This document shows, in pieces, positions 1-64,000 of a stretch of 64,000 nt of DNA. A program made the translations under genes and the position numbers. This DNA is from an uncultured Phycisphaerales bacterium (GTDB taxonomy: Bacteria > Planctomycetota > Phycisphaerae > Tepidisphaerales > Tepidisphaeraceae), in the NCBI GenBank assembly GCA_963755915.1, contig CAVWLP010000002.1, forward strand, positions 3,712,001-3,776,000, written 5' to 3'. The notes under the pieces are model-generated. The model saw nothing but the letters and a program-made list of their open reading frames with translations, had not been told where the DNA came from and did not search any database. Numbering within the stretch: position 1 is the first letter of the stretch; each line of letters opens with the position of its first letter.

Positions 1-3000
1 CCGCGTTTTTGAGCGTCGTTTCGCGGAGATTTCGAATCATTTCGTTGATGTTATCCTTCAGTGCCGCCACTTCCCCCTGCGCGGCCACCGCGATCGACCG
101 GGTCAGGTCTCCCTTCGTCACGGCCGTTGCCACCTCAGCGATGGCTCGCACCTGCGTCGTAAGGTTCGCGGCAAGCTGATTCACATTGTCCGTCAGATCG
201 CGCCACGTTCCCGACGCCCCCGGCACCGACGCCTGCCCGCCCAGCTTTCCTTCCACGCCCACTTCGCGGGCCACCGTAATAACCTGATCCGCGAACGTAG
301 CCAGCGTATCGATCATGTTGTTAATCGTGTCGGCCAGTTCGGCGATTTCGCCCTTCGCTTCCACAGTCAGCTTTCGCTTCAGATCGCCGTTGGCGACAGC
401 GGTCACGACCTTCGCGATATCGCGCACCTGATTGGTAAGACGCTCGGCCATGAAGTTCACGTTGTCGGTCAGTTCTTTCCACACGCCGGCAACGCCCTTC
501 ACTTCCGCCTGGCCGCCAAGTTTTCCTTCCGTACCCACTTCGCGGGCCACGCGCGTCACTTCCGATGCGAAGCTATTGAGCTGGTCCACCATCGTATTGA
601 TGGTATTTTTCAGCTCCAGGATTTCCCCCTTCACGTCCACGGTGATTTTTCGCGACAGGTCGCCATTGGCGACAGCCGTCGTCACGACGGCGATGTTTCG
701 CACCTGTGCCGTAAGGTTACCGGCCATGAGATTCACCGAGTCGGTAAGGTCTTTCCACGTACCGGCCACGCCCTTCACGTCCGCCTGCCCGCCCAGTTTG
801 CCTTCCGTACCCACCTCGCGCGCCACGCGCGTCACTTCCGAGGCGAACGATCGGAGCTGGTCCACCATCGTATTGACGGTGTTTTTCAACTCGAGAATTT
901 CCCCCTTCACGTCCACCGTGATCTTTTTGGAAAGGTCACCGGCGGCCACCGCCTTGGTCACGTCAGCGATGTTTCGCACCTGGTCCGTCAGGTTGCGGGC
1001 CATGAAGTTCACCGAGTCGGTCAGGTCCTTCCACGTCCCGGCGACCCCTTTCACTTCCGCCTGGCCGCCGAGTTTTCCTTCCGTACCTACTTCGCGCGCC
1101 ACGCGGGTCACTTCCGCCGCGAAGCTCGAAAGCTGATCCACCATCGTGTTCACGGTGTTTTTCAACTCGAGAATTTCCCCCTTCACGTCCACGGCAATCT
1201 TCTTGGAAAGGTCGCCCGCCGCCACGGCTTTGGTCACGTCCGCGATGTTTCGCACCTGCGACGTGAGATTGCCTGCCATCAGGTTCACGTTATCCGTAAG
1301 GTCTTTCCACGTACCGGCCACGCCGCGCACGTCGGCCTGCCCACCCAGTTTTCCTTCCGTACCCACTTCGCGGGCCACGCGCGTCACTTCCGATGCAAAG
1401 CTGTTGAGCTGGTCCACCATCGTGTTGATCGTGTTTTTCAGCTCCAGAATTTCCCCTTTCACCGGCACCGTGATCTTCTTCGAAAGGTCCCCCTTGGCCA
1501 CGGCCGTCGTCACTTCCGCGATGTTTCGCACCTGCCCCGTCAGGTTCGACGCCATTGAGTTCACCGAATCCGTCAGGTCCTTCCACGTACCGGCAACGCC
1601 GCGCACCTCGGCCTGCCCGCCCAGTTCTCCTTCGGTGCCCACTTCGCGCGCCACGCGTGTCACTTCCGATGCGAACGAGCTAAGCTGGCCCACCATCGTG
1701 TTGATCACGTTCTTAATCTGAAGAATCTCACCGCGCGCATCGACGGTGATCTTCTGCGTCAGGTCGCCATTTGCGATCGAGGTTGCCACCTTCGACACGT
1801 CGCGCAACTGCACCGTAAGGTTCGACGCCATCGAGTTCACCGAGTCCGTAAGGTCTTTCCACGTTCCGGAAACGCCGCGCACTTCAGCCTGGCCGCCAAG
1901 TTTTCCTTCGGTACCCACTTCGCGCGCCACGCGGGTCACTTCCGCCGCAAAGCTTGAAAGTTGGTCCACCATGACGTTAATGGTATTTTTCAATTCGAGA
2001 ATTTCCCCCTTCACGTCGACGGTGATCTTCTTGGAAAGGTCCCCATTGGCCACCGCCGTCGTCACCTGCGCAATATTTCTCACCTGCGACGTCAGATTTC
2101 CTGCCATGAGGTTCACGTTGTCGGTCAGGTCCTTCCACGTGCCAGCGACGCCGCGCACGTCGGCCTGGCCGCCCAGCTTTCCTTCCGTACCCACTTCGCG
2201 CGCCACGCGTGTTACTTCCGCCGCGAAGCTCGAAAGCTGGTCCACCATGACGTTGATGGTGTTTTTCAGCTCGAGAATTTCCCCCTTCACGTCGACGGTG
2301 ATCTTCTTGGACAAGTCGCCGTTAGCGACGGCCGTCGTCACCTGCGCGATGTTTCGCACCTGCGACGTCAGGTTACCGGCCATCGAATTCACCGAGTCCG
2401 TCAGGTCTTTCCACGTACCCGCCACGCCGCGCACGTCCGCCTGCCCGCCCAGTTTCCCTTCCGTACCCACTTCGCGCGCCACGCGCGTCACTTCGGATGC
2501 GAAGCTGTTGAGCTGGTCCACCATCGTGTTGATCGTCTGCTTGAGTTCGAGAATTTCCCCCTTCACGTCGACGGTAATTTTCTTCGACAAGTCCCCATTC
2601 GCCACCGCCGTCGTCACCACCGCGATGTTTCGCACCTGTGCCGTCAGGTTACCGGCCATCAGGTTCACCGAGTCGGTCAAGTCTTTCCACGTACCGGCCA
2701 CGCCCTTCACATCCGCCTGCCCGCCCAGTTTTCCTTCCGTACCAACTTCGCGCGCCACGCGTGTCACTTCCGAAGCAAACGATCGAAGCTGGTCCACCAT
2801 CGTGTTGATCGTATTTTTCAGCTCCAGGATTTCCCCCTTCACGTCCACGGTAATCTTCTTCGATAAGTCGCCGTTCGCGACCGCCGTCGTCACCTGCGCA
2901 ATGTTTCGCACCTGCGCCGTCAGGTTCGCCGCCATCGTGTTCACCGAGTCGGTCAAATCCTTCCACGTTCCGGCGACTCCCTTCACCTTCGCCTGCCCGC

Positions 3001-3655
3001 CCAGTTTTCCTTCCGTACCCACTTCGCGCGCCACGCGGGTCACTTCCGCCGCGAAGCTGCCAAGCTGCTCCACCATCGTGTTCACCGTGCGCGCAGTGCG
3101 CAGGAATTCGCCCGCCAGCGGACGCCCTTCGATTTCCATTGCCATGCTCTGCGACAGGTCCCCCTTCGCCACCGCCCCGATCACGCGCGACGTTTCGCTC
3201 ACCGGATAAACCAGGTCGCTAATCAGCGCGTTCACCGAATCGACCGATGCCCGCCACGATCCCGTCACGTCTCCCATCTCCGCGCGCTGCGAAAGCTTTC
3301 CTTCCTTACCCACCACCCGGCTCATTCGCTCCAGCTCCTCCGCCATCCGCTGATTCAATTCGACCACCTCATTGAACACGTCCGCGATCTTCCCATCCAT
3401 CCCCGGCAGATCCAGCGGAAGACGCGCCGTGAAATCCCCCTTCTTCAGCGCCAACAACGCGCGCAGCAGCATCGTCTTGTTCAATGCCTCCGGCTCCGCT
3501 TTCGGCGTTCGCAGAATTTCCGTGATCGATGGCTGATCCGTCAGCGCACTCTCGGCCTGCGATGAGCGATGCCCATTTCCATTCCCCCCATCATTACGGC
3601 CCGTCTTGTTCGACTTGGAGGGACGCGTTTCGCTCGAATGAGTGGTGTGCTTCAT
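1..3655 (-). CDS. Poly-HAMP hybrid sensor histidine kinase (Nik1/Os-1/OsaA-like), N-terminal ~1218 aa; continues off the left edge
   Basis: Translated by hand, as it is absent from the ORF track (no stop in window). ATG at 3655 with GGAG upstream. Reads MKHTTHSSE...[18 protein letters not shown]..., then 11 copies of an LTxQVRxIA-type unit at exactly 276-bp spacing (about 149 to 2909). Still in frame at the window edge with ...[19 protein letters not shown]. Confidence 0.93.
140..3180 (-). repeat. Intragenic tandem 276-bp (92-aa) HAMP-unit repeats
   Basis: Near-identical blocks such as ttcgcgcgccacgcgggtcacttcc and gatgtttcgcacctg recur every 276 bp. Confidence 0.95.
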
Positions 3656-3873
3656 TGCAAAGTCTCCGACTTGTTGCCCTGATTTAGACGATGCCCGTTC
3701 GGCCGTCCGCGCGGACGGATTCATCATCCAATTTATCCATGAAAAGAATTTTCAGACAATGCGGAAAATCTGAGAATTTTCGGCAAATCAAAACGGGCTC
3801 AGGAACTGACGTTGACGAGCCCGCATTCCATTCGCTAAAACCCAATTGACGCGAGAGAAAAAGGAGTGCTGCA

Positions 3874-4380
3874 TTGAAGCCGTTTTATGTGGCCGACCTC
3901 ACCACCCAGGGTGAGCTTCGCCAGATCGCCGAATACGATTACGCCGCCTTAGAGCGCATTGGCGGCGCGATCGACGTTATCTCCCGCTGCTCATGTGAGT
4001 TATGGAAAAACCCCGAAGAGATGGAAGCCCAGCTAAGCGACTCAGGCCAAACCCTTCTTCGCTGGCGATCCACCGCTCCCACCGCCGGAATCGCCACCGT
4101 CCGCCGCGCCGATCAACAACTCGTTTCCTTGAGCCTGCTCGCCGCCGGCCATGATCCCGCCGCCGATGCCTCAACCCTCCAGGCGGCGCAAACCCACATC
4201 GTTCGCGAATTGCGCCAAACCGCCTTCGAGCCCGCGTTCGATCTGATCCATATCAAGCAGCGCCCATTGGTCGCAACTATCACCTTCGCCGACGGCAGCG
4301 CCGACTCCGAGCAAATGGTCGAAGCCCTGGCAGACCGCTGCTTCGCCGCCGCCTATTTCAGATATCTGGGACTCGCCTGA
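3874..4380 (+). CDS. Hypothetical protein (168 aa)
   Basis: AAGGAG RBS at 3861, TTG start, host-like codon usage, no recognisable motif. Confidence 0.75.
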   Translation: MKPFYVADLTTQGELRQIAEYDYAALERIGGAIDVISRCSCELWKNPEEMEAQLSDSGQTLLRWRSTAPTAGIATVRRADQQLVSLSLLAAGHDPAADASTLQAAQTHIVRELRQTAFEPAFDLIHIKQRPLVATITFADGSADSEQMVEALADRCFAAAYFRYLGLA

Positions 4381-4401
4381 AAATCCGTAACTACGATCGC
4401 A

Positions 4402-6313
4402 CTATTTCGCGCGCCGCCGATTAACGCGCCGCGACAGCGCTCCCGCGCTCGCCACCGCCAAGAGCCCAATCGACATCGGTTCCGGCACCGCCCCAATCGC
4501 CGGCAGCGGCAACCCGTTCGCCACTGCAAACGCATCCAGCGCCGCCAGGTCCGCCGGCGTCACCGCCGAAAGATTATCCCCCTGCCCAAAATTCGCCGCC
4601 AGCGCCGAAAATCCGATCCGTTCACGGAGTTCGAAAACAGGAAATTCCCCTGGTCCCAGTTCGTAACCCCCAGCCCGAAATTCGCCGCCAGGATGCTGAA
4701 GTCGCTCCCGTTCACCGTCCCGTCCAGGTTCGCATCCCCCAGCAGCGTATATTTCACCTCAATTAATCCCGACGAAAGCCCGGCCACGATATGGTTCGCC
4801 CCATCCGCCCAACCCACGCCATAATGCAGCCCATTATGCAGCGTTTGCGCGGCCGATGAAATGATCCCGCTTCCGTTCCACGTGCCGTTGTTGTAGCCGC
4901 TCTTCAGCTCCGCGTAGACGGTGCTCATCGGATCGCCGCCGTTGGAATAATTCACCAGCAGCTCGTTCTTGGTGATGTCGACGGTTCCGCCGACCGAGAG
5001 GTTGTCGACCTCAATAACATTGCCGGAGCCTTGGATGGTCGCCGTCCCGCCCGCCGCGACCGAAAGCGTGTTGGCCGTTGAGGAGTTCCCGAATGCGATA
5101 GAGGCGTCGCTGTCGACCGTGATAATCGACTGATAGATCACCGACCCGCCGCCGCTCTGGGTAATTTTATCCCCGCTGTCAATGGTCAGGGGATTAGCGA
5201 TAATCAGCGAAGCGCCGCTGGCGACGTTGAAAACCGTATTGCTGGCAATGGTCGTGGGGATGTTGATCTCCTGCGTGCCGTTCTGCACGATCACCTCGGC
5301 ATCGCCGCTGGACGCCTGGAGTGTCAGTGAACCGGTTCCCGTGATTTCGTATTCATTGGCGTTATTGAAATTGATGGTCCCAACCGTGATCGCCGAATCG
5401 GAATAAACGGTGGTATTGGAAGTGGCCGCGCTGTAGAAGTCGGCTTCCGCGCCGCGCCGTTGGGCACCACGCCGGTCCAGTTGTTCACATTGTTCCAGCT
5501 TCCCGAGCTCGTAGAGTTCCATTGCTGAGGGGCGGTGGTGCTGGTGATGGCGAGGTTGTTCAACTCAATATCGCTGCCCCCCTCGCCGTTATCGTTGTAA
5601 ACGGCGAACTGTGAGGGCCCGCCGGTGCCCATCGAAATCTGCCCGGTAAATGTCTGCGACGCCCCGGTAACGCTGCCGTTGACGGCCGACGTGACGGTAA
5701 ACGTGTAATCGCCCGAGGAATCGTTCAGCTCAAAGGCGAACGTATCGCCGCTCAGATAATTGTACGGGACCGTTGTCTCCAGCGTATCCGACTGCGTGGC
5801 ATCGGTCAGAAAATATCCCGAAGCGCCGCCGGCCGTGTGGAAGTCGAAAAGCGTGTTGCCCGAAGAATCCTCCAGGGCCCATCCCAGTGCCGAGCCACCG
5901 CCTTGCGTTTGATTGGCGTAATGCAAAACGTCGGAGAATTTGAAGACCTGGTCGGGCGATAGCGCGCCGCCGGTGAACGGGCGGACGGCCGTCGTCACGT
6001 CCACGCCATAGTCGCCGCCGCCGTTGCCGTCGTTGGTGTCGTTCCATACATCGAAGTCGGGCTCAGTGACGACGCCAGTGTTGTCGTAGGTGCTGCCGTT
6101 GATGTAATCGCCGCCGGTGCCGGTGATGTTCACAGTCCAGGGCCCGAACCCTGTGCCCCCGTTTTCGCCGGCGAAAGCGTCGTACAACGTGTAAGCCGAA
6201 TTGGAAGCGTTGTCGGAAGCCGTATCAGCCGCACGAGCGGCGCGGATTCCGAAAGATGCCACTGTCAGCGCCGCAGCGCCGACGACGATAGACTGCCTCG
6301 TTTTCGATTGCAT
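4402..6313 (-). CDS. Secreted PEP-CTERM protein: uncharacterised N-domain, beta-strand repeats and dockerin-like tail (2 probable sequencing frameshifts, ~5455 and ~4607)
   Basis: GAGGAGG RBS, then ATG 6313 with signal peptide MQSKTRQSIVVGAAALTVASFGIRAARA. Joining frames gives ...GDANLDGTVNGSDFSILAANFG...AVPEPMSIGLLAVASAGALSRRVNRRRAK, TAG at 4402. Confidence 0.88.
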
Positions 6314-6368
6314 GTGACCTCCTCTGACGAGCCTGCCTCTGGAACGTTTGTGCGATTTGAACGGCGGC

Positions 6369-6434
6369 AATTTATCAATTCGACGCCAGCGCAATCTATG
6401 TCTTTTCGCGCCAATCTCGCTCCGTTTTGCGGCG
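6369..6434 (-). promoter_or_regulatory. XylR/AraC-type direct-repeat site A plus -10 (TAAATT at 6374)
   Basis: Minus strand CGCCGCAAAA-CGGAGCGAGAT-TGGCGCGAAA, matching four other sites in module 1. Confidence 0.75.
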
Positions 6435-6622
6435 GGCATCCCCGATGTGAAGGGCGGCAATGTTTATCGTATAAACCAGTAGAATCTGGAGAATCTGCAA
6501 GGATCGTGTCACCTGTACGCCAGCCCCCAATCGTCTCGATTGCGACAAACAGATCGCGCAAACAAAAACGTGCCGAGTCAGGCTCGGCACGTGCGGAGGG
6601 TATTACGTCGCGCGAACTCTAA

Positions 6623-7480
6623 TCATCTTTCGCTGCGACGGCGTCTGATCATCAGCATTGCCATCCCTGTGCCCACCGCGGCCAGCGAAACCGGCTCCGG
6701 CACATTGGTGATTGCCAGGTCGTCAAACTGCACGTCGCTCCCCTCACCGCCGTTGTTGTTGTAAATCGCCACCTGCGAAATTCCCCCCGTAAGCATCGAG
6801 ATCGTCCCGGTATACGCCTGCGATCCGCCGGCAACACTTCCGCCCGACGCAGTGAAGCTGTACGCGGCCGTCGCCGGTCCCACGCTATTCAGCGTAAAGC
6901 TGAAGGTGTCGATGGCGTGATAGTTATACCCCACGCCCGACACCGTCCCGGTTTGCGTTGCATCGCTCAGCAGATATCCCGGTCCGCCGCCTTGCACGTG
7001 GAAATCGAACAGTGCATTCCCGCTCGAATCCTCCAGGCTGAAACCGAGGTTGCTTGGACCGCCGTTGCTCGGATTGCTCCCGTTATTAAGCTGCTCGACA
7101 AACGAGAAATCCTGATTCGCGGCCAGCGCGCCGGTGAAAGGCCGTATCGCCGTAGTCGCATCTGTGACCGAGCCTGGGGTTGGCGAGTTCTGGGTTCCGT
7201 TGCAGTAAATGTCGAATCCCTGACCCGCGCCCGGAGTTGTCAAATCCACGTTATTCCACATGAAACTTCCGTACTCGTTCGCGTTGGACGTTGACTCCAG
7301 GACGTTCCAGGCTCCGAATCCAGTGCCGCCGTTCAGGCCATTAAAATTGTTGTAGCCTGTGTAAGGGGGATTATTCGATACCATGTCCGATGCGACCAGC
7401 GACGCACGCGCGACAGTGCCGACACCGCCCAAAACTGCCGCACCCAGACCGACCCACAATAATTTCCCGTTGTTCCGCAT
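6623..7480 (-). CDS. Small PEP-CTERM protein (285 aa), paralog of the N-domain of 4402-6313
   Basis: GGAGG RBS, signal peptide, C-terminal VPEP + hydrophobic helix + RRRR. Confidence 0.92.
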   Translation of the reverse strand: MRNNGKLLWVGLGAAVLGGVGTVARASLVASDMVSNNPPYTGYNNFNGLNGGTGFGAWNVLESTSNANEYGSFMWNNVDLTTPGAGQGFDIYCNGTQNSPTPGSVTDATTAIRPFTGALAANQDFSFVEQLNNGSNPSNGGPSNLGFSLEDSSGNALFDFHVQGGGPGYLLSDATQTGTVSGVGYNYHAIDTFSFTLNSVGPATAAYSFTASGGSVAGGSQAYTGTISMLTGGISQVAIYNNNGGEGSDVQFDDLAITNVPEPVSLAAVGTGMAMLMIRRRRSER

Positions 7481-7561
7481 TTTTTCCTCCAGCGCTTTAC
7501 GCGCAAGCCAGGTTTCTCACCCAAATTTCTCACTCGCCGATATGAACTAACGCGGAATGCG

Positions 7562-7626
7562 AAGTTACCTCACAACCGCGAACCGACAAGCAGCATTTCA
7601 CGTCAATCTCCCTCCGATTTGCGACA
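7562..7626 (-). promoter_or_regulatory. Direct-repeat site B plus -10 (TAACTT at 7567)
   Basis: Minus strand TGTCGCAAAT-CGGAGGGAGAT-TGACGTGAAA. Confidence 0.78.
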
Positions 7627-7739
7627 GAATGAATTGGGCACGAAACCCCCCGTCGCGTCCCGATATTCCGCATGATCCTGCGGAATTCCCCGCCAGACGG
7701 ATTAACCCCTAAAACCGGCCGTTTCTGCTCATTTCGATT

Positions 7740-7804
7740 TGCCGCGAAACGGAGAACGATTGGCGTCAATTGAAATAGCAGGCACCTTTTCAGCGGGTTA
7801 GCAT
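7740..7804 (+). promoter_or_regulatory. Direct-repeat site C plus -10 (TAGCAT at 7799)
   Basis: TGCCGCGAAA-CGGAGAACGAT-TGGCGTCAAT upstream of the prepilin-like gene. Confidence 0.78.
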
Positions 7805-7846
7805 TCCCCTCGTCAGGACACCTCAGGCACAGGAAGCGAGCAGGAC

Positions 7847-8686
7847 ATGACGACGACCGCGAAGCAAAGTTCCCGGCTCAAATCCGGCTTTACCCTCGTC
7901 GAATTGCTCGTCGTCATCGGCATCATTGCCATCCTGATCGGCATCCTCCTGCCGGCGCTTCAAAAGGCCCGTCAGCAGGGCCAACTCGTCGCCTGCCAGT
8001 CAAACATCCGTGAAATCCTTCAGGCCATGCAGAATTATTTGAGCGATAACAACTCCACGTTTCCGAATGGACGGAATTTCTCGTGGGAAATGGAGAAAGA
8101 ATCAAACGGATCGCCCATGTATCCAAACCTGGATCCATTGACATACACGTCGGGAGGCGCACTTCCAACCAACGATTACATCCAGGATTTTCTATCGCCC
8201 TACCTGCACTACACCGAAGACGGCAATAACCCAAGCACGCTTCCCAGCACCGAGAGCTATGCGGGCCCTGTGAATCTCGTGTGGCATTGTCCGGCGCTGC
8301 CGCCCGGTCAATTTGCCCAGCCATGGATGGACACCCCGACGGCAACGGCGTATCGCTATAATCTGGCTTATGCTTGTGGCTACAAGGCACGCCGTGTCAC
8401 ATCCTCCACAATTGCGATGCTATTTTACGATGAGGTGTGGGTCGATAAAAACTGGCCTCCAGGATCGTATCCCCATTTTCCCCGCAGCGCTAACTCGGCC
8501 ACCGTCAACGTTGGCTATGTCGATGGTCACGTCGAGCCCCACACCTATGCCCAGTTTGTGGCCGGTCTTTACCCAGTGACAGTAACGATAAAACTTCCCA
8601 GCGGCGTGAACTATGCCTATGCGACAGACACCGCGCCACAAGAACAATACGCGACCTTTTACAAACAAGGCTACGGCAACCCATAA
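7847..8686 (+). CDS. Prepilin-type N-methylation / H-X9-DG (DUF1559-like) protein 1
   Basis: Class III signal G^[33 protein letters not shown]-terminal PH...NVGYVDGHVE. Confidence 0.93.
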   Translation: MTTTAKQSSRLKSGFTLVELLVVIGIIAILIGILLPALQKARQQGQLVACQSNIREILQAMQNYLSDNNSTFPNGRNFSWEMEKESNGSPMYPNLDPLTYTSGGALPTNDYIQDFLSPYLHYTEDGNNPSTLPSTESYAGPVNLVWHCPALPPGQFAQPWMDTPTATAYRYNLAYACGYKARRVTSSTIAMLFYDEVWVDKNWPPGSYPHFPRSANSATVNVGYVDGHVEPHTYAQFVAGLYPVTVTIKLPSGVNYAYATDTAPQEQYATFYKQGYGNP

Positions 8687-8705
8687 CCTCACCTGAAAAA
8701 CCTCT

Positions 8706-11603
8706 ATGAAGCGCAAATTAGTTCGGAGGCGGCGAGCGCTGATCGAGCAATTGGAAGTCCGCCAATTGCTTTCCGGAATCATTGCCGACTCAAATTTCGC
8801 CACCCCCTCAATCTCTCACAACAGCTATTCCTACGACCCCACCGGCTCCGTCTGGACATTCGTCTCCACCGCCGGAGTCGTTTATCCTCCAAGCTCGCTC
8901 GGCGCTCCCTCCGCCCCCGCCGGCAGCGGCTCAAACCAAATCGCCTTTCTCCAAACCAATCGCAGCGCCAGCCAATATAACGGCTCCCAGGACGGCACCA
9001 TCTCCCAATCGATCACCCTCCCCTCCACCGGCTATTTCACCTTCAGCGTCTACGCCGCAGCGGATTCCAGCGATGTCGGCGGATCCGTCGCCGCCGAAGA
9101 ATCCTTCATGGTCGAGATCGACGGCACCCCCGTCCTCACCGGCCTGCATCCAACCAGCAGCTCCTTCGCCAGCGTCGGCGGAACCTTCTACGCCACCGCC
9201 GGAACCCACACGTTTTCCCTCGTCTCCACCGGTCCCAACGACCCAACAACGACCTTCATCGACGACCCCCAATTGGTCGCCGCCACCGTCGGCGCCGCGA
9301 CTCAGCTCGTTTTCTCAACGGTCTCTGAATCCCTGGCAACCGGCGTGAAATCCAGCCTCATGACCCTGACCTTAGAAAGCGCCGCCGGCCTCCCGGTAAC
9401 CGCAGGCGCCGGCGGCGTGACCGTCAATCTCAGTTCCACCTCAAGCTCGGGAATCTTCTTCAACAGCGGCAATGCCGTCGCATCTACTGTGACGATTGCC
9501 GCCGGCGCCAGCACCGCCAGCTTCTACTACCAAGACACCACCGCCGGCTCCCCCACGCTCACCGCCTCCTCTCCCAGCTTAACCAGCGCTACCCAGCAGG
9601 AGTCCGTCCAGGCAGTAATCTCCAGCTCATTCCTCCACACCTCCGGCACAAACATCGTCAACGCCGCCGGCCAAACCATCGAACTTCGCGGCGTCAATCT
9701 CGGAAGCTGGCTCATCATGGAAGGCTGGATGTCCCCTCTCGACAGCTCCGGACTCCCGGACGAATACGGCGTCATCCAAACCCTCGACAACCGCTTCGGC
9801 GTCGCCACCGAACAAAGCCTCCTCACCACCTACCAGCAAAACTGGATCACCACTCAGGACCTGGAAAACATCAAGAACGAAGGCTTCAACGTCATCCGCG
9901 TCCCCGTCTGGTGGGCCGACTTCGAAACCCTCCAGGGCCAGTGGCGTACCGACGCCTTCAACGAACTCGATTGGCTCGTCAACACCGCCGGCTCACTCGG
10001 AATCTACACCATCATCGACATGCACGGCGTCGTAGGCGGCGAAAGCACCTCCGACGACACTGGCCAGGAAAATCTCGACAACTACTGGACCAGCCCCTAC
10101 GACCAGCAACAGACCGACATCCTCTGGGAAAACATCGCCCAGCACTACAAGAACAACCCCTATGTCGCCGGCTACGACCTCATGAACGAGCCCGACAACG
10201 CCCCCAGCGACTCGGCCGTCATCTCCGCCTACGACCAGCTCTACAGCGCCGTCCGCTCCGTCGACACCAACCACATCGCGATTATCGAGGGAACATTCGA
10301 CCAGTGGAACTGGAGCATGCTCCCCAGTCCCTCTTCCCAAGGCTGGACCGACGTCGTTTACGAGATGCACGAATACCAATGGAACGACACGACCAATCCA
10401 TCAGGCGTAGAAGCCGGCACCAACAACCAGGTCAGCGATTTCCAGAACCACTCCTACTACGACGTTCCCGACTACATCGGCGAATTCAACGATTTCGGCA
10501 CCGGCTCCAGCACCTGGCAATACACCTTCCAGCAGTACGATAACAACAACATTAGTTGGAGCTTCTGGTCCTACAAAGCCACCGATGGCACCGCCTCCAG
10601 CATGGATAGCTGGGGCCTGTACGATCCCATCAACAGTCTCCCCGCCCCCAATATTCAAACCGCCACGTTGTCCACGATTTCACAGGATTGGACGGGTGTC
10701 ACGACGACCGGCTATTTCGCCATCAACACGCTGATACAGCCGGCCCTTCAGGCGGCGGGCGTTGTCGGCAATATCGTCGCCTGGACCGACAAAGACGGCA
10801 ACGACAACTGGTCCGATCCAAATAACTGGAGCACCGGCGCCATTCCCAATTCCTCCAGCGATGTGATCATCTACTCCGGCGAGGTCGTCGCCTCCAGCGC
10901 AATCAACGTCGCGACCCTCACGATCTACGGTGGCGAGTTGCAGTTCGCCACAAACAGTGGATATTCCGCCGTCACCTCCCTGAACATCATGCCCAGCGGC
11001 GTCTTGGATCTCACCAACAACCGCCTCTATATCGACTTCGGCACGGGCAACACCGACCCGGTCTCCATGATCTATACCTGGCTTCAAAGCGGCTACAACG
11101 GCGGAGCCTGGAACGGCCCGGGAATCGATTCCTCCAGCGCCGCCGCCAACAACCTTTACGCCTTGGGATACGCCGACGGCTACGACATCCTCACCCCGGG
11201 CCTCAGCTTCGGCCAAATCGAAATCGCTTACACCCTCTATGGCGACGCGAACCTCGACGGCACCGTCAACGGCACCGATTTCTCGATTTTGGCCGCCCAC
11301 TTCGGCCTGGGCGCAACCGCCTGGGACGCGGGAGACTTCACCTACGGCGGCGTCGTCAACGGCACCGATTTCAGCCTCCTCGCCGAAAACTTCGGCCAGG
11401 GCGCCACCGGCGCCGCAAGCGGGTCAGAGCCCAGCATCGCCTTCGCCGCCGCCGCCCTCACCACCGACGATCCCACCACGCTTCCCGCGTTGACCCCTTC
11501 GAAAAAGACAACGCAGGGAGTGATGGCTCGCTTGGTGAGCGCGCCGCCGGTCAAAGCGAAGCAAACCAAGCCTTCCACTAGCTCCACCCATCACGGATTC
11601 TGA
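8706..11603 (+). CDS. Extracellular GH5 glycoside hydrolase with planctomycete LExRxLLS N-terminal motif, Ig-like domains and dockerin-like tail (no PEP-CTERM)
   Basis: RRALIEQLEVRQLLS; GH5 motifs GVNLGSWLIMEGWM, IDMHG, YDLMNEP, YIGEFN; GDANLDGTVNGTDFSILAAHFG duplicated EF-hand-like loops. Confidence 0.9.
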   Translation: MKRKLVRRRRALIEQLEVRQLLSGIIADSNFATPSISHNSYSYDPTGSVWTFVSTAGVVYPPSSLGAPSAPAGSGSNQIAFLQTNRSASQYNGSQDGTISQSITLPSTGYFTFSVYAAADSSDVGGSVAAEESFMVEIDGTPVLTGLHPTSSSFASVGGTFYATAGTHTFSLVSTGPNDPTTTFIDDPQLVAATVGAATQLVFSTVSESLATGVKSSLMTLTLESAAGLPVTAGAGGVTVNLSSTSSSGIFFNSGNAVASTVTIAAGASTASFYYQDTTAGSPTLTASSPSLTSATQQESVQAVISSSFLHTSGTNIVNAAGQTIELRGVNLGSWLIMEGWMSPLDSSGLPDEYGVIQTLDNRFGVATEQSLLTTYQQNWITTQDLENIKNEGFNVIRVPVWWADFETLQGQWRTDAFNELDWLVNTAGSLGIYTIIDMHGVVGGESTSDDTGQENLDNYWTSPYDQQQTDILWENIAQHYKNNPYVAGYDLMNEPDNAPSDSAVISAYDQLYSAVRSVDTNHIAIIEGTFDQWNWSMLPSPSSQGWTDVVYEMHEYQWNDTTNPSGVEAGTNNQVSDFQNHSYYDVPDYIGEFNDFGTGSSTWQYTFQQYDNNNISWSFWSYKATDGTASSMDSWGLYDPINSLPAPNIQTATLSTISQDWTGVTTTGYFAINTLIQPALQAAGVVGNIVAWTDKDGNDNWSDPNNWSTGAIPNSSSDVIIYSGEVVASSAINVATLTIYGGELQFATNSGYSAVTSLNIMPSGVLDLTNNRLYIDFGTGNTDPVSMIYTWLQSGYNGGAWNGPGIDSSSAAANNLYALGYADGYDILTPGLSFGQIEIAYTLYGDANLDGTVNGTDFSILAAHFGLGATAWDAGDFTYGGVVNGTDFSLLAENFGQGATGAASGSEPSIAFAAAALTTDDPTTLPALTPSKKTTQGVMARLVSAPPVKAKQTKPSTSSTHHGF

Positions 11604-11640
11604 CCAACTCAGAACCAACGGTATCCCAACTCCTCTCCCC

Positions 11641-11693
11641 GTGTAGCCGCCCCACTTTGACTTCGGTGAGCTGTGTCGAACCGTGGGCGCGTC
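11641..11693 (+). repeat. REP-like palindrome with a 25-bp internal insertion
   Basis: GTGTAGCCGCCCCACTT[tgacttcggtgagctgtgtcgaacc]GTGGGCGCGTC versus the uninterrupted copy at 12527. Confidence 0.55.
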
Positions 11694-11756
11694 CCGATCG
11701 CTTCCCTCAAACCCGCAAACCCTCCTTTGGAACGCTCTATGCATACAATCATCACC

Positions 11757-12502
11757 ATGCCCACCCGATTCCCCGGCTTCCCGCGACAAATGCCCACTTT
11801 TTTTGCGCTCTCGAGAAGAATAATCAGCGTGAATGGTTCATCCCCCGGAAAGAAATCTTCGAGAACCACGTCCGCACGCCCATGATTGACCTGGTCACGT
11901 TCCTCAATGAGAAGTTGCGTAAAGGCTTCGGAATTGACCATGCATCCGAACGTCCCGAGCGCCTCATCTATCGCATTTATCGCGATACGCGATTTTCCAG
12001 CGACAAGACCCCATACAAGACCCACATCGCCGCCACTTTCGCCCACCGCCGCCTCCCGCGCCACAGCGGCGCTGGATATTACTTCGAGATTTCCCATCGC
12101 TATGTCGGAATCGCCGGCGGCGTTTACATGCCGGGACCGGAAGAACTGACCGCCATCCGCGACGCAATTGCCGCCGACCCAAACCGATTCCTCGCGATCG
12201 CGAAAAATCCAAAATTGAAAAAACTTTTCGGCCCCCTTCAGGGCGATCGTCTCACCCGCCTCCCCAAAGCTTGGCACTCCCATGCCAACTCCGCGGCCGC
12301 CGAATACCTCAAATTCAAGCAGTACTACTGGTGGGCAGAGCTGCCGCCATCGCTAGCTCTGTCCCCGCAACTTCCCCGCACGCTCCTGCACCATTTCCAG
12401 GCCATGTCGGATGGGATCGACTGGTTCAACAGCACCATTCTGACCGATCGACATCGCCAGGAAGAAGAATCCCGTCCGCTCCGCCCAGCACCGATGTGGT
12501 GA
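11757..12502 (+). CDS. DUF2461 (TIGR02453) family protein; probable 1-nt deletion at the T-run ~11800
   Basis: MPTRFPGFPRQMPTFF joins ALEKNNQREWF; signature IYRIYRDTRFSSDKTPYKTH. Confidence 0.88.
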
Positions 12503-12526
12503 TCGCCGACAACGCCACCTATCCCC

Positions 12527-12557
12527 GTTTAGCGGCCCCACTTGTGGGGCGCGTCTT
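12527..12557 (+). repeat. REP-like palindrome
   Basis: GTTTAGCGGCCCCACTTGTGGGGCGCGTC; relatives at 11641 (+) and ~39995-40025 (-). Confidence 0.55.
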
Positions 12558-12683
12558 TCGATCTCCACAAATCCTGGTTTCCCACTTTGCGCCCCCAACC
12601 ATTCACAAATCACCCCCCAGCCGCCGCGCCAGCTTTCCCCTAAGCCCCCTTTGCAGATTCTTTCGAACTTCAACAATCTCAAC

Positions 12684-12901
12684 CGAAAAATCCCCGGATT
12701 TCCCAAAAATACGTCCTAAACGTACACCTTTTGGACCTGTATATAGAGTCGTGATGTTTTTCGGTCCTCTACTCCTCGGAGCATACATGTCCACCCTTCC
12801 CAAATCTGAGATCTCAAATTTCAAATCTGAAATCCCGATCTCAAACCCACCCCCTCGCTCCGTTTTCCCTCGAAAGTGAGATATTTTGGGATAATGTGGG
12901 A
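12684..12901 (+). repeat. Dispersed non-coding element copy 1 (65-bp core plus downstream decamer repeats)
   Basis: 12684-12748 aligns ungapped with the reverse complement of 37425-37489 (48/65 identical by hand count). Decamers TGAGATATTT TGGGATAATG TGGGA follow at 12877-12901. Confidence 0.7.
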
Positions 12902-12913
12902 GCAACCCGCTCC

Positions 12914-13061
12914 TTTGCAGACTGTAAAGTTTTGTAACCCATGCCCCGAATACAAACATTTTCGCGGAGGCACGGTATAGTTCCCGCCGCAATCAATTGC
13001 GCAACCGGGCGCGAACCAAATGCGGAAACGACGGCTCGATAAATCAGCCCCCCAACCCCGC
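12914..13061 (+). pseudogene. Degenerate duplicate of the promoter and first 14 codons of the XylR-type gene at 15777
   Basis: 13020-13061 vs 15777-15818: 39/42 identical; upstream 12914-12975 resembles 15679-15750. Confidence 0.8.
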
Positions 13062-13187
13062 ACCATACTACCCGGCCGTGAGCGCCGACCAATCCTGGGT
13101 AAGACCACAACCGACCGGCGGCGAGAGTGAGACAGTTTGAGACGATTTGGGACGATTTGTAGGGGTTTGACTAGTGAATGCTAATCC

Positions 13188-13253
13188 GTAGGGTGGGTGT
13201 ACTCGCCCACCATCTCGGTGCATGTTGAAGGCGAACTGCCGCTGGGCGATTGC
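13188..13253 (+). repeat. GTAG-type REP-like element, left copy flanking the HEPN-like gene
   Basis: GTAGGGTGGGTGTACTCGCCCACC...GGCGAACTGC; similar to 14404-14472. Confidence 0.6.
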
Positions 13254-13405
13254 AAAATCGATGGGCAAGCAATTCGGGCTGAACTGATCCGCGATATGTA
13301 TGACCTTGAGATTGAGCCAGAGTTCGCGGGGAATCAAATACAAAATAAGTCACCAAGCGTAGAAAGTTTGGACAAAGGCCGTCCCGTATTGTGTAATCGG
13401 GTGAA

Positions 13406-14365
13406 ATGGTCCCACGACGCAACGAACAGTTTTTCGATCAAAGACGAGTCGATGAATTGATTAAATTTGGGCTCACGAGCATTTCCATTGAAAAGCTTCG
13501 GTACCGCGTAATTCCCAGGCTCGGATTAGTTTACGACTCCTATGCGGCTGACGTAGCCAGGGTGATAGACCTCGCGAAGTTTTCTACCTACCTGACGCTT
13601 CAAAGTTGCACGTTCGCTGGCGAACTTACAAAGGTTATTTACGAAGAGACTGGATGCTTCGCCCCCCCGCGCTCCGTCCGGAAAAAGTACAATGACAATA
13701 TTCGCCTTAGCATGATGAAGCTTGAAGATGAGCGACCGCCGCGTTCGGACGCGAAACTCTTCAAGGACGTTTGTAATCTTACTAGGATGGTGATTGAGCG
13801 GGCCGACGTGAAACTATTGGATGGATACGACGCGATCATGCCCTCGTTAATCGTATTGGCATGGACGGCTTTTGAGGCTTTGAGCGAAGATCTATTAAGC
13901 AAGGCGGTAAAATTCTTTCCGAGGTCTCTTTCCCAATCGAATTGGTGCAAAACTCGCAGAAAACTCGCCCCGTGGGAGCAGATGACGATATCGGGTTCTA
14001 TTAGAACCCACAGCGATGTGCCTAAGAATCCGGGGTTACATCATTTGAGTTACAGAACCATTGAAGCGATTCGGAAATCCTACTGGTTGGTCTTCCGTTC
14101 CGATTGCGCCAAGATACGGCGAGCACTTTCACACCGTTCTCTAGACAATCTCCATGCGGCGCGGAACGTGATCGTCCATAAGAGTGGGAAAGTGGACCAA
14201 ATTTTTCTAAATCGGACCGCAGGCGTTCCGATGTTCGCAAAGGCGATTGCGGGAAATTACTTTCACATGGATTTTGCCATGGTAAATACACTGGTGCTTC
14301 CTGTTCTGAATCGCGGAATTCAGTTAATAGCGGTGGTGAACGATTGGGTTCGGGCGCACGGATGA
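13406..14365 (+). CDS. Hypothetical protein with probable HEPN RNase domain
   Basis: 319-aa ORF with AT-richer codons. Helix AWTAFEALSEDL and R-x4-H motif ARNVIVHKSGKVD. Confidence 0.62.
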   Translation: MVPRRNEQFFDQRRVDELIKFGLTSISIEKLRYRVIPRLGLVYDSYAADVARVIDLAKFSTYLTLQSCTFAGELTKVIYEETGCFAPPRSVRKKYNDNIRLSMMKLEDERPPRSDAKLFKDVCNLTRMVIERADVKLLDGYDAIMPSLIVLAWTAFEALSEDLLSKAVKFFPRSLSQSNWCKTRRKLAPWEQMTISGSIRTHSDVPKNPGLHHLSYRTIEAIRKSYWLVFRSDCAKIRRALSHRSLDNLHAARNVIVHKSGKVDQIFLNRTAGVPMFAKAIAGNYFHMDFAMVNTLVLPVLNRGIQLIAVVNDWVRAHG

Positions 14366-14403
14366 AAAAGCGGCATTAAGGCCTCACGCGATTGAATTAG
14401 CCA

Positions 14404-14520
14404 GTAAGGGTGGGCGTACCCGTTCACGCTCTCAGGGCACTTTGCGGGCGAACTGCGGTTCGACGAGGCTGCAGAGTAAGTGGTCGAGCAACCAGACGGC
14501 GACAGGTATGCCCAACCTAA
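14404..14520 (+). repeat. REPIN-like inverted pair, right copy flanking the HEPN-like gene
   Basis: GTAAGGGTGGGCGTACCCG ... GGTATGCCCAACCTAA imperfect inverted ends. Confidence 0.5.
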
Positions 14521-14627
14521 ACAATTTTTTTTCGCGATCGCACTTAGATATACTTGCTAGGCATGGGCACCGAGGGTAGCCGAAGGGTCTGGCTCGAGCT
14601 CGTGGTCAGAGGCGCGGAGGTCACGCC

Positions 14628-15406
14628 GTGCCGCGGCTCGCCATCGGCGAACTATTTAAGCTGGTCGAGGACTCGTCCTCAGAATATTTCGGATCGTTTA
14701 ACTACTTGCTGCAAATAGGGGCGTTGCAACGGCTCTCTCCACCCGAAGTTGATCAGCTTGGCCGAGGGGCTTCCGTTCCCGGCAACCTTTGCGCAATAGT
14801 GGACGGCCATAGTTGGAATTTTTTCAGAGTGGCCCGACCCGAGGACCTTTATGCATGCCTGGCAGCACAGCTCAATTCCTCCTCACAGCCCTTGCCGCAC
14901 GGATACGAGACAGATGCGATGTACGCCGCTAAGATCGTTGGCCTAAATCCAGCACAATTGGCAGAGGCCAAGCAATACGATGTCCCGGACACTGAAATGC
15001 AGGCAATGCGGAGGTTGCCCATACCCCTCCACTTTATACCTTCAATGTATTTCAAGGCGGAAAAGGCGGGGGACGCCTTACGTCTCCGGATGATCGCTGG
15101 ATACCTTACCCGCTGGCATGAGGAACAGAAGAGCCAACTATCAGCACTAAGCGGCGCGCTCGATTTCGTGGAGAGTTGTTGCGACCCTGCCGACGGGTGC
15201 AAAGCTGGAGGCAAACAGACAGCCAATACCTGAAGATGTCCGACACGAGGTCTGGCGCCGTGATCAAGCACGCTGCGTTCGATGCGGCTCACAAAACCGT
15301 CTGGAATTCGACCATATTATTCCTTGGTCGAAGGGCGGTGCAAATACGGCGCAATATCCAACTACTTTGCGAAACATGTAACAGGGCTAAGAGCGACACC
15401 ATATAA
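14628..15406 (+). CDS. Unknown N-domain fused to a C-terminal HNH endonuclease (two probable 2-nt deletions, ~15175 and ~15350)
   Basis: The alternative frame from 15217 reads RQPIPEDVRHEVWRRDQARCVRCGSQNRLEFDHIIPWSKGGANTA and joins NIQLLCETCNRAKSDTI*, a zinc-binding HNH. Confidence 0.8.
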
Positions 15407-15776
15407 CGCGACACGGGAGCATTAGGCATAATGTCAGAGACGACAGGGCGAACTACCTTTTTGAGCCTCCGCCTTTCGGCGCACAGATCGGTCGGGCAAC
15501 GACTGAGTAACCAACGAAGCCAAGTCGGCTGATTCGCGGTAAGCTGCCAACTCTGCCATCGCGACTCTACCGCGAAGTCGGAATCATGTCGCTCGTGCTG
15601 ATAAATCTACGTATGATTTCCAAAATGCGAAATTCACCGCAAAATTGCTTGCCCAAACTACCTATATTTCCCAGTTTGTTGCGGACTGTTACCTTTTGTA
15701 CCGCATGTACCCCATACAAAAATATTTAGCCGGGGAACGGTATATTTCCGTCCGTTCTAGTGGACGGCTAATAGAG

Positions 15777-16938
15777 ATGCGGAAACGACGCCTCGATAAA
15801 TCAGCAACCCAACCCCGCCGCATCGGCCTCGCGCTCGATGCCGTCGCTGCCTATGGCCGCGGAATTATTCGCGGCGTCATGACCTACACCCACACCCGCT
15901 CCCGCTGGACCGTCAGCGCCGAACCCCAGTGGTCCTTCAGCGAGCCGATCGACATCGAACGCTGGGACGTTGACGGCCTCATCGTCCAAACCTTCAGCCG
16001 CGAATTCGAAAAACGCGTCCTCAAGCTCGGCCTGCCAGCCACCAACGTCTCCAACTTCTGCGAGGGCGAAATGAACCTCCCCTCCATCCTCCCCGACGAC
16101 GGCGCCGTAGCAGTAATGGCCGCCGACTACTTGATTTCCCTCGGCTTCCGCCAACTCGGCTACTGCTGGGCCGGCGAGATGCAATACGGCCGCCTCCGCC
16201 TCGAGGCCTTCCGCCGCCGCGCCGCCGAAAGCGGCATCACCATCCACGAATGCAACGCCGCCAACAGTCCCCTCGACAAGTGGATTCTAAAACTCCCCAA
16301 GCCCATCGGCGTCCTGGGATGCAACGACGACTGGGCCCACCGAATCCTCAACGCCGCCCGCCAGCAGGGCGTAAGAGTCCCCGACGAGATGGCCGTCCTG
16401 GGCGTAGACAACGACGAACTTTTCAACGCCCTGGTAACCCCATCCCTTTCCAGTCTCGAGCTCCCCACCGAGCAAATCGGCTTCGAAGCCGCCGCACAGC
16501 TCGACCGCCTCATGAACGGCGAAAAGCTCGAGCACCTGACCCTGCTCCCCCCAGTCCGCGTAGTTCCGCGCGCCTCAACGGACGTCTTGTCGATCGAAGA
16601 CGAAGACATCGTCCTCGCCGTTCGTTTCATTCGCGAACATGCCGCCGAGCCACTCCAGGTCGACGACGTCCTCGACCACGTCCCCCTCAGCCGCCGATCG
16701 CTCGAGCGCCGGTTCCGGCAACTGGTCCGCCACTCCATCACGGATGAGATCCGCCGCGCCCACATCAATCGCGCGTAAAGAACTCCTCGCCAACACCGAT
16801 CTGGCGATGTCCCAGGTCGCCGCCGGCTCCGGTTTCACGACCGCCACCCGCCTCGGAATCGTATTCCACAAAGAGGTCGGCGAAGCCCCTTCAGAGTTCC
16901 GCAGACGGGCCCGGGTTATGGGACGTCCTAAAGTTTAA
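15777..16938 (+). CDS. XylR-family transcriptional regulator (LacI-type sugar-binding + AraC HTH); 1-nt insertion ~16775
   Basis: VPDEMAVLGVDNDE, LSRRSLERRF; continues KELLANTDLAMSQVAAGSGF...PSEFRRR to TAA 16938. Confidence 0.92.
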
Positions 16939-16999
16939 ACTTCCACCATCCTGCCGCCCTGGACGCGCATATCGCCTTACAGGCAAGAAACTTGCAGTC

Positions 17000-17065
17000 T
17001 GTCGCAAATAAGAGAGTTATTGGCGGAATTATGAATTGCGACCTCCGCCATCCGGCACATAGGGT
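17000..17065 (+). promoter_or_regulatory. Direct-repeat site D plus -10 (TAGGGT at 17060)
   Basis: TGTCGCAAAT-AAGAGAGTTAT-TGGCGGAATT. Confidence 0.78.
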
Positions 17066-17110
17066 ATCGCCTGTCAAAGGCACCTTTTTCTGGTGGTCAC
17101 TGGAGACGCT

Positions 17111-18544
17111 ATGTCCTTTCCGTCCGGATTCGCCTGGGGCGCGGCCACTGCCGCGTATCAAGTCGAAGGCGCTGCGCATCAGGACGGCCGGGGCGAAAGC
17201 GTCTGGGACATGTTCTGCCGAAAGGACGGCGCCGTTTACAGCGGCCATACGGGCGACATCGCCTGCGATCACTATCACCGCTGGCAGGAAGACATCGCCC
17301 TGATGAAGGAGATGGGCCTTAAGGCCTATCGCCTCAGCATCTCCTGGCCGCGCGTTCTTCCCGATGGCATCGGCAAACCCAACGAGCAGGGGCTGGAATT
17401 TTACGACCGCCTGATCGATGGCCTCCTGGCGGCGGGCATCACGCCCTACGTCACGCTCTTCCATTGGGATTATCCCTACGCCCTCTATTGCCGTGGCGGT
17501 TGGCTGAACCGCGAATCGGTGGAGTGGTTTGCCGGCTACGCAAAGCTCATCGCCCAGCGACTCGGAGATCGCGTCGCCCACTGGATGACGATGAACGAGC
17601 CGCAGTGTTTTCTGGGCTTGGGCCATCGCGATGGCGTGCAGGCGCCGGGATTAAAGCTGGCCTGGTGCGACGTTCTGCGGGCGCTGCATCACAGCCTGAT
17701 GGCGCACGGGCGCGCCGTTCAAACGCTTCGCGAGTATTGCTCCACGCCTCCGACGATCGGCTGGGCGCCGCTTGCCGAGGTGAAATATCCCGCGACCTCC
17801 GCAGCCGCTGACATCGAAGCGGCCCGCACGCGCACGATGGCGGCCGATGCCCGCGACCTTTGGAACAACACGATCTTCGGCGACCCGATTTGCCTCGGCC
17901 ACTATCCGCAGGACGCCTTGCGCACCTGGGGCCGCGATTTCCCGAAGTTCACGCAGGCGGAGATGGACCTGATCCACGAGAAAATTGATTTCTATGGACT
18001 GAATACCTACCGCGGACATCCAGTGACAGTTGGAGAGGACGGCCAGATCAAGCCCGCGCCGCGCGAACCGGGCACGCCGATGAATTCCTATTCGTGGACC
18101 ATCGATCCAGCGGTCCTCTACTGGGGCCCCAAGTTCATTTACGAGCGCTACCAGTTGCCGATCCACGTCACCGAGAACGGATTTGCCGGGCTCGATTGGG
18201 TACACATGGATGGAGCCGTTCACGACCCGCAGCGAATCGACTTTACCCGCCGATATCTTTTGGAGCTGCGCCGCGCGATCCAGGGGGGGGTCGATGTGCG
18301 CGGATATTTCTACTGGTCGCTGATGGATAATTTTGAGTGGGCGGATGGCTATCGCCAGCGCTTTGGGCTCATTCACGTCGACTATAAAACCCTTCGACGG
18401 ACGCCCAAAGATTCGGCCCGGTGGTACGCCGGCGTCATTCGCACCAACGGAGAGAATCTGTCAGAGGCGCCGCCGGTTCCACGCGTGAAGATCTACACAG
18501 AAGCGCTCAAGGAAGCCGAACCGCCAGCGCGGGTTGTTCGCTGA
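17111..18544 (+). CDS. GH1 beta-glucosidase (no signal peptide, cytoplasmic)
   Basis: GGAG RBS + ATG 17111; FAWGAATAAYQVEG, TMNEP, HVTENG, WSLMDNFEW. Confidence 0.96.
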   Translation: MSFPSGFAWGAATAAYQVEGAAHQDGRGESVWDMFCRKDGAVYSGHTGDIACDHYHRWQEDIALMKEMGLKAYRLSISWPRVLPDGIGKPNEQGLEFYDRLIDGLLAAGITPYVTLFHWDYPYALYCRGGWLNRESVEWFAGYAKLIAQRLGDRVAHWMTMNEPQCFLGLGHRDGVQAPGLKLAWCDVLRALHHSLMAHGRAVQTLREYCSTPPTIGWAPLAEVKYPATSAAADIEAARTRTMAADARDLWNNTIFGDPICLGHYPQDALRTWGRDFPKFTQAEMDLIHEKIDFYGLNTYRGHPVTVGEDGQIKPAPREPGTPMNSYSWTIDPAVLYWGPKFIYERYQLPIHVTENGFAGLDWVHMDGAVHDPQRIDFTRRYLLELRRAIQGGVDVRGYFYWSLMDNFEWADGYRQRFGLIHVDYKTLRRTPKDSARWYAGVIRTNGENLSEAPPVPRVKIYTEALKEAEPPARVVR

Positions 18545-18560
18545 AGAGCCGCGAACCAAT

Positions 18561-21048
18561 TCACTTCAAATCAGAAGCTTTTACCAGCGTCGCATCATCG
18601 AGCTTGATGGCCCCGCCGCGCGGACCATCGGCAGCGGGCGTGATCACGACCAGCACCCGCATTCGCGGGCCATCGGCAGTGCCGCTGAGAACAAGATGCG
18701 TCCACCGATGTCCGCTGGCCAGTCTGCCCACGTCGAAGTTCACCGTGTTGAGCGCGATTTGCCCGTGATCGGTGAGTGTTTCCAGTCGCAGCTCGACGTT
18801 TGCCGCCTGGGTCTGGCCCGCGAGCGGTATGTCACGCTGGGCGTAGATCGAAAACGTGTATCGCCCGCCCGGCTCCGTGCTGACATCCTGCCACAATCCA
18901 GAGGTATCCGCCGTTTCGACCTGCCAATGGTGATAGCCGATTTCGGAGGCGCCCGAATGCGTCGGCGTCCAGCCGGTTTCGCGGTTGATCCACGGTCCCC
19001 AGCGGTTCCAGCCGGCGGCGACATCGACAGAATTTCCCTGATCTTCAAACGAGCCGTTCGTCAGAAGCGACGGCCCCGGCGGGGGGGTGTTGGGCGAATC
19101 GCCGGGCGCGGGAAGCACGTCATCTGCCGAGGCGCCTAGACGCGCCTTCACGGTTGTGAGGCCCGCGTCGAGATGGGCACACGCAACCAGTCCGACACGA
19201 AAATCCCCTTCGCGTGGGACGGGTCTGGAGGCGACGGTTTGCCAATCGCCTCTGTCTGTTCGATACATTCCCGTCGCCAGCCCCTGGGCGATTTGCAGCC
19301 GAAGCTCAACCGGCAATGTCGCTCCCGCCGCGACCTTCGTTTCGACCGCCCGTCCCCCGGCGCGGCGGCGCGTCACCAGGGCGATCGTTCCATCGGGGAA
19401 CACATTCACCATCGCCATCGCGCTGTGCGGGTCGTTCGCTTCGCCCCAGCGCGCCATCAGGCCCGCCTTGGCATATTCCGCGCTATCAACAAAGGAAAGG
19501 ATCGCAGCTTTCGTATCACACGACTCGCCATGAACCGGCTGCGACACAAACCTGCAACTGTCGCTGCTGCCGAAAATGTCGATTCCGCCCCCCATGAGCA
19601 GAAAGTCTCCATCCGCGAGCGCTGCGGTGTACCCAGGCGAAGCGCCGCCGAGATCGATCGAGCTGAAACCCTCAGGCGCAGACGCGGGCGGGTCGCTGGG
19701 TGGCGCGGTCGGAAGGCGCGGATAGTTGGCCAGATAAAGCGGACTCGGATTCGGAGTCGTCAGCGCCTCCCGCAGTCGCTCATTGATCGCCAGCGGCATC
19801 GTCCCGAGGTTTGTAAAGAAACGCTTGAATTCGTCGTAGGAGCTGCTTTGTAGATTCAATAGCGGCAGGGGGGTTGCATTGGTGACCATGTACCAGGCAT
19901 CCGGCTGTACGCCCCCGCGAGTGCCAATATTCTTGTACGCCCACATCGTGCTGGGCCAGCCGTATTCCGCGAATCGATCGTAAAACGCCCGAAGCACCCG
20001 GCAGGGATCCTCAGTGTCGAGAACGATGTTGAATTCCCCAACGTAGTAGGGGGAAGCGATTTGGCTCACCGTATCCATACTTGGCAGGGATTTCCTGATT
20101 CAGCACGCGGGACTGCGTTTCCAGGGCCGATTTGCTGCCGAACAATCCGGGATAGTAATGCTCGGTGAATCCAACATTGGTCATGCCCTGGTCGTGCGGG
20201 TTGCCGTAAAAGCTGATCCCGCCATTGAGCGCGCCGGGGAAGAAGACGACGTGCCGGTCGCCGGTGGATCGAATCGCTTCATAAATCTGCGGCAACAGCC
20301 GGGCCAGCACCGGCCGGCAATCTTCGGTGTGATTTCCATACGGTTCGTTGATGAGGTCATAAGCGGCAACCGAGCTGCGATCTTTGAAATGCTCCGCAAG
20401 GGCCTTCCAGACGTCGACGGTGCGCTGCTGATCTTCTTCGCTGCTCCAGAGATGATCCTGCCCCACCTCGCCGGTGTGGTCTTCCAGGCTCTGCCCTCCC
20501 GGCACGCCGTGCAAATCGAGAATCACATACAGGCCCGCATCCCCGGCCATGTCCACTGCGCGATCGAGCCAGCGAAACGCGTCGTCTTTGACCGCAAACG
20601 GCGGTCGGTCGTCCTGAATCAGCCTGTAGTCAAAAGGCAACCGCACCACGTTGAATCCGAACGTCTTGATGATCTGCAAATCACGCGGCGTGATCCAGTT
20701 GGTTCGATACAGATCGATCAGTTCCTGCGATCCGGCATCCCCAAATCGTTGCCGCAAGGTGCGATATACGGTGGCTCCATCTCGAAACGCGTGATCCGGC
20801 CCATCGCCGAGCGTTCCCCCAAACATCCACGATTCGAGCATGAGATAATTGCCGAGGTTGCAACCTTTGAGGACCACTTCCGAACCGGAGGAGTCCACCA
20901 ATCGTGGACCTGACGCGCTGATAAAAGGCAGGGGATTGTTCTCGGCAATAGCGACCCGGGGAGAGGCCAAATGGAAGAGGATGGTGGTGCAAATCGCGGA
21001 GGCTGTAACAATGAATCGTCTGAATCTGGTTTGGGGAGTGCTTTCCAT
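18561..21048 (-). CDS. Secreted GH5 hydrolase with C-terminal lectin/CBM-like domains; frameshift ~20075
   Basis: Signal peptide; GCNLGNYLMLESWM, LDLHG, YDLINEP. YVGEFN nucleophile lies in the downstream frame; LLTNGSFE CBM-like start. Confidence 0.88.
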
Positions 21049-21072
21049 TCGCAAGCGGCCTGCTTGAGGTGC

Positions 21073-21137
21073 AAATTAGCACGTTCATCTGCCCGGTGCG
21101 ATTCGGTATCCAGCCAAAATACCTCTGTTTTGCGTCA
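21073..21137 (-). promoter_or_regulatory. Direct-repeat site E plus extended -10 (TGCTAATTT)
   Basis: Minus strand TGACGCAAAA-CAGAGGTATTT-TGGCTGGATA. Confidence 0.72.
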
Positions 21138-21180
21138 AATTGCAGAGACCGCCCGATCTCCAGCTTCTCCGCGCAATGGG

Positions 21181-21254
21181 TGTAATTTACATACATTCGT
21201 ACATGAAAACAATGTAAATAAATGCTTGACATACCCCTGTCAAAGCAGTATTTT
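21181..21254 (+). promoter_or_regulatory. TGTAAnTTACA operator and sigma70 promoter for the giant PEP-CTERM gene
   Basis: Perfect TGTAA-T-TTACA at 21181-21191; TTGACA (21226)-17 bp-TATTTT (21249). Confidence 0.75.
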
Positions 21255-21589
21255 CTAGAGCGGCGAAGACCCCAACTCGCTTCGCTGCGTCCTGAATTGT
21301 TTGCTTCAGTTTAAGGGCCAGATGACGGAGGGTTTACAGCGAGCGCGGCTGCTAATTGCGGTCCGTGATCATTGCGGTGGGACCGGTATTGCGTTTCCAC
21401 GTTTGCGCCTGCCGCGACTCGCCCAGCATACCCATTTCAACAGCCATATGCCCAATGCCATGAAACGACTCATGTCGCGCCCGCCGAATTTGTTTCACGC
21501 GGTGGTTTCAATCCATCCGCCAGTCGGCGTCGGTCGGGAATAAAGGTTGGATCGAATCAAGTAAGTTTCGGCTACAGGAGAGAAATGCC

Positions 21590-24500
21590 ATGAAACAGCG
21601 GAATCGGAAGTCGGCCAACGGACTTTTCGGGGCATCCATTTCGAGTTTGAGCATCGAACGCCGGCGGGCGAAGGTGGGTCGCGCGGCCGCCGTCACGCTG
21701 GCGGCGGCGAGCAGCGCCGTCTTCGGGATCTTCACCTCAAATAACGGCGCGTTCGCAGAACCGCTGGTTACAACGACATACGTCGATCCCGCCGGCACCG
21801 CCGGGTTTAACAGTGCCGACAAATGGTCGAACGGTTTGGCCCCGCAGGCCGGCGATGACTACGAAGTGCTGGGGCAAGGCCAGATCCGCACGCCAGCCTA
21901 CACCGGTACGACGATCGGCAACCTCACTTTCGCCGGCGATGCACTCACCCTCGGCGACGGCACCGGGACCGGCGTCACGGGAGTCAGCGGCTTCGGCGTC
22001 CTCACCTTCAAAGGCGATGTCAGCGGCGACACCATCACCGTCAACAACCTTACCCTCAATTCCGGCATTCTTCAGACCGGCGGAACCTCGGCGGGCACGT
22101 CCAATTCCTGGACGCTGGCCTCAAATAACCTGGTCATCGGCAGCGGCGGGTTTGCCATCGACAATGGAGGAGGTCAAACCCCTCCTCGTTACATGATCAT
22201 TAGCGCCAACATCACCGGCAGCGGCGCACTTCAGGTCGTTTCCAATCCTCGAAGTGGTGCGACCGCGTCACTGGACATCAATGGGGGCAGCCTGGTTCTC
22301 ACCGGTAGCAACAGCCTTTGGTCCGGCACGGAACTGATATCCGGCGGAACGCTTCAGGTCGGCCTGGGCGGATCTTCCGGCACTCTCGGTACGGGAGCTG
22401 TCGACGACGATGACGCCCTGGTATTCGACACCACCACCAACGGAACCTACACACAGGCGTTCAGCGTTGACGCGAGCAACACGGGCTTGATCAGCAATAT
22501 CAGCACGGCGACGCAGACGTTGTCCGGTGTGACGGCGAATGGAACCCTTTCGCTTTCTAACTCGACCGGCGGTCTGGCTTTCACGGGACCGATCGCGACC
22601 AATACAGCGACCCTGTCGATCACCAACGGCGGCGGAAATATTTCCATCGGTGGAGTAACCGGAACCGCGGCCGTCATTCTCGGCGGAACAGGCACGACGA
22701 CCCTCAACGGAACCAACAGCTACGCCGGCAACACCACCGTCAACGGCGGCACGCTTGCCTTCGGCAGCGGCGCGACGTTGCCCAACTCTCCAACGTGGAC
22801 CGTCGCGGCAAACTCCATCCTCGACGTTCATCTGGCCAGCACGGCGCTCACCACCACCACCAGCAGTCAAACGATCGCCGGCTCCGGGACGATCATTGGA
22901 AACGTCACCTCCGCTGGGCAGATTTCGCCCGGTGCGGGACCGGCGACCATCGGCACGCTCAGCATCACCGGCAATCTCGGCCTTACCGGCGGCACGATCA
23001 ACACCACCCTCAACGCCACCAATACCAGCGCCGTTGGGACGACCAACGATCTGATCGCCGTCACCGGCAATCTCTCCCTCACCGGCTCCATTGCCCTGAA
23101 TCCGACGTTCACCGGCGGCACACCCGCGGTTGGAAATCAGTACGAAATCCTTTCTTACAGCGGCTCGCTCCTGGGCTCCGGCACCATCGCCCCGCAAAGC
23201 CGCTCGATTACCATCAACACCTCAACGCCTCACGAAATCCTCGCGATCATCAACACGGCGTCCGCCGCCAATCTCGTCTGGAATTCAACCTCCAACAGCA
23301 ATTGGGACATCGTCACCACCCCCAACTGGTTTAACACCGGAACCGCTCACAACGACGACTTCTATCAGGGCGACAACGTAACATTCAATGACGCCTATGC
23401 GGGCGTTCAAACCAACGTCAACATCGTCCAGAACATCGCGCCCACGAGCGTGACCGTCAATTCTACCGCGAACACCTACACGCTGGGCAGCAGCGGCGGG
23501 TTTGGAATCACTGGCGGGGCGGTCATGAACATCACCCTGGGCTCCAGCAACTCGCTAGTCATCACCGCCAGCAACTCCTACAGCGGCAACACGACCATCA
23601 ACTCTGGCACTGTGGTCCTGGGCAACGGCGGCACTCTGGCTCCCTGGGGTCCGGAACCGTCAACAACAGCGGCACCATCATTTATGCCCTCAGCGGTACC
23701 GCCGCCGTCACCAATATCATCAACGGCACCGGCGTGGTCGACGTCAACAGCTCCACCGGCGGCGCACAATTCAATGAGGCCAATGGATACACGGGCGGGC
23801 TGAATATCGAAGACGGCGTGGTATTCGGCGGCAACGCCAATTCCTTCGGCGCGGCAACCAATCAGGTGTTCGTCTCCGGAGAAAACGGCGGCGAAATCTA
23901 TTCAACTACCGCTACGACGTATCCGCAGCCGCTCACCATCGGCGGCGTCGGTCCAAACGACGACGGCCCATTGCGCGGGGGTGGGGCGACCACTTCCATC
24001 TTCTCCGGGGCCGTCACTCTCGACGACAATACCATCATCGAAATGGACGCCGCGCGCAGATTGAGCTGACGAATACCAATGCCATGACCGCGCCGGGAGA
24101 CAGCCTTCGCGTCACCGGCTCGGGCACGCTTTCCTTCGGCGGAAACGTCAACCTCAACGGCGGCGAAATTCAGGCCGGCACCGTCATCGGTTTCGTGCCG
24201 GCGGCCTCCACGACGATGACCATGTCTTCCACGATCGTCGACCTCACCGCCGGCTCAGGCAGCATCAACATGAACGGCGCGGGGACAACCGTGCTGTCGG
24301 TTGACAACAGCTTCACCGGTGCGGTGACGGTTACTAACGGCGTGCTGGAGCCACAAAGCGCCAACGCCATTCCTTCCGGAGATACGGTGAATGTGATCGG
24401 CGGCACGACCGAAACGGGCGAGCTGGGTTTCACTTCCGCTTCCGCCGCGATCTTTACCAGCGGCAGCCCGTTTAGCAATCCAATTACGCTCAATGGCCGC

Positions 24501-26344
24501 CAGACCACAGCGGCCACGAACGCCGACATCGACAACATCAGCGGCAACAATTTTATCTCCAGCCCCATCACCGCGACCACCAGCGGAAACAACTACACGA
24601 TTCAGTCCGATTCGGGAACGCTGACCGTTTCCAGCGCCTTCGCCCTCTCCAGCGCCGCGAGCGGCGTGAGAATCCTCAACCTTCGGCGCGGGGGTCGGCA
24701 ACTGGACCGGCACCATCAGCGACGGCTCGACCGGCACCACAGAGCTGAACGTCAACGGCCCCGGCACCTGGAGCCTTTCCAATGCCCCCGGCAATACCTA
24801 CAGCGCCGGCACCGTGCTCAACGCCGGCACGCTGGTCGTCGCCAACTCCTCCGGGTCGGCGACGGGCGGTGGAACAGTTACGCTCAACGGCGGCGTTCTG
24901 GCCAGTCTTGCGGGTGTTACCAACTCGATCGGCGGCGCCGTGGTTGCCGGCACAGGGACGCACACCATCGCACCGGGCGGGCTAGGCACCATCGGAACGC
25001 TCAACATCGGCCTGGGCCTGACCACCAGCAGCAACACCACCCTCGATTTCGATCTGGGCACCCCCGTCTCCGGTGGCAGCTACAACGGTGATCTCATCGA
25101 GCTCACCTCAGGTTCCTCAACGCCGGCGCGGGCACCAACATCGCGTTCGGCGTCGATCCGACCGCCAACGGCGACTACCGGTTGGTCGGCGGATCCATCG
25201 GAAGCCCAACTCTGGCCAATTTCAACCTGCCGGCGGCGCCGCCGGATATTCCTATAGTCTCAGCACAATGGTCGATACCGGCTTCCTCGACCTGGTTGTC
25301 GGCGCCTCCGGGCCTGCCGCGGTCTACTGGGACAATCTTGGCGCTGGCAACCCGACCAACGGAACTTCGTGGGATACCACGAACAACAACTGGAACAACG
25401 GCTCCGCCGCCACGACATACGCCGACGGCGACAACGTGACCTTTAACGATACCAACGCCGGCCACTACTTCGTGACCTTGAGCAGCACCGTCAGCCCGGC
25501 TTCGGTGACCGTCAACAGTTCAGGGAATTACTCGATCACCGGCACCGGCGGCGCGATTGCCGACACCGGCACATTCATCAAGGGCGGCAGCAGCACGCTG
25601 ACGCTGGGCGTCGGCCTCACTGCCAACAGTCTCGCGATCAACACGGGTAGCGTGGTCGTGGCCAGCAATACAACTGCCGGCACTTGGACCGCCGCTCATC
25701 CCCTGAGCAACGTCAACATCGTCTCTCTCACCATTGCCGCCAACAGCACGCTGGATATCACCAACAACCACGTGATCATCGACTACGGCAGCGGAAGCGA
25801 TCCGATGTCCACGATCTATAGTTATCTGAAGAGCGGATACAACAACGGATCATGGAACGGCGCGGGGATTATTTCCTCGGCCGCGGCCACGGAAAACGCC
25901 ACCGCCGGCCTGAAATATGGAATCGGGTTTGCCGACGGCATCGACAGGGTTATCAGTGGCCTCAGCAGCGGGGAAATCGAGCTGAAATACACGCTGCTGG
26001 GCGACGCCAACCTCGACGGCACCGTTAACGGATCGGACTTCAGCATCCTGGCGGCAAACTTCGGCCTTGGGCACACCAACTGGGACCAGGGTGATTTCCT
26101 CTACGGTTCATCGGTTAACGGCTCCGACTTCAGCGCTTTGGCCGCGAACTTCGGCCAGGGTGACGCCAACGCGGCGGTTACCCAGGCAGACGTGGCCGCG
26201 CTGGATGCGTTTGCCGCGGCCAACGGACTGCCGATGCCGGTGATCGCCGCGGTGCCGGAACCAGTTTCCACCGGGGTTTTGGCGTTGGGCGCGATTGGGG
26301 TCTTGTCGCGCCGGCGCCGGCAGCGTCGCCAGGGACCGGCTTAG
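21590..26344 (+). CDS. Giant (~1585 aa) PEP-CTERM surface protein with autotransporter-associated beta-strand repeats and dockerin-like tail; ~5 probable sequencing frameshifts
   Basis: AGGAG RBS; extended signal peptide; NSYAGNTTVNGGTL-type repeats continue through ORF pieces 21590, 23734, 24084, 24814 and 25073; ends GDANLDG...AVPEPVSTGVLALGAIGVLSRRRR. Confidence 0.85.
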
Positions 26345-26416
26345 GGATCGAATGCGAAAGGAGTAATCGCGCCTTCTTTTTTAGCTGCTTTGAAAATCGT
26401 GCTATGAGGTTTTGTT

Positions 26417-28990
26417 ATGGTGTATCACACTCGTAGGCGACGATCGCGGCAGGCTGGCGCCGCGATCGCGGCCGCCGCTGCTATGGCGGTGGGGGGAGCT
26501 TCTGTTTCTTTTGCTCAACAGTTTAATCCCTATAACACGGTTTCCCTCTCCAGCGTTTCGACCAACGCTTATGGCGCCGACGACATCAACTCCTGCTCGA
26601 TCGACATCAATGATCTGGTAACCGACGGCAACTATCAGTTCATCGCCTTCTACAACAATTCCGGCCGCGTGGTATTGGGTCGCCGCGCTACCAGTTCCAG
26701 CGCCGACAACACCAATCCCTGGACGTTGGATACGACGAATATGACACCCACTTCAGGAATCACGGATGACCACGACGTGATCTCCATCGCGGTAGACGGC
26801 AACGGCGATATGCATCTTTCCTGGGGAATGCACAACGCCGCGCTCCAATACGATATCTCTTCAAATTCGGTCCTTGGCAGCACATTCAGTCCCACATTTG
26901 TAAAACAAACCAGTACCAACGATCCGGGACTGTTTGCGAATCTTGGTTCGATCAATCAGGTCACATATCCGCAGTTCTACAATATTCCCAACAGCAACAA
27001 CCTCCTGTTTGTCTACCGCGATGCCGCCGCCGCTTCGGGCGGAGGATCCGGCGACGGCAACGAGTTCTTTGCCATCTACAACGCCGCGACCAAAACCTAC
27101 AGCGCCGCCCAGAATGTTGAGATGATGGACGGCGGAATCACCAGCGTTAACGGCTACATGAACAACCTTCTATACACTCCTTCCGGGACGCTGGTTGCAA
27201 CCTGGACGTGGCGGGCAACCCCGGACTGGCAGACCAACTCGAATATTCTTTATGCCCAGTCCCCCAACAACGGCGCGAGCTGGTATCAATTTGGCGGCAC
27301 CACGCAGTACGCCCTGCCGATCATCCAGAATACCTCCGGCGGCGGAACCGCTGCCCAGGTCGCCCAGGCCGTTGTCAATATTCCCGAAAACGACAGCTTC
27401 ATCAATCAGACCAGCGAGGCCATCGATAACAACGGCAACCCGATGGTCGCCACCTATCTCACGCCCGGCTGGAACGTCAACACGAATTCGGGAAATCCCA
27501 ACCGGCAATATGTTCTGGAATATTACAATGGCTCAAGCTGGCAGCAGTCGGTAATCAGCGATCGAACTTCCGATACATTTATCGACAACGCCCAAAACGA
27601 CCCCGCCGGCAGCGGCGCCGACGTGCGCGACCTCGGCAGGCCCCTGGTCATGGTCGACAGTTCCAACCGCATCATCGTCGTCACCCGATCAGAAGACACC
27701 GCGATGGGCGCTTATTCCAACCCCAGCACGCCCAACAACGACATCGTGGTTTATTACACCACCGCCTCGGCCCTCGACGCCGGCTCTCCCGACTGGCGAT
27801 CGACCACCCTCGACAACGTGAACATGGGCGAATACGAGCCCACCTACGATCCGCATCTCTGGGCCAGCAGCAATATCCTCGACCTGATGTACGAACCCGA
27901 GGGTCTCAGTGGCGAGGGCGAAGAACCCATCTCCGTCCTGCAATGGAACGAGCAGGCGTTTTTCCAGGACGGCATCTCCTGGAACAACGCCACCAACGGC
28001 ATTCCCGTCGGCGACGGTTACACCTGGGACAACCAAAACAACGCCAACTGGAACAACGGCACTACCACCGTCAATTTCATGACCGGTGACAACGTCACCT
28101 TCAACGACACCAACGACGGCAACTACAACATCACGCTGAATACGACCGTCAGTCCCGGCAACATTACGGTCAACACCGCCGGAAGCTATTCCATCACCGG
28201 GTCGGGCACCATCGCGGCCAGCGGCGCGTATACCCAGTCAGGCACCGGCACCATGACGATCGGCACCGGCTTCACCGCCAAATCCGTCAGCATCGCCTCC
28301 GGGACTCTCGCCCTGGCCACGAACACCACGCTGGGCAGCGGCACCGTCACGAGCAATGTCACCATCTCGTCGCTGACCATCGGCGGCAACGGAGTGCTGG
28401 ACATCGAAAACAACCTCATCATCATCACCTACGGCAGCAGCGATCCCTTGTCCACCATCTACGGCTATCTGGTATCCGGCTACAACAACGCCGGCTGGAA
28501 CGGGCCCGGCATTATCTCCTCCACCGCAAGGTCGATTAACGGCAGCTCGATCTACGGCATCGGCTTCGCCGACGGCGCCGACGGCGTCGTGAACGGCCTT
28601 TCCTCCGGCCAGATTGAATTGAAATATACGCTGCTGGGCGACGCCAACCTCGACGGCGTGGTCAATGGCTCCGACTTCAGCATTCTCGCCGCGAATTTCG
28701 GCCTGGGCGTCACCAACTGGGACCAGGGGAATTTCCTCTATGGCTCTTCGGTCAACGGCTCCGACTTCAGCGCCCTGGCGGCCAACTTTGGGCAGGGGGA
28801 CAACGATGCCGCGGTCAGCGTCTCGCAGGCCGACATCGCCGCCCTCGATGCCTTCGCCGCCGCCAATGGTTTGCTTGCCGACGTTCCCGAGCCCGCGTCT
28901 GCGGCGTCGCTGGCGCTCGTGGCCAGCACTCTGCTGACGCGCCGCCGAGCCAACCGCGCGCTCGCGGCTTCTCGCTCCGGCGGGGTTTAG
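26417..28990 (+). CDS. BNR-4 beta-propeller protein with dockerin-like tail and PEP-CTERM
   Basis: DDHDVISIAVDGNGDMHLSWGMHN, VTYPQF, WTWRATPDWQTN, SPNNGASW Asp-box; C-terminal VPEP. Confidence 0.88.
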   Translation: MVYHTRRRRSRQAGAAIAAAAAMAVGGASVSFAQQFNPYNTVSLSSVSTNAYGADDINSCSIDINDLVTDGNYQFIAFYNNSGRVVLGRRATSSSADNTNPWTLDTTNMTPTSGITDDHDVISIAVDGNGDMHLSWGMHNAALQYDISSNSVLGSTFSPTFVKQTSTNDPGLFANLGSINQVTYPQFYNIPNSNNLLFVYRDAAAASGGGSGDGNEFFAIYNAATKTYSAAQNVEMMDGGITSVNGYMNNLLYTPSGTLVATWTWRATPDWQTNSNILYAQSPNNGASWYQFGGTTQYALPIIQNTSGGGTAAQVAQAVVNIPENDSFINQTSEAIDNNGNPMVATYLTPGWNVNTNSGNPNRQYVLEYYNGSSWQQSVISDRTSDTFIDNAQNDPAGSGADVRDLGRPLVMVDSSNRIIVVTRSEDTAMGAYSNPSTPNNDIVVYYTTASALDAGSPDWRSTTLDNVNMGEYEPTYDPHLWASSNILDLMYEPEGLSGEGEEPISVLQWNEQAFFQDGISWNNATNGIPVGDGYTWDNQNNANWNNGTTTVNFMTGDNVTFNDTNDGNYNITLNTTVSPGNITVNTAGSYSITGSGTIAASGAYTQSGTGTMTIGTGFTAKSVSIASGTLALATNTTLGSGTVTSNVTISSLTIGGNGVLDIENNLIIITYGSSDPLSTIYGYLVSGYNNAGWNGPGIISSTARSINGSSIYGIGFADGADGVVNGLSSGQIELKYTLLGDANLDGVVNGSDFSILAANFGLGVTNWDQGNFLYGSSVNGSDFSALAANFGQGDNDAAVSVSQADIAALDAFAAANGLLADVPEPASAASLALVASTLLTRRRANRALAASRSGGV

Positions 28991-28997
28991 CGCACCG

Positions 28998-29894
28998 TCA
29001 GACCGGTTCCGCTTCCGCGCGTACCAATTCTTTAAACAGATTCTCCAGTCGCGTCATCATCGGCCCCGGCAGGGGCTTTGGCATATCCCGTCCGTCGATC
29101 GCTTTCACCGCGGCCAGTTCCCCCATCGTCCCGGTGCAGAAGACTTCCGCCGCCCGGTAAAACTCCATGAGGCTCACGTCGCGCTCCTCAAATGCGATCG
29201 CGTTCCGCCGACACAATTCCAGCACCGCTGCCCGGGTGATTCCCTCGGGGCAGGCAACCGTGCGCGGCGTGACGATGGTGTCCGTCGCCACCAGGAAGAG
29301 ATGGGTGGCGTTGGTCTCCGCGACGAAACCGCGCGTGTCGAGCATCACCGCGTCATCCGCCCCGGCGCGCGTCGCCTCGATCTTTGCGAGGATCGACTGG
29401 ATCAGGTTGCAGTGATGGATCTTGGGATCCAGACAATCCGGCGAAAACCTCCGCACGCTGCTCGTCGCCAGCGTGATTCCGCGCTTGTCATAAACGGGCG
29501 GCTTATGCTCCGCGAGGACGATCAGCGTCGGCCCTGCCTGGTTCAGCCGCGGGTCCATTCCGGAGGTGATCTTCACGCCGCGCGTGAGCGTCAGGCGGAT
29601 ATGCACGCCGTCGTGCATATGGTTCGCCTCCAGGGTTTTTCGGATTTCATCTCGAATCGATTCGTGCGAGGGGATCTCGGCAAACGCCAGCGCCGTCGCC
29701 GAGCTGCGCAGGCGGTCCAGGTGCTGCGCGAGGCGGAAGATTTTGCCGTCGTAAACCCGCAGCCCTTCCCACACGGCGTCGCCGCCCTGAACCGCGGAAT
29801 CAAACGGGCTGATGCCCGCCTGGCCGCGCGGCAGAAGCTTGCCGTTGATGTTGATCAATAGCGCCTGGTTGCGTGGATCGTACGTTTGCAACAT
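28998..29894 (-). CDS. Class IV PLP-dependent aminotransferase (IlvE/D-amino-acid aminotransferase family)
   Basis: GDAVWEGLRVYDG, HLDRL, PKIHHCN, AETNATHLF, PEGITR, EVFCTGTMGEL. Confidence 0.93.
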   Translation of the reverse strand: MLQTYDPRNQALLININGKLLPRGQAGISPFDSAVQGGDAVWEGLRVYDGKIFRLAQHLDRLRSSATALAFAEIPSHESIRDEIRKTLEANHMHDGVHIRLTLTRGVKITSGMDPRLNQAGPTLIVLAEHKPPVYDKRGITLATSSVRRFSPDCLDPKIHHCNLIQSILAKIEATRAGADDAVMLDTRGFVAETNATHLFLVATDTIVTPRTVACPEGITRAAVLELCRRNAIAFEERDVSLMEFYRAAEVFCTGTMGELAAVKAIDGRDMPKPLPGPMMTRLENLFKELVRAEAEPV

Positions 29895-29898
29895 GAAA

Positions 29899-30633
29899 TC
29901 ACGCCGTTAAACGATGCTCGTAAAGTTCGCGATAGTAATGCTCGCATTCATCCAGCAGCCCCTGCAAATGCGGGGGAATCACGCGCGGCTTATCTTCGTA
30001 TTTTCCAAACGACGCGGTCCTTTCCACTTCTTTATACCAGTATTTCGCCCAGACGCCGTCGGTTTCGCGTCCACCGGGCAGCCATGACAGCATTCGCTCG
30101 GAAAATTCGATCCCCAGCGATTCGCACAATCGCGACAAGACCGCACGCGGATCGCCAAGCACATCGCGGGCATCGATCACCGGCGGAATCTTCCGAGTCC
30201 AGCCGCGCACAAGCTGAAAAATCTCCAGTTGCTGCGGGTACCCGGTGTCTTCCAGCGCCGGCTCGGCAACGTGCTTCACATACGACGCGATTACTTCCCG
30301 CGGATCGCGGATCAGAAAAGCGTGCGTCATCTGCCGCATCCAATCGCGCGGCAACTGGGGCAACAGATGGTGAGCCATCTGCTTGTAATAGCAGATTCGC
30401 TTCCCCACCGGCGGGGGGGCGAACATGCGGACAATTGCCATGTCGGCATCGGCCGGCCCCGCGGCGATCACCTCATCGGCGCCCGGATGCGGCTTGCCGG
30501 TTTCACGAAGGTAGTGCGCATAGAGCGGCTCATCGAAAACCACCGTGTCCTCTCGATTGCCCCAGGCGCGCATCATGGCCGTGGAAATGTTTCGCGGCCC
30601 CGACCAGATCGATAAACGCATGACCGATTGCAT
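29899..30633 (-). CDS. P-loop sulfotransferase-like protein (aminotransferase-IV-associated family)
   Basis: WSGPRNISTAMMRAW, DEPLYAHYL, KQMAHHL, LIRDPREVIASY, DGVWAKYWY. Confidence 0.85.
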   Translation of the reverse strand: MQSVMRLSIWSGPRNISTAMMRAWGNREDTVVFDEPLYAHYLRETGKPHPGADEVIAAGPADADMAIVRMFAPPPVGKRICYYKQMAHHLLPQLPRDWMRQMTHAFLIRDPREVIASYVKHVAEPALEDTGYPQQLEIFQLVRGWTRKIPPVIDARDVLGDPRAVLSRLCESLGIEFSERMLSWLPGGRETDGVWAKYWYKEVERTASFGKYEDKPRVIPPHLQGLLDECEHYYRELYEHRLTA

Positions 30634-30681
30634 CAATCCTGCTTCTTAAACTCGCTCCCCATCCCCGCTTGTCGCCGAAGC

Positions 30682-30692
30682 TGTAAATTGCA
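30682..30692 (+). promoter_or_regulatory. TGTAAnTTACA-like operator
   Basis: TGTAAATTGCA about 35 bp upstream of the BNR-4 gene. Confidence 0.5.
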
Positions 30693-30727
30693 CCTATTTA
30701 TGCAAGAAATCGCGTATCATTACAACC

Positions 30728-32058
30728 ATGACCACCCGCCACGCTCGACATCGCTTCTGCTCAGTTTTCGCCGCGATGCTTGGATTGATTTTATCCGCAC
30801 GAAGCCCGGCCGATACCCCGCAACCTGTGGTCCGGCAAATCCCCATCGGCCTGGCATTCGCCAACGACGGGGTCAATACCTCCATCTTCCGCGTCAATGC
30901 CCTGCTCAGCGCCGGCAATCGCCAGTTTGCGATCTACTACGCGCCGGATGGCACGGTCGTCGTTGGCGCCCGCGACCTGCCGAACGGCTCCTGGGACCTC
31001 GCTCGCCAATCATTTAAAGGCAATGTCCGCGACGCCCACAATGATGCGGTCCTCGGCATCTCCTCCGACGGACTGCTTCACATCTCCTATGACCATCACA
31101 ATAACCCGCTTCACTATCGCGTCAGTCAGAAGCCTTACGATATTCACACCTTCGGCGATGAGCTCCCCATGACCGGGCAGGACGAAGACAGCGTCACCTA
31201 TCCGCAGTTCATCAGCGGCCCCGATGGAAGCCTCTACTTTTTCTACCGTAACGGCGCGAGCGGAAATGGCTCGATGTATATGAACCGCTACGACGCCGCC
31301 AGCAAAACCTGGCAGCCGGTGCAGCATCCGCTTATCGACGGGCAGGGCCAGCGCAGCCCGTACTGGTGGCGTCCCAGCGTCGCCGCCGATGGAACCATAT
31401 ATATCGGCTGGTGCTGGCGCGACACACCCGACGCCGAGACCAATCACGATCTCTGCTTCGCGTGCAGCAAAGACGGCGGCCGCACCTGGCTTCGCAGCGA
31501 CGGCAAGCCGCAGGCTTTGCCGATCACACTCGACAATGCCGAGGTGGTCGATCCGATTCCCAGGGGCTCGAACCTCATCAACCAGTGCAGCTCCGCGGTT
31601 GACGACCAGGGCCGCTTCCATCTGGTTGAATATTTCAACGACGCGGGCGGCATTCCGCAGTATTTCGACGAGTGGTTTGACGGGCACGCCTGGCACAAAA
31701 GCCAGATTTCGCACCGCACATCAAAATTTTCCCTCAGTGGCGCCGGATCGCTGGCGATCCCGATCAGCCGGCCGGAAGTCGCCGTCTCTCACAGCGGCAC
31801 GGCCTGCGTGATCACGCGCGACGCCGAGGTGGGCGGCGGAATCCGCCTTTACGAATCCCGCGCACCTATCAGCAGTGGAATGTCATCGACCTGACCCACG
31901 AAAACCTCGGTAACTGGGAGCCGATGTACGACCTGGCCCGGCTGCACGATTCGAGCATCCTCAGCCTCTTTGTTCTTCCCGTCGAGCAGGGGAATCACGA
32001 GCGCACCACCAACTTCGGCCCGCAGACGGCGATGGTGGTGGAGACGCCGCTGAAGTAG
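30728..32058 (+). CDS. Secreted stand-alone BNR-4 beta-propeller protein; 1-nt deletion ~31865
   Basis: Signal peptide; DAHNDAVLGISSDGLLHISYDHHNNPL, VTYPQF, SKDGGRTW. Continues YQQWNVIDL...LGNWEPMYD...ETPLK, TAG 32058. Confidence 0.87.
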
Positions 32059-32074
32059 GCGCGGATGAAAATGA

Positions 32075-32155
32075 CCGGCCACGCAGCGATCCTAACGATC
32101 GATGCGTGGCCGGGAGGAGGGTAAGCTTACGGGGCTGATTCCGTATCAATCAGCC
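32075..32155. terminator. Two hairpins between convergent genes
   Basis: CCGGCCACGCAGCGATC-ctaac-GATCGATGCGTGGCCGG (32075-32113) and GGCTGATT-ccgtatc-AATCAGCC (32133-32155). No U-tract, so function is uncertain. Confidence 0.45.
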
Positions 32156-32165
32156 GAAGCGATTA

Positions 32166-33092
32166 TTATTTCCTTGAAACTCGACGGCGTCGCAGCATGA
32201 GCATCGCGCCACCGACAGCCGCAGTAGCGAAGGACATCGGCTCGGGTACGACGCTGAAGTTGCTGAAGAGGGCATAGGACGGGTTGGTCGCCGAAACGTC
32301 GCCGGTCATGGAGCGATCACCGATCATGGCACCTTGAACGGTGAGGCCTGTCGTCTCGGTTCCTGAAATGGTAGTGCCGTCGATTGTTGCGCTCACGAGG
32401 CCGGAGGCCGGGTTATAGGCGAATGAGACGGTATGGGTCAATGGCCAACTGCCGCCGTCCGCCGTCGGTATACTCGTCAATGATGTAACGGGAGTCCCGG
32501 TGCCGCCCCCAAAGAAAATCTCAGCATAGTTGCCACTAGCTAGTGAGGGACGAATGAAGACCCATGCAAGGACGTCGCTGGTGCTAGACGTTTCCACATC
32601 GGGAACGCCTGAGCTAACGCTGGTGCTGTTTAACAAGGAGACAAAGGCCCAGGCGGTACCGGAAGTGGAGGCTTCAGAATTGAACGCGAGGTTCGTCGTC
32701 TCAGTGACCGGGCCGGCCGGGCTAACGCCGATGAAGCCGTTGTCGTCCGTATGCGTGTCGGTGGTGCCAAAGACGGTTCCAGTAGCGCTGCGGACGGGAA
32801 TTATCGGTTGGATGCCGCTGTAGGAACCGCCGGTTATCATGGTGGGCCATGTCGATTGAGATTGCGATGAAACGTACTGGGCGGAGGGCGTGAGCACGGC
32901 ATCATTATTGGTGTAATCTGCTGACCAAGTCTCGGAGTTGCCCGAGTTGATGTCAGGACTGGAACCCGCCAAATTGCCAGTGACCGTGGCATTGGTCAAC
33001 GTGTCGAGAACGACGTCCGCGTGCCCAACCGCGGAGACTCCCGCGATGACGGCACCAGCAAAAATACAAGTTGAAAATACGCGCTTTCTCAT
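32166..33092 (-). CDS. Small PEP-CTERM protein, unknown Ser/Thr-rich domain
   Basis: GGAGG RBS + ATG 33092 (MRKRVFSTCIFAG...AVGHA); C-terminal VVPEPMSFATAAVGGAMLMLRRRR. Confidence 0.9.
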   Translation of the reverse strand: MRKRVFSTCIFAGAVIAGVSAVGHADVVLDTLTNATVTGNLAGSSPDINSGNSETWSADYTNNDAVLTPSAQYVSSQSQSTWPTMITGGSYSGIQPIIPVRSATGTVFGTTDTHTDDNGFIGVSPAGPVTETTNLAFNSEASTSGTAWAFVSLLNSTSVSSGVPDVETSSTSDVLAWVFIRPSLASGNYAEIFFGGGTGTPVTSLTSIPTADGGSWPLTHTVSFAYNPASGLVSATIDGTTISGTETTGLTVQGAMIGDRSMTGDVSATNPSYALFSNFSVVPEPMSFATAAVGGAMLMLRRRRVSRK

Positions 33093-33165
33093 TACGCCTC
33101 CGGTTTGAGAGATAATTCTTTCCCGAGCCCTCCCACTCACGTCTATGAGGTACTCGCCAAACGCA

Positions 33166-33193
33166 AATGTAACACAAGTTGAAACGGTGTCAA
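33166..33193 (-). promoter_or_regulatory. sigma70-like promoter for the PEP-CTERM gene
   Basis: Minus strand TTGACA-16 bp-TACATT with TG extension; overlaps a TGTAA half-site. Confidence 0.6.
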
Positions 33194-33589
33194 GAAAAAT
33201 TTCATCTTAAAATGATGCCCTTACATCGGGCGAAAATTTGCCCGATTTCCGGATATATGGCCGAAAATAAGGAAAAATCGCCACATCCGGTTATCGCGGC
33301 CCTTTCGCGAATTGCGACGGGCCAGTTGCGGTTAAACCGGCGATTCCAAAGAAATGTTTTCAGAAATGTATGAAATTATCTCTGAAACTAATTCCTTTAA
33401 TTTCACGATTTGAGGCCGCGGAAAGGGGGAATCCAACCGGGGATTCCGCAAAAAAGGAGCGGTTATTTTGGTCCGAGCCTGGCAGGATGGATCACACAGA
33501 TTTCGCCGTTTTCCAGCGGTTTAAGCCGTTTTTCGCGGTGTTTTCCGACCCGGCGTTTTGCCCAGATAGGAGTGGCAACGATTTTTGCA

Positions 33590-33620
33590 TTGAAAATTTC
33601 TCGAATCTATGTAAGATTCA
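33590..33620 (+). promoter_or_regulatory. Promoter with operator over the -10, upstream of prepilin-like gene 2
   Basis: TTGAAA-16 bp-TAAGAT; TGTAAGATTCA at 33610-33620. Confidence 0.6.
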
Positions 33621-33685
33621 TGGTGGCCAGGATAAATACACCTCGCCCGCAAACCTGAAGCGGGCTGCAACCGGCGGAGGCTGAC

Positions 33686-34735
33686 GTGCGCTGCAAACGA
33701 AAAGGTTTCACATTAGTCGAGCTGCTCGTCGTCATCGGAATCATCGCGATCCTCATCGCGATCCTGCTGCCGGCACTGAACAAAGCGAGGGCGCAGGCGA
33801 CTTACGTGCAGTGTCAATCCAACATGCGGCAAATTGGGATGGATTTCGTCCAGTACGCCACGTCGTTTAACAATTACATTGTGCCCGCCGTCGAATGGGG
33901 TACGGCTTCGGGAACCCCGTTTAACAATAGTAACACTACTTCCGCCAACGGTTACTGGGACGAAGAATGGCCTATGATTCTTACGTCACTCGGTTATGTG
34001 CCTCTGCAGGGAATGGTCAATCCCAATAATCCGGGCACTATTGCGCCGAAACCTGATCCTCACACGGCGGCAACAAGTGTCCTCGTTTGCCCGGCCGTGC
34101 GTACTTCACTCATCTATGATGATGTTTCAGGTCAACAGACGGGCGGTACGGTTCTGGGCGTAGACGGATTTGATCGGCGAATGTCCTATTATTTGATGAA
34201 CTACAACGGAAGCAATGGGCAGATTGTGGACAGTGGGTATGGCATTAATGGCTTCGTGTACACGGGCACAGTCTTTAACCAAGCTGGCGGAAGCCACCCC
34301 CTTACCGGATCCGGAGAGCCCAATGGAAATGAGGCTTATTGCCCTTGCGGTGTATTATCAACCAACGAGACCGCCAACCCAACCACGATGCACAAGACGA
34401 CAGAATTCCACCAGTCGGCGCTTACCGTGCTCCTTTACGACGGAACAGAATGGAATGGCATGATTGCTTCCGAGTGGCGAATCAGCGGCGCGCGGCACGG
34501 GCAGTTTATGTCCAATCCTCCGGGCAAATTGATGACCACGACCGGCGGTGGGGATTACGGAACCGGAACTCTTACCCTTAATCTCAGCGGAACCACTAAC
34601 GTGCTCTTCCTCGACGGCCACGTAGAGGGCATTCCGAGGGTGGACCTTCCGGCCACTGACGCCCAGTGGACTGGAAATCGCTCGCAAATGGTTCCGAATA
34701 CGGAGTACATCTGGAACCTTCAGCAGCAGCAGTAG
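33686..34735 (+). CDS. Prepilin-type / H-X9-DG (DUF1559-like) protein 2
   Basis: GGAGG RBS, GTG start; KG^[39 protein letters not shown]...[10 protein letters not shown]. Confidence 0.93.
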
Positions 34736-34765
34736 GCACGACGAGTACGGCTGCCGTTCAGAGCT

Positions 34766-36028
34766 TCATTTGCTACCGGCCGCTGATATTTCCAAATCGT
34801 CTATATAGGCCATCTGGGCCGCGGAAACCTTCGAACAATAGACCGTCGCGGTTGAATTGTGCTGGCCCGTCGTGAATTGCATGCTGATCTTGCGATATCC
34901 GCTGACCGTATCGGTCGTCCACACCTCATCGCCGCCGAAGTATTTCACACCCAAACGGACCTCACCGCGGTCGGCGGCGTCCGCCCAGGCGGTGAGCGTG
35001 TACGTTGTATTCGGCTGAAGTCCGAAAATCCGCTGCTGTACCGATGCGGGCGAGCCGATCAAACAGAGCGCATGCCCGCCGTTGTGGGCGTGATCCGTGA
35101 CGATGCTCGCCTTGCCCGTGGCCGTCCACGGCGCCAGTGTGGGATCCTCAAAGCCCGTGTTGTGAAACGGTACCACCGGCGGACGCTGGTAAACACGAAT
35201 GTAGTCCACCAGAAACGCATTGGAAAAAACCGTCTGCGGCGTGGGCAGCGGATCGGAGGTTACGCCGCTGTTGAGGATCAGGTACATGGGCACGTCCGGC
35301 GACTGGGCGCCGTAGATACGGACCCTGATCTTGCCGTCCATGTTCATGAGCTGATATCCGGGGCCCCATTCCATTCCATAGGTGTGGAACCCCATCGGCA
35401 CGCTGTCGACATGGCGGCTGTTCCACTGGACCCGGCCGCTCATCGGGAGGCGATAGGCATAGCCCTGGTGGAAGTGAGGCAGGGGGCGGCCGGTCCAGAA
35501 CTCGGCGATGTCGTCCTCGGGCGGCCAGCCGGCGGAAAGCATCCAGAAGGCGGGCCACAAACCGGGGCCGGCGTCTTCGGGAACCTTGGCGCGGATTTCG
35601 CAGTAGCCATATTTATAGTCAAATTTTCCCTGGGTCTGGATGAAGGCCTGCGTGTAATGGAACGTCCGCCCGCGATGGTCCACCACATCGGTTTTCTTTG
35701 TCAGCAGGGCGAGCATTCCGTTTTGGAACTGCACGTCGTCGTCCTCGATCAGGCTGGCATACATTGCATTGTGATGCTGATGGGCGCCATCGTCGCCAGC
35801 CCAGGAAAGGCCGCTGGTCCACTTGGTTAGATCGAGGCTGGTTTCGGTGAACTCATCGTGCCAGAGGAGTTTCCATTGGTTGCCGGGAGCGGTCAGGAAA
35901 TTGTCTCCCGCGAGGGTCGATGGGGCATCACCTTTGGGATTTGCGAGGGCGACTTCGGCCATGAAAACTGCCAGTGCCCATGCCCCCAGCCGGGCAAAAC
36001 TTGGCATATTGGATTTGGTTGATCTCAT
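34766..36028 (-). CDS. Secreted GH16 glycoside hydrolase with C-terminal CBM4/9-like domain
   Basis: GGAGG RBS + ATG 36028; WKLLWHDEF, YGYCEIRAK, GLWPAFWML, WPPEDDIAE (ExDxxE), VDYIRVYQ, HNTGFE. Confidence 0.9.
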   Translation of the reverse strand: MRSTKSNMPSFARLGAWALAVFMAEVALANPKGDAPSTLAGDNFLTAPGNQWKLLWHDEFTETSLDLTKWTSGLSWAGDDGAHQHHNAMYASLIEDDDVQFQNGMLALLTKKTDVVDHRGRTFHYTQAFIQTQGKFDYKYGYCEIRAKVPEDAGPGLWPAFWMLSAGWPPEDDIAEFWTGRPLPHFHQGYAYRLPMSGRVQWNSRHVDSVPMGFHTYGMEWGPGYQLMNMDGKIRVRIYGAQSPDVPMYLILNSGVTSDPLPTPQTVFSNAFLVDYIRVYQRPPVVPFHNTGFEDPTLAPWTATGKASIVTDHAHNGGHALCLIGSPASVQQRIFGLQPNTTYTLTAWADAADRGEVRLGVKYFGGDEVWTTDTVSGYRKISMQFTTGQHNSTATVYCSKVSAAQMAYIDDLEISAAGSK

Positions 36029-36160
36029 CCAGTTACCTCCTGCATCCCCTTCTCTGCCATAAAGTTGCGACCCGGATTGGGCCCTGTCCAATCCCAGTCG
36101 CTACAGCCGTTATATCCGGCGGCCACAACTCACTTCCGCCGCGCCGCTAATATAACATGA

Positions 36161-36192
36161 TTTACATTTCGTTACATGAAATGTAAGATACA
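36161..36192 (+). promoter_or_regulatory. lacI-type gene promoter with operator (autoregulation) in a divergent region
   Basis: TTTACA-17 bp-TAAGAT; TGTAAGATACA at 36182-36192; extra TTACAT half-sites at 36162 and 36172. Confidence 0.65.
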
Positions 36193-36241
36193 CAAATCGC
36201 CGGGGAGGACTTTCGGGAGGGACTTTGGAGTCAGAATTACC

Positions 36242-37333
36242 ATGAGCGTCGTGCGTCAAAAATCGATCGCCAATGTCGCCAAGGCGGCCGGGGTTTCGAC
36301 GGCCACCGTTTCGCGCGTTCTGAACAATTTTCCCCATGTCCGCGAGGAGACGATTCGCCGGGTTCGGGAGGCCGTGCAGGCGCTGAACTACAGCCCGCTG
36401 CGGACGCGCCGGGACCTGAGCGATGAGGACGGCTTTGGCCGGGCGCGGCCGGGCGCACGGGGAACATTGCGGTGATCACGCTGGGGCAGGCGCGAATGGC
36501 TGCAACTGCCCGTCATGGCGGGGGCGGTCGCCGGGATTCGGACGGCTGTTACCGAGCGCGGATACCGGCTGGTGCTGGATGAACTGCTTGATGCAACCAA
36601 GCCGCACCGGCTGATCGATCGCCGGGAGATCGATGGGGCCATCGTGTTTGTGACCGGGAGCTTCAGCTCCGAGCGCTGCAACGAAGCGCTCGACATCGTG
36701 AGCCAGAAGATTCCGCTCGTCTGGGCGATGGGCGAAGAGTACGGCAACTACGATGTCGATCACGTCACCTGCGACAACGTACACATTGGGCACCTGGCCT
36801 ATAACTTCCTGCGAAACAAGCGCTGCCAGGAGGTGGCGCTGATTGCGTTGAATCCGTCGTGGACGTTCATGCGGCTGCGGGCACAGGCGTTTTTGAACGC
36901 GGCCTACGACGGCAACCAGCGAGCAACCGCTTACGTCATCAGCCAGGACGAGATGGTCCTGGATTCGTATGGCAAGCGCGTCGTACCCGCGAAAAATCCG
37001 GAGGAGCTGGTGGCGAAACTTCTCGGCGGCCCGCGGCGGCCCGACGGAATTTTTATTCTTAACGACCACGCCACCTCGACGATCATCCCGATTCTGAATC
37101 GGCAGGGGATTCGAACCGATCGCGATATTACGATTGTGTCGTGCGACAATGAGGAATCGCGGCTGGCGGCGCTTCAACCGCGGCCGACGACGATCGACAT
37201 CCGCTCGGAAGAGGTCGGCTACCGTGCGATGGTGCGGCTGGCGTCGCGCATGCGCAACCCCGAGGAGACACCGCTGGTGGTTCGCGTGGCGGCGAAGCTC
37301 ATCGAACCGCCCACGATGAGCGAGTTGTATTGA
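36242..37333 (+). CDS. LacI-family transcriptional regulator; two probable frameshifts ~36450-36495
   Basis: [34 protein letters not shown]; sugar-binding domain [18 protein letters not shown]. Confidence 0.9.
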
Positions 37334-37346
37334 GATTTCCTTATAG

Positions 37347-37489
37347 TAATTTCCCAACATTTCCCAAAATTACACACATTTGGGGTTATTGACGGGTAAT
37401 GCTTTGGACGGGAAAAGCGCGCGCCTCTATATAAGGGTCCGGAGGGTGAACATTTTGTACCTATTTTTCAAAAATCCGCGGAATTTTTT
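37347..37489 (-). repeat. Dispersed non-coding element copy 2 (65-bp core plus decamer repeats)
   Basis: Core 37425-37489 matches 12684-12748; followed on the minus strand by ATTTTGGGAA ATGTTGGGAA. Confidence 0.7.
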
Positions 37490-37570
37490 GTGCGATTCGG
37501 TAGAACGTCAAGAATCTGACAGGGGACCGGGCGGTGAGTTCAATTCGTTTCATCGTTCAGAAACGGCAGA

Positions 37571-37597
37571 TGTAAATTAATGAAAAATCGGTATAAT
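37571..37597 (+). promoter_or_regulatory. TGTAA operator-like site and TATAAT -10 upstream of GH35
   Basis: TGTAAATTAAT 37571-37581; TATAAT 37592-37597. Confidence 0.5.
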
Positions 37598-37618
37598 TTC
37601 GCCACTTAAAATTCCGGC

Positions 37619-39988
37619 ATGAATATCCCCATAAGTCTTTTGGCCAAGTCTGCTTTTGCTGTCGCTGTGATGTGGTCCGCTGCCGCGGGGGCGGCGGAGT
37701 CGACGGTTGGCTCGCATCAGTTTGCCATCGGCACTTCAGACTTTCTCCTCGACGGACGGCGCTTTCAGATTCGCTGCGGGGAGATGCATTTCGCCCGGGT
37801 TCCGCGGGAGTATTGGCAGGATCGGCTGCGCACGATCAAGGCGATGGGGCTTAATACCGTCTGCGTCTATCTCTTCTGGAATTATCACGAGTGGAACGAG
37901 GGAAAATTCGACTGGTCGGGCCAGCGCGACGCGGCAGAGTTCTGCCGGCTGGCGCAGCAGGAGGGATTGTGGGTGATCCTGCGGCCGGGGCCGTATGCGT
38001 GCGCCGAATGGGAAATGGGCGGACTGCCGTGGTGGCTGCTGAAGAAGGGGGACGGGGATTTTTTGCGGACGAGCGATCCGAGGTTTATCGAGCCGTGCCG
38101 GCAGTGGTTTAATGAAGTCGGGAGGGTGCTCGGTCCTCTGCAAGTCACGCATGGGGGGCCGATCCTGATGGTGCAGGTGGAAAACGAATATGGGTTCTAC
38201 GGCAAAGACCTGAACTACATGCGCACGCTGCGGCAGATTGTTTTGAACGCGGGATTCAATGTGCCGCTCTTTTGCTGTAATCCGACGAATGAAGTGGTGC
38301 GGTCGCACATTCCGGAGCTATTTTCGGTGGCGAATTTCGGGTCGGATCCACAGCGGGGGTTTGAGGCGCTGGATGAGATTCAAAAGGGGCCGCGCATGTG
38401 CGGGGAATTTTATCCGGGGTGGTTCGATACCTGGGGGACGCCACACAAGCGCGGGCATATGGATGCGATGCTTCGGGATCTTGAATATATGCTGAAGGTG
38501 GATGGTTCGTTCAGCCTGTACATGGCGCACGGCGGGACGACGTTTGGCATGTGGGCGGGATGTGATCGGCCGTTCCGGCCTGACACCAGCAGCTATGACT
38601 ACGATGCCCCGATCTCCGAGGCGGGATGGACGACGCCGAAATTCGCGGCGATTCGCGAGCTGATGTCGCGATATCTCCTGCCCGGCGAAACGATTCCTGA
38701 TCCGCCGGCGGCGAATCCAGTGATGGAAATTCCGGCGTTTTCGTTGAATCAAACGGCGCCGGTGCTGGACAATTTGCCGAGCACGGCGATTGAGGTTCAG
38801 ACGCCGCGGAACATTGAAGCGTACAACATCAGCCGGGGGCTGATTACGTATCGCGCGACGGTTCCGCCCGGCCCGGCGGGAATGCTTTCGGCGGCGAATG
38901 TTCGCGATTTCGCGTGGGTATTCCTGGATGGCCGGCAGGTTGGAATGATGGAGGATCGGCACCGGCGGTTTTCCGTGAATCTGCCGGCGCGAACGAACCC
39001 AGCGAGCCTGGAAATTCTTCTCTATACGCTTTCGCGCGTGAATTTTGGCGTGGAAGTGCATGACCGGAAGGGATTGCAGGGGCCGATCTATTTCACGCCG
39101 CGGGATGGAGAGCCGCAGGAGATCAGCGGCTGGCAAATTCTCCCTATGGATTTCGGCGCTGATGCGGCGATTCCGCAGGTCAGGTGGCAAAACGGCGCAA
39201 ACCAATCCACCGGGAAGTCTCCGGCCTTCTGGCGCGGATCGTTTGATCTGACGCAAACGGGGGACACGTTTCTCGATGTTTCCAACTGGGGCTTCGGGCT
39301 TGCCTGGGTGAACGGGCACTGTCTCGGGAAGTTCTGGAACATCGGGCCGACGCAGACGATGTATGTGCCTCGGCCGTGGCTGCAGACCGGAAGCAACGAT
39401 GTGGTTTTGCTCGACCTTGTGGGTCCGGACCAGCCGGTGCTTTCGGGGGTAAAGACGCCGGTGCTGGATCGGCTGCGGCCGGAGAAGGACTTTTATCAGA
39501 AGAACGATAAGGGCGTGCTGAAGCTCGATGGCGTTTCGCCGGCGATTGCCGGGCAGTTCCAAGCCGGAAGCGCGACGCAGCAGATTACGTTTTCCAAACC
39601 CGTCACCGGCCTGCAATTCTGCCTGGAATGTTTAGATGCCTGGGACGGCAAGGAATCCGCGGCGGTTGCGGAAATCGCACTGCTCGATGCGTCGGGGAAT
39701 CCGATCAATCAATCGGCCTGGACGATCGCCTATGCGGACAGCGAAGAAAGTGAATCCGAGGACGGCTCGGCCCTCAACGCCATCAACGGGCAGGTTTCCG
39801 ATTACTGGCATACGCAAATTAGCGGCGGGAAACCGGCTCATTTTCCGCATTACCTGGTGATTGATCTTGGAGGTTCGGTGGAGGTCTGCGGGTTGCGATA
39901 TACGCCGCGGCAGGGGCCGGACAGTGTGGCGGGGCGGATCAAGGATTATCGAGCGTTTGTGGGGGATAATTTGGTGACGCAGCCGTGA
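37619..39988 (+). CDS. Secreted GH35 beta-galactosidase with C-terminal F5/8-type C (CBM32-like) domain
   Basis: GEMHFARVPREYW, LRPGPYACAEW, MVQVENEYG, GEFYPGWF, YMAHGGT, SYDYDAPI; NAINGQVSDYWHT...YTPRQ. Confidence 0.95.
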   Translation: MNIPISLLAKSAFAVAVMWSAAAGAAESTVGSHQFAIGTSDFLLDGRRFQIRCGEMHFARVPREYWQDRLRTIKAMGLNTVCVYLFWNYHEWNEGKFDWSGQRDAAEFCRLAQQEGLWVILRPGPYACAEWEMGGLPWWLLKKGDGDFLRTSDPRFIEPCRQWFNEVGRVLGPLQVTHGGPILMVQVENEYGFYGKDLNYMRTLRQIVLNAGFNVPLFCCNPTNEVVRSHIPELFSVANFGSDPQRGFEALDEIQKGPRMCGEFYPGWFDTWGTPHKRGHMDAMLRDLEYMLKVDGSFSLYMAHGGTTFGMWAGCDRPFRPDTSSYDYDAPISEAGWTTPKFAAIRELMSRYLLPGETIPDPPAANPVMEIPAFSLNQTAPVLDNLPSTAIEVQTPRNIEAYNISRGLITYRATVPPGPAGMLSAANVRDFAWVFLDGRQVGMMEDRHRRFSVNLPARTNPASLEILLYTLSRVNFGVEVHDRKGLQGPIYFTPRDGEPQEISGWQILPMDFGADAAIPQVRWQNGANQSTGKSPAFWRGSFDLTQTGDTFLDVSNWGFGLAWVNGHCLGKFWNIGPTQTMYVPRPWLQTGSNDVVLLDLVGPDQPVLSGVKTPVLDRLRPEKDFYQKNDKGVLKLDGVSPAIAGQFQAGSATQQITFSKPVTGLQFCLECLDAWDGKESAAVAEIALLDASGNPINQSAWTIAYADSEESESEDGSALNAINGQVSDYWHTQISGGKPAHFPHYLVIDLGGSVEVCGLRYTPRQGPDSVAGRIKDYRAFVGDNLVTQP

Positions 39989-39994
39989 GCGAAA

Positions 39995-40025
39995 AACGCG
40001 CACCCCTGCGGGGTTGCGGCTAAAC
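39995..40025 (-). repeat. REP-like palindrome (same family as 12527)
   Basis: Minus strand GTTTAGCCGCAACCCCGCAGGGGTGCGCGT. Confidence 0.45.
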
Positions 40026-40056
40026 AAGAGGGGGGGATCGTGATGGGGGGGCCGGT

Positions 40057-41535
40057 TTAGAGCGGCCGCCGATCGGAAGGTTCAACAAGTGATCCGGTTC
40101 GCCCGTGCCTGGCGTTGAGTGCGGCGTTGCGCGCCGCGACGTTTTTCGCGTCGGCAGAAATCGTGACATCAATCGATTCCTCCGGCTGTTTCTCGGTTGC
40201 CGCGAGAATATCATCGATTGCAACCGGCGATTCCCCGTTGTTTTCAGTGGCGAGCAGGCCGTTGACCTCGAGATCGTGGGCGCCATTGGCGATTACCGGG
40301 CGACCCAGATGATGGTAGAGATCGACGCGCTGCAGCCGGACGTTTTTCACGCTTTCGAGCACAAACCCCGCGCGGCACATGTCGGGGCAACCGACGGCCA
40401 TGGCCGGCGCCGGCCAGCTTGTTGTTCGAATCCATGTAAACGGAAACGTCGTCGAGGGAAATGTCCTCGGCAAACTGCTCGGGCAGGCCGCGGATATAGG
40501 CGGCGGCGTACTTGGCGCCGTAGACGGCGATATTGCGGAAGCGCAGTCCGCGAATGCGCGGGGTGAGATCGGTCACCGGCGCGGGCGCGGATCAAACATG
40601 GGGTCGTCCTCTGAAGCGCCGCACTCGTAAAAGAGGTTGACGACGATGGGGCAAAGGACGTCGTTCATGATGATGTTGTCGGCCCAGAGGTCTTCGACGC
40701 AGCCACCGCGTCCGCGGCGCGATTTCACGCGCACACCGCGTTCGGTGCCGCGGAAGATGCAGTTGGAGACAGTGACGTTTCGCACCCCGCCGGAGGTTTC
40801 GCTGCCGATGACCAGCCCGCCGTGTCCGTGCAGCATCATGCAGTTGGTGACGGTGATGTTCTGGCAGGGGCGCGGCTCGGGGCGCATGTCTTCGATGGAG
40901 CCGGACTTGATGGCAATGCAGTCGTCGCCGACGTCGATCTGGCAGCCGCAGATTCGCACATTGCTGCACGAATCGGGATTGATGCCGTCGGTGTTGGGCG
41001 AATCGTATGGGTTGCGGACGACAAGCGAGGAGATGATGACGTTTTCGCAGGCGACGGGGTTGATCGTCCAGCGGGGGGAGTTGGTGATGGTGAGGCCGTC
41101 GATGAGAACATCGCGGCAGTTGACGAGGCGAATCAGGTTGGGACGCGTGTAAGCGAGTTTCCCGGCGTTGAAGAGGTCCCACCAGAATGCTCCGCGGCCA
41201 TCGATGGTGCCGTCGCCCTTGAGCGCCACATTTTTGAGCCCTTCGCCGCCGATGAGGGGGGAATGGATCGGCGAGGCAGAGCCTTCCCAGAGGCTATGGG
41301 AAACAGGGAAAGCGTTGACATCGGTATGGGCGGCGATGACGGCGCCGGCGGCGAGGTCGAGAGTGACGTTGCTGCGCATCAGCAGGGCGCCGGTGATATA
41401 GGTTCCCGGCGGGAAATGGACGGTGCCGCCGCCGGACTGGGCGCAGGCGTCTATGGCGCGCTGAAGCGAAGCGGTGCAGGGGGCGGAGCCGTCGCTGTGG
41501 ACCCCAAACTGTTTGACGTTGACGATGTCGCGCAT
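40057..41535 (-). CDS. GH28 polygalacturonase, no signal peptide (cytoplasmic); frameshifts ~40578 and ~40410
   Basis: NTDGIN, GDDCIAIKSG, GHGG, RVKS; continues PVTDLTPRIRGLRFRNI...GLPE, then to stop 40057. Confidence 0.88.
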
Positions 41536-41769
41536 GGTGTTTGTGCCAGCCCCGAGCCACGCATCATGGCCGTTAAATCATCATATGAATTTAGACGTTC
41601 ACGGCGGCGATTATCTTTATCGAGTTCGCGGCAAATGCTTGCGATTTCACGTATTGGGCCCTTTTCCCGATAATATTCCATAAACCCGCGGGAATTGGGC
41701 AAATCTCGCAACCCGCTGGTGAGCGACAGGACTGGCGATATATTGTGTTTGCGTCGGAGAAGCGCGTCA

Positions 41770-43046
41770 ATGGCAAAGCACGAAAAAGAGACGATTAACG
41801 CAAAACGAAAATACTCGCGCGAGGCGCCGCACTCCAAGCACGTGGCGTTGATCGTCGAAGCCGCCATCGCGCCGCGCCGGCTGCTGCTGACGGGAATCGC
41901 CCGCTACATCCAGGAACACGAGCCGTGGTGCGTTTACTTGAAGCCTGCCGGCGTGGAGCAGGACCTCGCCCAGTGGCTGCAGAACTGGGACGGGGACGGG
42001 ATCATCGTTTCCGCCAGCGACCCAGATAACAGCATTTCGCCGCGTTCGGGGATTTCGGTGGTGGATCTGTTCGGCAGCATGCGGGAGCGGAACTTTCCGA
42101 TGGTCCACGCCGACGATCTCGCCGCCGGGCGAATCGGCGCGGAGCACCTGCTTTCACGCGGGTTCAAGCACTTTGGGTTTTGGCGATACATTGACAAGGA
42201 CGCCGCCTGGTCGGGCCGCAGGTTCGAAGGGTTTCGCAACGCGCTCCCCTCAGACGCCACCTGCCAGGTGTACGAAAGCCATTTCCCCAAGGCAGGCTCC
42301 GGCGGCCCGCGAACGTGGGAACACCAGCAGCGCGAGCTAATGACCTGGCTGACAAAACTGCCGAAACCGGCGGGCGTCATGACTTCCACGGACCTGATGG
42401 GTCAGCAGATGCTGGAAGCCTGCCAGCGCGCGGAGATTCACGTGCCAGAGGAGATCGCGGTGATAGGGGTGGATAATGATGAACCCATCTGCCGAATTGC
42501 GACCCCGCCGCTTTCCAGCGTTGCGCTGAACGATCATCAGCGGGGATACGAAGCGGCGGCGCTGCTGGCTCGGCTGATGGGGGGGAGAAGGTGCCCAAGG
42601 AGCCGATCTGGATTCAGCCTTCGGGCGTGGTGGCCCGGTCGTCGACCGATTTCATGGCGATTGATGATGGATCGATCGTCAAAGCGCTGAGGTTTCTTCG
42701 CGAAAACGCCTGCTTCAACATCAATGTTGACGATCTGGTTCGGGAAATCTCGCTTTCGCGAAGCGTTTTGGAGTGCCGGTTTCGCAAAGCGGTGGGGCGT
42801 ACGATTGGGGCGGAGATCGTGCGGCTTCGCGTCGATCACGCCGTTGGGTTGCTGTGTAATACCAACATGGAATTGAAGGCGATTGCCTATCACTCGGGGT
42901 TTGGGTCGCAGGCGTATATGAACGCCGTATTTCGGAAAAAGCTGGGGAAGACGCCGGGGTCCTACCGGGACCATCTGCGGCCGCAATCGTCGGGGCGGGG
43001 GCGGAATTCACCGCTGGATTCGGGGGGGCTGGAATTTGGCGGGTGA
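41770..43046 (+). CDS. XylR-family transcriptional regulator; frameshift at or near the G-run ~42580
   Basis: VPEEIAVIGVDNDE, PPLSSV; AraC part LSRSVLECRF...GFGSQAYMNAVFRKKLGKTPGSYR. Confidence 0.9.
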
Positions 43047-43172
43047 TGCGGCCCGATTTTCATCGTCCTCAATCATCCCGCTCGAATTTCTAAATCGATA
43101 AATGCAATCGCGAAACGGAATTGGATGGGCGCGGCGACGATGCAGGTGTAAAAATGTCGGCGATCCAATCGG

Positions 43173-45647
43173 ATGAGGAATCGCCGGAGCAATCTTCTTA
43201 TCGCCGCTGTTTGTGCGGGGGTTGGCTTACCAGCCGTGGGCGGGCTCGCGCAGGTTGTTTTGACGGTCAATCCGGCGCAGCCGCAGAGCGGATCCAATTA
43301 CACCACGATTCAGGCGGCCATTAACGCGGTTCCGTTCAACAGCCTTACGCCGTACGACATTCAGATTTCGCCCGGAACGTACAGCGAGGCCGACACAATC
43401 AGCAGCAGCCAGCAGTTCATCACCCTCCAGGGGATAGGCGCCGGCCCGAGCGCCGTCACGATCGCGGGCGGCGCCGGTGCGGTGCAAATGACTGCCGCCG
43501 GAAATGACCTGACCTTTGAAAATCTGACGTTCCAAAACACCGGCGGCCCCAGCGCGGGGCAGCAGAACACGCTGCTGATTACGGGCGACAAACAGGTGTA
43601 CAACAATGTCGCCATCAACGCATATCAGGACACGCTGCAAACCGAAAACACCGGGCGGTTTTACATTGTCAATAGCACGATCCAGGGCACCGTCGATTTC
43701 ATTTACGGCTCGGCGACAGGATTCTTCACCAACGATACGATCACGCAACTATCGAGCGGCGGCACCGGTTTCACCGCGCCCAGCACGCCGCAGACGAGCA
43801 ACTATGGGTTGGTCTTCTACAACGACACGCTGAATTCGCTCTCGCCGAATTCCACGACGCTGGCCCGCTCCTGGAATTCGGCGTATGGCCAATCCGCGTT
43901 CATCGACGACACGCTTGAAAGCAACAACATCGCGGGCTTCGGGAGTTTCGGCGCCGGAACGACATACAGCACCGAACGGCTCGTCACTTACGGACTGGTT
44001 AATTCGAGCAATCAGCCGATCAACACCTCCGCCAGCAACTGGAGTTCGACGGCGATCTGGCCCTACCAGTTGACCGCGACGCAAGCCGCGCCGTTCATGT
44101 CGGCGACAACGGTGTTGAACGGCTGGAATCCGACGCAGCCCATGGCGCCGATCCTTTGGCAAGGGGGCAACGGAACGTGGGAAAACGGGTCGAACTGGTC
44201 GTCGGCGGCTGAACCTGCGTCGGGGCAGTCGATTTATATCGAGCCCTCGTCGAGCTCCAGCATCACGCTCACCAGCACCGACACCGTCGATTCGCTCAGC
44301 GTGGGCGTGCCCGGCTCCAGCGGCGGACAGCCGACCAATACCGGCGGAACGCCATCCACTCTGACGATTGGGTCGGGCGGAAATCTCACCGTCAATGGCG
44401 AGCTTCATCTCGACGGCGCAAGCTCTCTGATCCTGAATGGCGGGGCAATAAGCACGCCTCGGCTTGATAGCGGCAACAATAATGACCAGGTCGTCGTCGA
44501 GGGCGGGTCCAGTTTCAACGTCTCAAGCTGGACGAACTCCAACGGCGCCTGGCCGTCCGGAACGATCACCGTTCATGACGGTTCGCTGCACCTGGGCTCT
44601 ACGGGCCTTGGGCCGATTATCGTGCTGGCGCCCAGCGCCACCGACTCCGCCACCTACAACATTCAGGGCACCGATTCTCTTACGCTTCGGCAGATTCAAA
44701 CCGGGGCCGGGTCAACTGTCATCAACATGTCCGGCACAAGTTCCTCGACCGTGGTCAACGCGACCTACGGCCTGGAGCTCGGCTCCTCCGGTTCCGGCGG
44801 CAATTTCACCTTCAACCTCTCCGGCGGAACCTTCAGCGGCATTAACTACCAGATCGGCTCCGCGGCCGGCACTTACACCGGAAACCAGAGCGGCGGAACG
44901 ATCGAGCAATATGGAAACGAATACGCCGGGCAGGAGGAATTCGAATTGGCCCAGGCGACGGGCGCCGTCTCAACGTGGAATCTCACCGGCTCTACCGCGG
45001 CCATGGATTTCGGCTGCATGGCCGTCGGGGAAGGGGGTAACGGAACGGTCAACCAATCGGCCGGCAGTGTGACACTCGACTCCCTTACCTATGCCGGCCA
45101 GACCGCGCCGACCGATTTGGGCCTGCGCCTCGCGCAAAACGGCAGCGGCAAGGGAACGTACGTCATCTCCGGCGGCTCACTGACGATCGACCAGGGGGGC
45201 CTCACGCTCGGCTATACCTTCACCGGTACGACTTCCGGGGGAACCGCAAACTTCCACGTCATCGGCGCTGCCCCGGCAATTTCCATCACTGGAAATTACC
45301 TCGAAAATTCCGGCTCAACCCTCACCGCGGAAATCAATTCTTCGGGCCTCTCTACGATTGACATCACCGGGAATGTTAACTTCGCCAGCGGGTCACTTTT
45401 GGATCTCATCAGCGATGTGGGCCTGAGTTATGGCTCGACCTTTACGATCATGAAATGGAACGGCACGGAGACCGGCACACCGACGCTTTCTCCATCCGAC
45501 AGTCCCAGCCAATGGAGCTTTTCCATCGCCAATAACCAACTCACGGCCACCTACGTTCCCGAGCCGGCGGTGGGGGGGTTGCTGGTTTTCTCGGCCTGGG
45601 GTCTGCTCGCCCGGCGTCGGCGGCGGAGTCGGTGGCCGGGACACTGA
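43173..45647 (+). CDS. Surface CE8 pectin methylesterase-domain protein with PEP-CTERM
   Basis: YTTIQAAINAVP, PGTYSE, YQDTL, GTVDFIYG, LARSW; C-terminal YVPEP + helix + RRRRR. Confidence 0.9.
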   Translation: MRNRRSNLLIAAVCAGVGLPAVGGLAQVVLTVNPAQPQSGSNYTTIQAAINAVPFNSLTPYDIQISPGTYSEADTISSSQQFITLQGIGAGPSAVTIAGGAGAVQMTAAGNDLTFENLTFQNTGGPSAGQQNTLLITGDKQVYNNVAINAYQDTLQTENTGRFYIVNSTIQGTVDFIYGSATGFFTNDTITQLSSGGTGFTAPSTPQTSNYGLVFYNDTLNSLSPNSTTLARSWNSAYGQSAFIDDTLESNNIAGFGSFGAGTTYSTERLVTYGLVNSSNQPINTSASNWSSTAIWPYQLTATQAAPFMSATTVLNGWNPTQPMAPILWQGGNGTWENGSNWSSAAEPASGQSIYIEPSSSSSITLTSTDTVDSLSVGVPGSSGGQPTNTGGTPSTLTIGSGGNLTVNGELHLDGASSLILNGGAISTPRLDSGNNNDQVVVEGGSSFNVSSWTNSNGAWPSGTITVHDGSLHLGSTGLGPIIVLAPSATDSATYNIQGTDSLTLRQIQTGAGSTVINMSGTSSSTVVNATYGLELGSSGSGGNFTFNLSGGTFSGINYQIGSAAGTYTGNQSGGTIEQYGNEYAGQEEFELAQATGAVSTWNLTGSTAAMDFGCMAVGEGGNGTVNQSAGSVTLDSLTYAGQTAPTDLGLRLAQNGSGKGTYVISGGSLTIDQGGLTLGYTFTGTTSGGTANFHVIGAAPAISITGNYLENSGSTLTAEINSSGLSTIDITGNVNFASGSLLDLISDVGLSYGSTFTIMKWNGTETGTPTLSPSDSPSQWSFSIANNQLTATYVPEPAVGGLLVFSAWGLLARRRRRSRWPGH

Positions 45648-45913
45648 TACCGAAACTGCAATTGCGCTTGCACAATTTGGACAGTGCCGCAATTCCTAAA
45701 GACGACTGAGAGAATCTGAAACGCCGACGCCCGATCCACCGGCTTATTCCACCCCAACCGGCCCCCAAAACCCCTTGCCGGGATTTGAAAAAAGATATCG
45801 GTATAAACGCAAAGGAAACGAATTGTCGATTCGCGCGGATCGCGACAAGATGGCCCCAGCGTTTCGCATCTCTCAAAAATTTTGGTCGAGTCCTACTTTC
45901 GGAGGGTATCAGG

Positions 45914-48900
45914 ATGGGCAGGCTCACGTCGCATTGCGTTGGAAAAAAGGCAAATTCACAAAACCAGAATAAGAGGGCCAATCGAATCTTCGCCAGGAGG
46001 TTGTCTGTCCTGGTGTCGGCCACGGCCGTCAGCTTTCTGACCCTGAAGGGGCACGCGCAGACGACCAACCTCACGTGGGATCCGGCGCAGAACGCCAACA
46101 ACTCGCTGCCCGCCAGCGGCGGGAGCGGGACGTGGAACACGACGCTCGCCAACTGGTCCAACGGCACCGCCGACGTCGTTTGGGCCGACACCACCGGGAG
46201 CCTCGACAACGCCGTCTTCGGCGGAACCGCCGGAACCGTTACCCTCAACACCAGCCTCGGTACGTCCGACCTGATCTTTCAAACCAGCGGCTACACGATC
46301 AGCGGCACCGGCATTCTCGAAATGTCCAACAACGGTGCCACCGATCTCGACTCCAGCGCGCTCACCAGCTCCGGCACCGAAACGCTTTCCGCGATCGACG
46401 TGCACGCGGGTTCAGTCACCTGGAACATCGGCGCCGCTTCGCTGAACTTCGCCGGCGCCGTGCGCGACAACGGCCAGTCGCACATGACCCTTACCGTCAA
46501 CGGAACCGGGACGGCGCTCTTTTCCGGCGGGCTTACCTTGTCGCAGAGCAACTCGTCACGAACTTGGGTACTTGCCGGCGGCGAAAATCTCGACGTCACC
46601 GGCTTGATCCAGGACGGCGGCACCAACGTCACCAACGGCTTCGTCTATGACGGAACGGGAACACTCACCCTCGCGGATACAAGCAACAGCTTCGTCGTAG
46701 GAAGCGGCCAATCCGTAACCGTCGCCAGCGGTGTTATGGCTATCGCCAATCCCGGTGCGCTCGGCGGAGCGTCGGGATCACCCAATCCCATGGAAATCGG
46801 AAACAACACCGCCGAAGCCACCTTCCAGGGCATTGGAACCGTCTTAGTCTCCATTCCCAATGCCGTAACCCTCGGGGGCGGCACGGTTGGCGTCTCCGTC
46901 ATCGGCGGCACGACCCCGCTCAATTTCACCGGCGCCGTCACCGGCAGCGGCTCGGTTGACGACCTCAACGTCAACAACACCGCGCTTACCACCTTCAGCG
47001 GCAACTTCTATCTCGGCAGCTCGGGCAGTCGAACGGTGAATATCGGCGGAACGGGCAACCTCCTGATCAGCGCTCCCGTCGGCGACACCCCCACAGGCCC
47101 CGGTCCTTGCAGCCTTAACTATGTCGGTACAAGAACCCTTACCCTCAACAATGCCACCAACAGTTTCACCGGGTCCCTGGGCGTAGACAGCGGCACCCTT
47201 TTCCTCGCCCCCGGCGCCATTGGAGCCGCGACCCAATTCAATTTCGGCAACAACACCGCCTCCGCCACTTTGCTGCCCGATGGGGGTGATCTCAACATCG
47301 CCGTTCCCACTTCGCTCAACGTGAGCCAGACCACTGGGGCGGACATCGTGGCCGGTTCCAACAACGTCAACTTCTCCGGGACCGTCACCGGCGCACAAGC
47401 CCATGTTCAATTCCAGAACAACAGCACCGGGCTCACGACCTTTTCCGGTCCGGTTTACCTCTCTCCCAACACCACCAACGGCGAAACGGTCAATTTCGGA
47501 GGTTCGGGCAACATCCTGATCAGCGGCCAGATCTCCGACGCAAATGGCGCCACGGGCGCTAATCCCGGCAGCGTCGTCTTTAACGGCACTGGAACCGTCA
47601 CGGTTTCGAATTCCAACCTCTATACCGGCACCACGCAGATCTCCAGCGGTGAAGTCGTCGTCGCCAGCAGCAACGCCACGGGCGACAATCCATCCAGCAC
47701 CGTCACCCTCAGCGGCGGTATCCTCGCCAGCAGCGCCGGGTCCTATTTCACACTCGCCAACACCGTGGCCGCCGGCAGCGGGGCGCACACCATCGTGCCT
47801 GGCGGCGTCGATGGCGTCGGCACGCTGGGCGTTGCGGGATTGATCACGAACAGCAATACCACCCTCGAATTTCAGCTCGGCACGGGCTCGGGAACCATCA
47901 CTAACGGCAGCCAGTTGATCCTCACCGGAGGCGCGGGAAGCGCCACCATCGGCACGGGCACAAACTTGGAATTCACCGGTTCGACAGCCGCGGGCAACGA
48001 TTACGAACTGATTGGCGACACCAGCGGCGGAACCGTCGTCTCCGGCCTGCCGCTGGGGAACTTCACCCTGCCGGCCGCGCCGGCGGGTGAGACCTATTCG
48101 CTTGCCGACGTGGGCAATTTCATCGACCTGGTCGTCGCCTCATCGGGACCGGTTTCGCTCTTCTGGGATAATGCCGGCGGCAGTGGCAATGGCACCACCT
48201 GGGATACCAGCAACCAGAACTGGAACAACGGTTCAGCCGCAACGACCTACGCCGACGGTGCGGCCGTCACCTTCAACGACACCAACGCCCTCCACTATGC
48301 CGTAACCCTCACCACCACCGTCAGTCCCGCCTCGGTGACGGTCAACAGCTCCGGCAACTACTCCATCACCGGCGGTGGTCTCATCGTCGCCACCGGCGGA
48401 TTCACGAAGATGGGCACGAGCACTCTGACGCTCGGCGTTGGTCTGACCGCCAGCAGCCTGGCCATCAACGGTGGAAACGTCGTGCTTGCGAGCAACACGA
48501 CCGCCAGCAGCGGCTGGACCGCCACCAATCCCGTCAGCAATATCAACGTCTCCTCGCTGACCATTGCGGCCAACAGCGTTCTGGACATCTCCAATAACCA
48601 CGTGATCATCGACTACGGCGCCACCGACCCGATGTCTACCATCCTGGGCTACCTCAAGTCCGGCTTCAACAACGGCGCCTGGAACGGGACCTCTGGAATC
48701 ATCTCGTCCGCCGCCCAGACCAAAACCAACGGCTTGACCTACAGCATCGGTTGGGCCGACGGAAACGACAAAACCGGGGCCGTGAAAAACCTCACCAGCG
48801 GCGAGATCGAATTGAAGTACACGCTGGTCGGCGACGCCAATCTCGACGGCACCGTCAACGGCTCCGACTTCTCGATCCTGGCCGCCAACTTCGGCCTCGG

Positions 48901-49168
48901 CGTCACCAACTGGGACCAGGGGAACTTCCTGTATGGCAGTTCGGTCAACGGCTCCGACTTCAGCGCCTTGGCGGCCAACTTCGGCCAGGGCGACAGCGGC
49001 GCTGCCGTAACCCCGGCGGACATCGCCGCACTCGATGCCTTTGCCGCCGCCAACGGCCTGCCCGCGCCGACGATCGCCGCGGTGCCGGAACCGGCCACGC
49101 TTGGCCTGCTGGCCATCGGCAGCCTCGGCCTGATGTCCCGGCGGCGCAAGCGGGAGACTTTGAACTAG
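45914..49168 (+). CDS. Large PEP-CTERM beta-strand-repeat surface protein with dockerin-like tail
   Basis: GGAGG RBS + ATG 45914 (in frame with ORF 45785); extended signal peptide; no catalytic motif recognised; GDANLDG...AVPEP. Confidence 0.88.
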   Translation: MGRLTSHCVGKKANSQNQNKRANRIFARRLSVLVSATAVSFLTLKGHAQTTNLTWDPAQNANNSLPASGGSGTWNTTLANWSNGTADVVWADTTGSLDNAVFGGTAGTVTLNTSLGTSDLIFQTSGYTISGTGILEMSNNGATDLDSSALTSSGTETLSAIDVHAGSVTWNIGAASLNFAGAVRDNGQSHMTLTVNGTGTALFSGGLTLSQSNSSRTWVLAGGENLDVTGLIQDGGTNVTNGFVYDGTGTLTLADTSNSFVVGSGQSVTVASGVMAIANPGALGGASGSPNPMEIGNNTAEATFQGIGTVLVSIPNAVTLGGGTVGVSVIGGTTPLNFTGAVTGSGSVDDLNVNNTALTTFSGNFYLGSSGSRTVNIGGTGNLLISAPVGDTPTGPGPCSLNYVGTRTLTLNNATNSFTGSLGVDSGTLFLAPGAIGAATQFNFGNNTASATLLPDGGDLNIAVPTSLNVSQTTGADIVAGSNNVNFSGTVTGAQAHVQFQNNSTGLTTFSGPVYLSPNTTNGETVNFGGSGNILISGQISDANGATGANPGSVVFNGTGTVTVSNSNLYTGTTQISSGEVVVASSNATGDNPSSTVTLSGGILASSAGSYFTLANTVAAGSGAHTIVPGGVDGVGTLGVAGLITNSNTTLEFQLGTGSGTITNGSQLILTGGAGSATIGTGTNLEFTGSTAAGNDYELIGDTSGGTVVSGLPLGNFTLPAAPAGETYSLADVGNFIDLVVASSGPVSLFWDNAGGSGNGTTWDTSNQNWNNGSAATTYADGAAVTFNDTNALHYAVTLTTTVSPASVTVNSSGNYSITGGGLIVATGGFTKMGTSTLTLGVGLTASSLAINGGNVVLASNTTASSGWTATNPVSNINVSSLTIAANSVLDISNNHVIIDYGATDPMSTILGYLKSGFNNGAWNGTSGIISSAAQTKTNGLTYSIGWADGNDKTGAVKNLTSGEIELKYTLVGDANLDGTVNGSDFSILAANFGLGVTNWDQGNFLYGSSVNGSDFSALAANFGQGDSGAAVTPADIAALDAFAAANGLPAPTIAAVPEPATLGLLAIGSLGLMSRRRKRETLN

Positions 49169-49200
49169 GAATCGCGTAGCGAATAAAGAGCAGAGGCGGA

Positions 49201-52200
49201 ATGATGATGTGTCGCCGAAAGCCCAGTCTTCGTCGCGCGGTTATAGATACCCTTGAGGCGCGCTGTCTTCTCTCGTCGATTCCGACGCCGACGATTCCGT
49301 CGCGCGTTTTCAACATCGAATCGTACGGGGCCGTCGACACATCCGCGAACAACACCACCGACATCCAGGCGGCCATCAGCGCGGCCGCCGCGGCAGGGTG
49401 GGGAATCGTCGAAATCCCCGCTGCCGCGCAGGATTGGGAGTGCGGGCCGCTGACCCTCTCCAGCAACATCGATTTTCAGGTCGACGCGGGTGCAACTCTT
49501 CAGATGCTCGCCTACGGAACTTATCCGCTGGTCAGCGGCGCAACCTCCTATGCCAATTTCATCGAGGCCAACGACGTCAGCAACGTCGAAATCTCCGGCG
49601 GCGGAACCATCGATGGCAACGGAGCCCCATGGTGGGTTGCATACAACAACGGCACCCTCACCGTCACGCGCCCGCAGATGGTCGCGATCAACAACTGCGA
49701 CATCGTCCTCATCGAAGGCATTACCCTCCAGAATCCCCCCAACACGCACATCTCCATTCAAAACGCCTGCAACGACGTGACGGTCCAGAACATCACGATC
49801 AACACGCCCGGCACCAATGCCCCCAACACCGACGGCATCGACGTCTCCGGCACCAACATGATCTTCCGCAACGACAGCATTTCCGACGGCGACGACAACA
49901 TCGCCATGGGCGCCGGCGCAACCAGCGGCGGTCCCGAAACCGCCAACATCACCATCATCGACTGCTTCTTCGGCGTCGGCCACGGCCTTTCCATCGGCAG
50001 CTACACCTCCGGAGGCGTCGATAACGTCACCGTGGCAGACTGCACTTTCAACGGCACAACCAGCGGAATCCGCATGAAATCCGAACGCGGCCGCGGGGGG
50101 CTCGTCGAGAACATCAGCTACTACAACATCACGATGACAAATGTCGAATACGCCATCGACATCAACAGCTATTACTCGGCGGCGGTGCCAAGCAACCCAC
50201 AAGACCCCGCCCAGCCCCTCGACCTCACCCCGTTCTGGCAAAACATTACCATCAGCAATCTTGTGAGCGCCACCACCTCTTCGCAGTCCAACTACAGCGG
50301 CTCCTACTGCGGGATTATCTGGGGCCTTCCCGAAGCGCCCGTCAGCGGCGTGACGCTCAGCAACGTGCAGCTTACGGCACGCTACGGCTTCGATCTCGAT
50401 CACGACACCAATGTCGCCTTCGACGCCGCCTGCCGGATCACGCCTCTGGGCGGAGGCTCGGAGGAAATGTCGGACACCTCCGCGCCCACGCCGTATGAAG
50501 TGACGGTCGAGCAGGAAGGGTATTCCGACGAAGACGTCGGCTCGCCTGCCACGGCCGGCGACACCGTGTACAATCCCGATGCCGCTCTGCTCACCGACAC
50601 CGCCGGGGGCACCGGCATCGGCGGGGCTTCCGACCAGTTCAATTTCCTCTCGGAAACCGCCACCGGAAACATCACCTATTTCGCAGACCTTACTTCCAAC
50701 TCCAGTTCCTCCTCCACCGACGGCGTGATGATCCGCGATTCGTCGAACACGGCCTCATCCGCGTTCGCCGACGCGGTCGTCACGCCCGGGTCGGTCGTCC
50801 AATTCCAATACCGCAGCGCCAACGGTGGAACCGTCAGCACCGACTCCGTCAGCAATGTCACCGCCCCCGTCTGGCTTGAAGTCGTCCGCAGCGGAAGCAC
50901 CTTCAGCGGGTATTACAGCACCAACGGCACAACCTGGAACTTGATCGGATCCGCCAGCGTTACCATGTCCAGCACCGAGATGGTCGGCGTTGCTGTCGCG
51001 GCCAACAGTTCCAGCTCCACGACAACAGCCCAATTCGCCAGCTTGGCGGGCCCCAGCATCACCACCGAGCCCCTCGCCAGTCCCCAGCCCGTCACAGGCA
51101 CCACCGCCAACCTCAGCGTCAGCGCCACCGAATCCGGCAGCACCCTTACCTACACCTGGTCTATTCTCGAATCCCCCAGCGGGGTAACCACACCCACCTT
51201 CAGCACGAATGGCACTTCGACTTCCAACGACACCACCGCCACGTTTTTCGGCGCGGGAATCTATGAATTCCTCGTTACGGTGACCGATTCAAACAACGAT
51301 GCTCGATACGCTGTCCTTGGCGTCGGCGTCAATCAAACCCCGACTGCCGTGACCGTTAAGCCGGCCTCCACGGCCGTCTTGGTCAACACCAGCTCCGTCT
51401 TTACAGCCAGCGCCACCGACCAATTCGGCGTCACCTTCGAGCCGAATTTCTCCTGGTCGCTCGTCAGCGGCAGCGGCACGCAGGATTCCTCGGCGGGCGT
51501 CTACAATTCTCCGAACACCGCTGGTTCCGCGACAATCGGCGCCACCGCCGGCTCGGTGAGCAACACCGCTTCCATCACCATCGTCCCCGTCTTTGCTGTC
51601 GAATCGGGGTCAACCCTCGAAGTCACCCTCAATTCCACCGGCACGGTCACGCTGTCCACTTCCGGCAGCAGCGTCACCGCATCCGAAGACGGCATCCTCA
51701 AGGGATTCACCGGTGTCACCGCACTCACTGTCACCGACAGCGGCAGCGGAGACACGCTTAACTTCGACGGCCCGCTGGCCGATCCCTTCATTTTCTCCAA
51801 TGCCGGCACCTCGACGATCAACGTCAACACCGGCACGCTCAATTTCGCGCCGGTCTCCAGCATCGCCCTCGGCACGCTCAACATCGCCTCCGGCGCGCTC
51901 GCCGCCGTGCCGGTCAATTCTTCCGCCCAAACCCTGCTCCTTCTCAATGGCCTTTCCATCACCTCCGGAACGCTCGACCTCAGCGACAACGAACTGCTCA
52001 TCACCTACGGCGGCGGAAGCGATCCGATGTCAGCCATCTATACCTTTATCCAGTCCGGCTATAACAACGGCGGTTGGAACGGCCCGGGAATCATCTCCAC
52101 GTCCGCCCGCACGCCCACGAACGGCCTCACCTACGCCCTCGGATTCTCGGATGGAAAAGACGGCATCGTTTCGGGCCTCTCTTCCGGCCAGATCGAAGTG

Positions 52201-52545
52201 AAATACACCCTCCTCGGCGACGCCAATCTCGACGGCACCGTCAACGGAACCGATTTCTCCATCCTCGCCGGCAATTTCGGACTCGGCTACACCAACTGGG
52301 ACCAGGGCAACTTCCTCTTCGCCTCCTCCGTCAACGGTTCCGATTTCTCCGCCCTCTCCGCCAATTTCGGGCAGGGCGTAGCGCTTCCCGCGGCGGTGAT
52401 CGTTGAAGCCCCGGCGGCGGGGGTCACTCCGGCCTCTACCTCCACAACCGCCGACACCACTTCCGACAATTCCGTCACGACGACTGTCTTGAAAAAATCC
52501 CCCCCGCACCCGAATATCTCGCGGCATAACGGAGATCATCGTTAG
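49201..52545 (+). CDS. Extracellular GH28 with LExRxLLS N-motif, lectin-like and Ig-like domains, dockerin-like tail (no PEP-CTERM)
   Basis: IDTLEARCLLS; NTDGID, GDD, GHG, RMKS; PVWLEVVRSGSTFSGYYSTNG; GDANLDGTVNGTDFSILAGNFG. Confidence 0.9.
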   Translation: MMMCRRKPSLRRAVIDTLEARCLLSSIPTPTIPSRVFNIESYGAVDTSANNTTDIQAAISAAAAAGWGIVEIPAAAQDWECGPLTLSSNIDFQVDAGATLQMLAYGTYPLVSGATSYANFIEANDVSNVEISGGGTIDGNGAPWWVAYNNGTLTVTRPQMVAINNCDIVLIEGITLQNPPNTHISIQNACNDVTVQNITINTPGTNAPNTDGIDVSGTNMIFRNDSISDGDDNIAMGAGATSGGPETANITIIDCFFGVGHGLSIGSYTSGGVDNVTVADCTFNGTTSGIRMKSERGRGGLVENISYYNITMTNVEYAIDINSYYSAAVPSNPQDPAQPLDLTPFWQNITISNLVSATTSSQSNYSGSYCGIIWGLPEAPVSGVTLSNVQLTARYGFDLDHDTNVAFDAACRITPLGGGSEEMSDTSAPTPYEVTVEQEGYSDEDVGSPATAGDTVYNPDAALLTDTAGGTGIGGASDQFNFLSETATGNITYFADLTSNSSSSSTDGVMIRDSSNTASSAFADAVVTPGSVVQFQYRSANGGTVSTDSVSNVTAPVWLEVVRSGSTFSGYYSTNGTTWNLIGSASVTMSSTEMVGVAVAANSSSSTTTAQFASLAGPSITTEPLASPQPVTGTTANLSVSATESGSTLTYTWSILESPSGVTTPTFSTNGTSTSNDTTATFFGAGIYEFLVTVTDSNNDARYAVLGVGVNQTPTAVTVKPASTAVLVNTSSVFTASATDQFGVTFEPNFSWSLVSGSGTQDSSAGVYNSPNTAGSATIGATAGSVSNTASITIVPVFAVESGSTLEVTLNSTGTVTLSTSGSSVTASEDGILKGFTGVTALTVTDSGSGDTLNFDGPLADPFIFSNAGTSTINVNTGTLNFAPVSSIALGTLNIASGALAAVPVNSSAQTLLLLNGLSITSGTLDLSDNELLITYGGGSDPMSAIYTFIQSGYNNGGWNGPGIISTSARTPTNGLTYALGFSDGKDGIVSGLSSGQIEVKYTLLGDANLDGTVNGTDFSILAGNFGLGYTNWDQGNFLFASSVNGSDFSALSANFGQGVALPAAVIVEAPAAGVTPASTSTTADTTSDNSVTTTVLKKSPPHPNISRHNGDHR

Positions 52546-52549
52546 TTCG

Positions 52550-53863
52550 ATGAAGATCATCGGTTGCGTCATCGTCTGGGTATTGGCAATCGGACCGGCA
52601 TCCCTCCTCGCCCAGTCGGCCCTTACCCAGCCGCCCCTGGTCCCCAAGCCGGTCATTCCCGACCGCCGGTTCAGTATCCTCGCCTACGGCGCGGTCGGCG
52701 ACGGAATCGCGAAAAACACGCTTGCCATCACGCGGACCATCGCCGCCTGCCAGGCGGCGGGCGGTGGCACCGTCGAAATCCCGCCCGGCCGGTTCCTTAC
52801 CGGGCCATTCGCCCTCATCAGCAATCTCAATCTTCATCTCGACGCCGGCGCTACGCTCGTCTTCAGTAACAATCCCGCCGATTACAAAATCACCAGCCGC
52901 CAGTTCCAGAACTGCATCCAGGCCACCGATTGCCACGACCTCGCCATCACCGGGCCGGGCACCATTGAAGGCCAGGGGGAGTTCTGGTGGAAGAATTTCG
53001 TCCGCCCCAAGACGGCCCCGGCGGATTTTCCGATGCCCCGCCGGCCCTTTTTGGTCGTCCTCTCGCAATGCCACCGGGTCTGGGTGCAGGGAATTACCCT
53101 GCAGAATTCGCCCAATTTTCACCTCGTTCCTGCGGGGTGCGATGACCTCACCATCGACGCCGTCCGCATCAAGGCCCCCGCCAAGTCGCCGAATACCGAC
53201 GGAATCGACCTCACTGCCCACAACTGCGTCATCACCAACTGTGTTATCGATGTCGGCGACGACAACCTGGTTCTCAAGCCGGGCGGCTCGGGCGATTCCA
53301 CCGAGCCGGCGTGCGAGAACATCTGGGTCAGCGGGTGCAAATTCCTCCACGGCCACGGCATGTCCATCGGTGGCCAGAGCCACGGCGGGGTCCGAAACCT
53401 CACCGTCCGCGACTGCACCTTCGACGAGACCGACGCTGGTATACGCATGAAATCCGCCCGCGGCGTCGGGGGCCTGGTCCAAAACCTCACCTACGAAAAC
53501 CTCCGCATGAACCAGGTGAAGATTGCCGTCTTCATCACCAGCTATTACCCCGAAATTCCCGCCAACCCGGCGACGTTGCCTTCCCTCCCGGTCAACAAGC
53601 AAACCCCCATCTGGCGCAACATTCTCATCCGCAACCTCACCTCTATCAACGGCGACACCGCCGGCCGAATCATCGGGCTGGCCGAAATGCCCATTTCCGG
53701 CATTGTCTTCGAAAACGTAAACCTCGCTGCCGAAAGGCCTCTGCAGATCGTCTGGGCCAATGACATTCAATTCTACGATTCGCGGATAACCGTCCCCAAA
53801 CAGCCGGTGATCTCCATCAGCCACGGCCAGGTCTTCGGCATCGACCCGAACACCGGCCGTTAA
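52550..53863 (+). CDS. Secreted GH28 polygalacturonase
   Basis: Signal peptide; NTDGID, GDD, GHG, RMKS. Confidence 0.94.
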   Translation: MKIIGCVIVWVLAIGPASLLAQSALTQPPLVPKPVIPDRRFSILAYGAVGDGIAKNTLAITRTIAACQAAGGGTVEIPPGRFLTGPFALISNLNLHLDAGATLVFSNNPADYKITSRQFQNCIQATDCHDLAITGPGTIEGQGEFWWKNFVRPKTAPADFPMPRRPFLVVLSQCHRVWVQGITLQNSPNFHLVPAGCDDLTIDAVRIKAPAKSPNTDGIDLTAHNCVITNCVIDVGDDNLVLKPGGSGDSTEPACENIWVSGCKFLHGHGMSIGGQSHGGVRNLTVRDCTFDETDAGIRMKSARGVGGLVQNLTYENLRMNQVKIAVFITSYYPEIPANPATLPSLPVNKQTPIWRNILIRNLTSINGDTAGRIIGLAEMPISGIVFENVNLAAERPLQIVWANDIQFYDSRITVPKQPVISISHGQVFGIDPNTGR

Positions 53864-53880
53864 ACCGAGCCACTCTTATT

Positions 53881-53961
53881 ACCCCCGCCCCCGGTACTCC
53901 GGGGGAATTGGAGGCTGAGCGAAGCGAAGTCCCGACTTGTCGGGAGCAGGGGGAGGGGGGG
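53881..53961 (+). repeat. GC-rich REP-like palindrome (CCCCGGTACTCCGGGG type) with internal hairpin
   Basis: CCCCCGGTACTCCGGGGG ... TCCCGACTTGTCGGGA ... GGGGAGGGGGG. Confidence 0.45.
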
Positions 53962-54186
53962 ATTGGTCGGCTGACGTAAACCAACAAACCGCTCTGTTAA
54001 ATACAAAGCCCCTTACCTTTTCCACCCGAAAAACAGCCGCCAGCAAGCCGAAATATCCGGTCTTTTCCGCCCCTTCCTACCCCGCCGCAGAATCGAAATG
54101 GAAAGACGTGTAAACGGAATACTAACTCCGACCCCGGTGGTAGTCTGCACCCCATCAAATCGGCGGCACAGCGAGGAGTTCACGCC

Positions 54187-55094
54187 ATGCAAAAACACTC
54201 CAGGGCCTTCACGTTGGTCGAGTTACTTGTCGTCATCGGCATCATTGCCGTCCTGATCGGCATTCTGCTGCCGGCGCTGCAGAAAGCGCGCGATCAGGCG
54301 AACACGACGGCGTGTCAATCCAACCTGCGCCAGATTTATGACATTTTCCTTCTTTACGCCGACGATTATCAGCAGTATGCCCTCCCCGCTGAAGAAACCT
54401 ATACGGGTGGGTCCGAATACTTTTGGTGGTGCCGACTCTCATCGGTAACGAGCTTGGGGCAAATACGAATCAGACTCAGAACGTAAACGATCAGAAGATT
54501 ATCAAGTACCTTCAGTGTCCTTCCGCCGATCACCAATATGACGTTGGCGGCCCGCTGGCGGTGAACAACTACTGGGGCGACTACACCTATAACCTCAACA
54601 TGGGAGGAATTACCGTCCCCGCTTCCGGCCCACCGACCTTCTCGCCCCCGCTGGAAAAGCTCAGCGAAATTCCCAGCAACGTAATTCTCGCATGCGACAT
54701 GATCAAAGAATACTCCGAAGCTACGGCTGGCCCTACCCAACAGTGGCGGGAATCGACGTTTGCCCAGATGAATTATCTTCTGGGCAATCACTGGGGCACG
54801 GGAACCAATGGAGTGGGACTTTGGAGTGGGACTGCTGAAGAGAACCCCTCCATCTGGATTCCCCATACCAAAGGCACCCAGTGCAATGTGCTGTGCATGG
54901 ATGGCCACATCGCGCTGGTCACGCTGAGCCAATTTTGCCAGCCCGGCGGCGGAAGCATCGTTACCACGACGGTTCCCTGGCTATATAAGCCTGGCGCGAG
55001 TGGGTCTTTCACCACGAAGGACTACCTGGTCGGATATTGGAAAAATAACGCCTGGTCGACGGCCTGGAACAAGTACGCGCCACCATTATTCTGA
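54187..55094 (+). CDS. Prepilin-type / H-X9-DG (DUF1559-like) protein 3; frameshift ~54425
   Basis: GAGGAG RBS; RA^[55 protein letters not shown]. Confidence 0.9.
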
Positions 55095-55104
55095 GCCGGT
55101 CGCG

Positions 55105-56372
55105 ATGTATAATCCCCCGGCCATCGCAGAGGAAATTCCCCAATCAGTCCATGCGCCTTCCTTCCGCTGGGTCATCTGCGCCCTCCTTTTCTTGGCCACC
55201 ACCATCAACTACATGGATCGCCAGATCCTCGGCATCCTCGCCCCCACACTCCAGAAAGACATCGGCTGGAACGAAGTACAGTACGGCCACATCGTCATGG
55301 CCTTCCAAACCGCCTACGGCATCGGCGTGCTGATCTTGAGCCGACTGATCGACCTCTGGGGCACCCGCATCGGCTACACCCTTTCGATCCTGGTCTGGAG
55401 CATTGCCGCCTGTCTCCATTCCGCGGCGCACTCGGTCGTTACCTTCGGATCTGCCCGGTTCCTTCTCGGCCTCGGCGAAGCCGGGAATTTTCCCTCCGCC
55501 GTCAAAGCAGTGGCCGAATGGTTTCCCCAAAACCAGCGGGCATTGGCGACCGGCATATTTAACAGCGGGTCCAATGCCGGCGCCGTTCTCGCCCCCGCCC
55601 TCGTCCCCATGCTCACCCTGGGTTTGGGTTGGAAAGCCGCCTTCATCGTTGTCGGCTCGGCCGGATTTCTTTGGGTCCTCGCCTGGCTTGCGATCTATCC
55701 CAAAATCCGCTTCTCGCCAGCCCTGCCGGCGATTCTTCATCTGTCGGCTCTTACAGTTGGCCTCTGTTATTTAAGCACCCTCAAACCTGGGCCAATGTTT
55801 TTCAATCCGCCTGCATCTCCCCGATCTGGTGGTTTTATCTCTACTGGCTGCCCAAATTCTTCTCCTCTGTCTATGGCCTCAGCCTCTCCAAGCTCGGGCC
55901 GCCGCTTATCATCGTCTATTCAATGTCTTTCGCCGGCAGCATCCTCGGCGGACTTCTTCCCGCACTCTTTCTTTCCACCGGCGCTTCCGTGAACTTCAGC
56001 CGGAAAATGTCATTCCTGATCTGCGCCGCCCTGACGGTCCCCGTCGCATTCGTGACGTGCATGCACAACGTCTGGCAGGCCACGTTCACCATCGGCCTTG
56101 CCGCCGCCTCCATGCAGGGATGGTCTGCAAACTCCTACACCATGGTCTCCGACCTCTTCCCCAAAAAAGCGGTCGCCTCGATCGTCGGAATCGGCACCGC
56201 CTCCGGCGCGGCAGCTTCGATCGCCTTCTCCGACCTGGCTGGAAACATTTTGCAGCACAGCGGAAGCTACGTCATATTGTTTATATTTGCCGGCGCTGCA
56301 TACCCGGCGGCGCTGCTGTTTATCCATCTCCTGGTCCCTCACTGGAGGATGGCTGAGCTGGAGGAGAATTGA
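55105..56372 (+). CDS. exuT: MFS hexuronate (galacturonate) transporter, ExuT-like; frameshift ~55730
   Basis: RWVICALLFLATTINYMDRQ, GLGEAGNFP, AEWFP, ATGIFNSG, PIWWFYLYWLP, SDLFPKKAVAS; pectin context. Confidence 0.85.
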
Positions 56373-57760
56373 AGATGATGCCACGACATTTTTGGGCGAT
56401 GCTTGTGTCTTGCGTCGCTTTCGGCGCAACCGCAGTTGCCGCCACAACCCAACCGTCCGTCTTCAACGTCTTTGTCGTCGCCGCGATCCCCGGTGGCAAA
56501 CCCCCCGCCAAGTCCGCGATCCAAAATGCCATTGACGCCTGCGCCGCTGTCGGTGGCGGCGAGGTGTTTGTTCGCAAAGGCACCTATCTCACCGGGCCAA
56601 TCCATCTCGCCAGCGGCGTAGACCTTCACGTCGATGCCGGCGCCGTCGTCCTCTTCAGCAATAACACCAGTGATTATCCCGTCCGCTCCACTCCCGCCGC
56701 TGACGGCTCTGCCGTTCGGGTGTCTCCACTTTCCGCCGACGGCGTCCACGACATCTCCATCACCGGAACCGGCACCTTCGACGGCCAGGGCGAAGCCTGG
56801 CGGCCTATCAAGCGGGAAAAAATGCCGACCGATCAATGGCGAAAACTCACCGCCGGCGGGGGAGTTTTCGATGCCGTCTCCCAGACCTGGTATCCCTCCG
56901 CCGACAAATCCATCAGCAAAGAACGTCCGGTCCTGGTTTACCTGGCCAACTGCCATGATGTTTTGCTCGACGGCCCCACTTTCCGCAATTCGCCGAACTG
57001 GGACCTGCATCCGTTTCAGTGCACCAACGTCACCATCCGTCACGTGACGCTCTTCAATCCTCCCTATGCGCAGAACGGCGACGGGATCGACATCGACTCC
57101 TGTTCGAACGTCGTCATGAGCGACAGCGTGATCAACGCGGGGGACGATGCCGTCTGCCTCAAGTCCGGCACCATTGCCGGCGGGCATAAGCAGCCGCCGG
57201 ACGAAAATATTACCATCACCCGCTGCACCATTGGGTCTGGTCACGGTGGCATTACCATCGGCAGCGAAATGTCCGGGGGGGTCCGCAACGTCACCATCTC
57301 CCACTGCCAGCTCACCGGCACCGACGCCGGCCTTCGCTTCAAAACCGAACGAGGCCGCGGCGGGGTCGTCGAAAACATCAACATCAGCGATATCGCGATG
57401 TCCGAAATCCAACATGGCGCGATCGAGTTCGACATGTTCTACGGACAGAAGCGCCCCTCCTCGACGCCAAAATCCGTCGGCGACGGGACGCCCCAATTCC
57501 GTAATTTCCAGATCAGCCGCATCTCCTGCGACGGCGCTCAAACCGCCCTGGTCATGCGCGGGCTTCCCGAAATGCCCCTCCGGGGAATTTCTCTGGACGA
57601 TGTGCAAATCCATGCCCAAAAAGCCGGGGAGATCGACCATGCCGACGATCTAACCCTTAAGGATATCCAGATCGTCGCCGAATCAGAAACCCCCGTTCTT
57701 TTCAAGGACGTTCACGACCTCAAGACCGATCACGTTCAAGGCCTGTCCGATTCACGTTGA
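56369..57760 (+). CDS. Secreted GH28 (exo)polygalacturonase
   Basis: Signal peptide; NGDGID, GDDAVCLKSG, GHGG, RFKT. Confidence 0.93.
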   Translation: MKMMPRHFWAMLVSCVAFGATAVAATTQPSVFNVFVVAAIPGGKPPAKSAIQNAIDACAAVGGGEVFVRKGTYLTGPIHLASGVDLHVDAGAVVLFSNNTSDYPVRSTPAADGSAVRVSPLSADGVHDISITGTGTFDGQGEAWRPIKREKMPTDQWRKLTAGGGVFDAVSQTWYPSADKSISKERPVLVYLANCHDVLLDGPTFRNSPNWDLHPFQCTNVTIRHVTLFNPPYAQNGDGIDIDSCSNVVMSDSVINAGDDAVCLKSGTIAGGHKQPPDENITITRCTIGSGHGGITIGSEMSGGVRNVTISHCQLTGTDAGLRFKTERGRGGVVENINISDIAMSEIQHGAIEFDMFYGQKRPSSTPKSVGDGTPQFRNFQISRISCDGAQTALVMRGLPEMPLRGISLDDVQIHAQKAGEIDHADDLTLKDIQIVAESETPVLFKDVHDLKTDHVQGLSDSR

Positions 57761-57791
57761 TCGACCGGTCCATCCATTTTGGAGCAGCTTC

Positions 57792-58824
57792 ATGCGATTT
57801 CGAGTGATGTGCGTTTCCGTCCTTCTCTTCGCCGCCCTCTCCCGTGCCGACGACAAAACCTTCGTCGTCGCCGCCGACGGGTCCGGCGACTATAAAACCG
57901 TGCAGGACGCCATCGCCGCCGTTCCCGAAAAATCCGACACGCGTACCATCCTCCACCTCAAGCCCGGCACCTATGACGGGCCCTTCATCATTCCCCAGAA
58001 TAAGCCGAACATCACCATCCAGGGCGACGACCCGGCGACGACGATCCTGAGCTGGGACCGCAACGTGCGCAACCCGATCCCCACCGGCAACGACGGATTC
58101 AACCCCGGCCTACAGGTTCGCGGCGACGATTTCCAGGCCATACGCGTCACCATCCAAAACATCTCCGGCGACCATGGCCAGGCCCTCGCCCTGCGCGCCG
58201 ACGGCGACCGCGCAATCTTCCTCGATTGCCACATCACCGGCTGGCAGGACACCGTCATGGTCAATAACGGCCGCGACTATTTCCAGGACTGCACTATCGC
58301 CGGCCGCGTCGATTTCATTTACGGCTCCGCCACCGCCTGGTTCCAGGATTGCGAAATCCACAGTCGCAACGGGGGTCACGTCACCGCCGCCAGCACGCCG
58401 CAGGACCATCCATATGGATTCGTCTTCAAGAATTGCAAACTCACCGGAGATTCGATCGCCTACGACCCCGCGACCACCAACCCTTCTTCGACCGTGAAGC
58501 CCAAGGTAACCCCCCTCGCCGACCTCGGCCGCCCCTGGCGACCCTACGCCTCCGTCACTTATCTCGATTGCGAATTGGGCGCCCACATCAAGCCGGCGGG
58601 ATGGAACAACTGGGGCAAAAAGAGCAATCAACAAACCGCGCGCTACTCCGAATACCAAAGCACCGGCCCGGCACGGCGCCCGATCAGCGCCCTCCTGGTC
58701 GCATCAATTAACCGACGACCAGGCAAAGCAGATTACGATTCAGGCGGTCCTTGCCGGTGATGACAATTGGGATCCAGAATCAGTTGCACAATCGCTCACG
58801 GCGGCCGCCACGACTCAAAAATAG
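57792..58824 (+). CDS. Secreted CE8 pectin methylesterase; C-terminal frameshifts ~58670-58695
   Basis: DGSGDYKTVQDAI, GQALAL, WQDTV, VDFIYG, LGRPW; continues SHQLTDDQAKQITIQAVLAGDDNWDP...TQK, TAG 58824. Confidence 0.92.
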
Positions 58825-58915
58825 AGCGTTATTAAAAACGTCTTTGAGAATCGAGGCCCATAAAGGCTTCACGCAGCAACCGACCTCCGAACGTCGCGAA
58901 CACAACGCGATTGTT

Positions 58916-60360
58916 CTATTGCACAAGTATGTATTGCTGCTGCGGAAGCTTTGTTGTGTCTATCGACACTTCCGAAAAGAGGTAGGCAAGGACCGTAAAG
59001 GCCGATCGATTGCTTCTCAGGATCGAGGCGCCCGACTCTCCTATCTCACTAGAGTCGGCCTCTATTGTTGCCGTTTCCCGCACGTCGGAAGGTCCAGGCC
59101 GGTTTGGATCGTCGGCAATAGCGTACCAATTTCCTTCATATCTGAGTTTTGCAGTTACGTTGAGTCCGGCGAGAACCTCCGAACTCGCATAGGAAATTTG
59201 CAGAATGGGTCGATACCAAGCCGAATCCGAATTCTGAAAATTGTCGTGGAATTGGACCTCGAATGTCCCCTCTCTCGATTGATACTTGATCCGATCCGGA
59301 TTCGTATTTTTGGCACCGCAAGGGCTTCAAAATAACCCTCCTCCTGGGAACAGCAGTAAAGCACAGCCTCGAAAGACCGGAAAACGAACTGGGGTTTGGC
59401 TTCACCGTACCATAGCCACTCGAAAAGCGGATCTGGTTTCCCATCTCGCGGATTGTTGGGCTCCAAACTAATGTTCGTTTTGTCGGCCGCCTTACCTACA
59501 GAATACTGATCGTTTCCGTTATCGCCTTTTTCGTCCGTTACTTTCAGCCCTGCACTTGCCGCATAAACCAGATCGTGGAGCGATGCGCTGTTGCCGCTGA
59601 ATATGACGCTTCCGTTGTTGTCCGTCGATTGCTGTGAATTTGACGGAGTCGTCTTATCGCTTTTTACGCGACCGTCTTCCCAGTAGCACAATGGAACGCT
59701 CTCCGAGGCTTCGTGATTGTTGCTCCCGGTTTGCCCCTTCTTATCTTTATTTGACAAAGTGGCTGGTGTTGCAACCAGCCAGTGGTATTTCTGTACTCGC
59801 CTCATGTCCAGACAAAAGTTAAGAAAGTCGGCGTAGCTGTGATCGTACGGAGAATTCCTAAGAATACATACTTTTCCCTCCTTGTTCTTAACGCGGACCT
59901 CATTGATCATGATTCGGAGGAGCTGATCTGCCGGATATCCCTGCTCATAGAGCTCGTTGAAGAGTTTTTGATCGATTGGAGCAGCGATTGCCTGTGCGTA
60001 GATCGTGCCGTTCAACGGCACAAACGTAAATACGGGCTGCTGCTGAAAACCAGCGTTGAGAGATCCGCCCAGGGTCAGCGAATGCATTGGGGAGCTTGTC
60101 ACATTTCGCCCGGCCATCGTTGAAAACATTGTTGACCCGGAGAACTGATATTGGGAGCTGATTTGCGAAAGCTGGATGAAATATACCGGCTCCTGCTGGT
60201 GCTCCCTTGCAAGGTTCAGAAGTAGCTGCTGGTTCATCGAATCGCCGTATACATTCGAATAGTCATCAAAATCGACCTGAAGTGCTGATCCACCGCAACC
60301 ATATAGGCTGAAGGACAAGCCGACGAGAATCAAGGTAATTCGGGCATGTCGCGCGTTCAT
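58916..60360 (-). CDS. Uncharacterised lipoprotein (AT-richer); frameshift ~59312
   Basis: Lipobox LYGC; LLLNLAREHQQEPVYFIQLSQISSQY. The shifted frame continues AKNTNPDRIKY...LRYEGNWYAIADD...AFTVLAYLF...YILVQ, TAG 58916. Confidence 0.75.
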
Positions 60361-60561
60361 AGGAGATAACTTTCTTGTTGGGCAAGCGATTAGCCGCGAG
60401 GCGCGGACTTCCCACCCTCGCCCTTAACACGGCACAAACAAATAAAAAATACCCGCGCGATATGTACGCCCGCACGCGCGAAAATGCATTATGACAACAT
60501 TTGTAGCGAATAAGCAAAACTGCTTAAAATACTCAACAGGCGAGTTCCAACCCCATTACCC

Positions 60562-61644
60562 TCACGAAATGTATTTCCTCTCCCGAAAATAACTTATCGC
60601 CTCTTCCGTCCGTCGGAAAACCTTCGTCGCCGTCTCGGTAATAAACGGCGACGGCATCGCATTACACGCCCAGATCACGTAGACCTCCTTGCCTCCCTCG
60701 AACGCGTGGTGCAGCTCGCGTTCCACGCCGCTGGATAACCCCGGCTTGCCGTTGGGCAGCTCCGGCACCAGGCTCACGATCATGTCGCTCTGGTCGATCG
60801 TCTTGAAATCTCGCGCGTAAATCTGCCCCAGGATGTCGCCCCCGATCTGCGCCACGTCCGCCGTCTGAAGCACCATCAGCCCCTGCCCGCCGTCCACTTC
60901 GATAACCTTCCGTCCCTCTTCCATCGCCTTCACCGCCATCGCGTGCAGTCGGAACTCATCGACCTCCCCGGGATCGAAGCAGACAAAATGGTCGCCGATG
61001 GTGGCCTTAAACGCCTCAATCTCCGCCAGCGTTTTAGGCAGGTCCATCACGTGGCTCATCGGAAAGCTCAGGTAGACCTTCTTCTTCCTCGGCTCAAAAA
61101 GAAGTCCATAAATCGTCTGCGTCGTCATCTCGTGCCGCCCGCGCGAAACCATATAGAAATGCCCATATCCCCGGATGACGTTGGCGATGATCTCCGTCGC
61201 CAGCAGCTCTTCCTCGCGCCAGACCATGATGTCCTTCAGCGTGTGATCCAGCTCGTGATCGCGCAACAGCCTCTGGTGAACCGACTCGGCATTGTCGAGA
61301 AGCGTCACGTAAAAGTCGGCGGAAAACGCCCCGATCTGATCGAAATCAAACGCCGAGAAGAGTCCGTGCCGCCAGCGGAACGTCGCGTGGGTATTCACCA
61401 GGACATGCTCGTGCCGCTGCGCGATATTTTGAATTTCCTTGAAGACCGAGCGCCGCAGCGCATTCAGGCGGGTGATTGGCAGATTGAGGATTCTCCCCGC
61501 GGGAACGTCCGGCGCCTCGGCGTACATCATCTGCCCCACGTGGCAGACTTCCACGTCGTGCCCCTTGCGCAGGGCCTCGGCTTTCAGCGCCTCCAGGTAC
61601 GGCCCCTTGTCGACGCCCACTTGTCCGGTGAAAAGCGCTCTCAC
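60562..61644 (-). CDS. P-loop nucleotide-kinase-like domain fused to a nucleoside-deoxyribosyltransferase-like domain
   Basis: GTG start; LFTGQVGVDKG, VNTHATF, WREEE; C-terminal VYLSFPMS...ARDFKTIDQSD...SSGVERELHHA. Confidence 0.7.
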   Translation of the reverse strand: MRALFTGQVGVDKGPYLEALKAEALRKGHDVEVCHVGQMMYAEAPDVPAGRILNLPITRLNALRRSVFKEIQNIAQRHEHVLVNTHATFRWRHGLFSAFDFDQIGAFSADFYVTLLDNAESVHQRLLRDHELDHTLKDIMVWREEELLATEIIANVIRGYGHFYMVSRGRHEMTTQTIYGLLFEPRKKKVYLSFPMSHVMDLPKTLAEIEAFKATIGDHFVCFDPGEVDEFRLHAMAVKAMEEGRKVIEVDGGQGLMVLQTADVAQIGGDILGQIYARDFKTIDQSDMIVSLVPELPNGKPGLSSGVERELHHAFEGGKEVYVIWACNAMPSPFITETATKVFRRTEEAISYFRERKYIS

Positions 61645-61918
61645 AAAGAGGGATCGTATCGTCGCGTACCGCGCAAATTCAAGCACTGGCCGCTATCGGC
61701 CGCGGTCAATGATCGTGATGCCATCCCCAGTGGCGATGGCCACCCGCATCAACCACGCACCCCGTCATGGTCAGGGGCGCGGAGAAAATCGCCGCTGCAA
61801 TCAGTGCAATGATAATTCTTCTTACGAACTTCATATACCGTACTCTAGCGTGCCTCCCGTCCAATCCGCAGCGCCGAAAATGGCCCGCTCAACCACCTTC
61901 CGATAACATCGCCCGCCC

Positions 61919-63685
61919 ATGCTTCAGAGCTTAGAACTAACCAACATCCGTCTGCTGCCGGGCCCCCTGGAAAATAGGCAAAATCTCTGCGGCGAATACC
62001 TGCTTTCCCTTGATCCATCGCGGCTCCTCCACAATTTTCGAATAAACGCCGGGCTACCATCTTCAGCGCGGCCGCTCGGAGGCTGGGAGTCGCCGCAGTG
62101 CGGCCTGCGCGGCCATTTCACCGGCCACTATCTTTCCGCCTGCTCCAAAATGTTCGCCTCCACCGGCGACCAGAAATTCGCCGACCGCGCCAAATCAATC
62201 ATCCAGGCACTTGCTGAGTGCCAGCAGGCCCTCGGTGCGGGATACCTCTCTGCTTTTCCCATCTCCCAGTTCGACGCCCTCGAGCGCGACTGCGGAAAAA
62301 CCTCCCCAATCTGGGCGCCCTACTACACACTCCACAAAATCCTCGCCGGCCTGATCGACGCTCACATTTACGTCCATGACTCCCAATCCCTTTCCGTCGC
62401 AATCCAACTGGCAGATTGGATCGCAGCCCGCCTGAAGTCCCTCTCACCCGAAACTCTCGAAGCGATGCTCCGCACCGATTCGATCAATCCCAGCAACGAA
62501 TTTGGCGGAATTGGCGAAACCCTCTACGAGCTGCATCAACTCACCGGCAGCGCGTCATATCTGGAATCGGCAAAACTCTTCGACCGATCGTGGTTTTTCT
62601 CCCCCCTCATCGATGGCCGCGATGCCTTGGCCGGCCTGCACGCCAACACCCACATTCCCCAAATTCTCGCCGCCGCGCGCCGATTCCAGATCACCGGCGA
62701 AGAAACCTATCGACTCGCCGCCGAATATTTCTGGGAGCGCACCGCCCTGGCCCGCTCCTACGCCAACGGCGGCAGCTCGGGCCCCCGGCCCGACCGCCGC
62801 GAACGCAGTGAAGGGGGCGAACACTGGCCAATCGCTCTTCAGCTCCACGGAACCCTCACCCCCAAAATCAACGAGAGCTGCGTCGCCAACAACATGCTCC
62901 GGCTCACGGATGCCGTCTTCACCTGGAATCAGGACCCCAAATACGCCGATTTCCGCGAGCGCGCCTTCCTCAATTCCGTCCTCGCCATGCAGCATCCCCG
63001 CTCGATGGGAAGCTTTATCTACAGCCATCCCCTCTCCTCCGGCAGCCGCAAAATTTATGGCGACCCCGACGAAACATTCTGGTGCTGTTACGGCACCACT
63101 GTCGAAGCATACGCCTCACTCGCCGCCGGCGCTTATTTCTGCAACCAGGGCGAATTCTGGGTGAGCCAATTTATCGCGTCCGAAGCATCCTGGCCCCAGC
63201 GATCCGTGAAGATCGTTCAGCAGACCGATTTTCCACAAACGCCCGCCACCAAATTAATCATCCGCACGCAAACCGAAACTGATTTCACGCTCCACATCCG
63301 CATCCCCGCCTGGGCGACCTCCGCCTCCTGGCGACTAAACGCCGGCGAGTCACAGCATGCCTCCCCCGGCTTCCTCAAAATCCACCGCCCATGGCGCGAC
63401 GGCGACACCGTTGAGCTGGATTTCCCCATGTCGCTGCGCACAGAGCCTCTCCCCGGCGACAATTCCCTTATCGCCTTTTTCTACGGCCCCGTGCTCCTGG
63501 CCGCGCGCACCCACCACGCGCTGGATCTCGGCGTATCAGCCGACAAAGCGATCACCGCCGTAAGAAAAACCGACCCCCACAAACTGCGCTTCGCCGCCCG
63601 CCTCGGCTTCGGCGGCGAGGTTCCTCTCGTTCCGGTTTACGAAATCACCGACGAACCCTTCGGCGTCTATTTCAAGACCTCGTAA
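61919..63685 (+). CDS. GH127/GH146-type beta-L-arabinofuranosidase (cytoplasmic)
   Basis: GGWE, GHFTGHYLSA, WAPYYTLHKI, NEFGG, HANTHIP, ESCVANNMLRL, FWCCYGT. Confidence 0.9.
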   Translation: MLQSLELTNIRLLPGPLENRQNLCGEYLLSLDPSRLLHNFRINAGLPSSARPLGGWESPQCGLRGHFTGHYLSACSKMFASTGDQKFADRAKSIIQALAECQQALGAGYLSAFPISQFDALERDCGKTSPIWAPYYTLHKILAGLIDAHIYVHDSQSLSVAIQLADWIAARLKSLSPETLEAMLRTDSINPSNEFGGIGETLYELHQLTGSASYLESAKLFDRSWFFSPLIDGRDALAGLHANTHIPQILAAARRFQITGEETYRLAAEYFWERTALARSYANGGSSGPRPDRRERSEGGEHWPIALQLHGTLTPKINESCVANNMLRLTDAVFTWNQDPKYADFRERAFLNSVLAMQHPRSMGSFIYSHPLSSGSRKIYGDPDETFWCCYGTTVEAYASLAAGAYFCNQGEFWVSQFIASEASWPQRSVKIVQQTDFPQTPATKLIIRTQTETDFTLHIRIPAWATSASWRLNAGESQHASPGFLKIHRPWRDGDTVELDFPMSLRTEPLPGDNSLIAFFYGPVLLAARTHHALDLGVSADKAITAVRKTDPHKLRFAARLGFGGEVPLVPVYEITDEPFGVYFKTS

Positions 63686-63704
63686 GTGTCGCCCAAACGC
63701 GCGC

Positions 63705-64000
63705 CTAATGCCCGCGAATCAGCGCCGCCTCCGCCGTCTCTTCTTCGAGCACCGAAATCCGGTTCATATGCGCGCTCGGCGCGACCGGGTCCGGGTTCGT
63801 CGTCCCCGCACCAACCGGCATCGCCGGCCGATACGCGATTCGCGTGTTGTGCTCGATATCGATAAACAGTTTTAATACCTCGGCCGCTCCCAGCATCAGC
63901 GCGCACCAGAAAACCGAGCCCCCCAGCGCCGCGGCCGCCAGGATCACTCTGTCCACGGAATCGAACGGCGCCCGCAGCAGCATCCAGAACACCGCCACGA
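63705..64000 (-). CDS. Hypothetical membrane protein, 3' part; start lies beyond the right edge
   Basis: Hydrophobic helices followed by AEVLKLFIDIEHNTR; stop at 63705. Confidence 0.65.
   Translation of the reverse strand, partial: VAVFWMLLRAPFDSVDRVILAAAALGGSVFWCALMLGAAEVLKLFIDIEHNTRIAYRPAMPVGAGTTNPDPVAPSAHMNRISVLEEETAEAALIRGH

Follow-up and report, generated by a model that had tools for sequence, protein, structure and literature searches.

Do the pilin-like proteins of planctomycetes serve the uptake of polysaccharides, and does each belong to the breakdown of one particular glycan? Pili-like fibres of planctomycetes bind dextran and ‘dedicated pilin-like proteins’ have been put forward as fishing rods in passages of two papers (PMC5394234, PMC12078418), where polysaccharide-binding ‘fishing-rod’ pili in Planctomycetes are a hypothesis already in print; a 2025 review, in the part that touches on this, still calls the players unknown (PMC12673574). 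The question is raised here by a window of 64,000 nucleotides – the whole stretch of DNA that was analysed – in which a first-pass annotation described a glycan-foraging unit, with one pilin-like gene each time, repeated three times in a row.

A Pfam/NCBIfam scan of 45 ORFs in the window (Pfam E≤1e-3, NCBIfam E≤0.01) finds, between 4.4 and 58.8 kb, three CAZyme clusters side by side, from a Tepidisphaeraceae-like, soil-type planctomycete (Table 1). CAZymes are present in all three modules, as described, and each has one PBP-type sugar regulator of its own (XylR-type in modules 1 and 3, LacI-type in module 2). Module 1 holds a beta-glucan/cellodextrin set (GH5, GH5, GH1), module 2 a mixed set (two BT3686-like BNR_4 proteins, GH16 with CBM4_9, and GH35) and module 3 a pectin set (five GH28, two CE8 and an ACS-type MFS permease). 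The clusters do lie in a row, but module 1 is broken up by a DUF2461 gene and by 3 kb of low-GC DNA that carries orphan ORFs, and ‘repeated unit’ is a misnomer: there is no duplication, and gene order differs from module to module. The reported lack of TonB-dependent receptor, SusD and ABC binding-protein families is borne out among the 45 ORFs, and an inner-membrane importer does exist in the form of the module 3 permease.

The modules hold two, three and two PEP-CTERM proteins, respectively, in keeping with the claim of at least two in each: the 6623 protein and the other-frame tail of the 4402 gene in module 1; the 25073 part of the giant surface protein, 26417 and 32166 (the last by eye only) in module 2; and 43173 and 45785 in module 3. 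A dockerin-tailed enzyme, said to occur in every module, is confirmed by score in modules 1 and 3; Dockerin_1 exceeds the Pfam cutoff only in the GH5 at 8706 and the GH28 at 49201, and four further dockerin-like loops, those of module 2 among them, score below it. The cluster enzymes look staged by sorting signal, with PEP-CTERM, dockerin-like or ‘planctomycete extracellular’ signals on the outer enzymes and a plain Sec signal on others. The GH1 and one GH28 are without a signal peptide, and for this reason the GH1 is likely cytoplasmic. Frameshifts split pilin-like gene 3 and at least eight other genes; because the breaks fall mostly at homopolymers, the splits are probably assembly errors.

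Table 1. Features of the three clusters, with positions in the window and the matches on which each assignment is based.
Module	Feature	Position	Strand	Evidence
1	Large surface protein, dockerin-like loop and PEP-CTERM tail	4402..6460	-	Dockerin_1 18.0 bits, below cutoff, otherwise no Pfam match; split into ORFs 5324-6460 and 4560-5522, tail 4402-4560 in another frame, its PEP-CTERM identified by eye from the translated frame
1	PEP-CTERM protein	6623..7480	-	TIGR02595 22.4 bits (cutoff 16); C-terminus VPEP...RRRRSER
1	Pilin-like gene 1, 279 aa, prepilin leader	7847..8686	+	PF07963 28.7 bits; TIGR02532 25.2 bits
1	GH5, ‘planctomycete extracellular’ N-terminal signal and dockerin	8706..11603	+	PF00150 96.6 bits; PF07595; PF00404 27.8 bits on C-terminal segment
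1	XylR-type regulator, PBP domain and AraC HTH	15645..16938	+	PF13377 118.7 bits; PF22177; second HTH half in another frame from ~16770; stop 16936-16938
1	GH1 beta-glucosidase	17093..18544	+	PF00232 498.7 bits; TIGR03356 535.2 bits (cutoff 478.5)
1	Second GH5, C-terminal extension	18561..21054	-	PF00150 89.5 bits; split at G5 run near 20049
2	Giant beta-strand-repeat (PATR) surface protein	21590..26344	+	PF12951 matches; TIGR02595 19.3 bits; three ORFs by splitting; ends in dockerin-like loop (21.7 bits, below cutoff) and PEP-CTERM
2	BNR_4 (BT3686-like rhamnosidase family), PEP-CTERM	26417..28990	+	PF15892 179.5 bits; TIGR02595 19.6 bits; NF052497 195.4 bits (<700); dockerin-like loop 17.4 bits, below cutoff
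2	Second BNR_4, Sec-type signal	30728..31894	+	PF15892 293.7 bits; NF052497 387.8 bits (<700)
2	PEP-CTERM protein, no other assignment	32166..33140	-	C-terminus VPEPMSF...RRRRVSRK; weak model matches only (NF038129 17.9 bits, PF07589 12 bits)
2	Pilin-like gene 2, 349 aa	33686..34735	+	PF07963 34.9 bits; TIGR02532 28.1 bits; PF07596 27.8 bits
2	GH16 and CBM4_9, beta-glucanase-type	34766..36091	-	PF00722; PF02018
2	LacI-type regulator	36176..37333	+	NF007075 (HTH part); PF13377 64.8 bits; split at G runs between HTH and PBP parts
2	GH35 beta-galactosidase and F5/8 type C domain	37619..39988	+	PF01301 352.8 bits
3	GH28, split, without signal peptide	40057..41535	-	PF00295 162.9 bits
3	XylR-type regulator	41695..43046	+	PF13377 107 bits; AraC HTH in another frame after G7 run at 42579; HTH-like C-terminus in ORF 42591-43046
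3	CE8 pectinesterase and PEP-CTERM	43173..45647	+	PF01095 87.5 bits; TIGR02595 21.4 bits
3	Large PEP-CTERM protein, beta-strand repeat	45785..49168	+	PF07589 27.6 bits; TIGR02595 24.3 bits; dockerin-like loop 18.2 bits, below cutoff
3	GH28, 1114 aa, planctomycete extracellular-type leader RRAVIDTLEARCLLSS and dockerin	49201..52545	+	PF00295 185.6 bits; dockerin 23.3 bits, just past cutoff
3	GH28, Sec-type signal	52550..53863	+	PF00295 175.4 bits
3	Pilin-like gene 3, split	54187..55094	+	PF07963 31.7 bits on N part; TIGR02532 22.3 bits; N part 54187-54486, C part 54423-55094 in other frame, break at GGGG 54456-54459
3	ACS-type MFS permease (galactonate/hexuronate transporter family)	55105..56372	+	PF07690 126.5 bits; split near A4 run at 55702; TIGR00893 150.2 and 63.4 bits on two parts (cutoff 395)
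3	GH28, Sec-type signal, start overlapping MFS stop	56369..57760	+	PF00295 148.8 bits
3	CE8 pectinesterase, Sec-type signal	57792..58760	+	PF01095 208.4 bits

Each module contains one gene with a prepilin signal, as first annotated; all three products (pilins 1, 2 and 3) match PF07963 and TIGR02532 (cutoff 16.3 bits), and a profile built from pilin 2 relatives and compared with the six-frame ORFs of the window recovers exactly these three (98.9 bits for pilin 1). Their leaders end in G or A – A at -1 in place of G in pilin 3 – and continue as FTLVELLVV, with E at +5. The N-terminal signal and the CQSN and CP motifs are common to all three and the middles divergent, again as described, with NVxxxDGH alone shared in the globular parts. 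By model score, assignment to the H-X9-DG family falls short: with TIGR04294 (cutoff 19) pilin 1 scores 16.0 bits and pilins 2 and 3 are unmatched, and only pilin 2 passes the DUF1559 cutoff (PF07596, 23.3 bits), pilin 1 scoring 22.3 bits. The C part of pilin 3 has no family match in Pfam/NCBIfam. A pilin-type fold is predicted for pilin 2, whose AF2 model (pLDDT 78.4) combines a 50-residue N-terminal helix (residues 10-60) with a beta domain, and whose first 60 residues resemble solved pilins and pseudopilins. Residues 60-349 match 89 representative clusters among 1.84 billion proteins (E≤1e-3), and the globular domain is, judged by sequence, fast-evolving; a search for lectin, CBM or binding-protein similarity in it found none.

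Such proteins could be cargo-specific pseudopilins of a T2SS-type machine, with a part in carrying the enzymes encoded nearby through the outer membrane and none in binding glycans. The N-terminal 60 residues give their top scores against the GspG and ComGC models, although the GspG score (TIGR01710, 34.6 bits) falls far under its cutoff of 88.85, and NCBI calls some of the pilin 2 relatives, which come from Tepidisphaeraceae MAGs, ‘type II secretion system protein’. A secreted GH5 follows pilin 1, a secreted GH16 lies opposite pilin 2 in a linkage that recurs in relatives, and a dockerin, in some cases accompanied by PEP-CTERM, is present in three of the 12 longer relatives (GH or CBM domains in 0/12). 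We nevertheless consider this export role unlikely: the inner-membrane permease directly after pilin 3 fits uptake better, and the scan finds neither T2SS genes nor filament machinery (prepilin peptidase, secretin, ATPase or platform genes) in the window.

The placement of the three genes bears on their link to carbohydrate utilisation. Pilin 1 and the GH5 at 8706 lie 20 nt apart on the same strand, and pilin 3 stands in a same-strand pectin row, followed by the MFS, GH28 and CE8 genes with overlaps or gaps of at most 32 nt; the tight spacing of pilin 1 with GH5 and of pilin 3 with MFS argues for co-transcription. Pilin 2 is convergent with the GH16 gene, with 31 nt between them. Relatives of pilin 2 and of this GH16 have in common seven contigs of identical size and matching source (12403, 8270, 29659, 104569, 12441, 63083 and 119475, by longest contig). 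Among the 15 pilin 2 relatives with at least 47% identity on contigs of at least 8 kb, five share a same-sized contig with a GH16 relative and ten, including the closest (86% identity, 1.4 Mb contig), share none. By this contig evidence, the pilin 2–GH16 linkage is conserved in relatives.

In a family-wide sample of 78 loci, with the genes at -1, +1 and +2 scanned with Pfam, contexts are diverse and many members lie among housekeeping genes; GH/CE neighbours occur at six loci (L008, L016, L019, L024, L050 and L052) and PBP-type sugar regulators at five (L002, L006, L016, L021 and L035). A quick tree sets 50 canonical Planctomycetia DUF1559 rows (SH-aLRT 99) apart from 24 non-canonical ones. 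With this grouping, which was chosen after the data were seen, a GH/CE or regulator neighbour is present at 9/24 non-canonical and 1/50 canonical loci (Fisher p = 9e-5), and neither at 15/24 and 49/50; part of the contrast may be due to lineage background, because the non-canonical group is mostly Phycisphaerae, a CAZyme-rich lineage. In this sample the non-canonical subfamily shows a clear excess of such neighbours over canonical DUF1559. A label-change test on the tree speaks the other way: it counts 8 changes, where shuffling gives 7.7 on average, and so finds no clustering. A layout of regulator, pilin and GH recurs in L016, L024, L052 and L019; L016, from Tepidisphaeraceae, reads XylR-type regulator, pilin-like gene, GH53, MFS, and L024 has its pilin-like gene overlapping with one for a GH10. 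The further prediction that pilin type tracks substrate is not borne out: pilins beside the same GH family are no more alike.

A numerous, scattered family could also have met a CAZyme-dense, surface-protein-rich region by chance, the ‘modules’ being drawn around three copies afterwards. In the literature, no paralog group of P. limnophila is larger than this family, which has 68 copies there (PMC10632474), and in T. immobilis the two-domain proteins number 91 and are ‘evenly spread around the genome’ (PMC8567305); the diverse contexts of the 78 loci and the unrelated DNA interrupting module 1 point the same way. The window has two extra copies in 63 kb, for which P(≥2) = 0.20 at the rate in the flanks of the 78 loci sampled (14 over some 1.06 Mb), whereas p = 0.047 against a Phycisphaerae-labelled reference (18 loci, 246,963 bp less focal genes) whose roughly 229 kb contain no extra copy; copy density within the window is weak evidence, and its result varies with the reference. 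Against chance stand the seven shared contigs, the tight same-strand spacing, the non-canonical contrast, the recurrent layout and the Phycisphaerae-labelled flanks with their zero extra copies, and we regard co-location by chance as distinctly improbable; a non-random link of this kind of pilin-like gene to carbohydrate utilisation is supported. It is very improbable that these are fibre structural subunits whose hypervariable globular domains diversify under phage or grazer pressure and reach CAZymes through shared variable cell-surface islands: the extreme globular divergence and the large repeat-rich PEP-CTERM neighbours would suit this, but PBP-type sugar regulators beside 5/24 non-canonical loci, and a single GH16 lineage conserved as partner, point to carbohydrate-specific regulation.

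We tentatively favour, at slightly short of an even chance, three carbohydrate-utilisation clusters that each have one divergent DUF1559/H-X9-DG-like pseudopilin as a co-regulated accessory part. This reading builds on the gene content, sorting signals, pilin-type fold, conserved pilin 2–GH16 linkage and subfamily enrichment beside GH/CE genes and sugar regulators observed here. Prepilin peptidase would cleave each pilin-like protein, and the N-terminal helix would anchor it, either to the inner membrane or within a fibre of T2SS/T4P type; the fast-evolving globular domain would deal with the glycan of its own cluster, either capturing it or passing poly- or oligosaccharide towards the periplasm and permease. 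Processing by the peptidase, assembly into a fibre, binding of glycan and a role like that of SusD/TBDT, if any, are steps that we infer; the first-pass view of a substrate-specific capture subunit on a T4P/T2SS-like filament that takes the place of SusD/TBDT draws support from none of the present results. Because each neighbouring sugar-degradation cluster holds one divergent pilin-like gene, the three are testable candidates for the polysaccharide uptake route of these bacteria. Compared with GspG, which an export role would take as the model, the pilin-like proteins show their similarity in the N-terminal 60 residues but are two to three times its size, a difference that speaks against such a role.

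Forty-five open reading frames of the window, selected as long ORFs with high third-position G+C (total G+C is 53–63% in 2-kb windows), were scanned against Pfam and NCBIfam, and the three adjacent carbohydrate modules between 4.4 and 58.8 kb are tabulated here. The gene content reported by the first-pass annotation is largely real; that observation is confirmed in part, and its interpretation supported in part. Each module has a regulator of its own and at least two PEP-CTERM genes (two, three and two in modules 1, 2 and 3), as had been claimed. Substrate coherence, also claimed for all three, is clear for the pectin module and reasonable for module 1, but module 2 is mixed, and its 'arabinogalactan' label is not established from the gene families found. 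In every module a CAZyme lies no more than two genes from an auxiliary gene or a second CAZyme, and all three are CGCs in the sense used for Planctomycetota (where the partner may be a regulator, a transporter or another CAZyme; PMC11131199, available text), a source which in that text reports CAZyme family diversity and not gene fractions.

Coordinates of the features in the window
Module	Feature	Position	Strand	Remarks
	HAMP-array ORF	2-3727	minus	open-ended
1	PEP-CTERM protein	4402-6460	minus	split
1	PEP-CTERM protein	6623-7480	minus
1	pilin1	7847-8686	plus	prepilin signal
1	GH5	8706-11603	plus	'planctomycete extracellular' leader, dockerin
1	low-GC stretch	12500-15600
1	orphan ORF	13406-14365
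1	orphan ORF	14628-15233
1	XylR-type regulator	15645-16938		split
1	GH1 beta-glucosidase	17093-18544		above equivalog cutoff
1	second GH5	18561-21054	minus
2	giant beta-strand-repeat PEP-CTERM protein	21590-26344		split
2	BNR_4, BT3686 rhamnosidase type	26417-28990		with PEP-CTERM
2	class IV aminotransferase and Sulfotransfer_5	28998-30636	minus
2	BNR_4, BT3686 rhamnosidase type	30728-31894
2	PEP-CTERM protein	32166-33140
2	pilin2	33686-34735	plus	prepilin signal
2	GH16+CBM4_9	34766-36091
2	LacI regulator	36176-37333		split
2	GH35	37619-39988
3	GH28 (family counted as five; four coordinates given)	40057-41535
3	XylR-type regulator	41695-43046		split
3	CE8	43173-45647		with PEP-CTERM
3	large PEP-CTERM protein	45785-49168
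3	GH28	49201-52545		dockerin
3	GH28	52550-53863
3	pilin3	54187-55094	plus	prepilin signal, split
3	ACS-type MFS permease	55105-56372	plus	split
3	GH28	56369-57760	plus
3	CE8	57792-58760	plus
	predicted lipoprotein	59155-60360	minus
	GH127 beta-L-arabinofuranosidase-type	61919-63685

PEP-CTERM signals (TIGR02595/PF07589) score above 16 bits at 6623, 25073, 26417, 43173 and 45785, and those of the 32166 gene and of the 4402 tail were recognized by eye only; no exosortase (EpsH) is present among the ORFs of the window. The proposed dockerin-tailed enzyme per module stands for modules 1 and 3, where GH5 8706 (27.8 bits) and GH28 49201 (23.3 bits) pass the Dockerin type I cutoff of 22.9, but module 2 stays below it; four further dockerin-like loops score 17.4–21.7 bits, and no cohesin family matches among the 45 ORFs in Pfam. 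Signal peptides, read off the N-termini, suggest a staging of enzymes: the outer ones are anchored, several carry a Sec signal only, and GH1 and one GH28 lack a signal. In agreement with the first-pass annotation, the Pfam and NCBIfam scans of the 45 ORFs yielded no TonB-dependent receptor, SusD or ABC binding protein. The same ORFs include no prepilin peptidase or assembly gene (ATPase, platform or secretin), and Pfam identifies no ABC transporter gene in the window. Scans of the window for tRNAs, Rfam families and PADLOC systems gave no matches, and a promoter and terminator scan of 52.0–59.5 kb gave nothing above shuffles that helps delimit an operon.

At least nine genes are split in these 64 kb of a 5,008,362-bp contig, mostly at runs of 4–7 identical bases. 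In pilin3 the break falls at a G4 run (54456-54459). The other split genes are the regulators of all three modules, the MFS permease, one GH5 and one GH28, the giant repeat protein and the 4402-6460 gene. The frameshifts lie at 16770, 20049, 36459-36520, 40560, 42579, 54456 and 55702, with further junctions within 4402-6460 and 21590-26344. These look like indel errors of a long-read assembly rather than decay, and the gene calls are therefore not to be read as pseudogenes without re-sequencing.

Several other features lie in or beside the modules. The first gene of the window encodes a protein of more than 1241 aa with 11–12 tandem HAMP domains (PF00672, 406 bits; PF18947, 351 bits), an unusually long array in a sensor or chemoreceptor-like protein. 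Module 1 is interrupted by a low-GC stretch (0.53–0.54 vs 0.58–0.62 around it) that may be foreign DNA, and its two orphan ORFs have no match in Pfam, NCBIfam or PADLOC and no tRNA nearby. The aminotransferase and sulfotransferase genes on the opposite strand inside module 2 have no obvious tie to glycan breakdown. Just beyond the range first annotated is the GH127 gene, which has no signal peptide and may be a functional partner of the pectin or galactan genes; the predicted lipoprotein, 401 aa long with a leader that ends in LYGC, matches nothing in Pfam, NCBIfam or PADLOC and seems to be out of frame over its last 50 residues. The motif AWTTGCGAC, a candidate shared operator, occurs five times where 1.89 are expected (5 of 100 shuffles reach five), at 7617-7625, 17001-17042 (a pair), 33310-33318 and 42495-42503. 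Four of these are promoter-region sites: one upstream of pilin1, one upstream of pilin2, and two, inverted relative to each other and 24 nt apart, between the end of the XylR-type regulator and the GH1 gene downstream of it.

In pilin1, pilin2 and pilin3 alike a prepilin leader precedes FTLVELLVV, in which E occupies +5; pilin3 has A in place of G at -1 (SRA/FTLVE, the slash marking the predicted cleavage site). All three pass PF07963 (28.7, 34.9 and 31.7 bits; cutoff 21.2) and TIGR02532 (25.2, 28.1 and 22.3 bits; cutoff 16.3). For PF07596 (DUF1559/SBP_bac_10; cutoff 23.3), pilin2 scores 27.8 and pilin1 22.3, and neither part of pilin3 matches. The three had been described as 'H-X9-DG' genes, the name that JGI annotation also gives to relatives; none of them reaches the TIGR04294 (H-X9-DG) cutoff of 19 bits, pilin1 scoring 16.0 and pilin2 and the C part of pilin3 having no match at E<=0.01. 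By eye, 15 residues separate H from DG in pilin1 and 11 do so in pilin3, and pilin2 has a conserved RHG 38 residues before DG. GspG (TIGR01710) scores of 34.6, 27.9 and 34.4 bits lie below the equivalog cutoff of 88.85 and cover only the N-terminal 50–65 residues, and at 279–349 aa the pilin-like proteins compare with ~140 aa for GspG. The shared CQSN and CP motifs and the divergent middles noted at first pass hold up: beyond residue 60, only NVxxxDGH is common to all three.

An AF2 model of pilin2, the one protein modelled (41-row alignment; pLDDT 78.4, pTM 0.82), has a helix at residues 10–60 and then mainly strands, the helix-plus-beta-sheet architecture of pilins. Foldseek of the model against the PDB gave no match at E<=0.001 (best E 0.4); matches to solved structures are confined to the N-terminal helix and are all pilins or pseudopilins, as is also seen in a profile search, where the matches are geopilin, PilA4, PilE1, PpdD and GspG. 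A binding-protein fold is absent from both the model and the Foldseek matches, and the Pfam name 'SBP_bac_10' is thus not borne out for pilin2. By leader and by the predicted fold of pilin2, the three proteins are assigned to the pilin/pseudopilin superfamily, and only loosely to DUF1559.

A profile of pilin2 relatives matches exactly pilin1, pilin2 and pilin3 within the window. Whole pilin2 finds at least 7679 relatives at E<=1e-5 (of 8000 candidates), the best named ones from Tepidisphaeraceae MAGs, whereas residues 60–349 alone find 89 representative clusters among 1.84 billion; the N-terminus, together with a short C-terminal motif, thus unites the family, and the bulk of the protein is fast-evolving. 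The ESM Atlas returned only unnamed clusters for residues 60–349. A search for longer relatives, as possible fusions, found 12, and no GH or CBM domain in any. Three of them (P0243, P0244 and P0249; 901–1567 aa) join a prepilin or DUF1559 part to a dockerin, one also with PEP-CTERM, and one of the 12 has a PATR repeat. Two have a LacI- or GntR-type regulator and PBP domains and may be merged gene calls. The dockerin and PEP-CTERM tags of P0243, P0244 and P0249 are those also found on the surface enzymes of the window.

Each of the three pilin-like genes is probably a genuine accessory part of its cluster and co-regulated with it. A distance of 20 nt separates the end of pilin1 from the GH5 start on the same strand, and pilin3 is followed by the MFS permease, GH28 and CE8 on the same strand with small gaps or overlaps. 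Lists of pilin2 relatives and of relatives of GH16, its convergent neighbour, have in common seven contigs of exactly equal size (8,270 to 119,475 bp), whose sources agree and whose identity ranks run parallel; because long contigs are sparse in both lists, we infer that the seven matches are far beyond coincidence. Among the closer pilin2 relatives on contigs of at least 8 kb (n=15), five match a GH16 relative in contig size and ten do not, the closest of all (86% identity) being one of the ten. Copy density inside the window is weak evidence of a link: given one copy, two more fall within 63 kb, for which the flanks of 78 family loci (14 extra copies in ~1.06 Mb) give P(>=2) = 0.20, and the 18 Phycisphaerae-labelled loci (246,963 bp, no extra copy) give a conditional p = 0.047.

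The 78 loci (L001–L078) come from a genome scan in which 622 stretches matched and 490 were confirmed, 80 of these being kept, as 78 loci; they serve as a sample from across the family, with crude gene calls. No close ortholog is among the matches listed, the best full-length identity being ~30%. Pfam was run on 274 proteins within ±5 kb (L001–L034) and on 120 proteins at positions -1, +1 and +2 (L035–L078). A GH/CE gene occupies one of these three positions at 6/78 loci and a PBP-type sugar regulator at 5/78; within ±5 kb, a GH gene is present at 6 of the 34 loci L001–L034, with a seventh case doubtful. Housekeeping surroundings are seen at many of the 78 loci, and the commonest other neighbours are FG-GAP/UnbV_ASPIC proteins (11/78) and, at ~18/78, a small downstream ORF. 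The FG-GAP proteins (L010, L015, L030, L032, L034, L035, L038, L046, L055, L074 and L075, most also with UnbV_ASPIC) are often accompanied by TPR proteins, in stretches of uneven size. The small ORF follows immediately after the pilin-like gene, in the same orientation, and encodes 120–190 aa with no Pfam match (e.g. L018:10932-11492, L027:1010-1477, L031:1443-1895, L034:11204-11701, L062:8223-8660 and L073:1374-1811); none is found beside pilin1, pilin2 or pilin3.

A quick tree of 76 rows, leaving out four loci with short focal proteins and also pilin3 because it is split, contains a single clade with strong support, made up of 50 canonical Planctomycetia sequences. The remaining 24 locus rows – mostly Phycisphaerae, with one Lentisphaerota, one Verrucomicrobiota and a few Planctomycetia – group loosely with pilin1 and pilin2, and 52 of the 73 inner branches are open, i.e. 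the tree is mostly unresolved. With a split chosen after looking at the data, and compared within the sample rather than against a genome-wide CAZyme background, a GH/CE gene or sugar regulator at -1/+1/+2 is present in 9/24 non-canonical vs 1/50 canonical rows (p = 9e-5), GH/CE alone in 5/24 vs 1/50 (p = 0.012), and regulators alone in 5/24 vs 0/50 (p = 0.003). The Phycisphaerae are CAZyme-rich, and a label-change test on the tree revealed no clustering. The layout of the window recurs with other enzyme families at four loci: L016 has a regulator, pilin-like gene, GH53 and MFS, the pilin-like gene of L024 overlaps GH10, and those of L052 and L019 lie beside GH5 and GH29. The idea that pilin clade tracks substrate found no support when 13 focal proteins from 12 loci of informative context were compared, by their globular parts, with the three window proteins in BLASTP, which gave no tie to the neighbouring GH family (best score 28.5 bits, W2 against L024).

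As a whole, the best explanation is that these are co-regulated accessory genes with an inferred function on the glycan side, a reading that we hold tentatively. Because of its pilin-type helix, the protein would be extracytoplasmic, anchored in the inner membrane or within a T2SS/T4P-type fibre, and because its domain is hypervariable, that domain would deal with a partner specific to each paralog. Two observations favour a substrate-side role, which would be glycan capture or hand-over: pilin3 lies immediately ahead of a permease, and pairing with sugar regulators is frequent. A cargo-specific secretion adaptor is an unlikely alternative. The more specific proposal – that the non-canonical Phycisphaerae-type pseudopilins are substrate receptors of pilus-based polysaccharide import, with one glycan per hypervariable paralog, induced by the sugar regulator of the cluster and doing the job of SusD/SusC – is doubtful. 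Chance co-location has to be taken seriously because the family is published as very numerous and evenly spread, with 68 paralogs in P. limnophila (PMC10632474) and 91 two-domain proteins, evenly spread, in T. immobilis (PMC8567305; available text of both); set beside the seven common contigs, we consider it improbable. Surface variation, as a use for the hypervariable domains, is very unlikely.

Passage of polysaccharides across the planctomycete outer membrane is a process whose mechanisms and players a 2025 review, in its available text, calls unknown (PMC12673574), and binding to pili-like fibres is the one concrete proposal (PMC5394234, available text). If the CAZyme-cluster pilin-like genes belong to that route, they would provide a defined gene family to work with, three gene/substrate pairs (for beta-glucan, for a galactoside/rhamnoside/beta-glucan mixture and for pectin), and, in the sugar regulator beside a pilin-like gene, a simple genomic marker for planctomycete glycan-use loci. 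If there is co-location only, the finding is an ordinary set of CAZyme clusters. CAZyme clusters and the expanded family are both known; in the available text of the literature we found no description of an association between them, or of any tie of the DUF1559/H-X9-DG-like family to CAZyme clusters or sugar regulators.

The closest family is the expanded N_methyl + DUF1559 (SBP_bac_10) pilin-like family of Planctomycetota, which is highly paralogous and, in T. immobilis, membrane-associated (PMC8567305, PMC10632474; available text). The window proteins share its prepilin leader, FTLVELLVV helix, post-helix cysteine and C-terminal DGH, but pilin1 and pilin2 lie outside the well-supported canonical clade, pilin1 and pilin3 fall short of the PF07596 cutoff, and all three are in CAZyme clusters instead of beside the small downstream ORF and FG-GAP/UnbV_ASPIC neighbours. 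Like the Sus PULs of Bacteroidota, the modules bring together in a single locus CAZymes of coherent substrate, enzymes tethered to the surface and a local sensor or regulator; they differ in that the 45 ORFs include no adjacent susC-like/susD-like genes (no TonB receptor or SusD), in their XylR/LacI regulators, and in having PEP-CTERM or dockerin-like tails rather than lipoproteins. Modular type IV pilins such as Streptococcus sanguinis PilB, in which a pilin module with an extra functional domain explains pilus versatility (PMC8179133, available text), carry a recognizable adhesin fold as the extra module, whereas the extra domain of pilin2 has no recognizable fold relative.

Three systems bear on the proposed function. 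The Sulfolobus bindosome consists of sugar-uptake proteins with a class III pilin-type signal that need a type-IV-filament-like assembly (PMC3047682, available text); those are archaeal binding proteins of ABC transporters, whereas here the genes are bacterial, the pilin2 model has no binding-protein fold, and the only transporter is MFS rather than an ABC partner. Akkermansia, a glycan forager of the PVC group, has a pilin-like protein with PilM in a glycan-use locus (MUL1/MUL2; PMC13174399, available text); in MUL2 the pilin-like gene is beside PilM and thought to act in attachment, whereas the window has divergent paralogs beside differing CAZymes and no assembly genes. In the 'fishing-rod' hypothesis, fibres bear pilin-like proteins that capture polysaccharides whole and deliver them to an enlarged periplasm (Boedeker et al. 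2017; review PMC12078418), and dextran labelled with gold was observed on pili-like fibres 12 nm wide (PMC5394234; available text of both). This is the same idea as that of the first-pass annotation, which had the pilin-like protein replace SusD/TBDT as the glycan-capture subunit. The fishing-rod work concerns Planctomycetia and, in its available text, names no genes or gene family, whereas the present link is genomic only and concerns specific paralogs in substrate-specific clusters of Phycisphaerae. The function suggested here for the pilin-like proteins is close to the fishing-rod hypothesis and, by analogy, also to the bindosome and to MUL2.

Follow-up and report, generated by a model that had tools for sequence, protein, structure and literature searches.

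A locus in a 64,000-nucleotide stretch of planctomycete DNA (the window) carries genes for GH1 and GH5 enzymes beside genes for pilin-like and PEP-CTERM proteins and a XylR-type regulator, which raises the question of whether these genes are switched together and by what. An earlier note on this DNA had described a 31-bp motif upstream of five genes and had proposed the copies as activator sites of the XylR-type protein. All five copies were recovered exactly at their coordinates and strands, each co-oriented with the downstream gene, and the two boxes that the note had placed 21 bp apart were present in every 31-mer (Table 1). It is likely, as argued below, that the XylR-type regulator encoded in the locus uses the five sites as its operators and would thereby activate five transcription units jointly.

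Table 1. Positions of the motif copies, -10-like hexamers, genes and other features of the locus, counted from the first nucleotide of the window
Feature	Position	Strand	Description	Remark
Candidate operator site 1	6404..6434	-	upstream of the 4560-6313(-) gene	kept in 5 other genomes
Candidate operator site 2	7596..7626	-	upstream of the PEP-CTERM gene	kept in 5 other genomes
Candidate operator site 3	7740..7770	+	upstream of the pilin-like/GH5 operon	kept in 5 other genomes
Candidate operator site 4	17000..17030	+	upstream of GH1; 62 nt past the regulator stop	kept in 6 other genomes
Candidate operator site 5	21107..21137	-	upstream of the GH5/CBM-like gene	kept in 6 other genomes
-10-like hexamer, site 1	6369..6374	-	TAAATT, starts +30 after the site	TAnnnT kept at 6/6 orthologous promoters
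-10-like hexamer, site 2	7562..7567	-	TAACTT, starts +29 after the site	TAnnnT kept at 6/6
-10-like hexamer, site 3	7799..7804	+	TAGCAT, starts +29 after the site	TAnnnT kept at 6/6
-10-like hexamer, site 4	17060..17065	+	TAGGGT, starts +30 after the site	TAnnnT kept at 7/7
-10-like hexamer, site 5	21073..21078	-	TAATTT, starts +29 after the site	TAnnnT kept at 6/7; G011 without it
Site-1 target	4560..6313	-	N-terminus (~285 aa) paralogous to the PEP-CTERM protein, then dockerin-like region and PEP-CTERM end	
Site-2 target	6623..7480	-	285-aa PEP-CTERM protein with uncharacterised ~230-aa domain	
Terminator-like hairpin	6568..6592	-	after the PEP-CTERM gene	divides the site-2 from the site-1 transcription unit
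Site-3 target 1	7847..8686	+	pilin-like protein, prepilin N-terminal methylation motif, DUF1559-like	
Site-3 target 2	8706..11603	+	965-aa GH5 enzyme with dockerin	starts 20 nt past the pilin-like gene
XylR-type regulator	15777..16938	+	sugar-binding PBP domain and AraC double HTH	split by an extra base at 16775/16776
Site-4 target	17111..18544	+	GH1 beta-glucosidase	
Site-5 target	18561..21048	-	single GH5 gene, C-terminal CBM_4_9/ConA-like region	split by an indel near 20069

Sequence, uniqueness and targets of the five sites

The five 31-mers, read 5' to 3' on the gene strand, are CGCCGCAAAACGGAGCGAGATTGGCGCGAAA, TGTCGCAAATCGGAGGGAGATTGACGTGAAA, TGCCGCGAAACGGAGAACGATTGGCGTCAAT, TGTCGCAAATAAGAGAGTTATTGGCGGAATT and TGACGCAAAACAGAGGTATTTTGGCTGGATA for sites 1 through 5. 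All are intergenic, and sites 2 and 3 lie back to back, 113 bp apart. The sequence TGnCG..AA occurs at positions 1-9 and again at positions 22-30 in 5/5 sites, and the repetition of T1-G2-n-C4-G5 as T22-G23-G24-C25-G26 gives the two boxes their 21-bp spacing. A further element is box B, whose GAG triplet (positions 13-15) is found again, as (C)GAG or GAA, at positions 34-36 of the site-4 and site-5 orthologs; in sites 1-3 box B of the second half-site is weak or degenerate. In each operator, motif positions 1-15 and 22-36 would form direct half-sites of 15 bp that repeat with a period of 21 bp, and both half-sites would comprise box A and box B. Box 2 and its flank are partly palindromic (TTGGCGCGAAA-like) and several sites score on the opposite strand too, so that the direct-repeat reading is not proven over an inverted-repeat one.

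Genome-wide, the five sites are unique. A PWM built from them scored the sites at 40.6-46.0 bits and the next-best match in the 6.63-Mb genome at 24.1 bits (over all PWM scans, 39-46 bits against at most about 24), and when the sites were left out one at a time each omitted site (25.2-35.9 bits) was the top non-training match among 13,253,328 genome positions (5/5). Chance origin of the five sites is excluded. A degenerate pattern matched five times in the window against 0.77 expected and none of 100 shuffles reached five, although this test is circular as the pattern was itself built from the sites. Rfam gave no match in window positions 1-30000 at E <= 0.1, and the region 21130-21600 contained no inverted repeats of at least 10 nt.

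The sites were kept at the orthologous promoters of six congeneric genomes while their flanks diverged. A footprint comparison, which took five or six orthologous promoters for each site class and omitted the near-identical G001, gave a mean pairwise identity of 0.88 for the 31-mer; the value was 0.38 for the 40 nt on its upstream side and 0.34 for +37..+75. This bears on a reading of the sites as non-regulatory repeats such as mobile-element remnants, which the dispersed repeats of this genome (one 33-nt core is present 42 times or more) might suggest. The motif, however, is present in five copies only, all in promoters and all oriented to a gene, and together with their retention amid diverging flanks this leaves the repeat reading a negligible probability; it was ruled out on conservation and placement.

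Two of the target genes differ in extent from those described before. The gene after site 1 is longer than the earlier note had it and fuses a paralog of the PEP-CTERM protein to a dockerin, as is seen from its Pfam matches (Dockerin_1 at 26.6 bits; PEP-CTERM at 17.5 bits, under the cut-off) and from orthologs, in which one ORF of 685-730 aa covers the gene; an assembly indel divides the present copy into two overlapping ORFs, the break falling between 5324 and 5522. The GH5 at 20011-21054, formerly taken as a gene of its own, proved to be one gene with the ORF at 18561-20078, as shown by single ORFs of 847-875 aa in the orthologs of G009, G008 and G002 and by short-read contigs, which have one base fewer at 20069 than this assembly.

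The site-2 protein matched TIGR02595 at 22.4 bits (cut-off 16), and Exosortase_EpsH had three above-cut-off matches in the genome. Its ~230-aa domain belongs to a family of 406 representatives, and family members had no Pfam match except PEP-CTERM. A profile of the protein gave a best match not below E 0.33 among PDB sequences, and an AlphaFold2 model from a 9-sequence alignment was too poor for a fold search (mean pLDDT 42.6). The pilin-like protein scored 28.7 bits for N_methyl (cut-off 21.2) and 25.2 for TIGR02532 (cut-off 16.3), its DUF1559 body (SBP_bac_10), at 22.3 bits, falling short of the 23.3-bit cut-off. Exo-beta-1,3-glucanases and 9KU5 were the nearest solved structures for the 965-aa GH5-dockerin protein, and the nearest solved relatives of the GH5 enzymes of the locus were exo-beta-1,3-glucanases and a putative beta-xylosidase. 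The GH1 protein matched Glyco_hydro_1 at 498.7 bits and TIGR03356 BGL at 535.3 bits (cut-off 478.5).

The regulator and its paralogs

The XylR-type regulator is the sole DNA-binding gene of the conserved locus. Its domains sit in two frames in this assembly, the HTH being in the +1 frame after the extra base. As this base is missing from short-read contigs X1 and X2 and from six orthologs, the frameshift is judged to be an assembly error or a minor variant and not the sign of a dead gene. Peripla_BP_3 scored 118.7 bits in the window protein and 116-127 bits in the intact orthologs, where HTH_18 was found at 60 bits (Pfam) in the same polypeptide as the sensor domain, and the PBP1_XylR score of 24.9-25.2 bits was slightly below the cut-off of 27. 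An alignment with E. coli XylR 4FE7_A covered the regulator from end to end (E 1.1e-42, residues 11-376 against 23-405).

Clusters of four to six exact-pattern matches adjoined the regulator ortholog in 7/7 genus genomes having the regulator, while the genus genomes without an ortholog had 0-3 scattered matches and no cluster (6/6). Scattered exact-pattern matches, 0-4 in each, were found in 40 other genera of the family. A GH1 ortholog (E <= 1e-80) was present in the same 7/13 genus genomes as the regulator, an identical distribution which indicates that the locus was gained or lost as a unit and which also means that the phyletic pattern does not discriminate between the regulator and the target genes. 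For that reason the co-occurrence would also suit some other trans-encoded DNA-binding protein that reads the motif, the XylR-type gene being a mere neighbour. We regard this as quite improbable, since the genome contains no further copy of the motif, the conserved locus includes no second regulator gene and related variants of the motif adjoin XylR-type genes elsewhere in this genome and in others.

The variants followed a common pattern. Box A (TGnCGCAAA) was common to many XylR-type paralogs and box B was paralog-specific, being CGGAG or CAGAG at the locus studied here. The closest paralog, 50% identical and located at C2:4259736-4260887, had three adjoining sites in which box A and the spacing were unchanged and the centre was TCTAG, and the next paralog had two sites with a CGTTT/CATTA centre. 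A -10-like hexamer was located at +27..+30 in 5/5 sites of these two paralogs and was a strict TAnnnT in 3/5. Of 23 4-kb loci taken around XylR-type genes in other genomes, 12 carried the generic architecture (13/16 positions or more), compared with 1/23 for the reversed pattern and a mean of 0.6 for shuffles. In G000, 10/11 top PWM matches had a XylR-type gene no more than 10 kb away; regions of this kind account for about 4.5% of the genome. In HTH1 the recognition helix (sRRxLErRF) was conserved over eight homolog groups, as is box A, and the HTH2 helix varied by homolog group, as does box B; HTH1 may contact box A, and HTH2 box B. The 63%-identical homolog L042 had no motif in its 7-kb locus (best PWM match 3.5 bits; generic match 12/16, inside a gene). 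Only weak matches (11/16) were found near the second XylR-type gene of the window (~41.7-43.0 kb), so no operator was called there. PEP-CTERM-like genes were located within 10 kb of 11/14 XylR-type paralogs against 4.6 expected, and pilin-like genes within 10 kb of 6/14 against 1.5 expected.

Promoter geometry and the proposed mode of regulation

The TAnnnT hexamers start at 6374, 7567, 7799, 17060 and 21078, and the distance of 38-39 bp from the start of box 2 reported for them in the earlier note was reproduced. When the orthologous promoters were included, TAnnnT was present at +28..+30 after the motif in 31/34 sites. A consensus sigma-70 scan detected no consensus-like promoter at any of the five sites, and core promoters this weak fit activator dependence. 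With the transcription start site placed 7 nt past TAnnnT, the operator is predicted at about -72 to -36, where it would abut a weak -35, and half-site 2 would fall at about -50 to -36. From there the regulator, once sugar-bound, would bring in RNA polymerase and turn on together the PEP-CTERM/dockerin, PEP-CTERM, pilin-like plus GH5-dockerin, GH1 beta-glucosidase and GH5-CBM units. In this arrangement one sugar-type switch would govern two PEP-CTERM genes and a pilin-like gene along with the GH1 and GH5 genes.

Two conserved blocks in strict orientation to the downstream gene could also be the promoter of an alternative sigma factor, either ECF or sigma-54. The blocks are 11-14 nt apart, too close for the -35 and -10 of the sigma-70 family, and GG-N10-GC is absent from the five site sequences. 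Both promoter readings were ruled out on spacing, and the separate conserved TAnnnT located 28-30 nt further downstream and the conserved locus, in which no sigma or anti-sigma gene occurs, likewise make a sigma-factor promoter very improbable.

The sign of the regulation was weighed on the same geometry. Some proteins of the AraC family repress or loop DNA, AraC doing so in its apo form (PMC3561964), and the back-to-back sites 2 and 3 could allow looping, so the XylR-type protein might bind as a repressor or dual regulator. The distance between the motif starts of sites 2 and 3, however, differs among genomes (114, 131 and 142 bp), indicating no conservation of helical phase. None of the sites reaches the predicted -35, all being upstream of it, the distance to the -10-like hexamer is fixed in 31/34 cases, the core promoters are weak, and E. 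coli XylR is described as a sugar-dependent activator that needs sugar to bind DNA (PMC3561964). Repression or dual regulation is accordingly considered unlikely. Of the reading as activator sites of the XylR-type protein, the assignment to this protein is supported by site conservation, paralog variants and a geometry like that of XylR and XylS, and activation is what we infer from the sequence evidence above.

Comparison with known systems and significance

The E. coli XylR structures (PDB 4FE7/4FE4) combine an AraC-family DNA-binding domain with a LacI/GalR-type ligand domain, as in this regulator, and divergent promoter pairs are common to the E. coli system and this locus. E. coli XylR sites are reported as ~37 bp with two direct repeats adjoining poor -35/-10 elements (PMC3561964), and the candidate operators here, of 31-36 bp, would likewise be formed of two direct repeats by a weak -35. 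The operator sequence is unrelated to the E. coli consensus gaAa-a-a-AAT x2 given in that text, and the regulon also differs, consisting of xylAB/xylFGH in E. coli and of GH1/GH5 enzymes with pilin-like and PEP-CTERM proteins here. The host, unlike E. coli, is a soil planctomycete represented by an uncultured Tepidisphaeraceae (Phycisphaerae) MAG. Xylose, in contrast to E. coli XylR, is unlikely to be proven as the ligand of this regulator, and the gluco-oligosaccharides put forward earlier as its inducer are a guess.

The period between the AraC I1 and I2 half-sites is 21 bp. Both XylS/Pm and AraC I1-I2 resemble the present sites in having two direct 15-bp half-sites with box A and box B ~10 bp apart and a proximal half-site that abuts the -35, the latter being a prediction here. 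For XylS, PMC5481539 describes two 15-bp direct repeats, each of box A, 6 bp and then box B, with one two-HTH monomer per half-site, and by analogy with XylS and AraC the same occupancy is predicted for this regulator. The box sequences, however, differ from those of XylS/Pm and AraC I1-I2, the sensor domain is of the PBP type and not a cupin or XylS N-terminal domain, and the second half-site box B is degenerate at 3/5 promoters, unlike in either system. Within the literature searched, no article was found that treats XylR-type regulation in Phycisphaerae or Tepidisphaera.

Polysaccharide capture by pilin-like proteins has been proposed in reviews (PMC12078418; PMC13174399), and a pilin-like gene standing first in a glycoside-hydrolase operon under a sugar-type regulator resembles the PVC 'fishing-rod' hypothesis. 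With respect to Akkermansia MUL2, the pilin-like protein here is DUF1559-like and probably not a MUL2A homolog. The tie to PVC pilin-dependent glycan uptake would run through shared operators and gene proximity only. Even so, a concrete candidate regulon with its operator becomes available for a soil planctomycete that is uncultured, together with named promoters and a regulator with which the pilin-uptake idea may be tested in a heterologous host. It also adds genomic support for dedicated pilin-like proteins in planctomycete polysaccharide uptake, as discussed in PMC12078418. It is tentatively suggested, as a possibility we rate below even, that glycan use in the Tepidisphaeraceae is organized in PUL-like modules, each with its own XylR-type activator, a substrate-specific DUF1559 'fishing rod', a PEP-CTERM-anchored glycan-capture layer of ~230-aa domains and CAZymes, and that an operator code would keep these modules apart, with a shared box A read by HTH1 and a box B that names the paralog read by the variable HTH2.

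Operator-like sites and their genes

The five 31-mers proposed in the earlier note as operators were read directly from the sequence and all matched exactly at their coordinates. The genome under study (6.63 Mb, 59% G+C, three contigs) has close relatives among metagenome-assembled genomes from soil and peat, and in it all five sites are intergenic and oriented towards the next gene. A 29-site alignment from six genomes gave the consensus TGnCGCAAAacnGAGagagnTTGgCgnnAat, in which T-G-n-C-G...A-A at positions 1-9 comes back 21 bp on at positions 22-30. The genome-wide scan suggested in the earlier note set the sites apart, with scores of 40.6-46.0 bits against a five-site position weight matrix (PWM) versus 24.1 bits for the runner-up in the genome. 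After leave-one-out training the omitted site was the best non-training match among 13,253,328 positions in all five cases, and a 29-site, 36-nt PWM scored the five at 39.2-45.3 bits and the rest of the genome at no more than 24.0. A near-identical pair, TCGCAAACGGAGATACrATTGTCG, was located on contig C2 at 944774(-) and 1827285(+) with the same box spacing and GGAG displaced by one base; it has no XylR-type gene nearby and no TAnnnT at +29 (nucleotides after the 31-mer).

Coordinates of features in the window, with one further locus on contig C2
Feature	Position (strand)	Content or target	Remark
Site 1	6404-6434(-)	overlapping ORFs 5324-6313 and 4560-5522	one 685-730-aa gene in orthologs
Site 2	7596-7626(-)	PEP-CTERM protein, 285 aa	TIGR02595 above cut-off; terminator-like hairpin next
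Site 3	7740-7770(+)	prepilin-type, DUF1559-like protein; then GH5 + dockerin, 965 aa	second gene begins 20 nt after the first
Site 4	17000-17030(+)	GH1 beta-glucosidase	BGL equivalog, 535 bits
Site 5	21107-21137(-)	GH5 20011-21048 and ORF 18561-20078	undivided, with 847-875 aa, in G009, G008 and G002; CBM_4_9-like end
Regulator	15777-16938(+)	ORF 15777-16778, PBP domain	HTH_18 in +1 frame, ending 16938
Segment	11609-15700	DUF2461 gene and unannotated ORFs, ~4 kb	between GH5-dockerin gene and regulator
Repeat, ~75 nt	15630-15710	core 15669-15704	
Indels against metagenome contigs	11684, 11797, 14611, 15196, 16775, 20069		six within 15.5 kb
Sigma-70-like promoter	21226-21254	TTGACA-17-TATTTT, 10/12 match	
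A+T-rich stretch	21186-21254(+)	holds the sigma-70-like promoter	between site 5 and PATR-repeat gene at 21590
~230-aa domain	6623-7480(-), 5459-6313(-), G000:C2:4252400-4253344(-)		N-terminal to PEP-CTERM signal
Second XylR-type paralog	41695-42980(+)	pilin-like ORF 33686-34735; very large ORFs 43173-45647, 45785-49168, 49201-52545	neighbours; PEP-CTERM-like ends close to the large ORFs (30000-52600)

The first ~285 aa of the site-1 protein share 44-48% identity with the PEP-CTERM protein and are followed by a dockerin-like region. The closest solved structures to both GH5 domains were a putative beta-xylosidase (9KU5) and exo-beta-1,3-glucanases, which makes a beta-linked glucan or xylan the probable substrate of the locus, to be named no more finely. 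Four other genomes of the genus (G009, G006, G008 and G011) have a compact locus where the regulator directly follows the GH5 gene after ~90-290 nt. The segment separating the two here reads as an insertion common to this genome and G001 only, and the XylR-type gene is thus the sole DNA-binding gene of the conserved locus.

Located ~75 nt ahead of the regulator ATG, in these two genomes only, is a repeat with a 33-36-nt core (..CCCAGyTTGTTGCGGACTGTTACCTTTTGTACC..). At least 42 copies with 90-100% identity occur on contigs C2 and C3, the 3' sequence being unlike in each, although five run into one common sequence, and many loose ends among metagenome contigs fall at its borders. The repeat had no Rfam match and could be a promoter module or the end of a mobile element.

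The regulator is split by an apparent frameshift in this assembly. The extra base at 16775 is missing from contigs of two soil-metagenome runs (X1, 1208 nt; X2, 367 nt), which had no further letter differences from the window around this position in the pieces compared, and six of six orthologs read uninterrupted (...INRAKELL/KDLL...) across the break. The same runs revealed five further indels of 1-2 bases from 11.6 to 20.1 kb, and it is the one at 20069 that divides the GH5 gene. Given these and an estimated completeness of 81% for a three-contig genome, we infer that the indels are assembly errors; since the best-matching run may be the sample of origin, the contigs offer a check that does not depend on how the genome was assembled, although it does depend on the organism. 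An intact ortholog comprises Peripla_BP_3 and HTH_18, and its alignment with E. coli XylR (4FE7) ran from end to end (E 1e-42). Apparent frameshifts are also present in the GH5/CBM gene and probably at 4560-6313, so that ORF calls in this genome call for caution, and a further two XylR-type paralogs gave split, two-piece matches.

Conservation in related genomes

Regulator orthologs of 85-98% identity are present in six of the twelve other genus genomes, and the 12-18 kb around each were compared. All six loci carry sites at orthologous promoters, with five or six where the contig spans the locus; G002 has two on a short regulator contig and three on another contig. Mean pairwise identity, omitting the near-identical G001, was 0.88 for the 31-mer, 0.38 for the 40 nt upstream and 0.34 for +37..+75. 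A -10-like hexamer, TAnnnT, starts at +28..+30 in 31 of 34 sites, the exceptions being the extra site s1b (G009, G006) and site 5 of G011. The second kept block, at +5..+12 (TTGCGA, TTGAAA, TTGTCG or ATAGCA) and 16-18 nt ahead of the hexamer, is placed as a weak -35 would be. A sixth site lies back to back with site 1 in G009 and G006 (L032:1623-1653(+), L035:13109-13139(-)), precedes a second pilin-like N_methyl/DUF1559 gene that is absent from the genome under study, and has a GATGAT-like hexamer instead of TAnnnT.

Clusters of exact-pattern matches were found in all seven genus genomes having the regulator ortholog and in none of the six without it, where zero to three scattered matches lie on different contigs; forty other genera of the family, G014 included, had zero to four scattered matches each. 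The GH1 ortholog has the identical distribution (7/13), and the phyletic pattern thus tells us only that the whole locus moves together. A conserved 25-mer, GTCGCGAAAnCGGAGCAnTTTTTCC, occurs on several contigs of G002, G003, G008 and G010, two of which are without this regulon, and could serve another paralog as operator.

Paralog comparison and the candidate binding protein

The strongest argument that the regulator would bind sites 1-5 is the comparison with paralogs; the genome has about 14 XylR-type genes. The closest (C2:4259736-4260887, 50% identity) has three sites with box A, spacing and box 2 alike and TCTAG replacing CGGAG, while the next (C2:4328344-4329471, 38% identity) has two with a CGTTT/CATTA centre; all five carry a -10-like hexamer at +27..+30. 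A XylR-type gene is found no more than 10 kb from ten of the eleven top PWM matches in the genome, the exception being C2:2496085. With a generic 16-position template at 14 or more matches this held for 12 of 27 (6/21 without this locus), such regions making up ~4.5% of the genome. Twenty-three XylR-type loci of 4 kb from other genomes, drawn from family to class level, gave a match of at least 13/16 in twelve, eight right at a gene end, compared with 1/23 for the reversed template and a mean of 0.6 for 20 shuffles; L023, from G014, had no template match.

Across eight homolog groups the recognition helix of HTH1 (sRRxLErRF) hardly varies and the HTH2 helix is group-specific, a pattern that parallels the constant box A and variable, paralog-specific box B, with each helix putatively assigned to its box by analogy with XylS. 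The second paralog in the window had no clear operator nearby (best template match 11/16).

None of the five sites had a promoter in a consensus sigma-70 scan. The same scan returned the 10/12 promoter at 21226-21254, which shows that this genome does contain canonical hexamers. A transcription start assumed at 7 nt past the hexamer would put the 31-mer at -72/-71 to -42/-41 and carry a 15-bp second half-site to -36. E. coli XylR sites are described as ~37 bp with two direct repeats, adjoining poor -35/-10 elements, with binding requiring xylose (PMC3561964). The XylS operator consists of two 15-bp direct repeats, each box A, 6 bp and box B, bound stepwise by monomers that contact RNA polymerase (PMC5481539). 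The predicted span agrees with these published operators, and sugar-dependent class I/II-type activation of five transcription units by the regulator is proposed on that basis. The direct-repeat structure is tentative; box 2 and its flank are palindrome-like, and several sites score on the opposite strand too. The regulator here has no site of its own, and in compact loci read-through from site 3 may transcribe it; in G008 the gene is preceded by a weak 19-bit site with TATTAT at +30. The proposal that the sites are activator sites of this protein was supported by the comparative evidence.

PEP-CTERM and pilin-like genes of the proposed regulon

By their shared operators the PEP-CTERM and pilin-like genes are placed in the predicted regulon, in line with their earlier assignment to the sugar system, and the pairing recurs at other XylR-type genes. 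Sites of the closest paralog precede a 314-aa protein of the same domain family as the PEP-CTERM protein here, a PATR-repeat protein with an alginate-lyase-like gene, and a GH3; those of the next precede a DUF1559 pilin-like gene, with a GH2-like gene farther on, and a PATR/PEP-CTERM protein. Genome-wide, 11 of the 14 XylR-type genes have a PEP-CTERM protein (162, defined by regular expression) no farther than 10 kb away (random 4.6 +/- 1.7; at least 11 in 0/2000 simulations), and six have a pilin-like ORF (39, defined by GFTLxE) at that distance or less (random 1.5; 3/2000). Three exosortase genes are present.

The PEP-CTERM protein's ~230-aa domain belongs to a family of 406 representatives (E <= 1e-3) with the motifs ASDxxSNxxY, NGGTGFGxW and RPFTGAL, some members forming the N-terminus of proteins of 1000-3400 aa. 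No Pfam family other than the sorting signal (64/102 members) and no solved PDB relative was found for it.

Polysaccharide uptake by pilin-like 'fishing rods' has been hypothesized for planctomycetes in a review (PMC12078418), and Akkermansia is stated to require the pilin-like MUL2A (PMC13174399); the predicted regulon would fit the fishing-rod idea. The regulator family and the operator geometry are known, and no such regulon for this phylum was found in the full texts searched. The finding is of moderate significance, which would be greater if the recurrent module and the operator code hold true.
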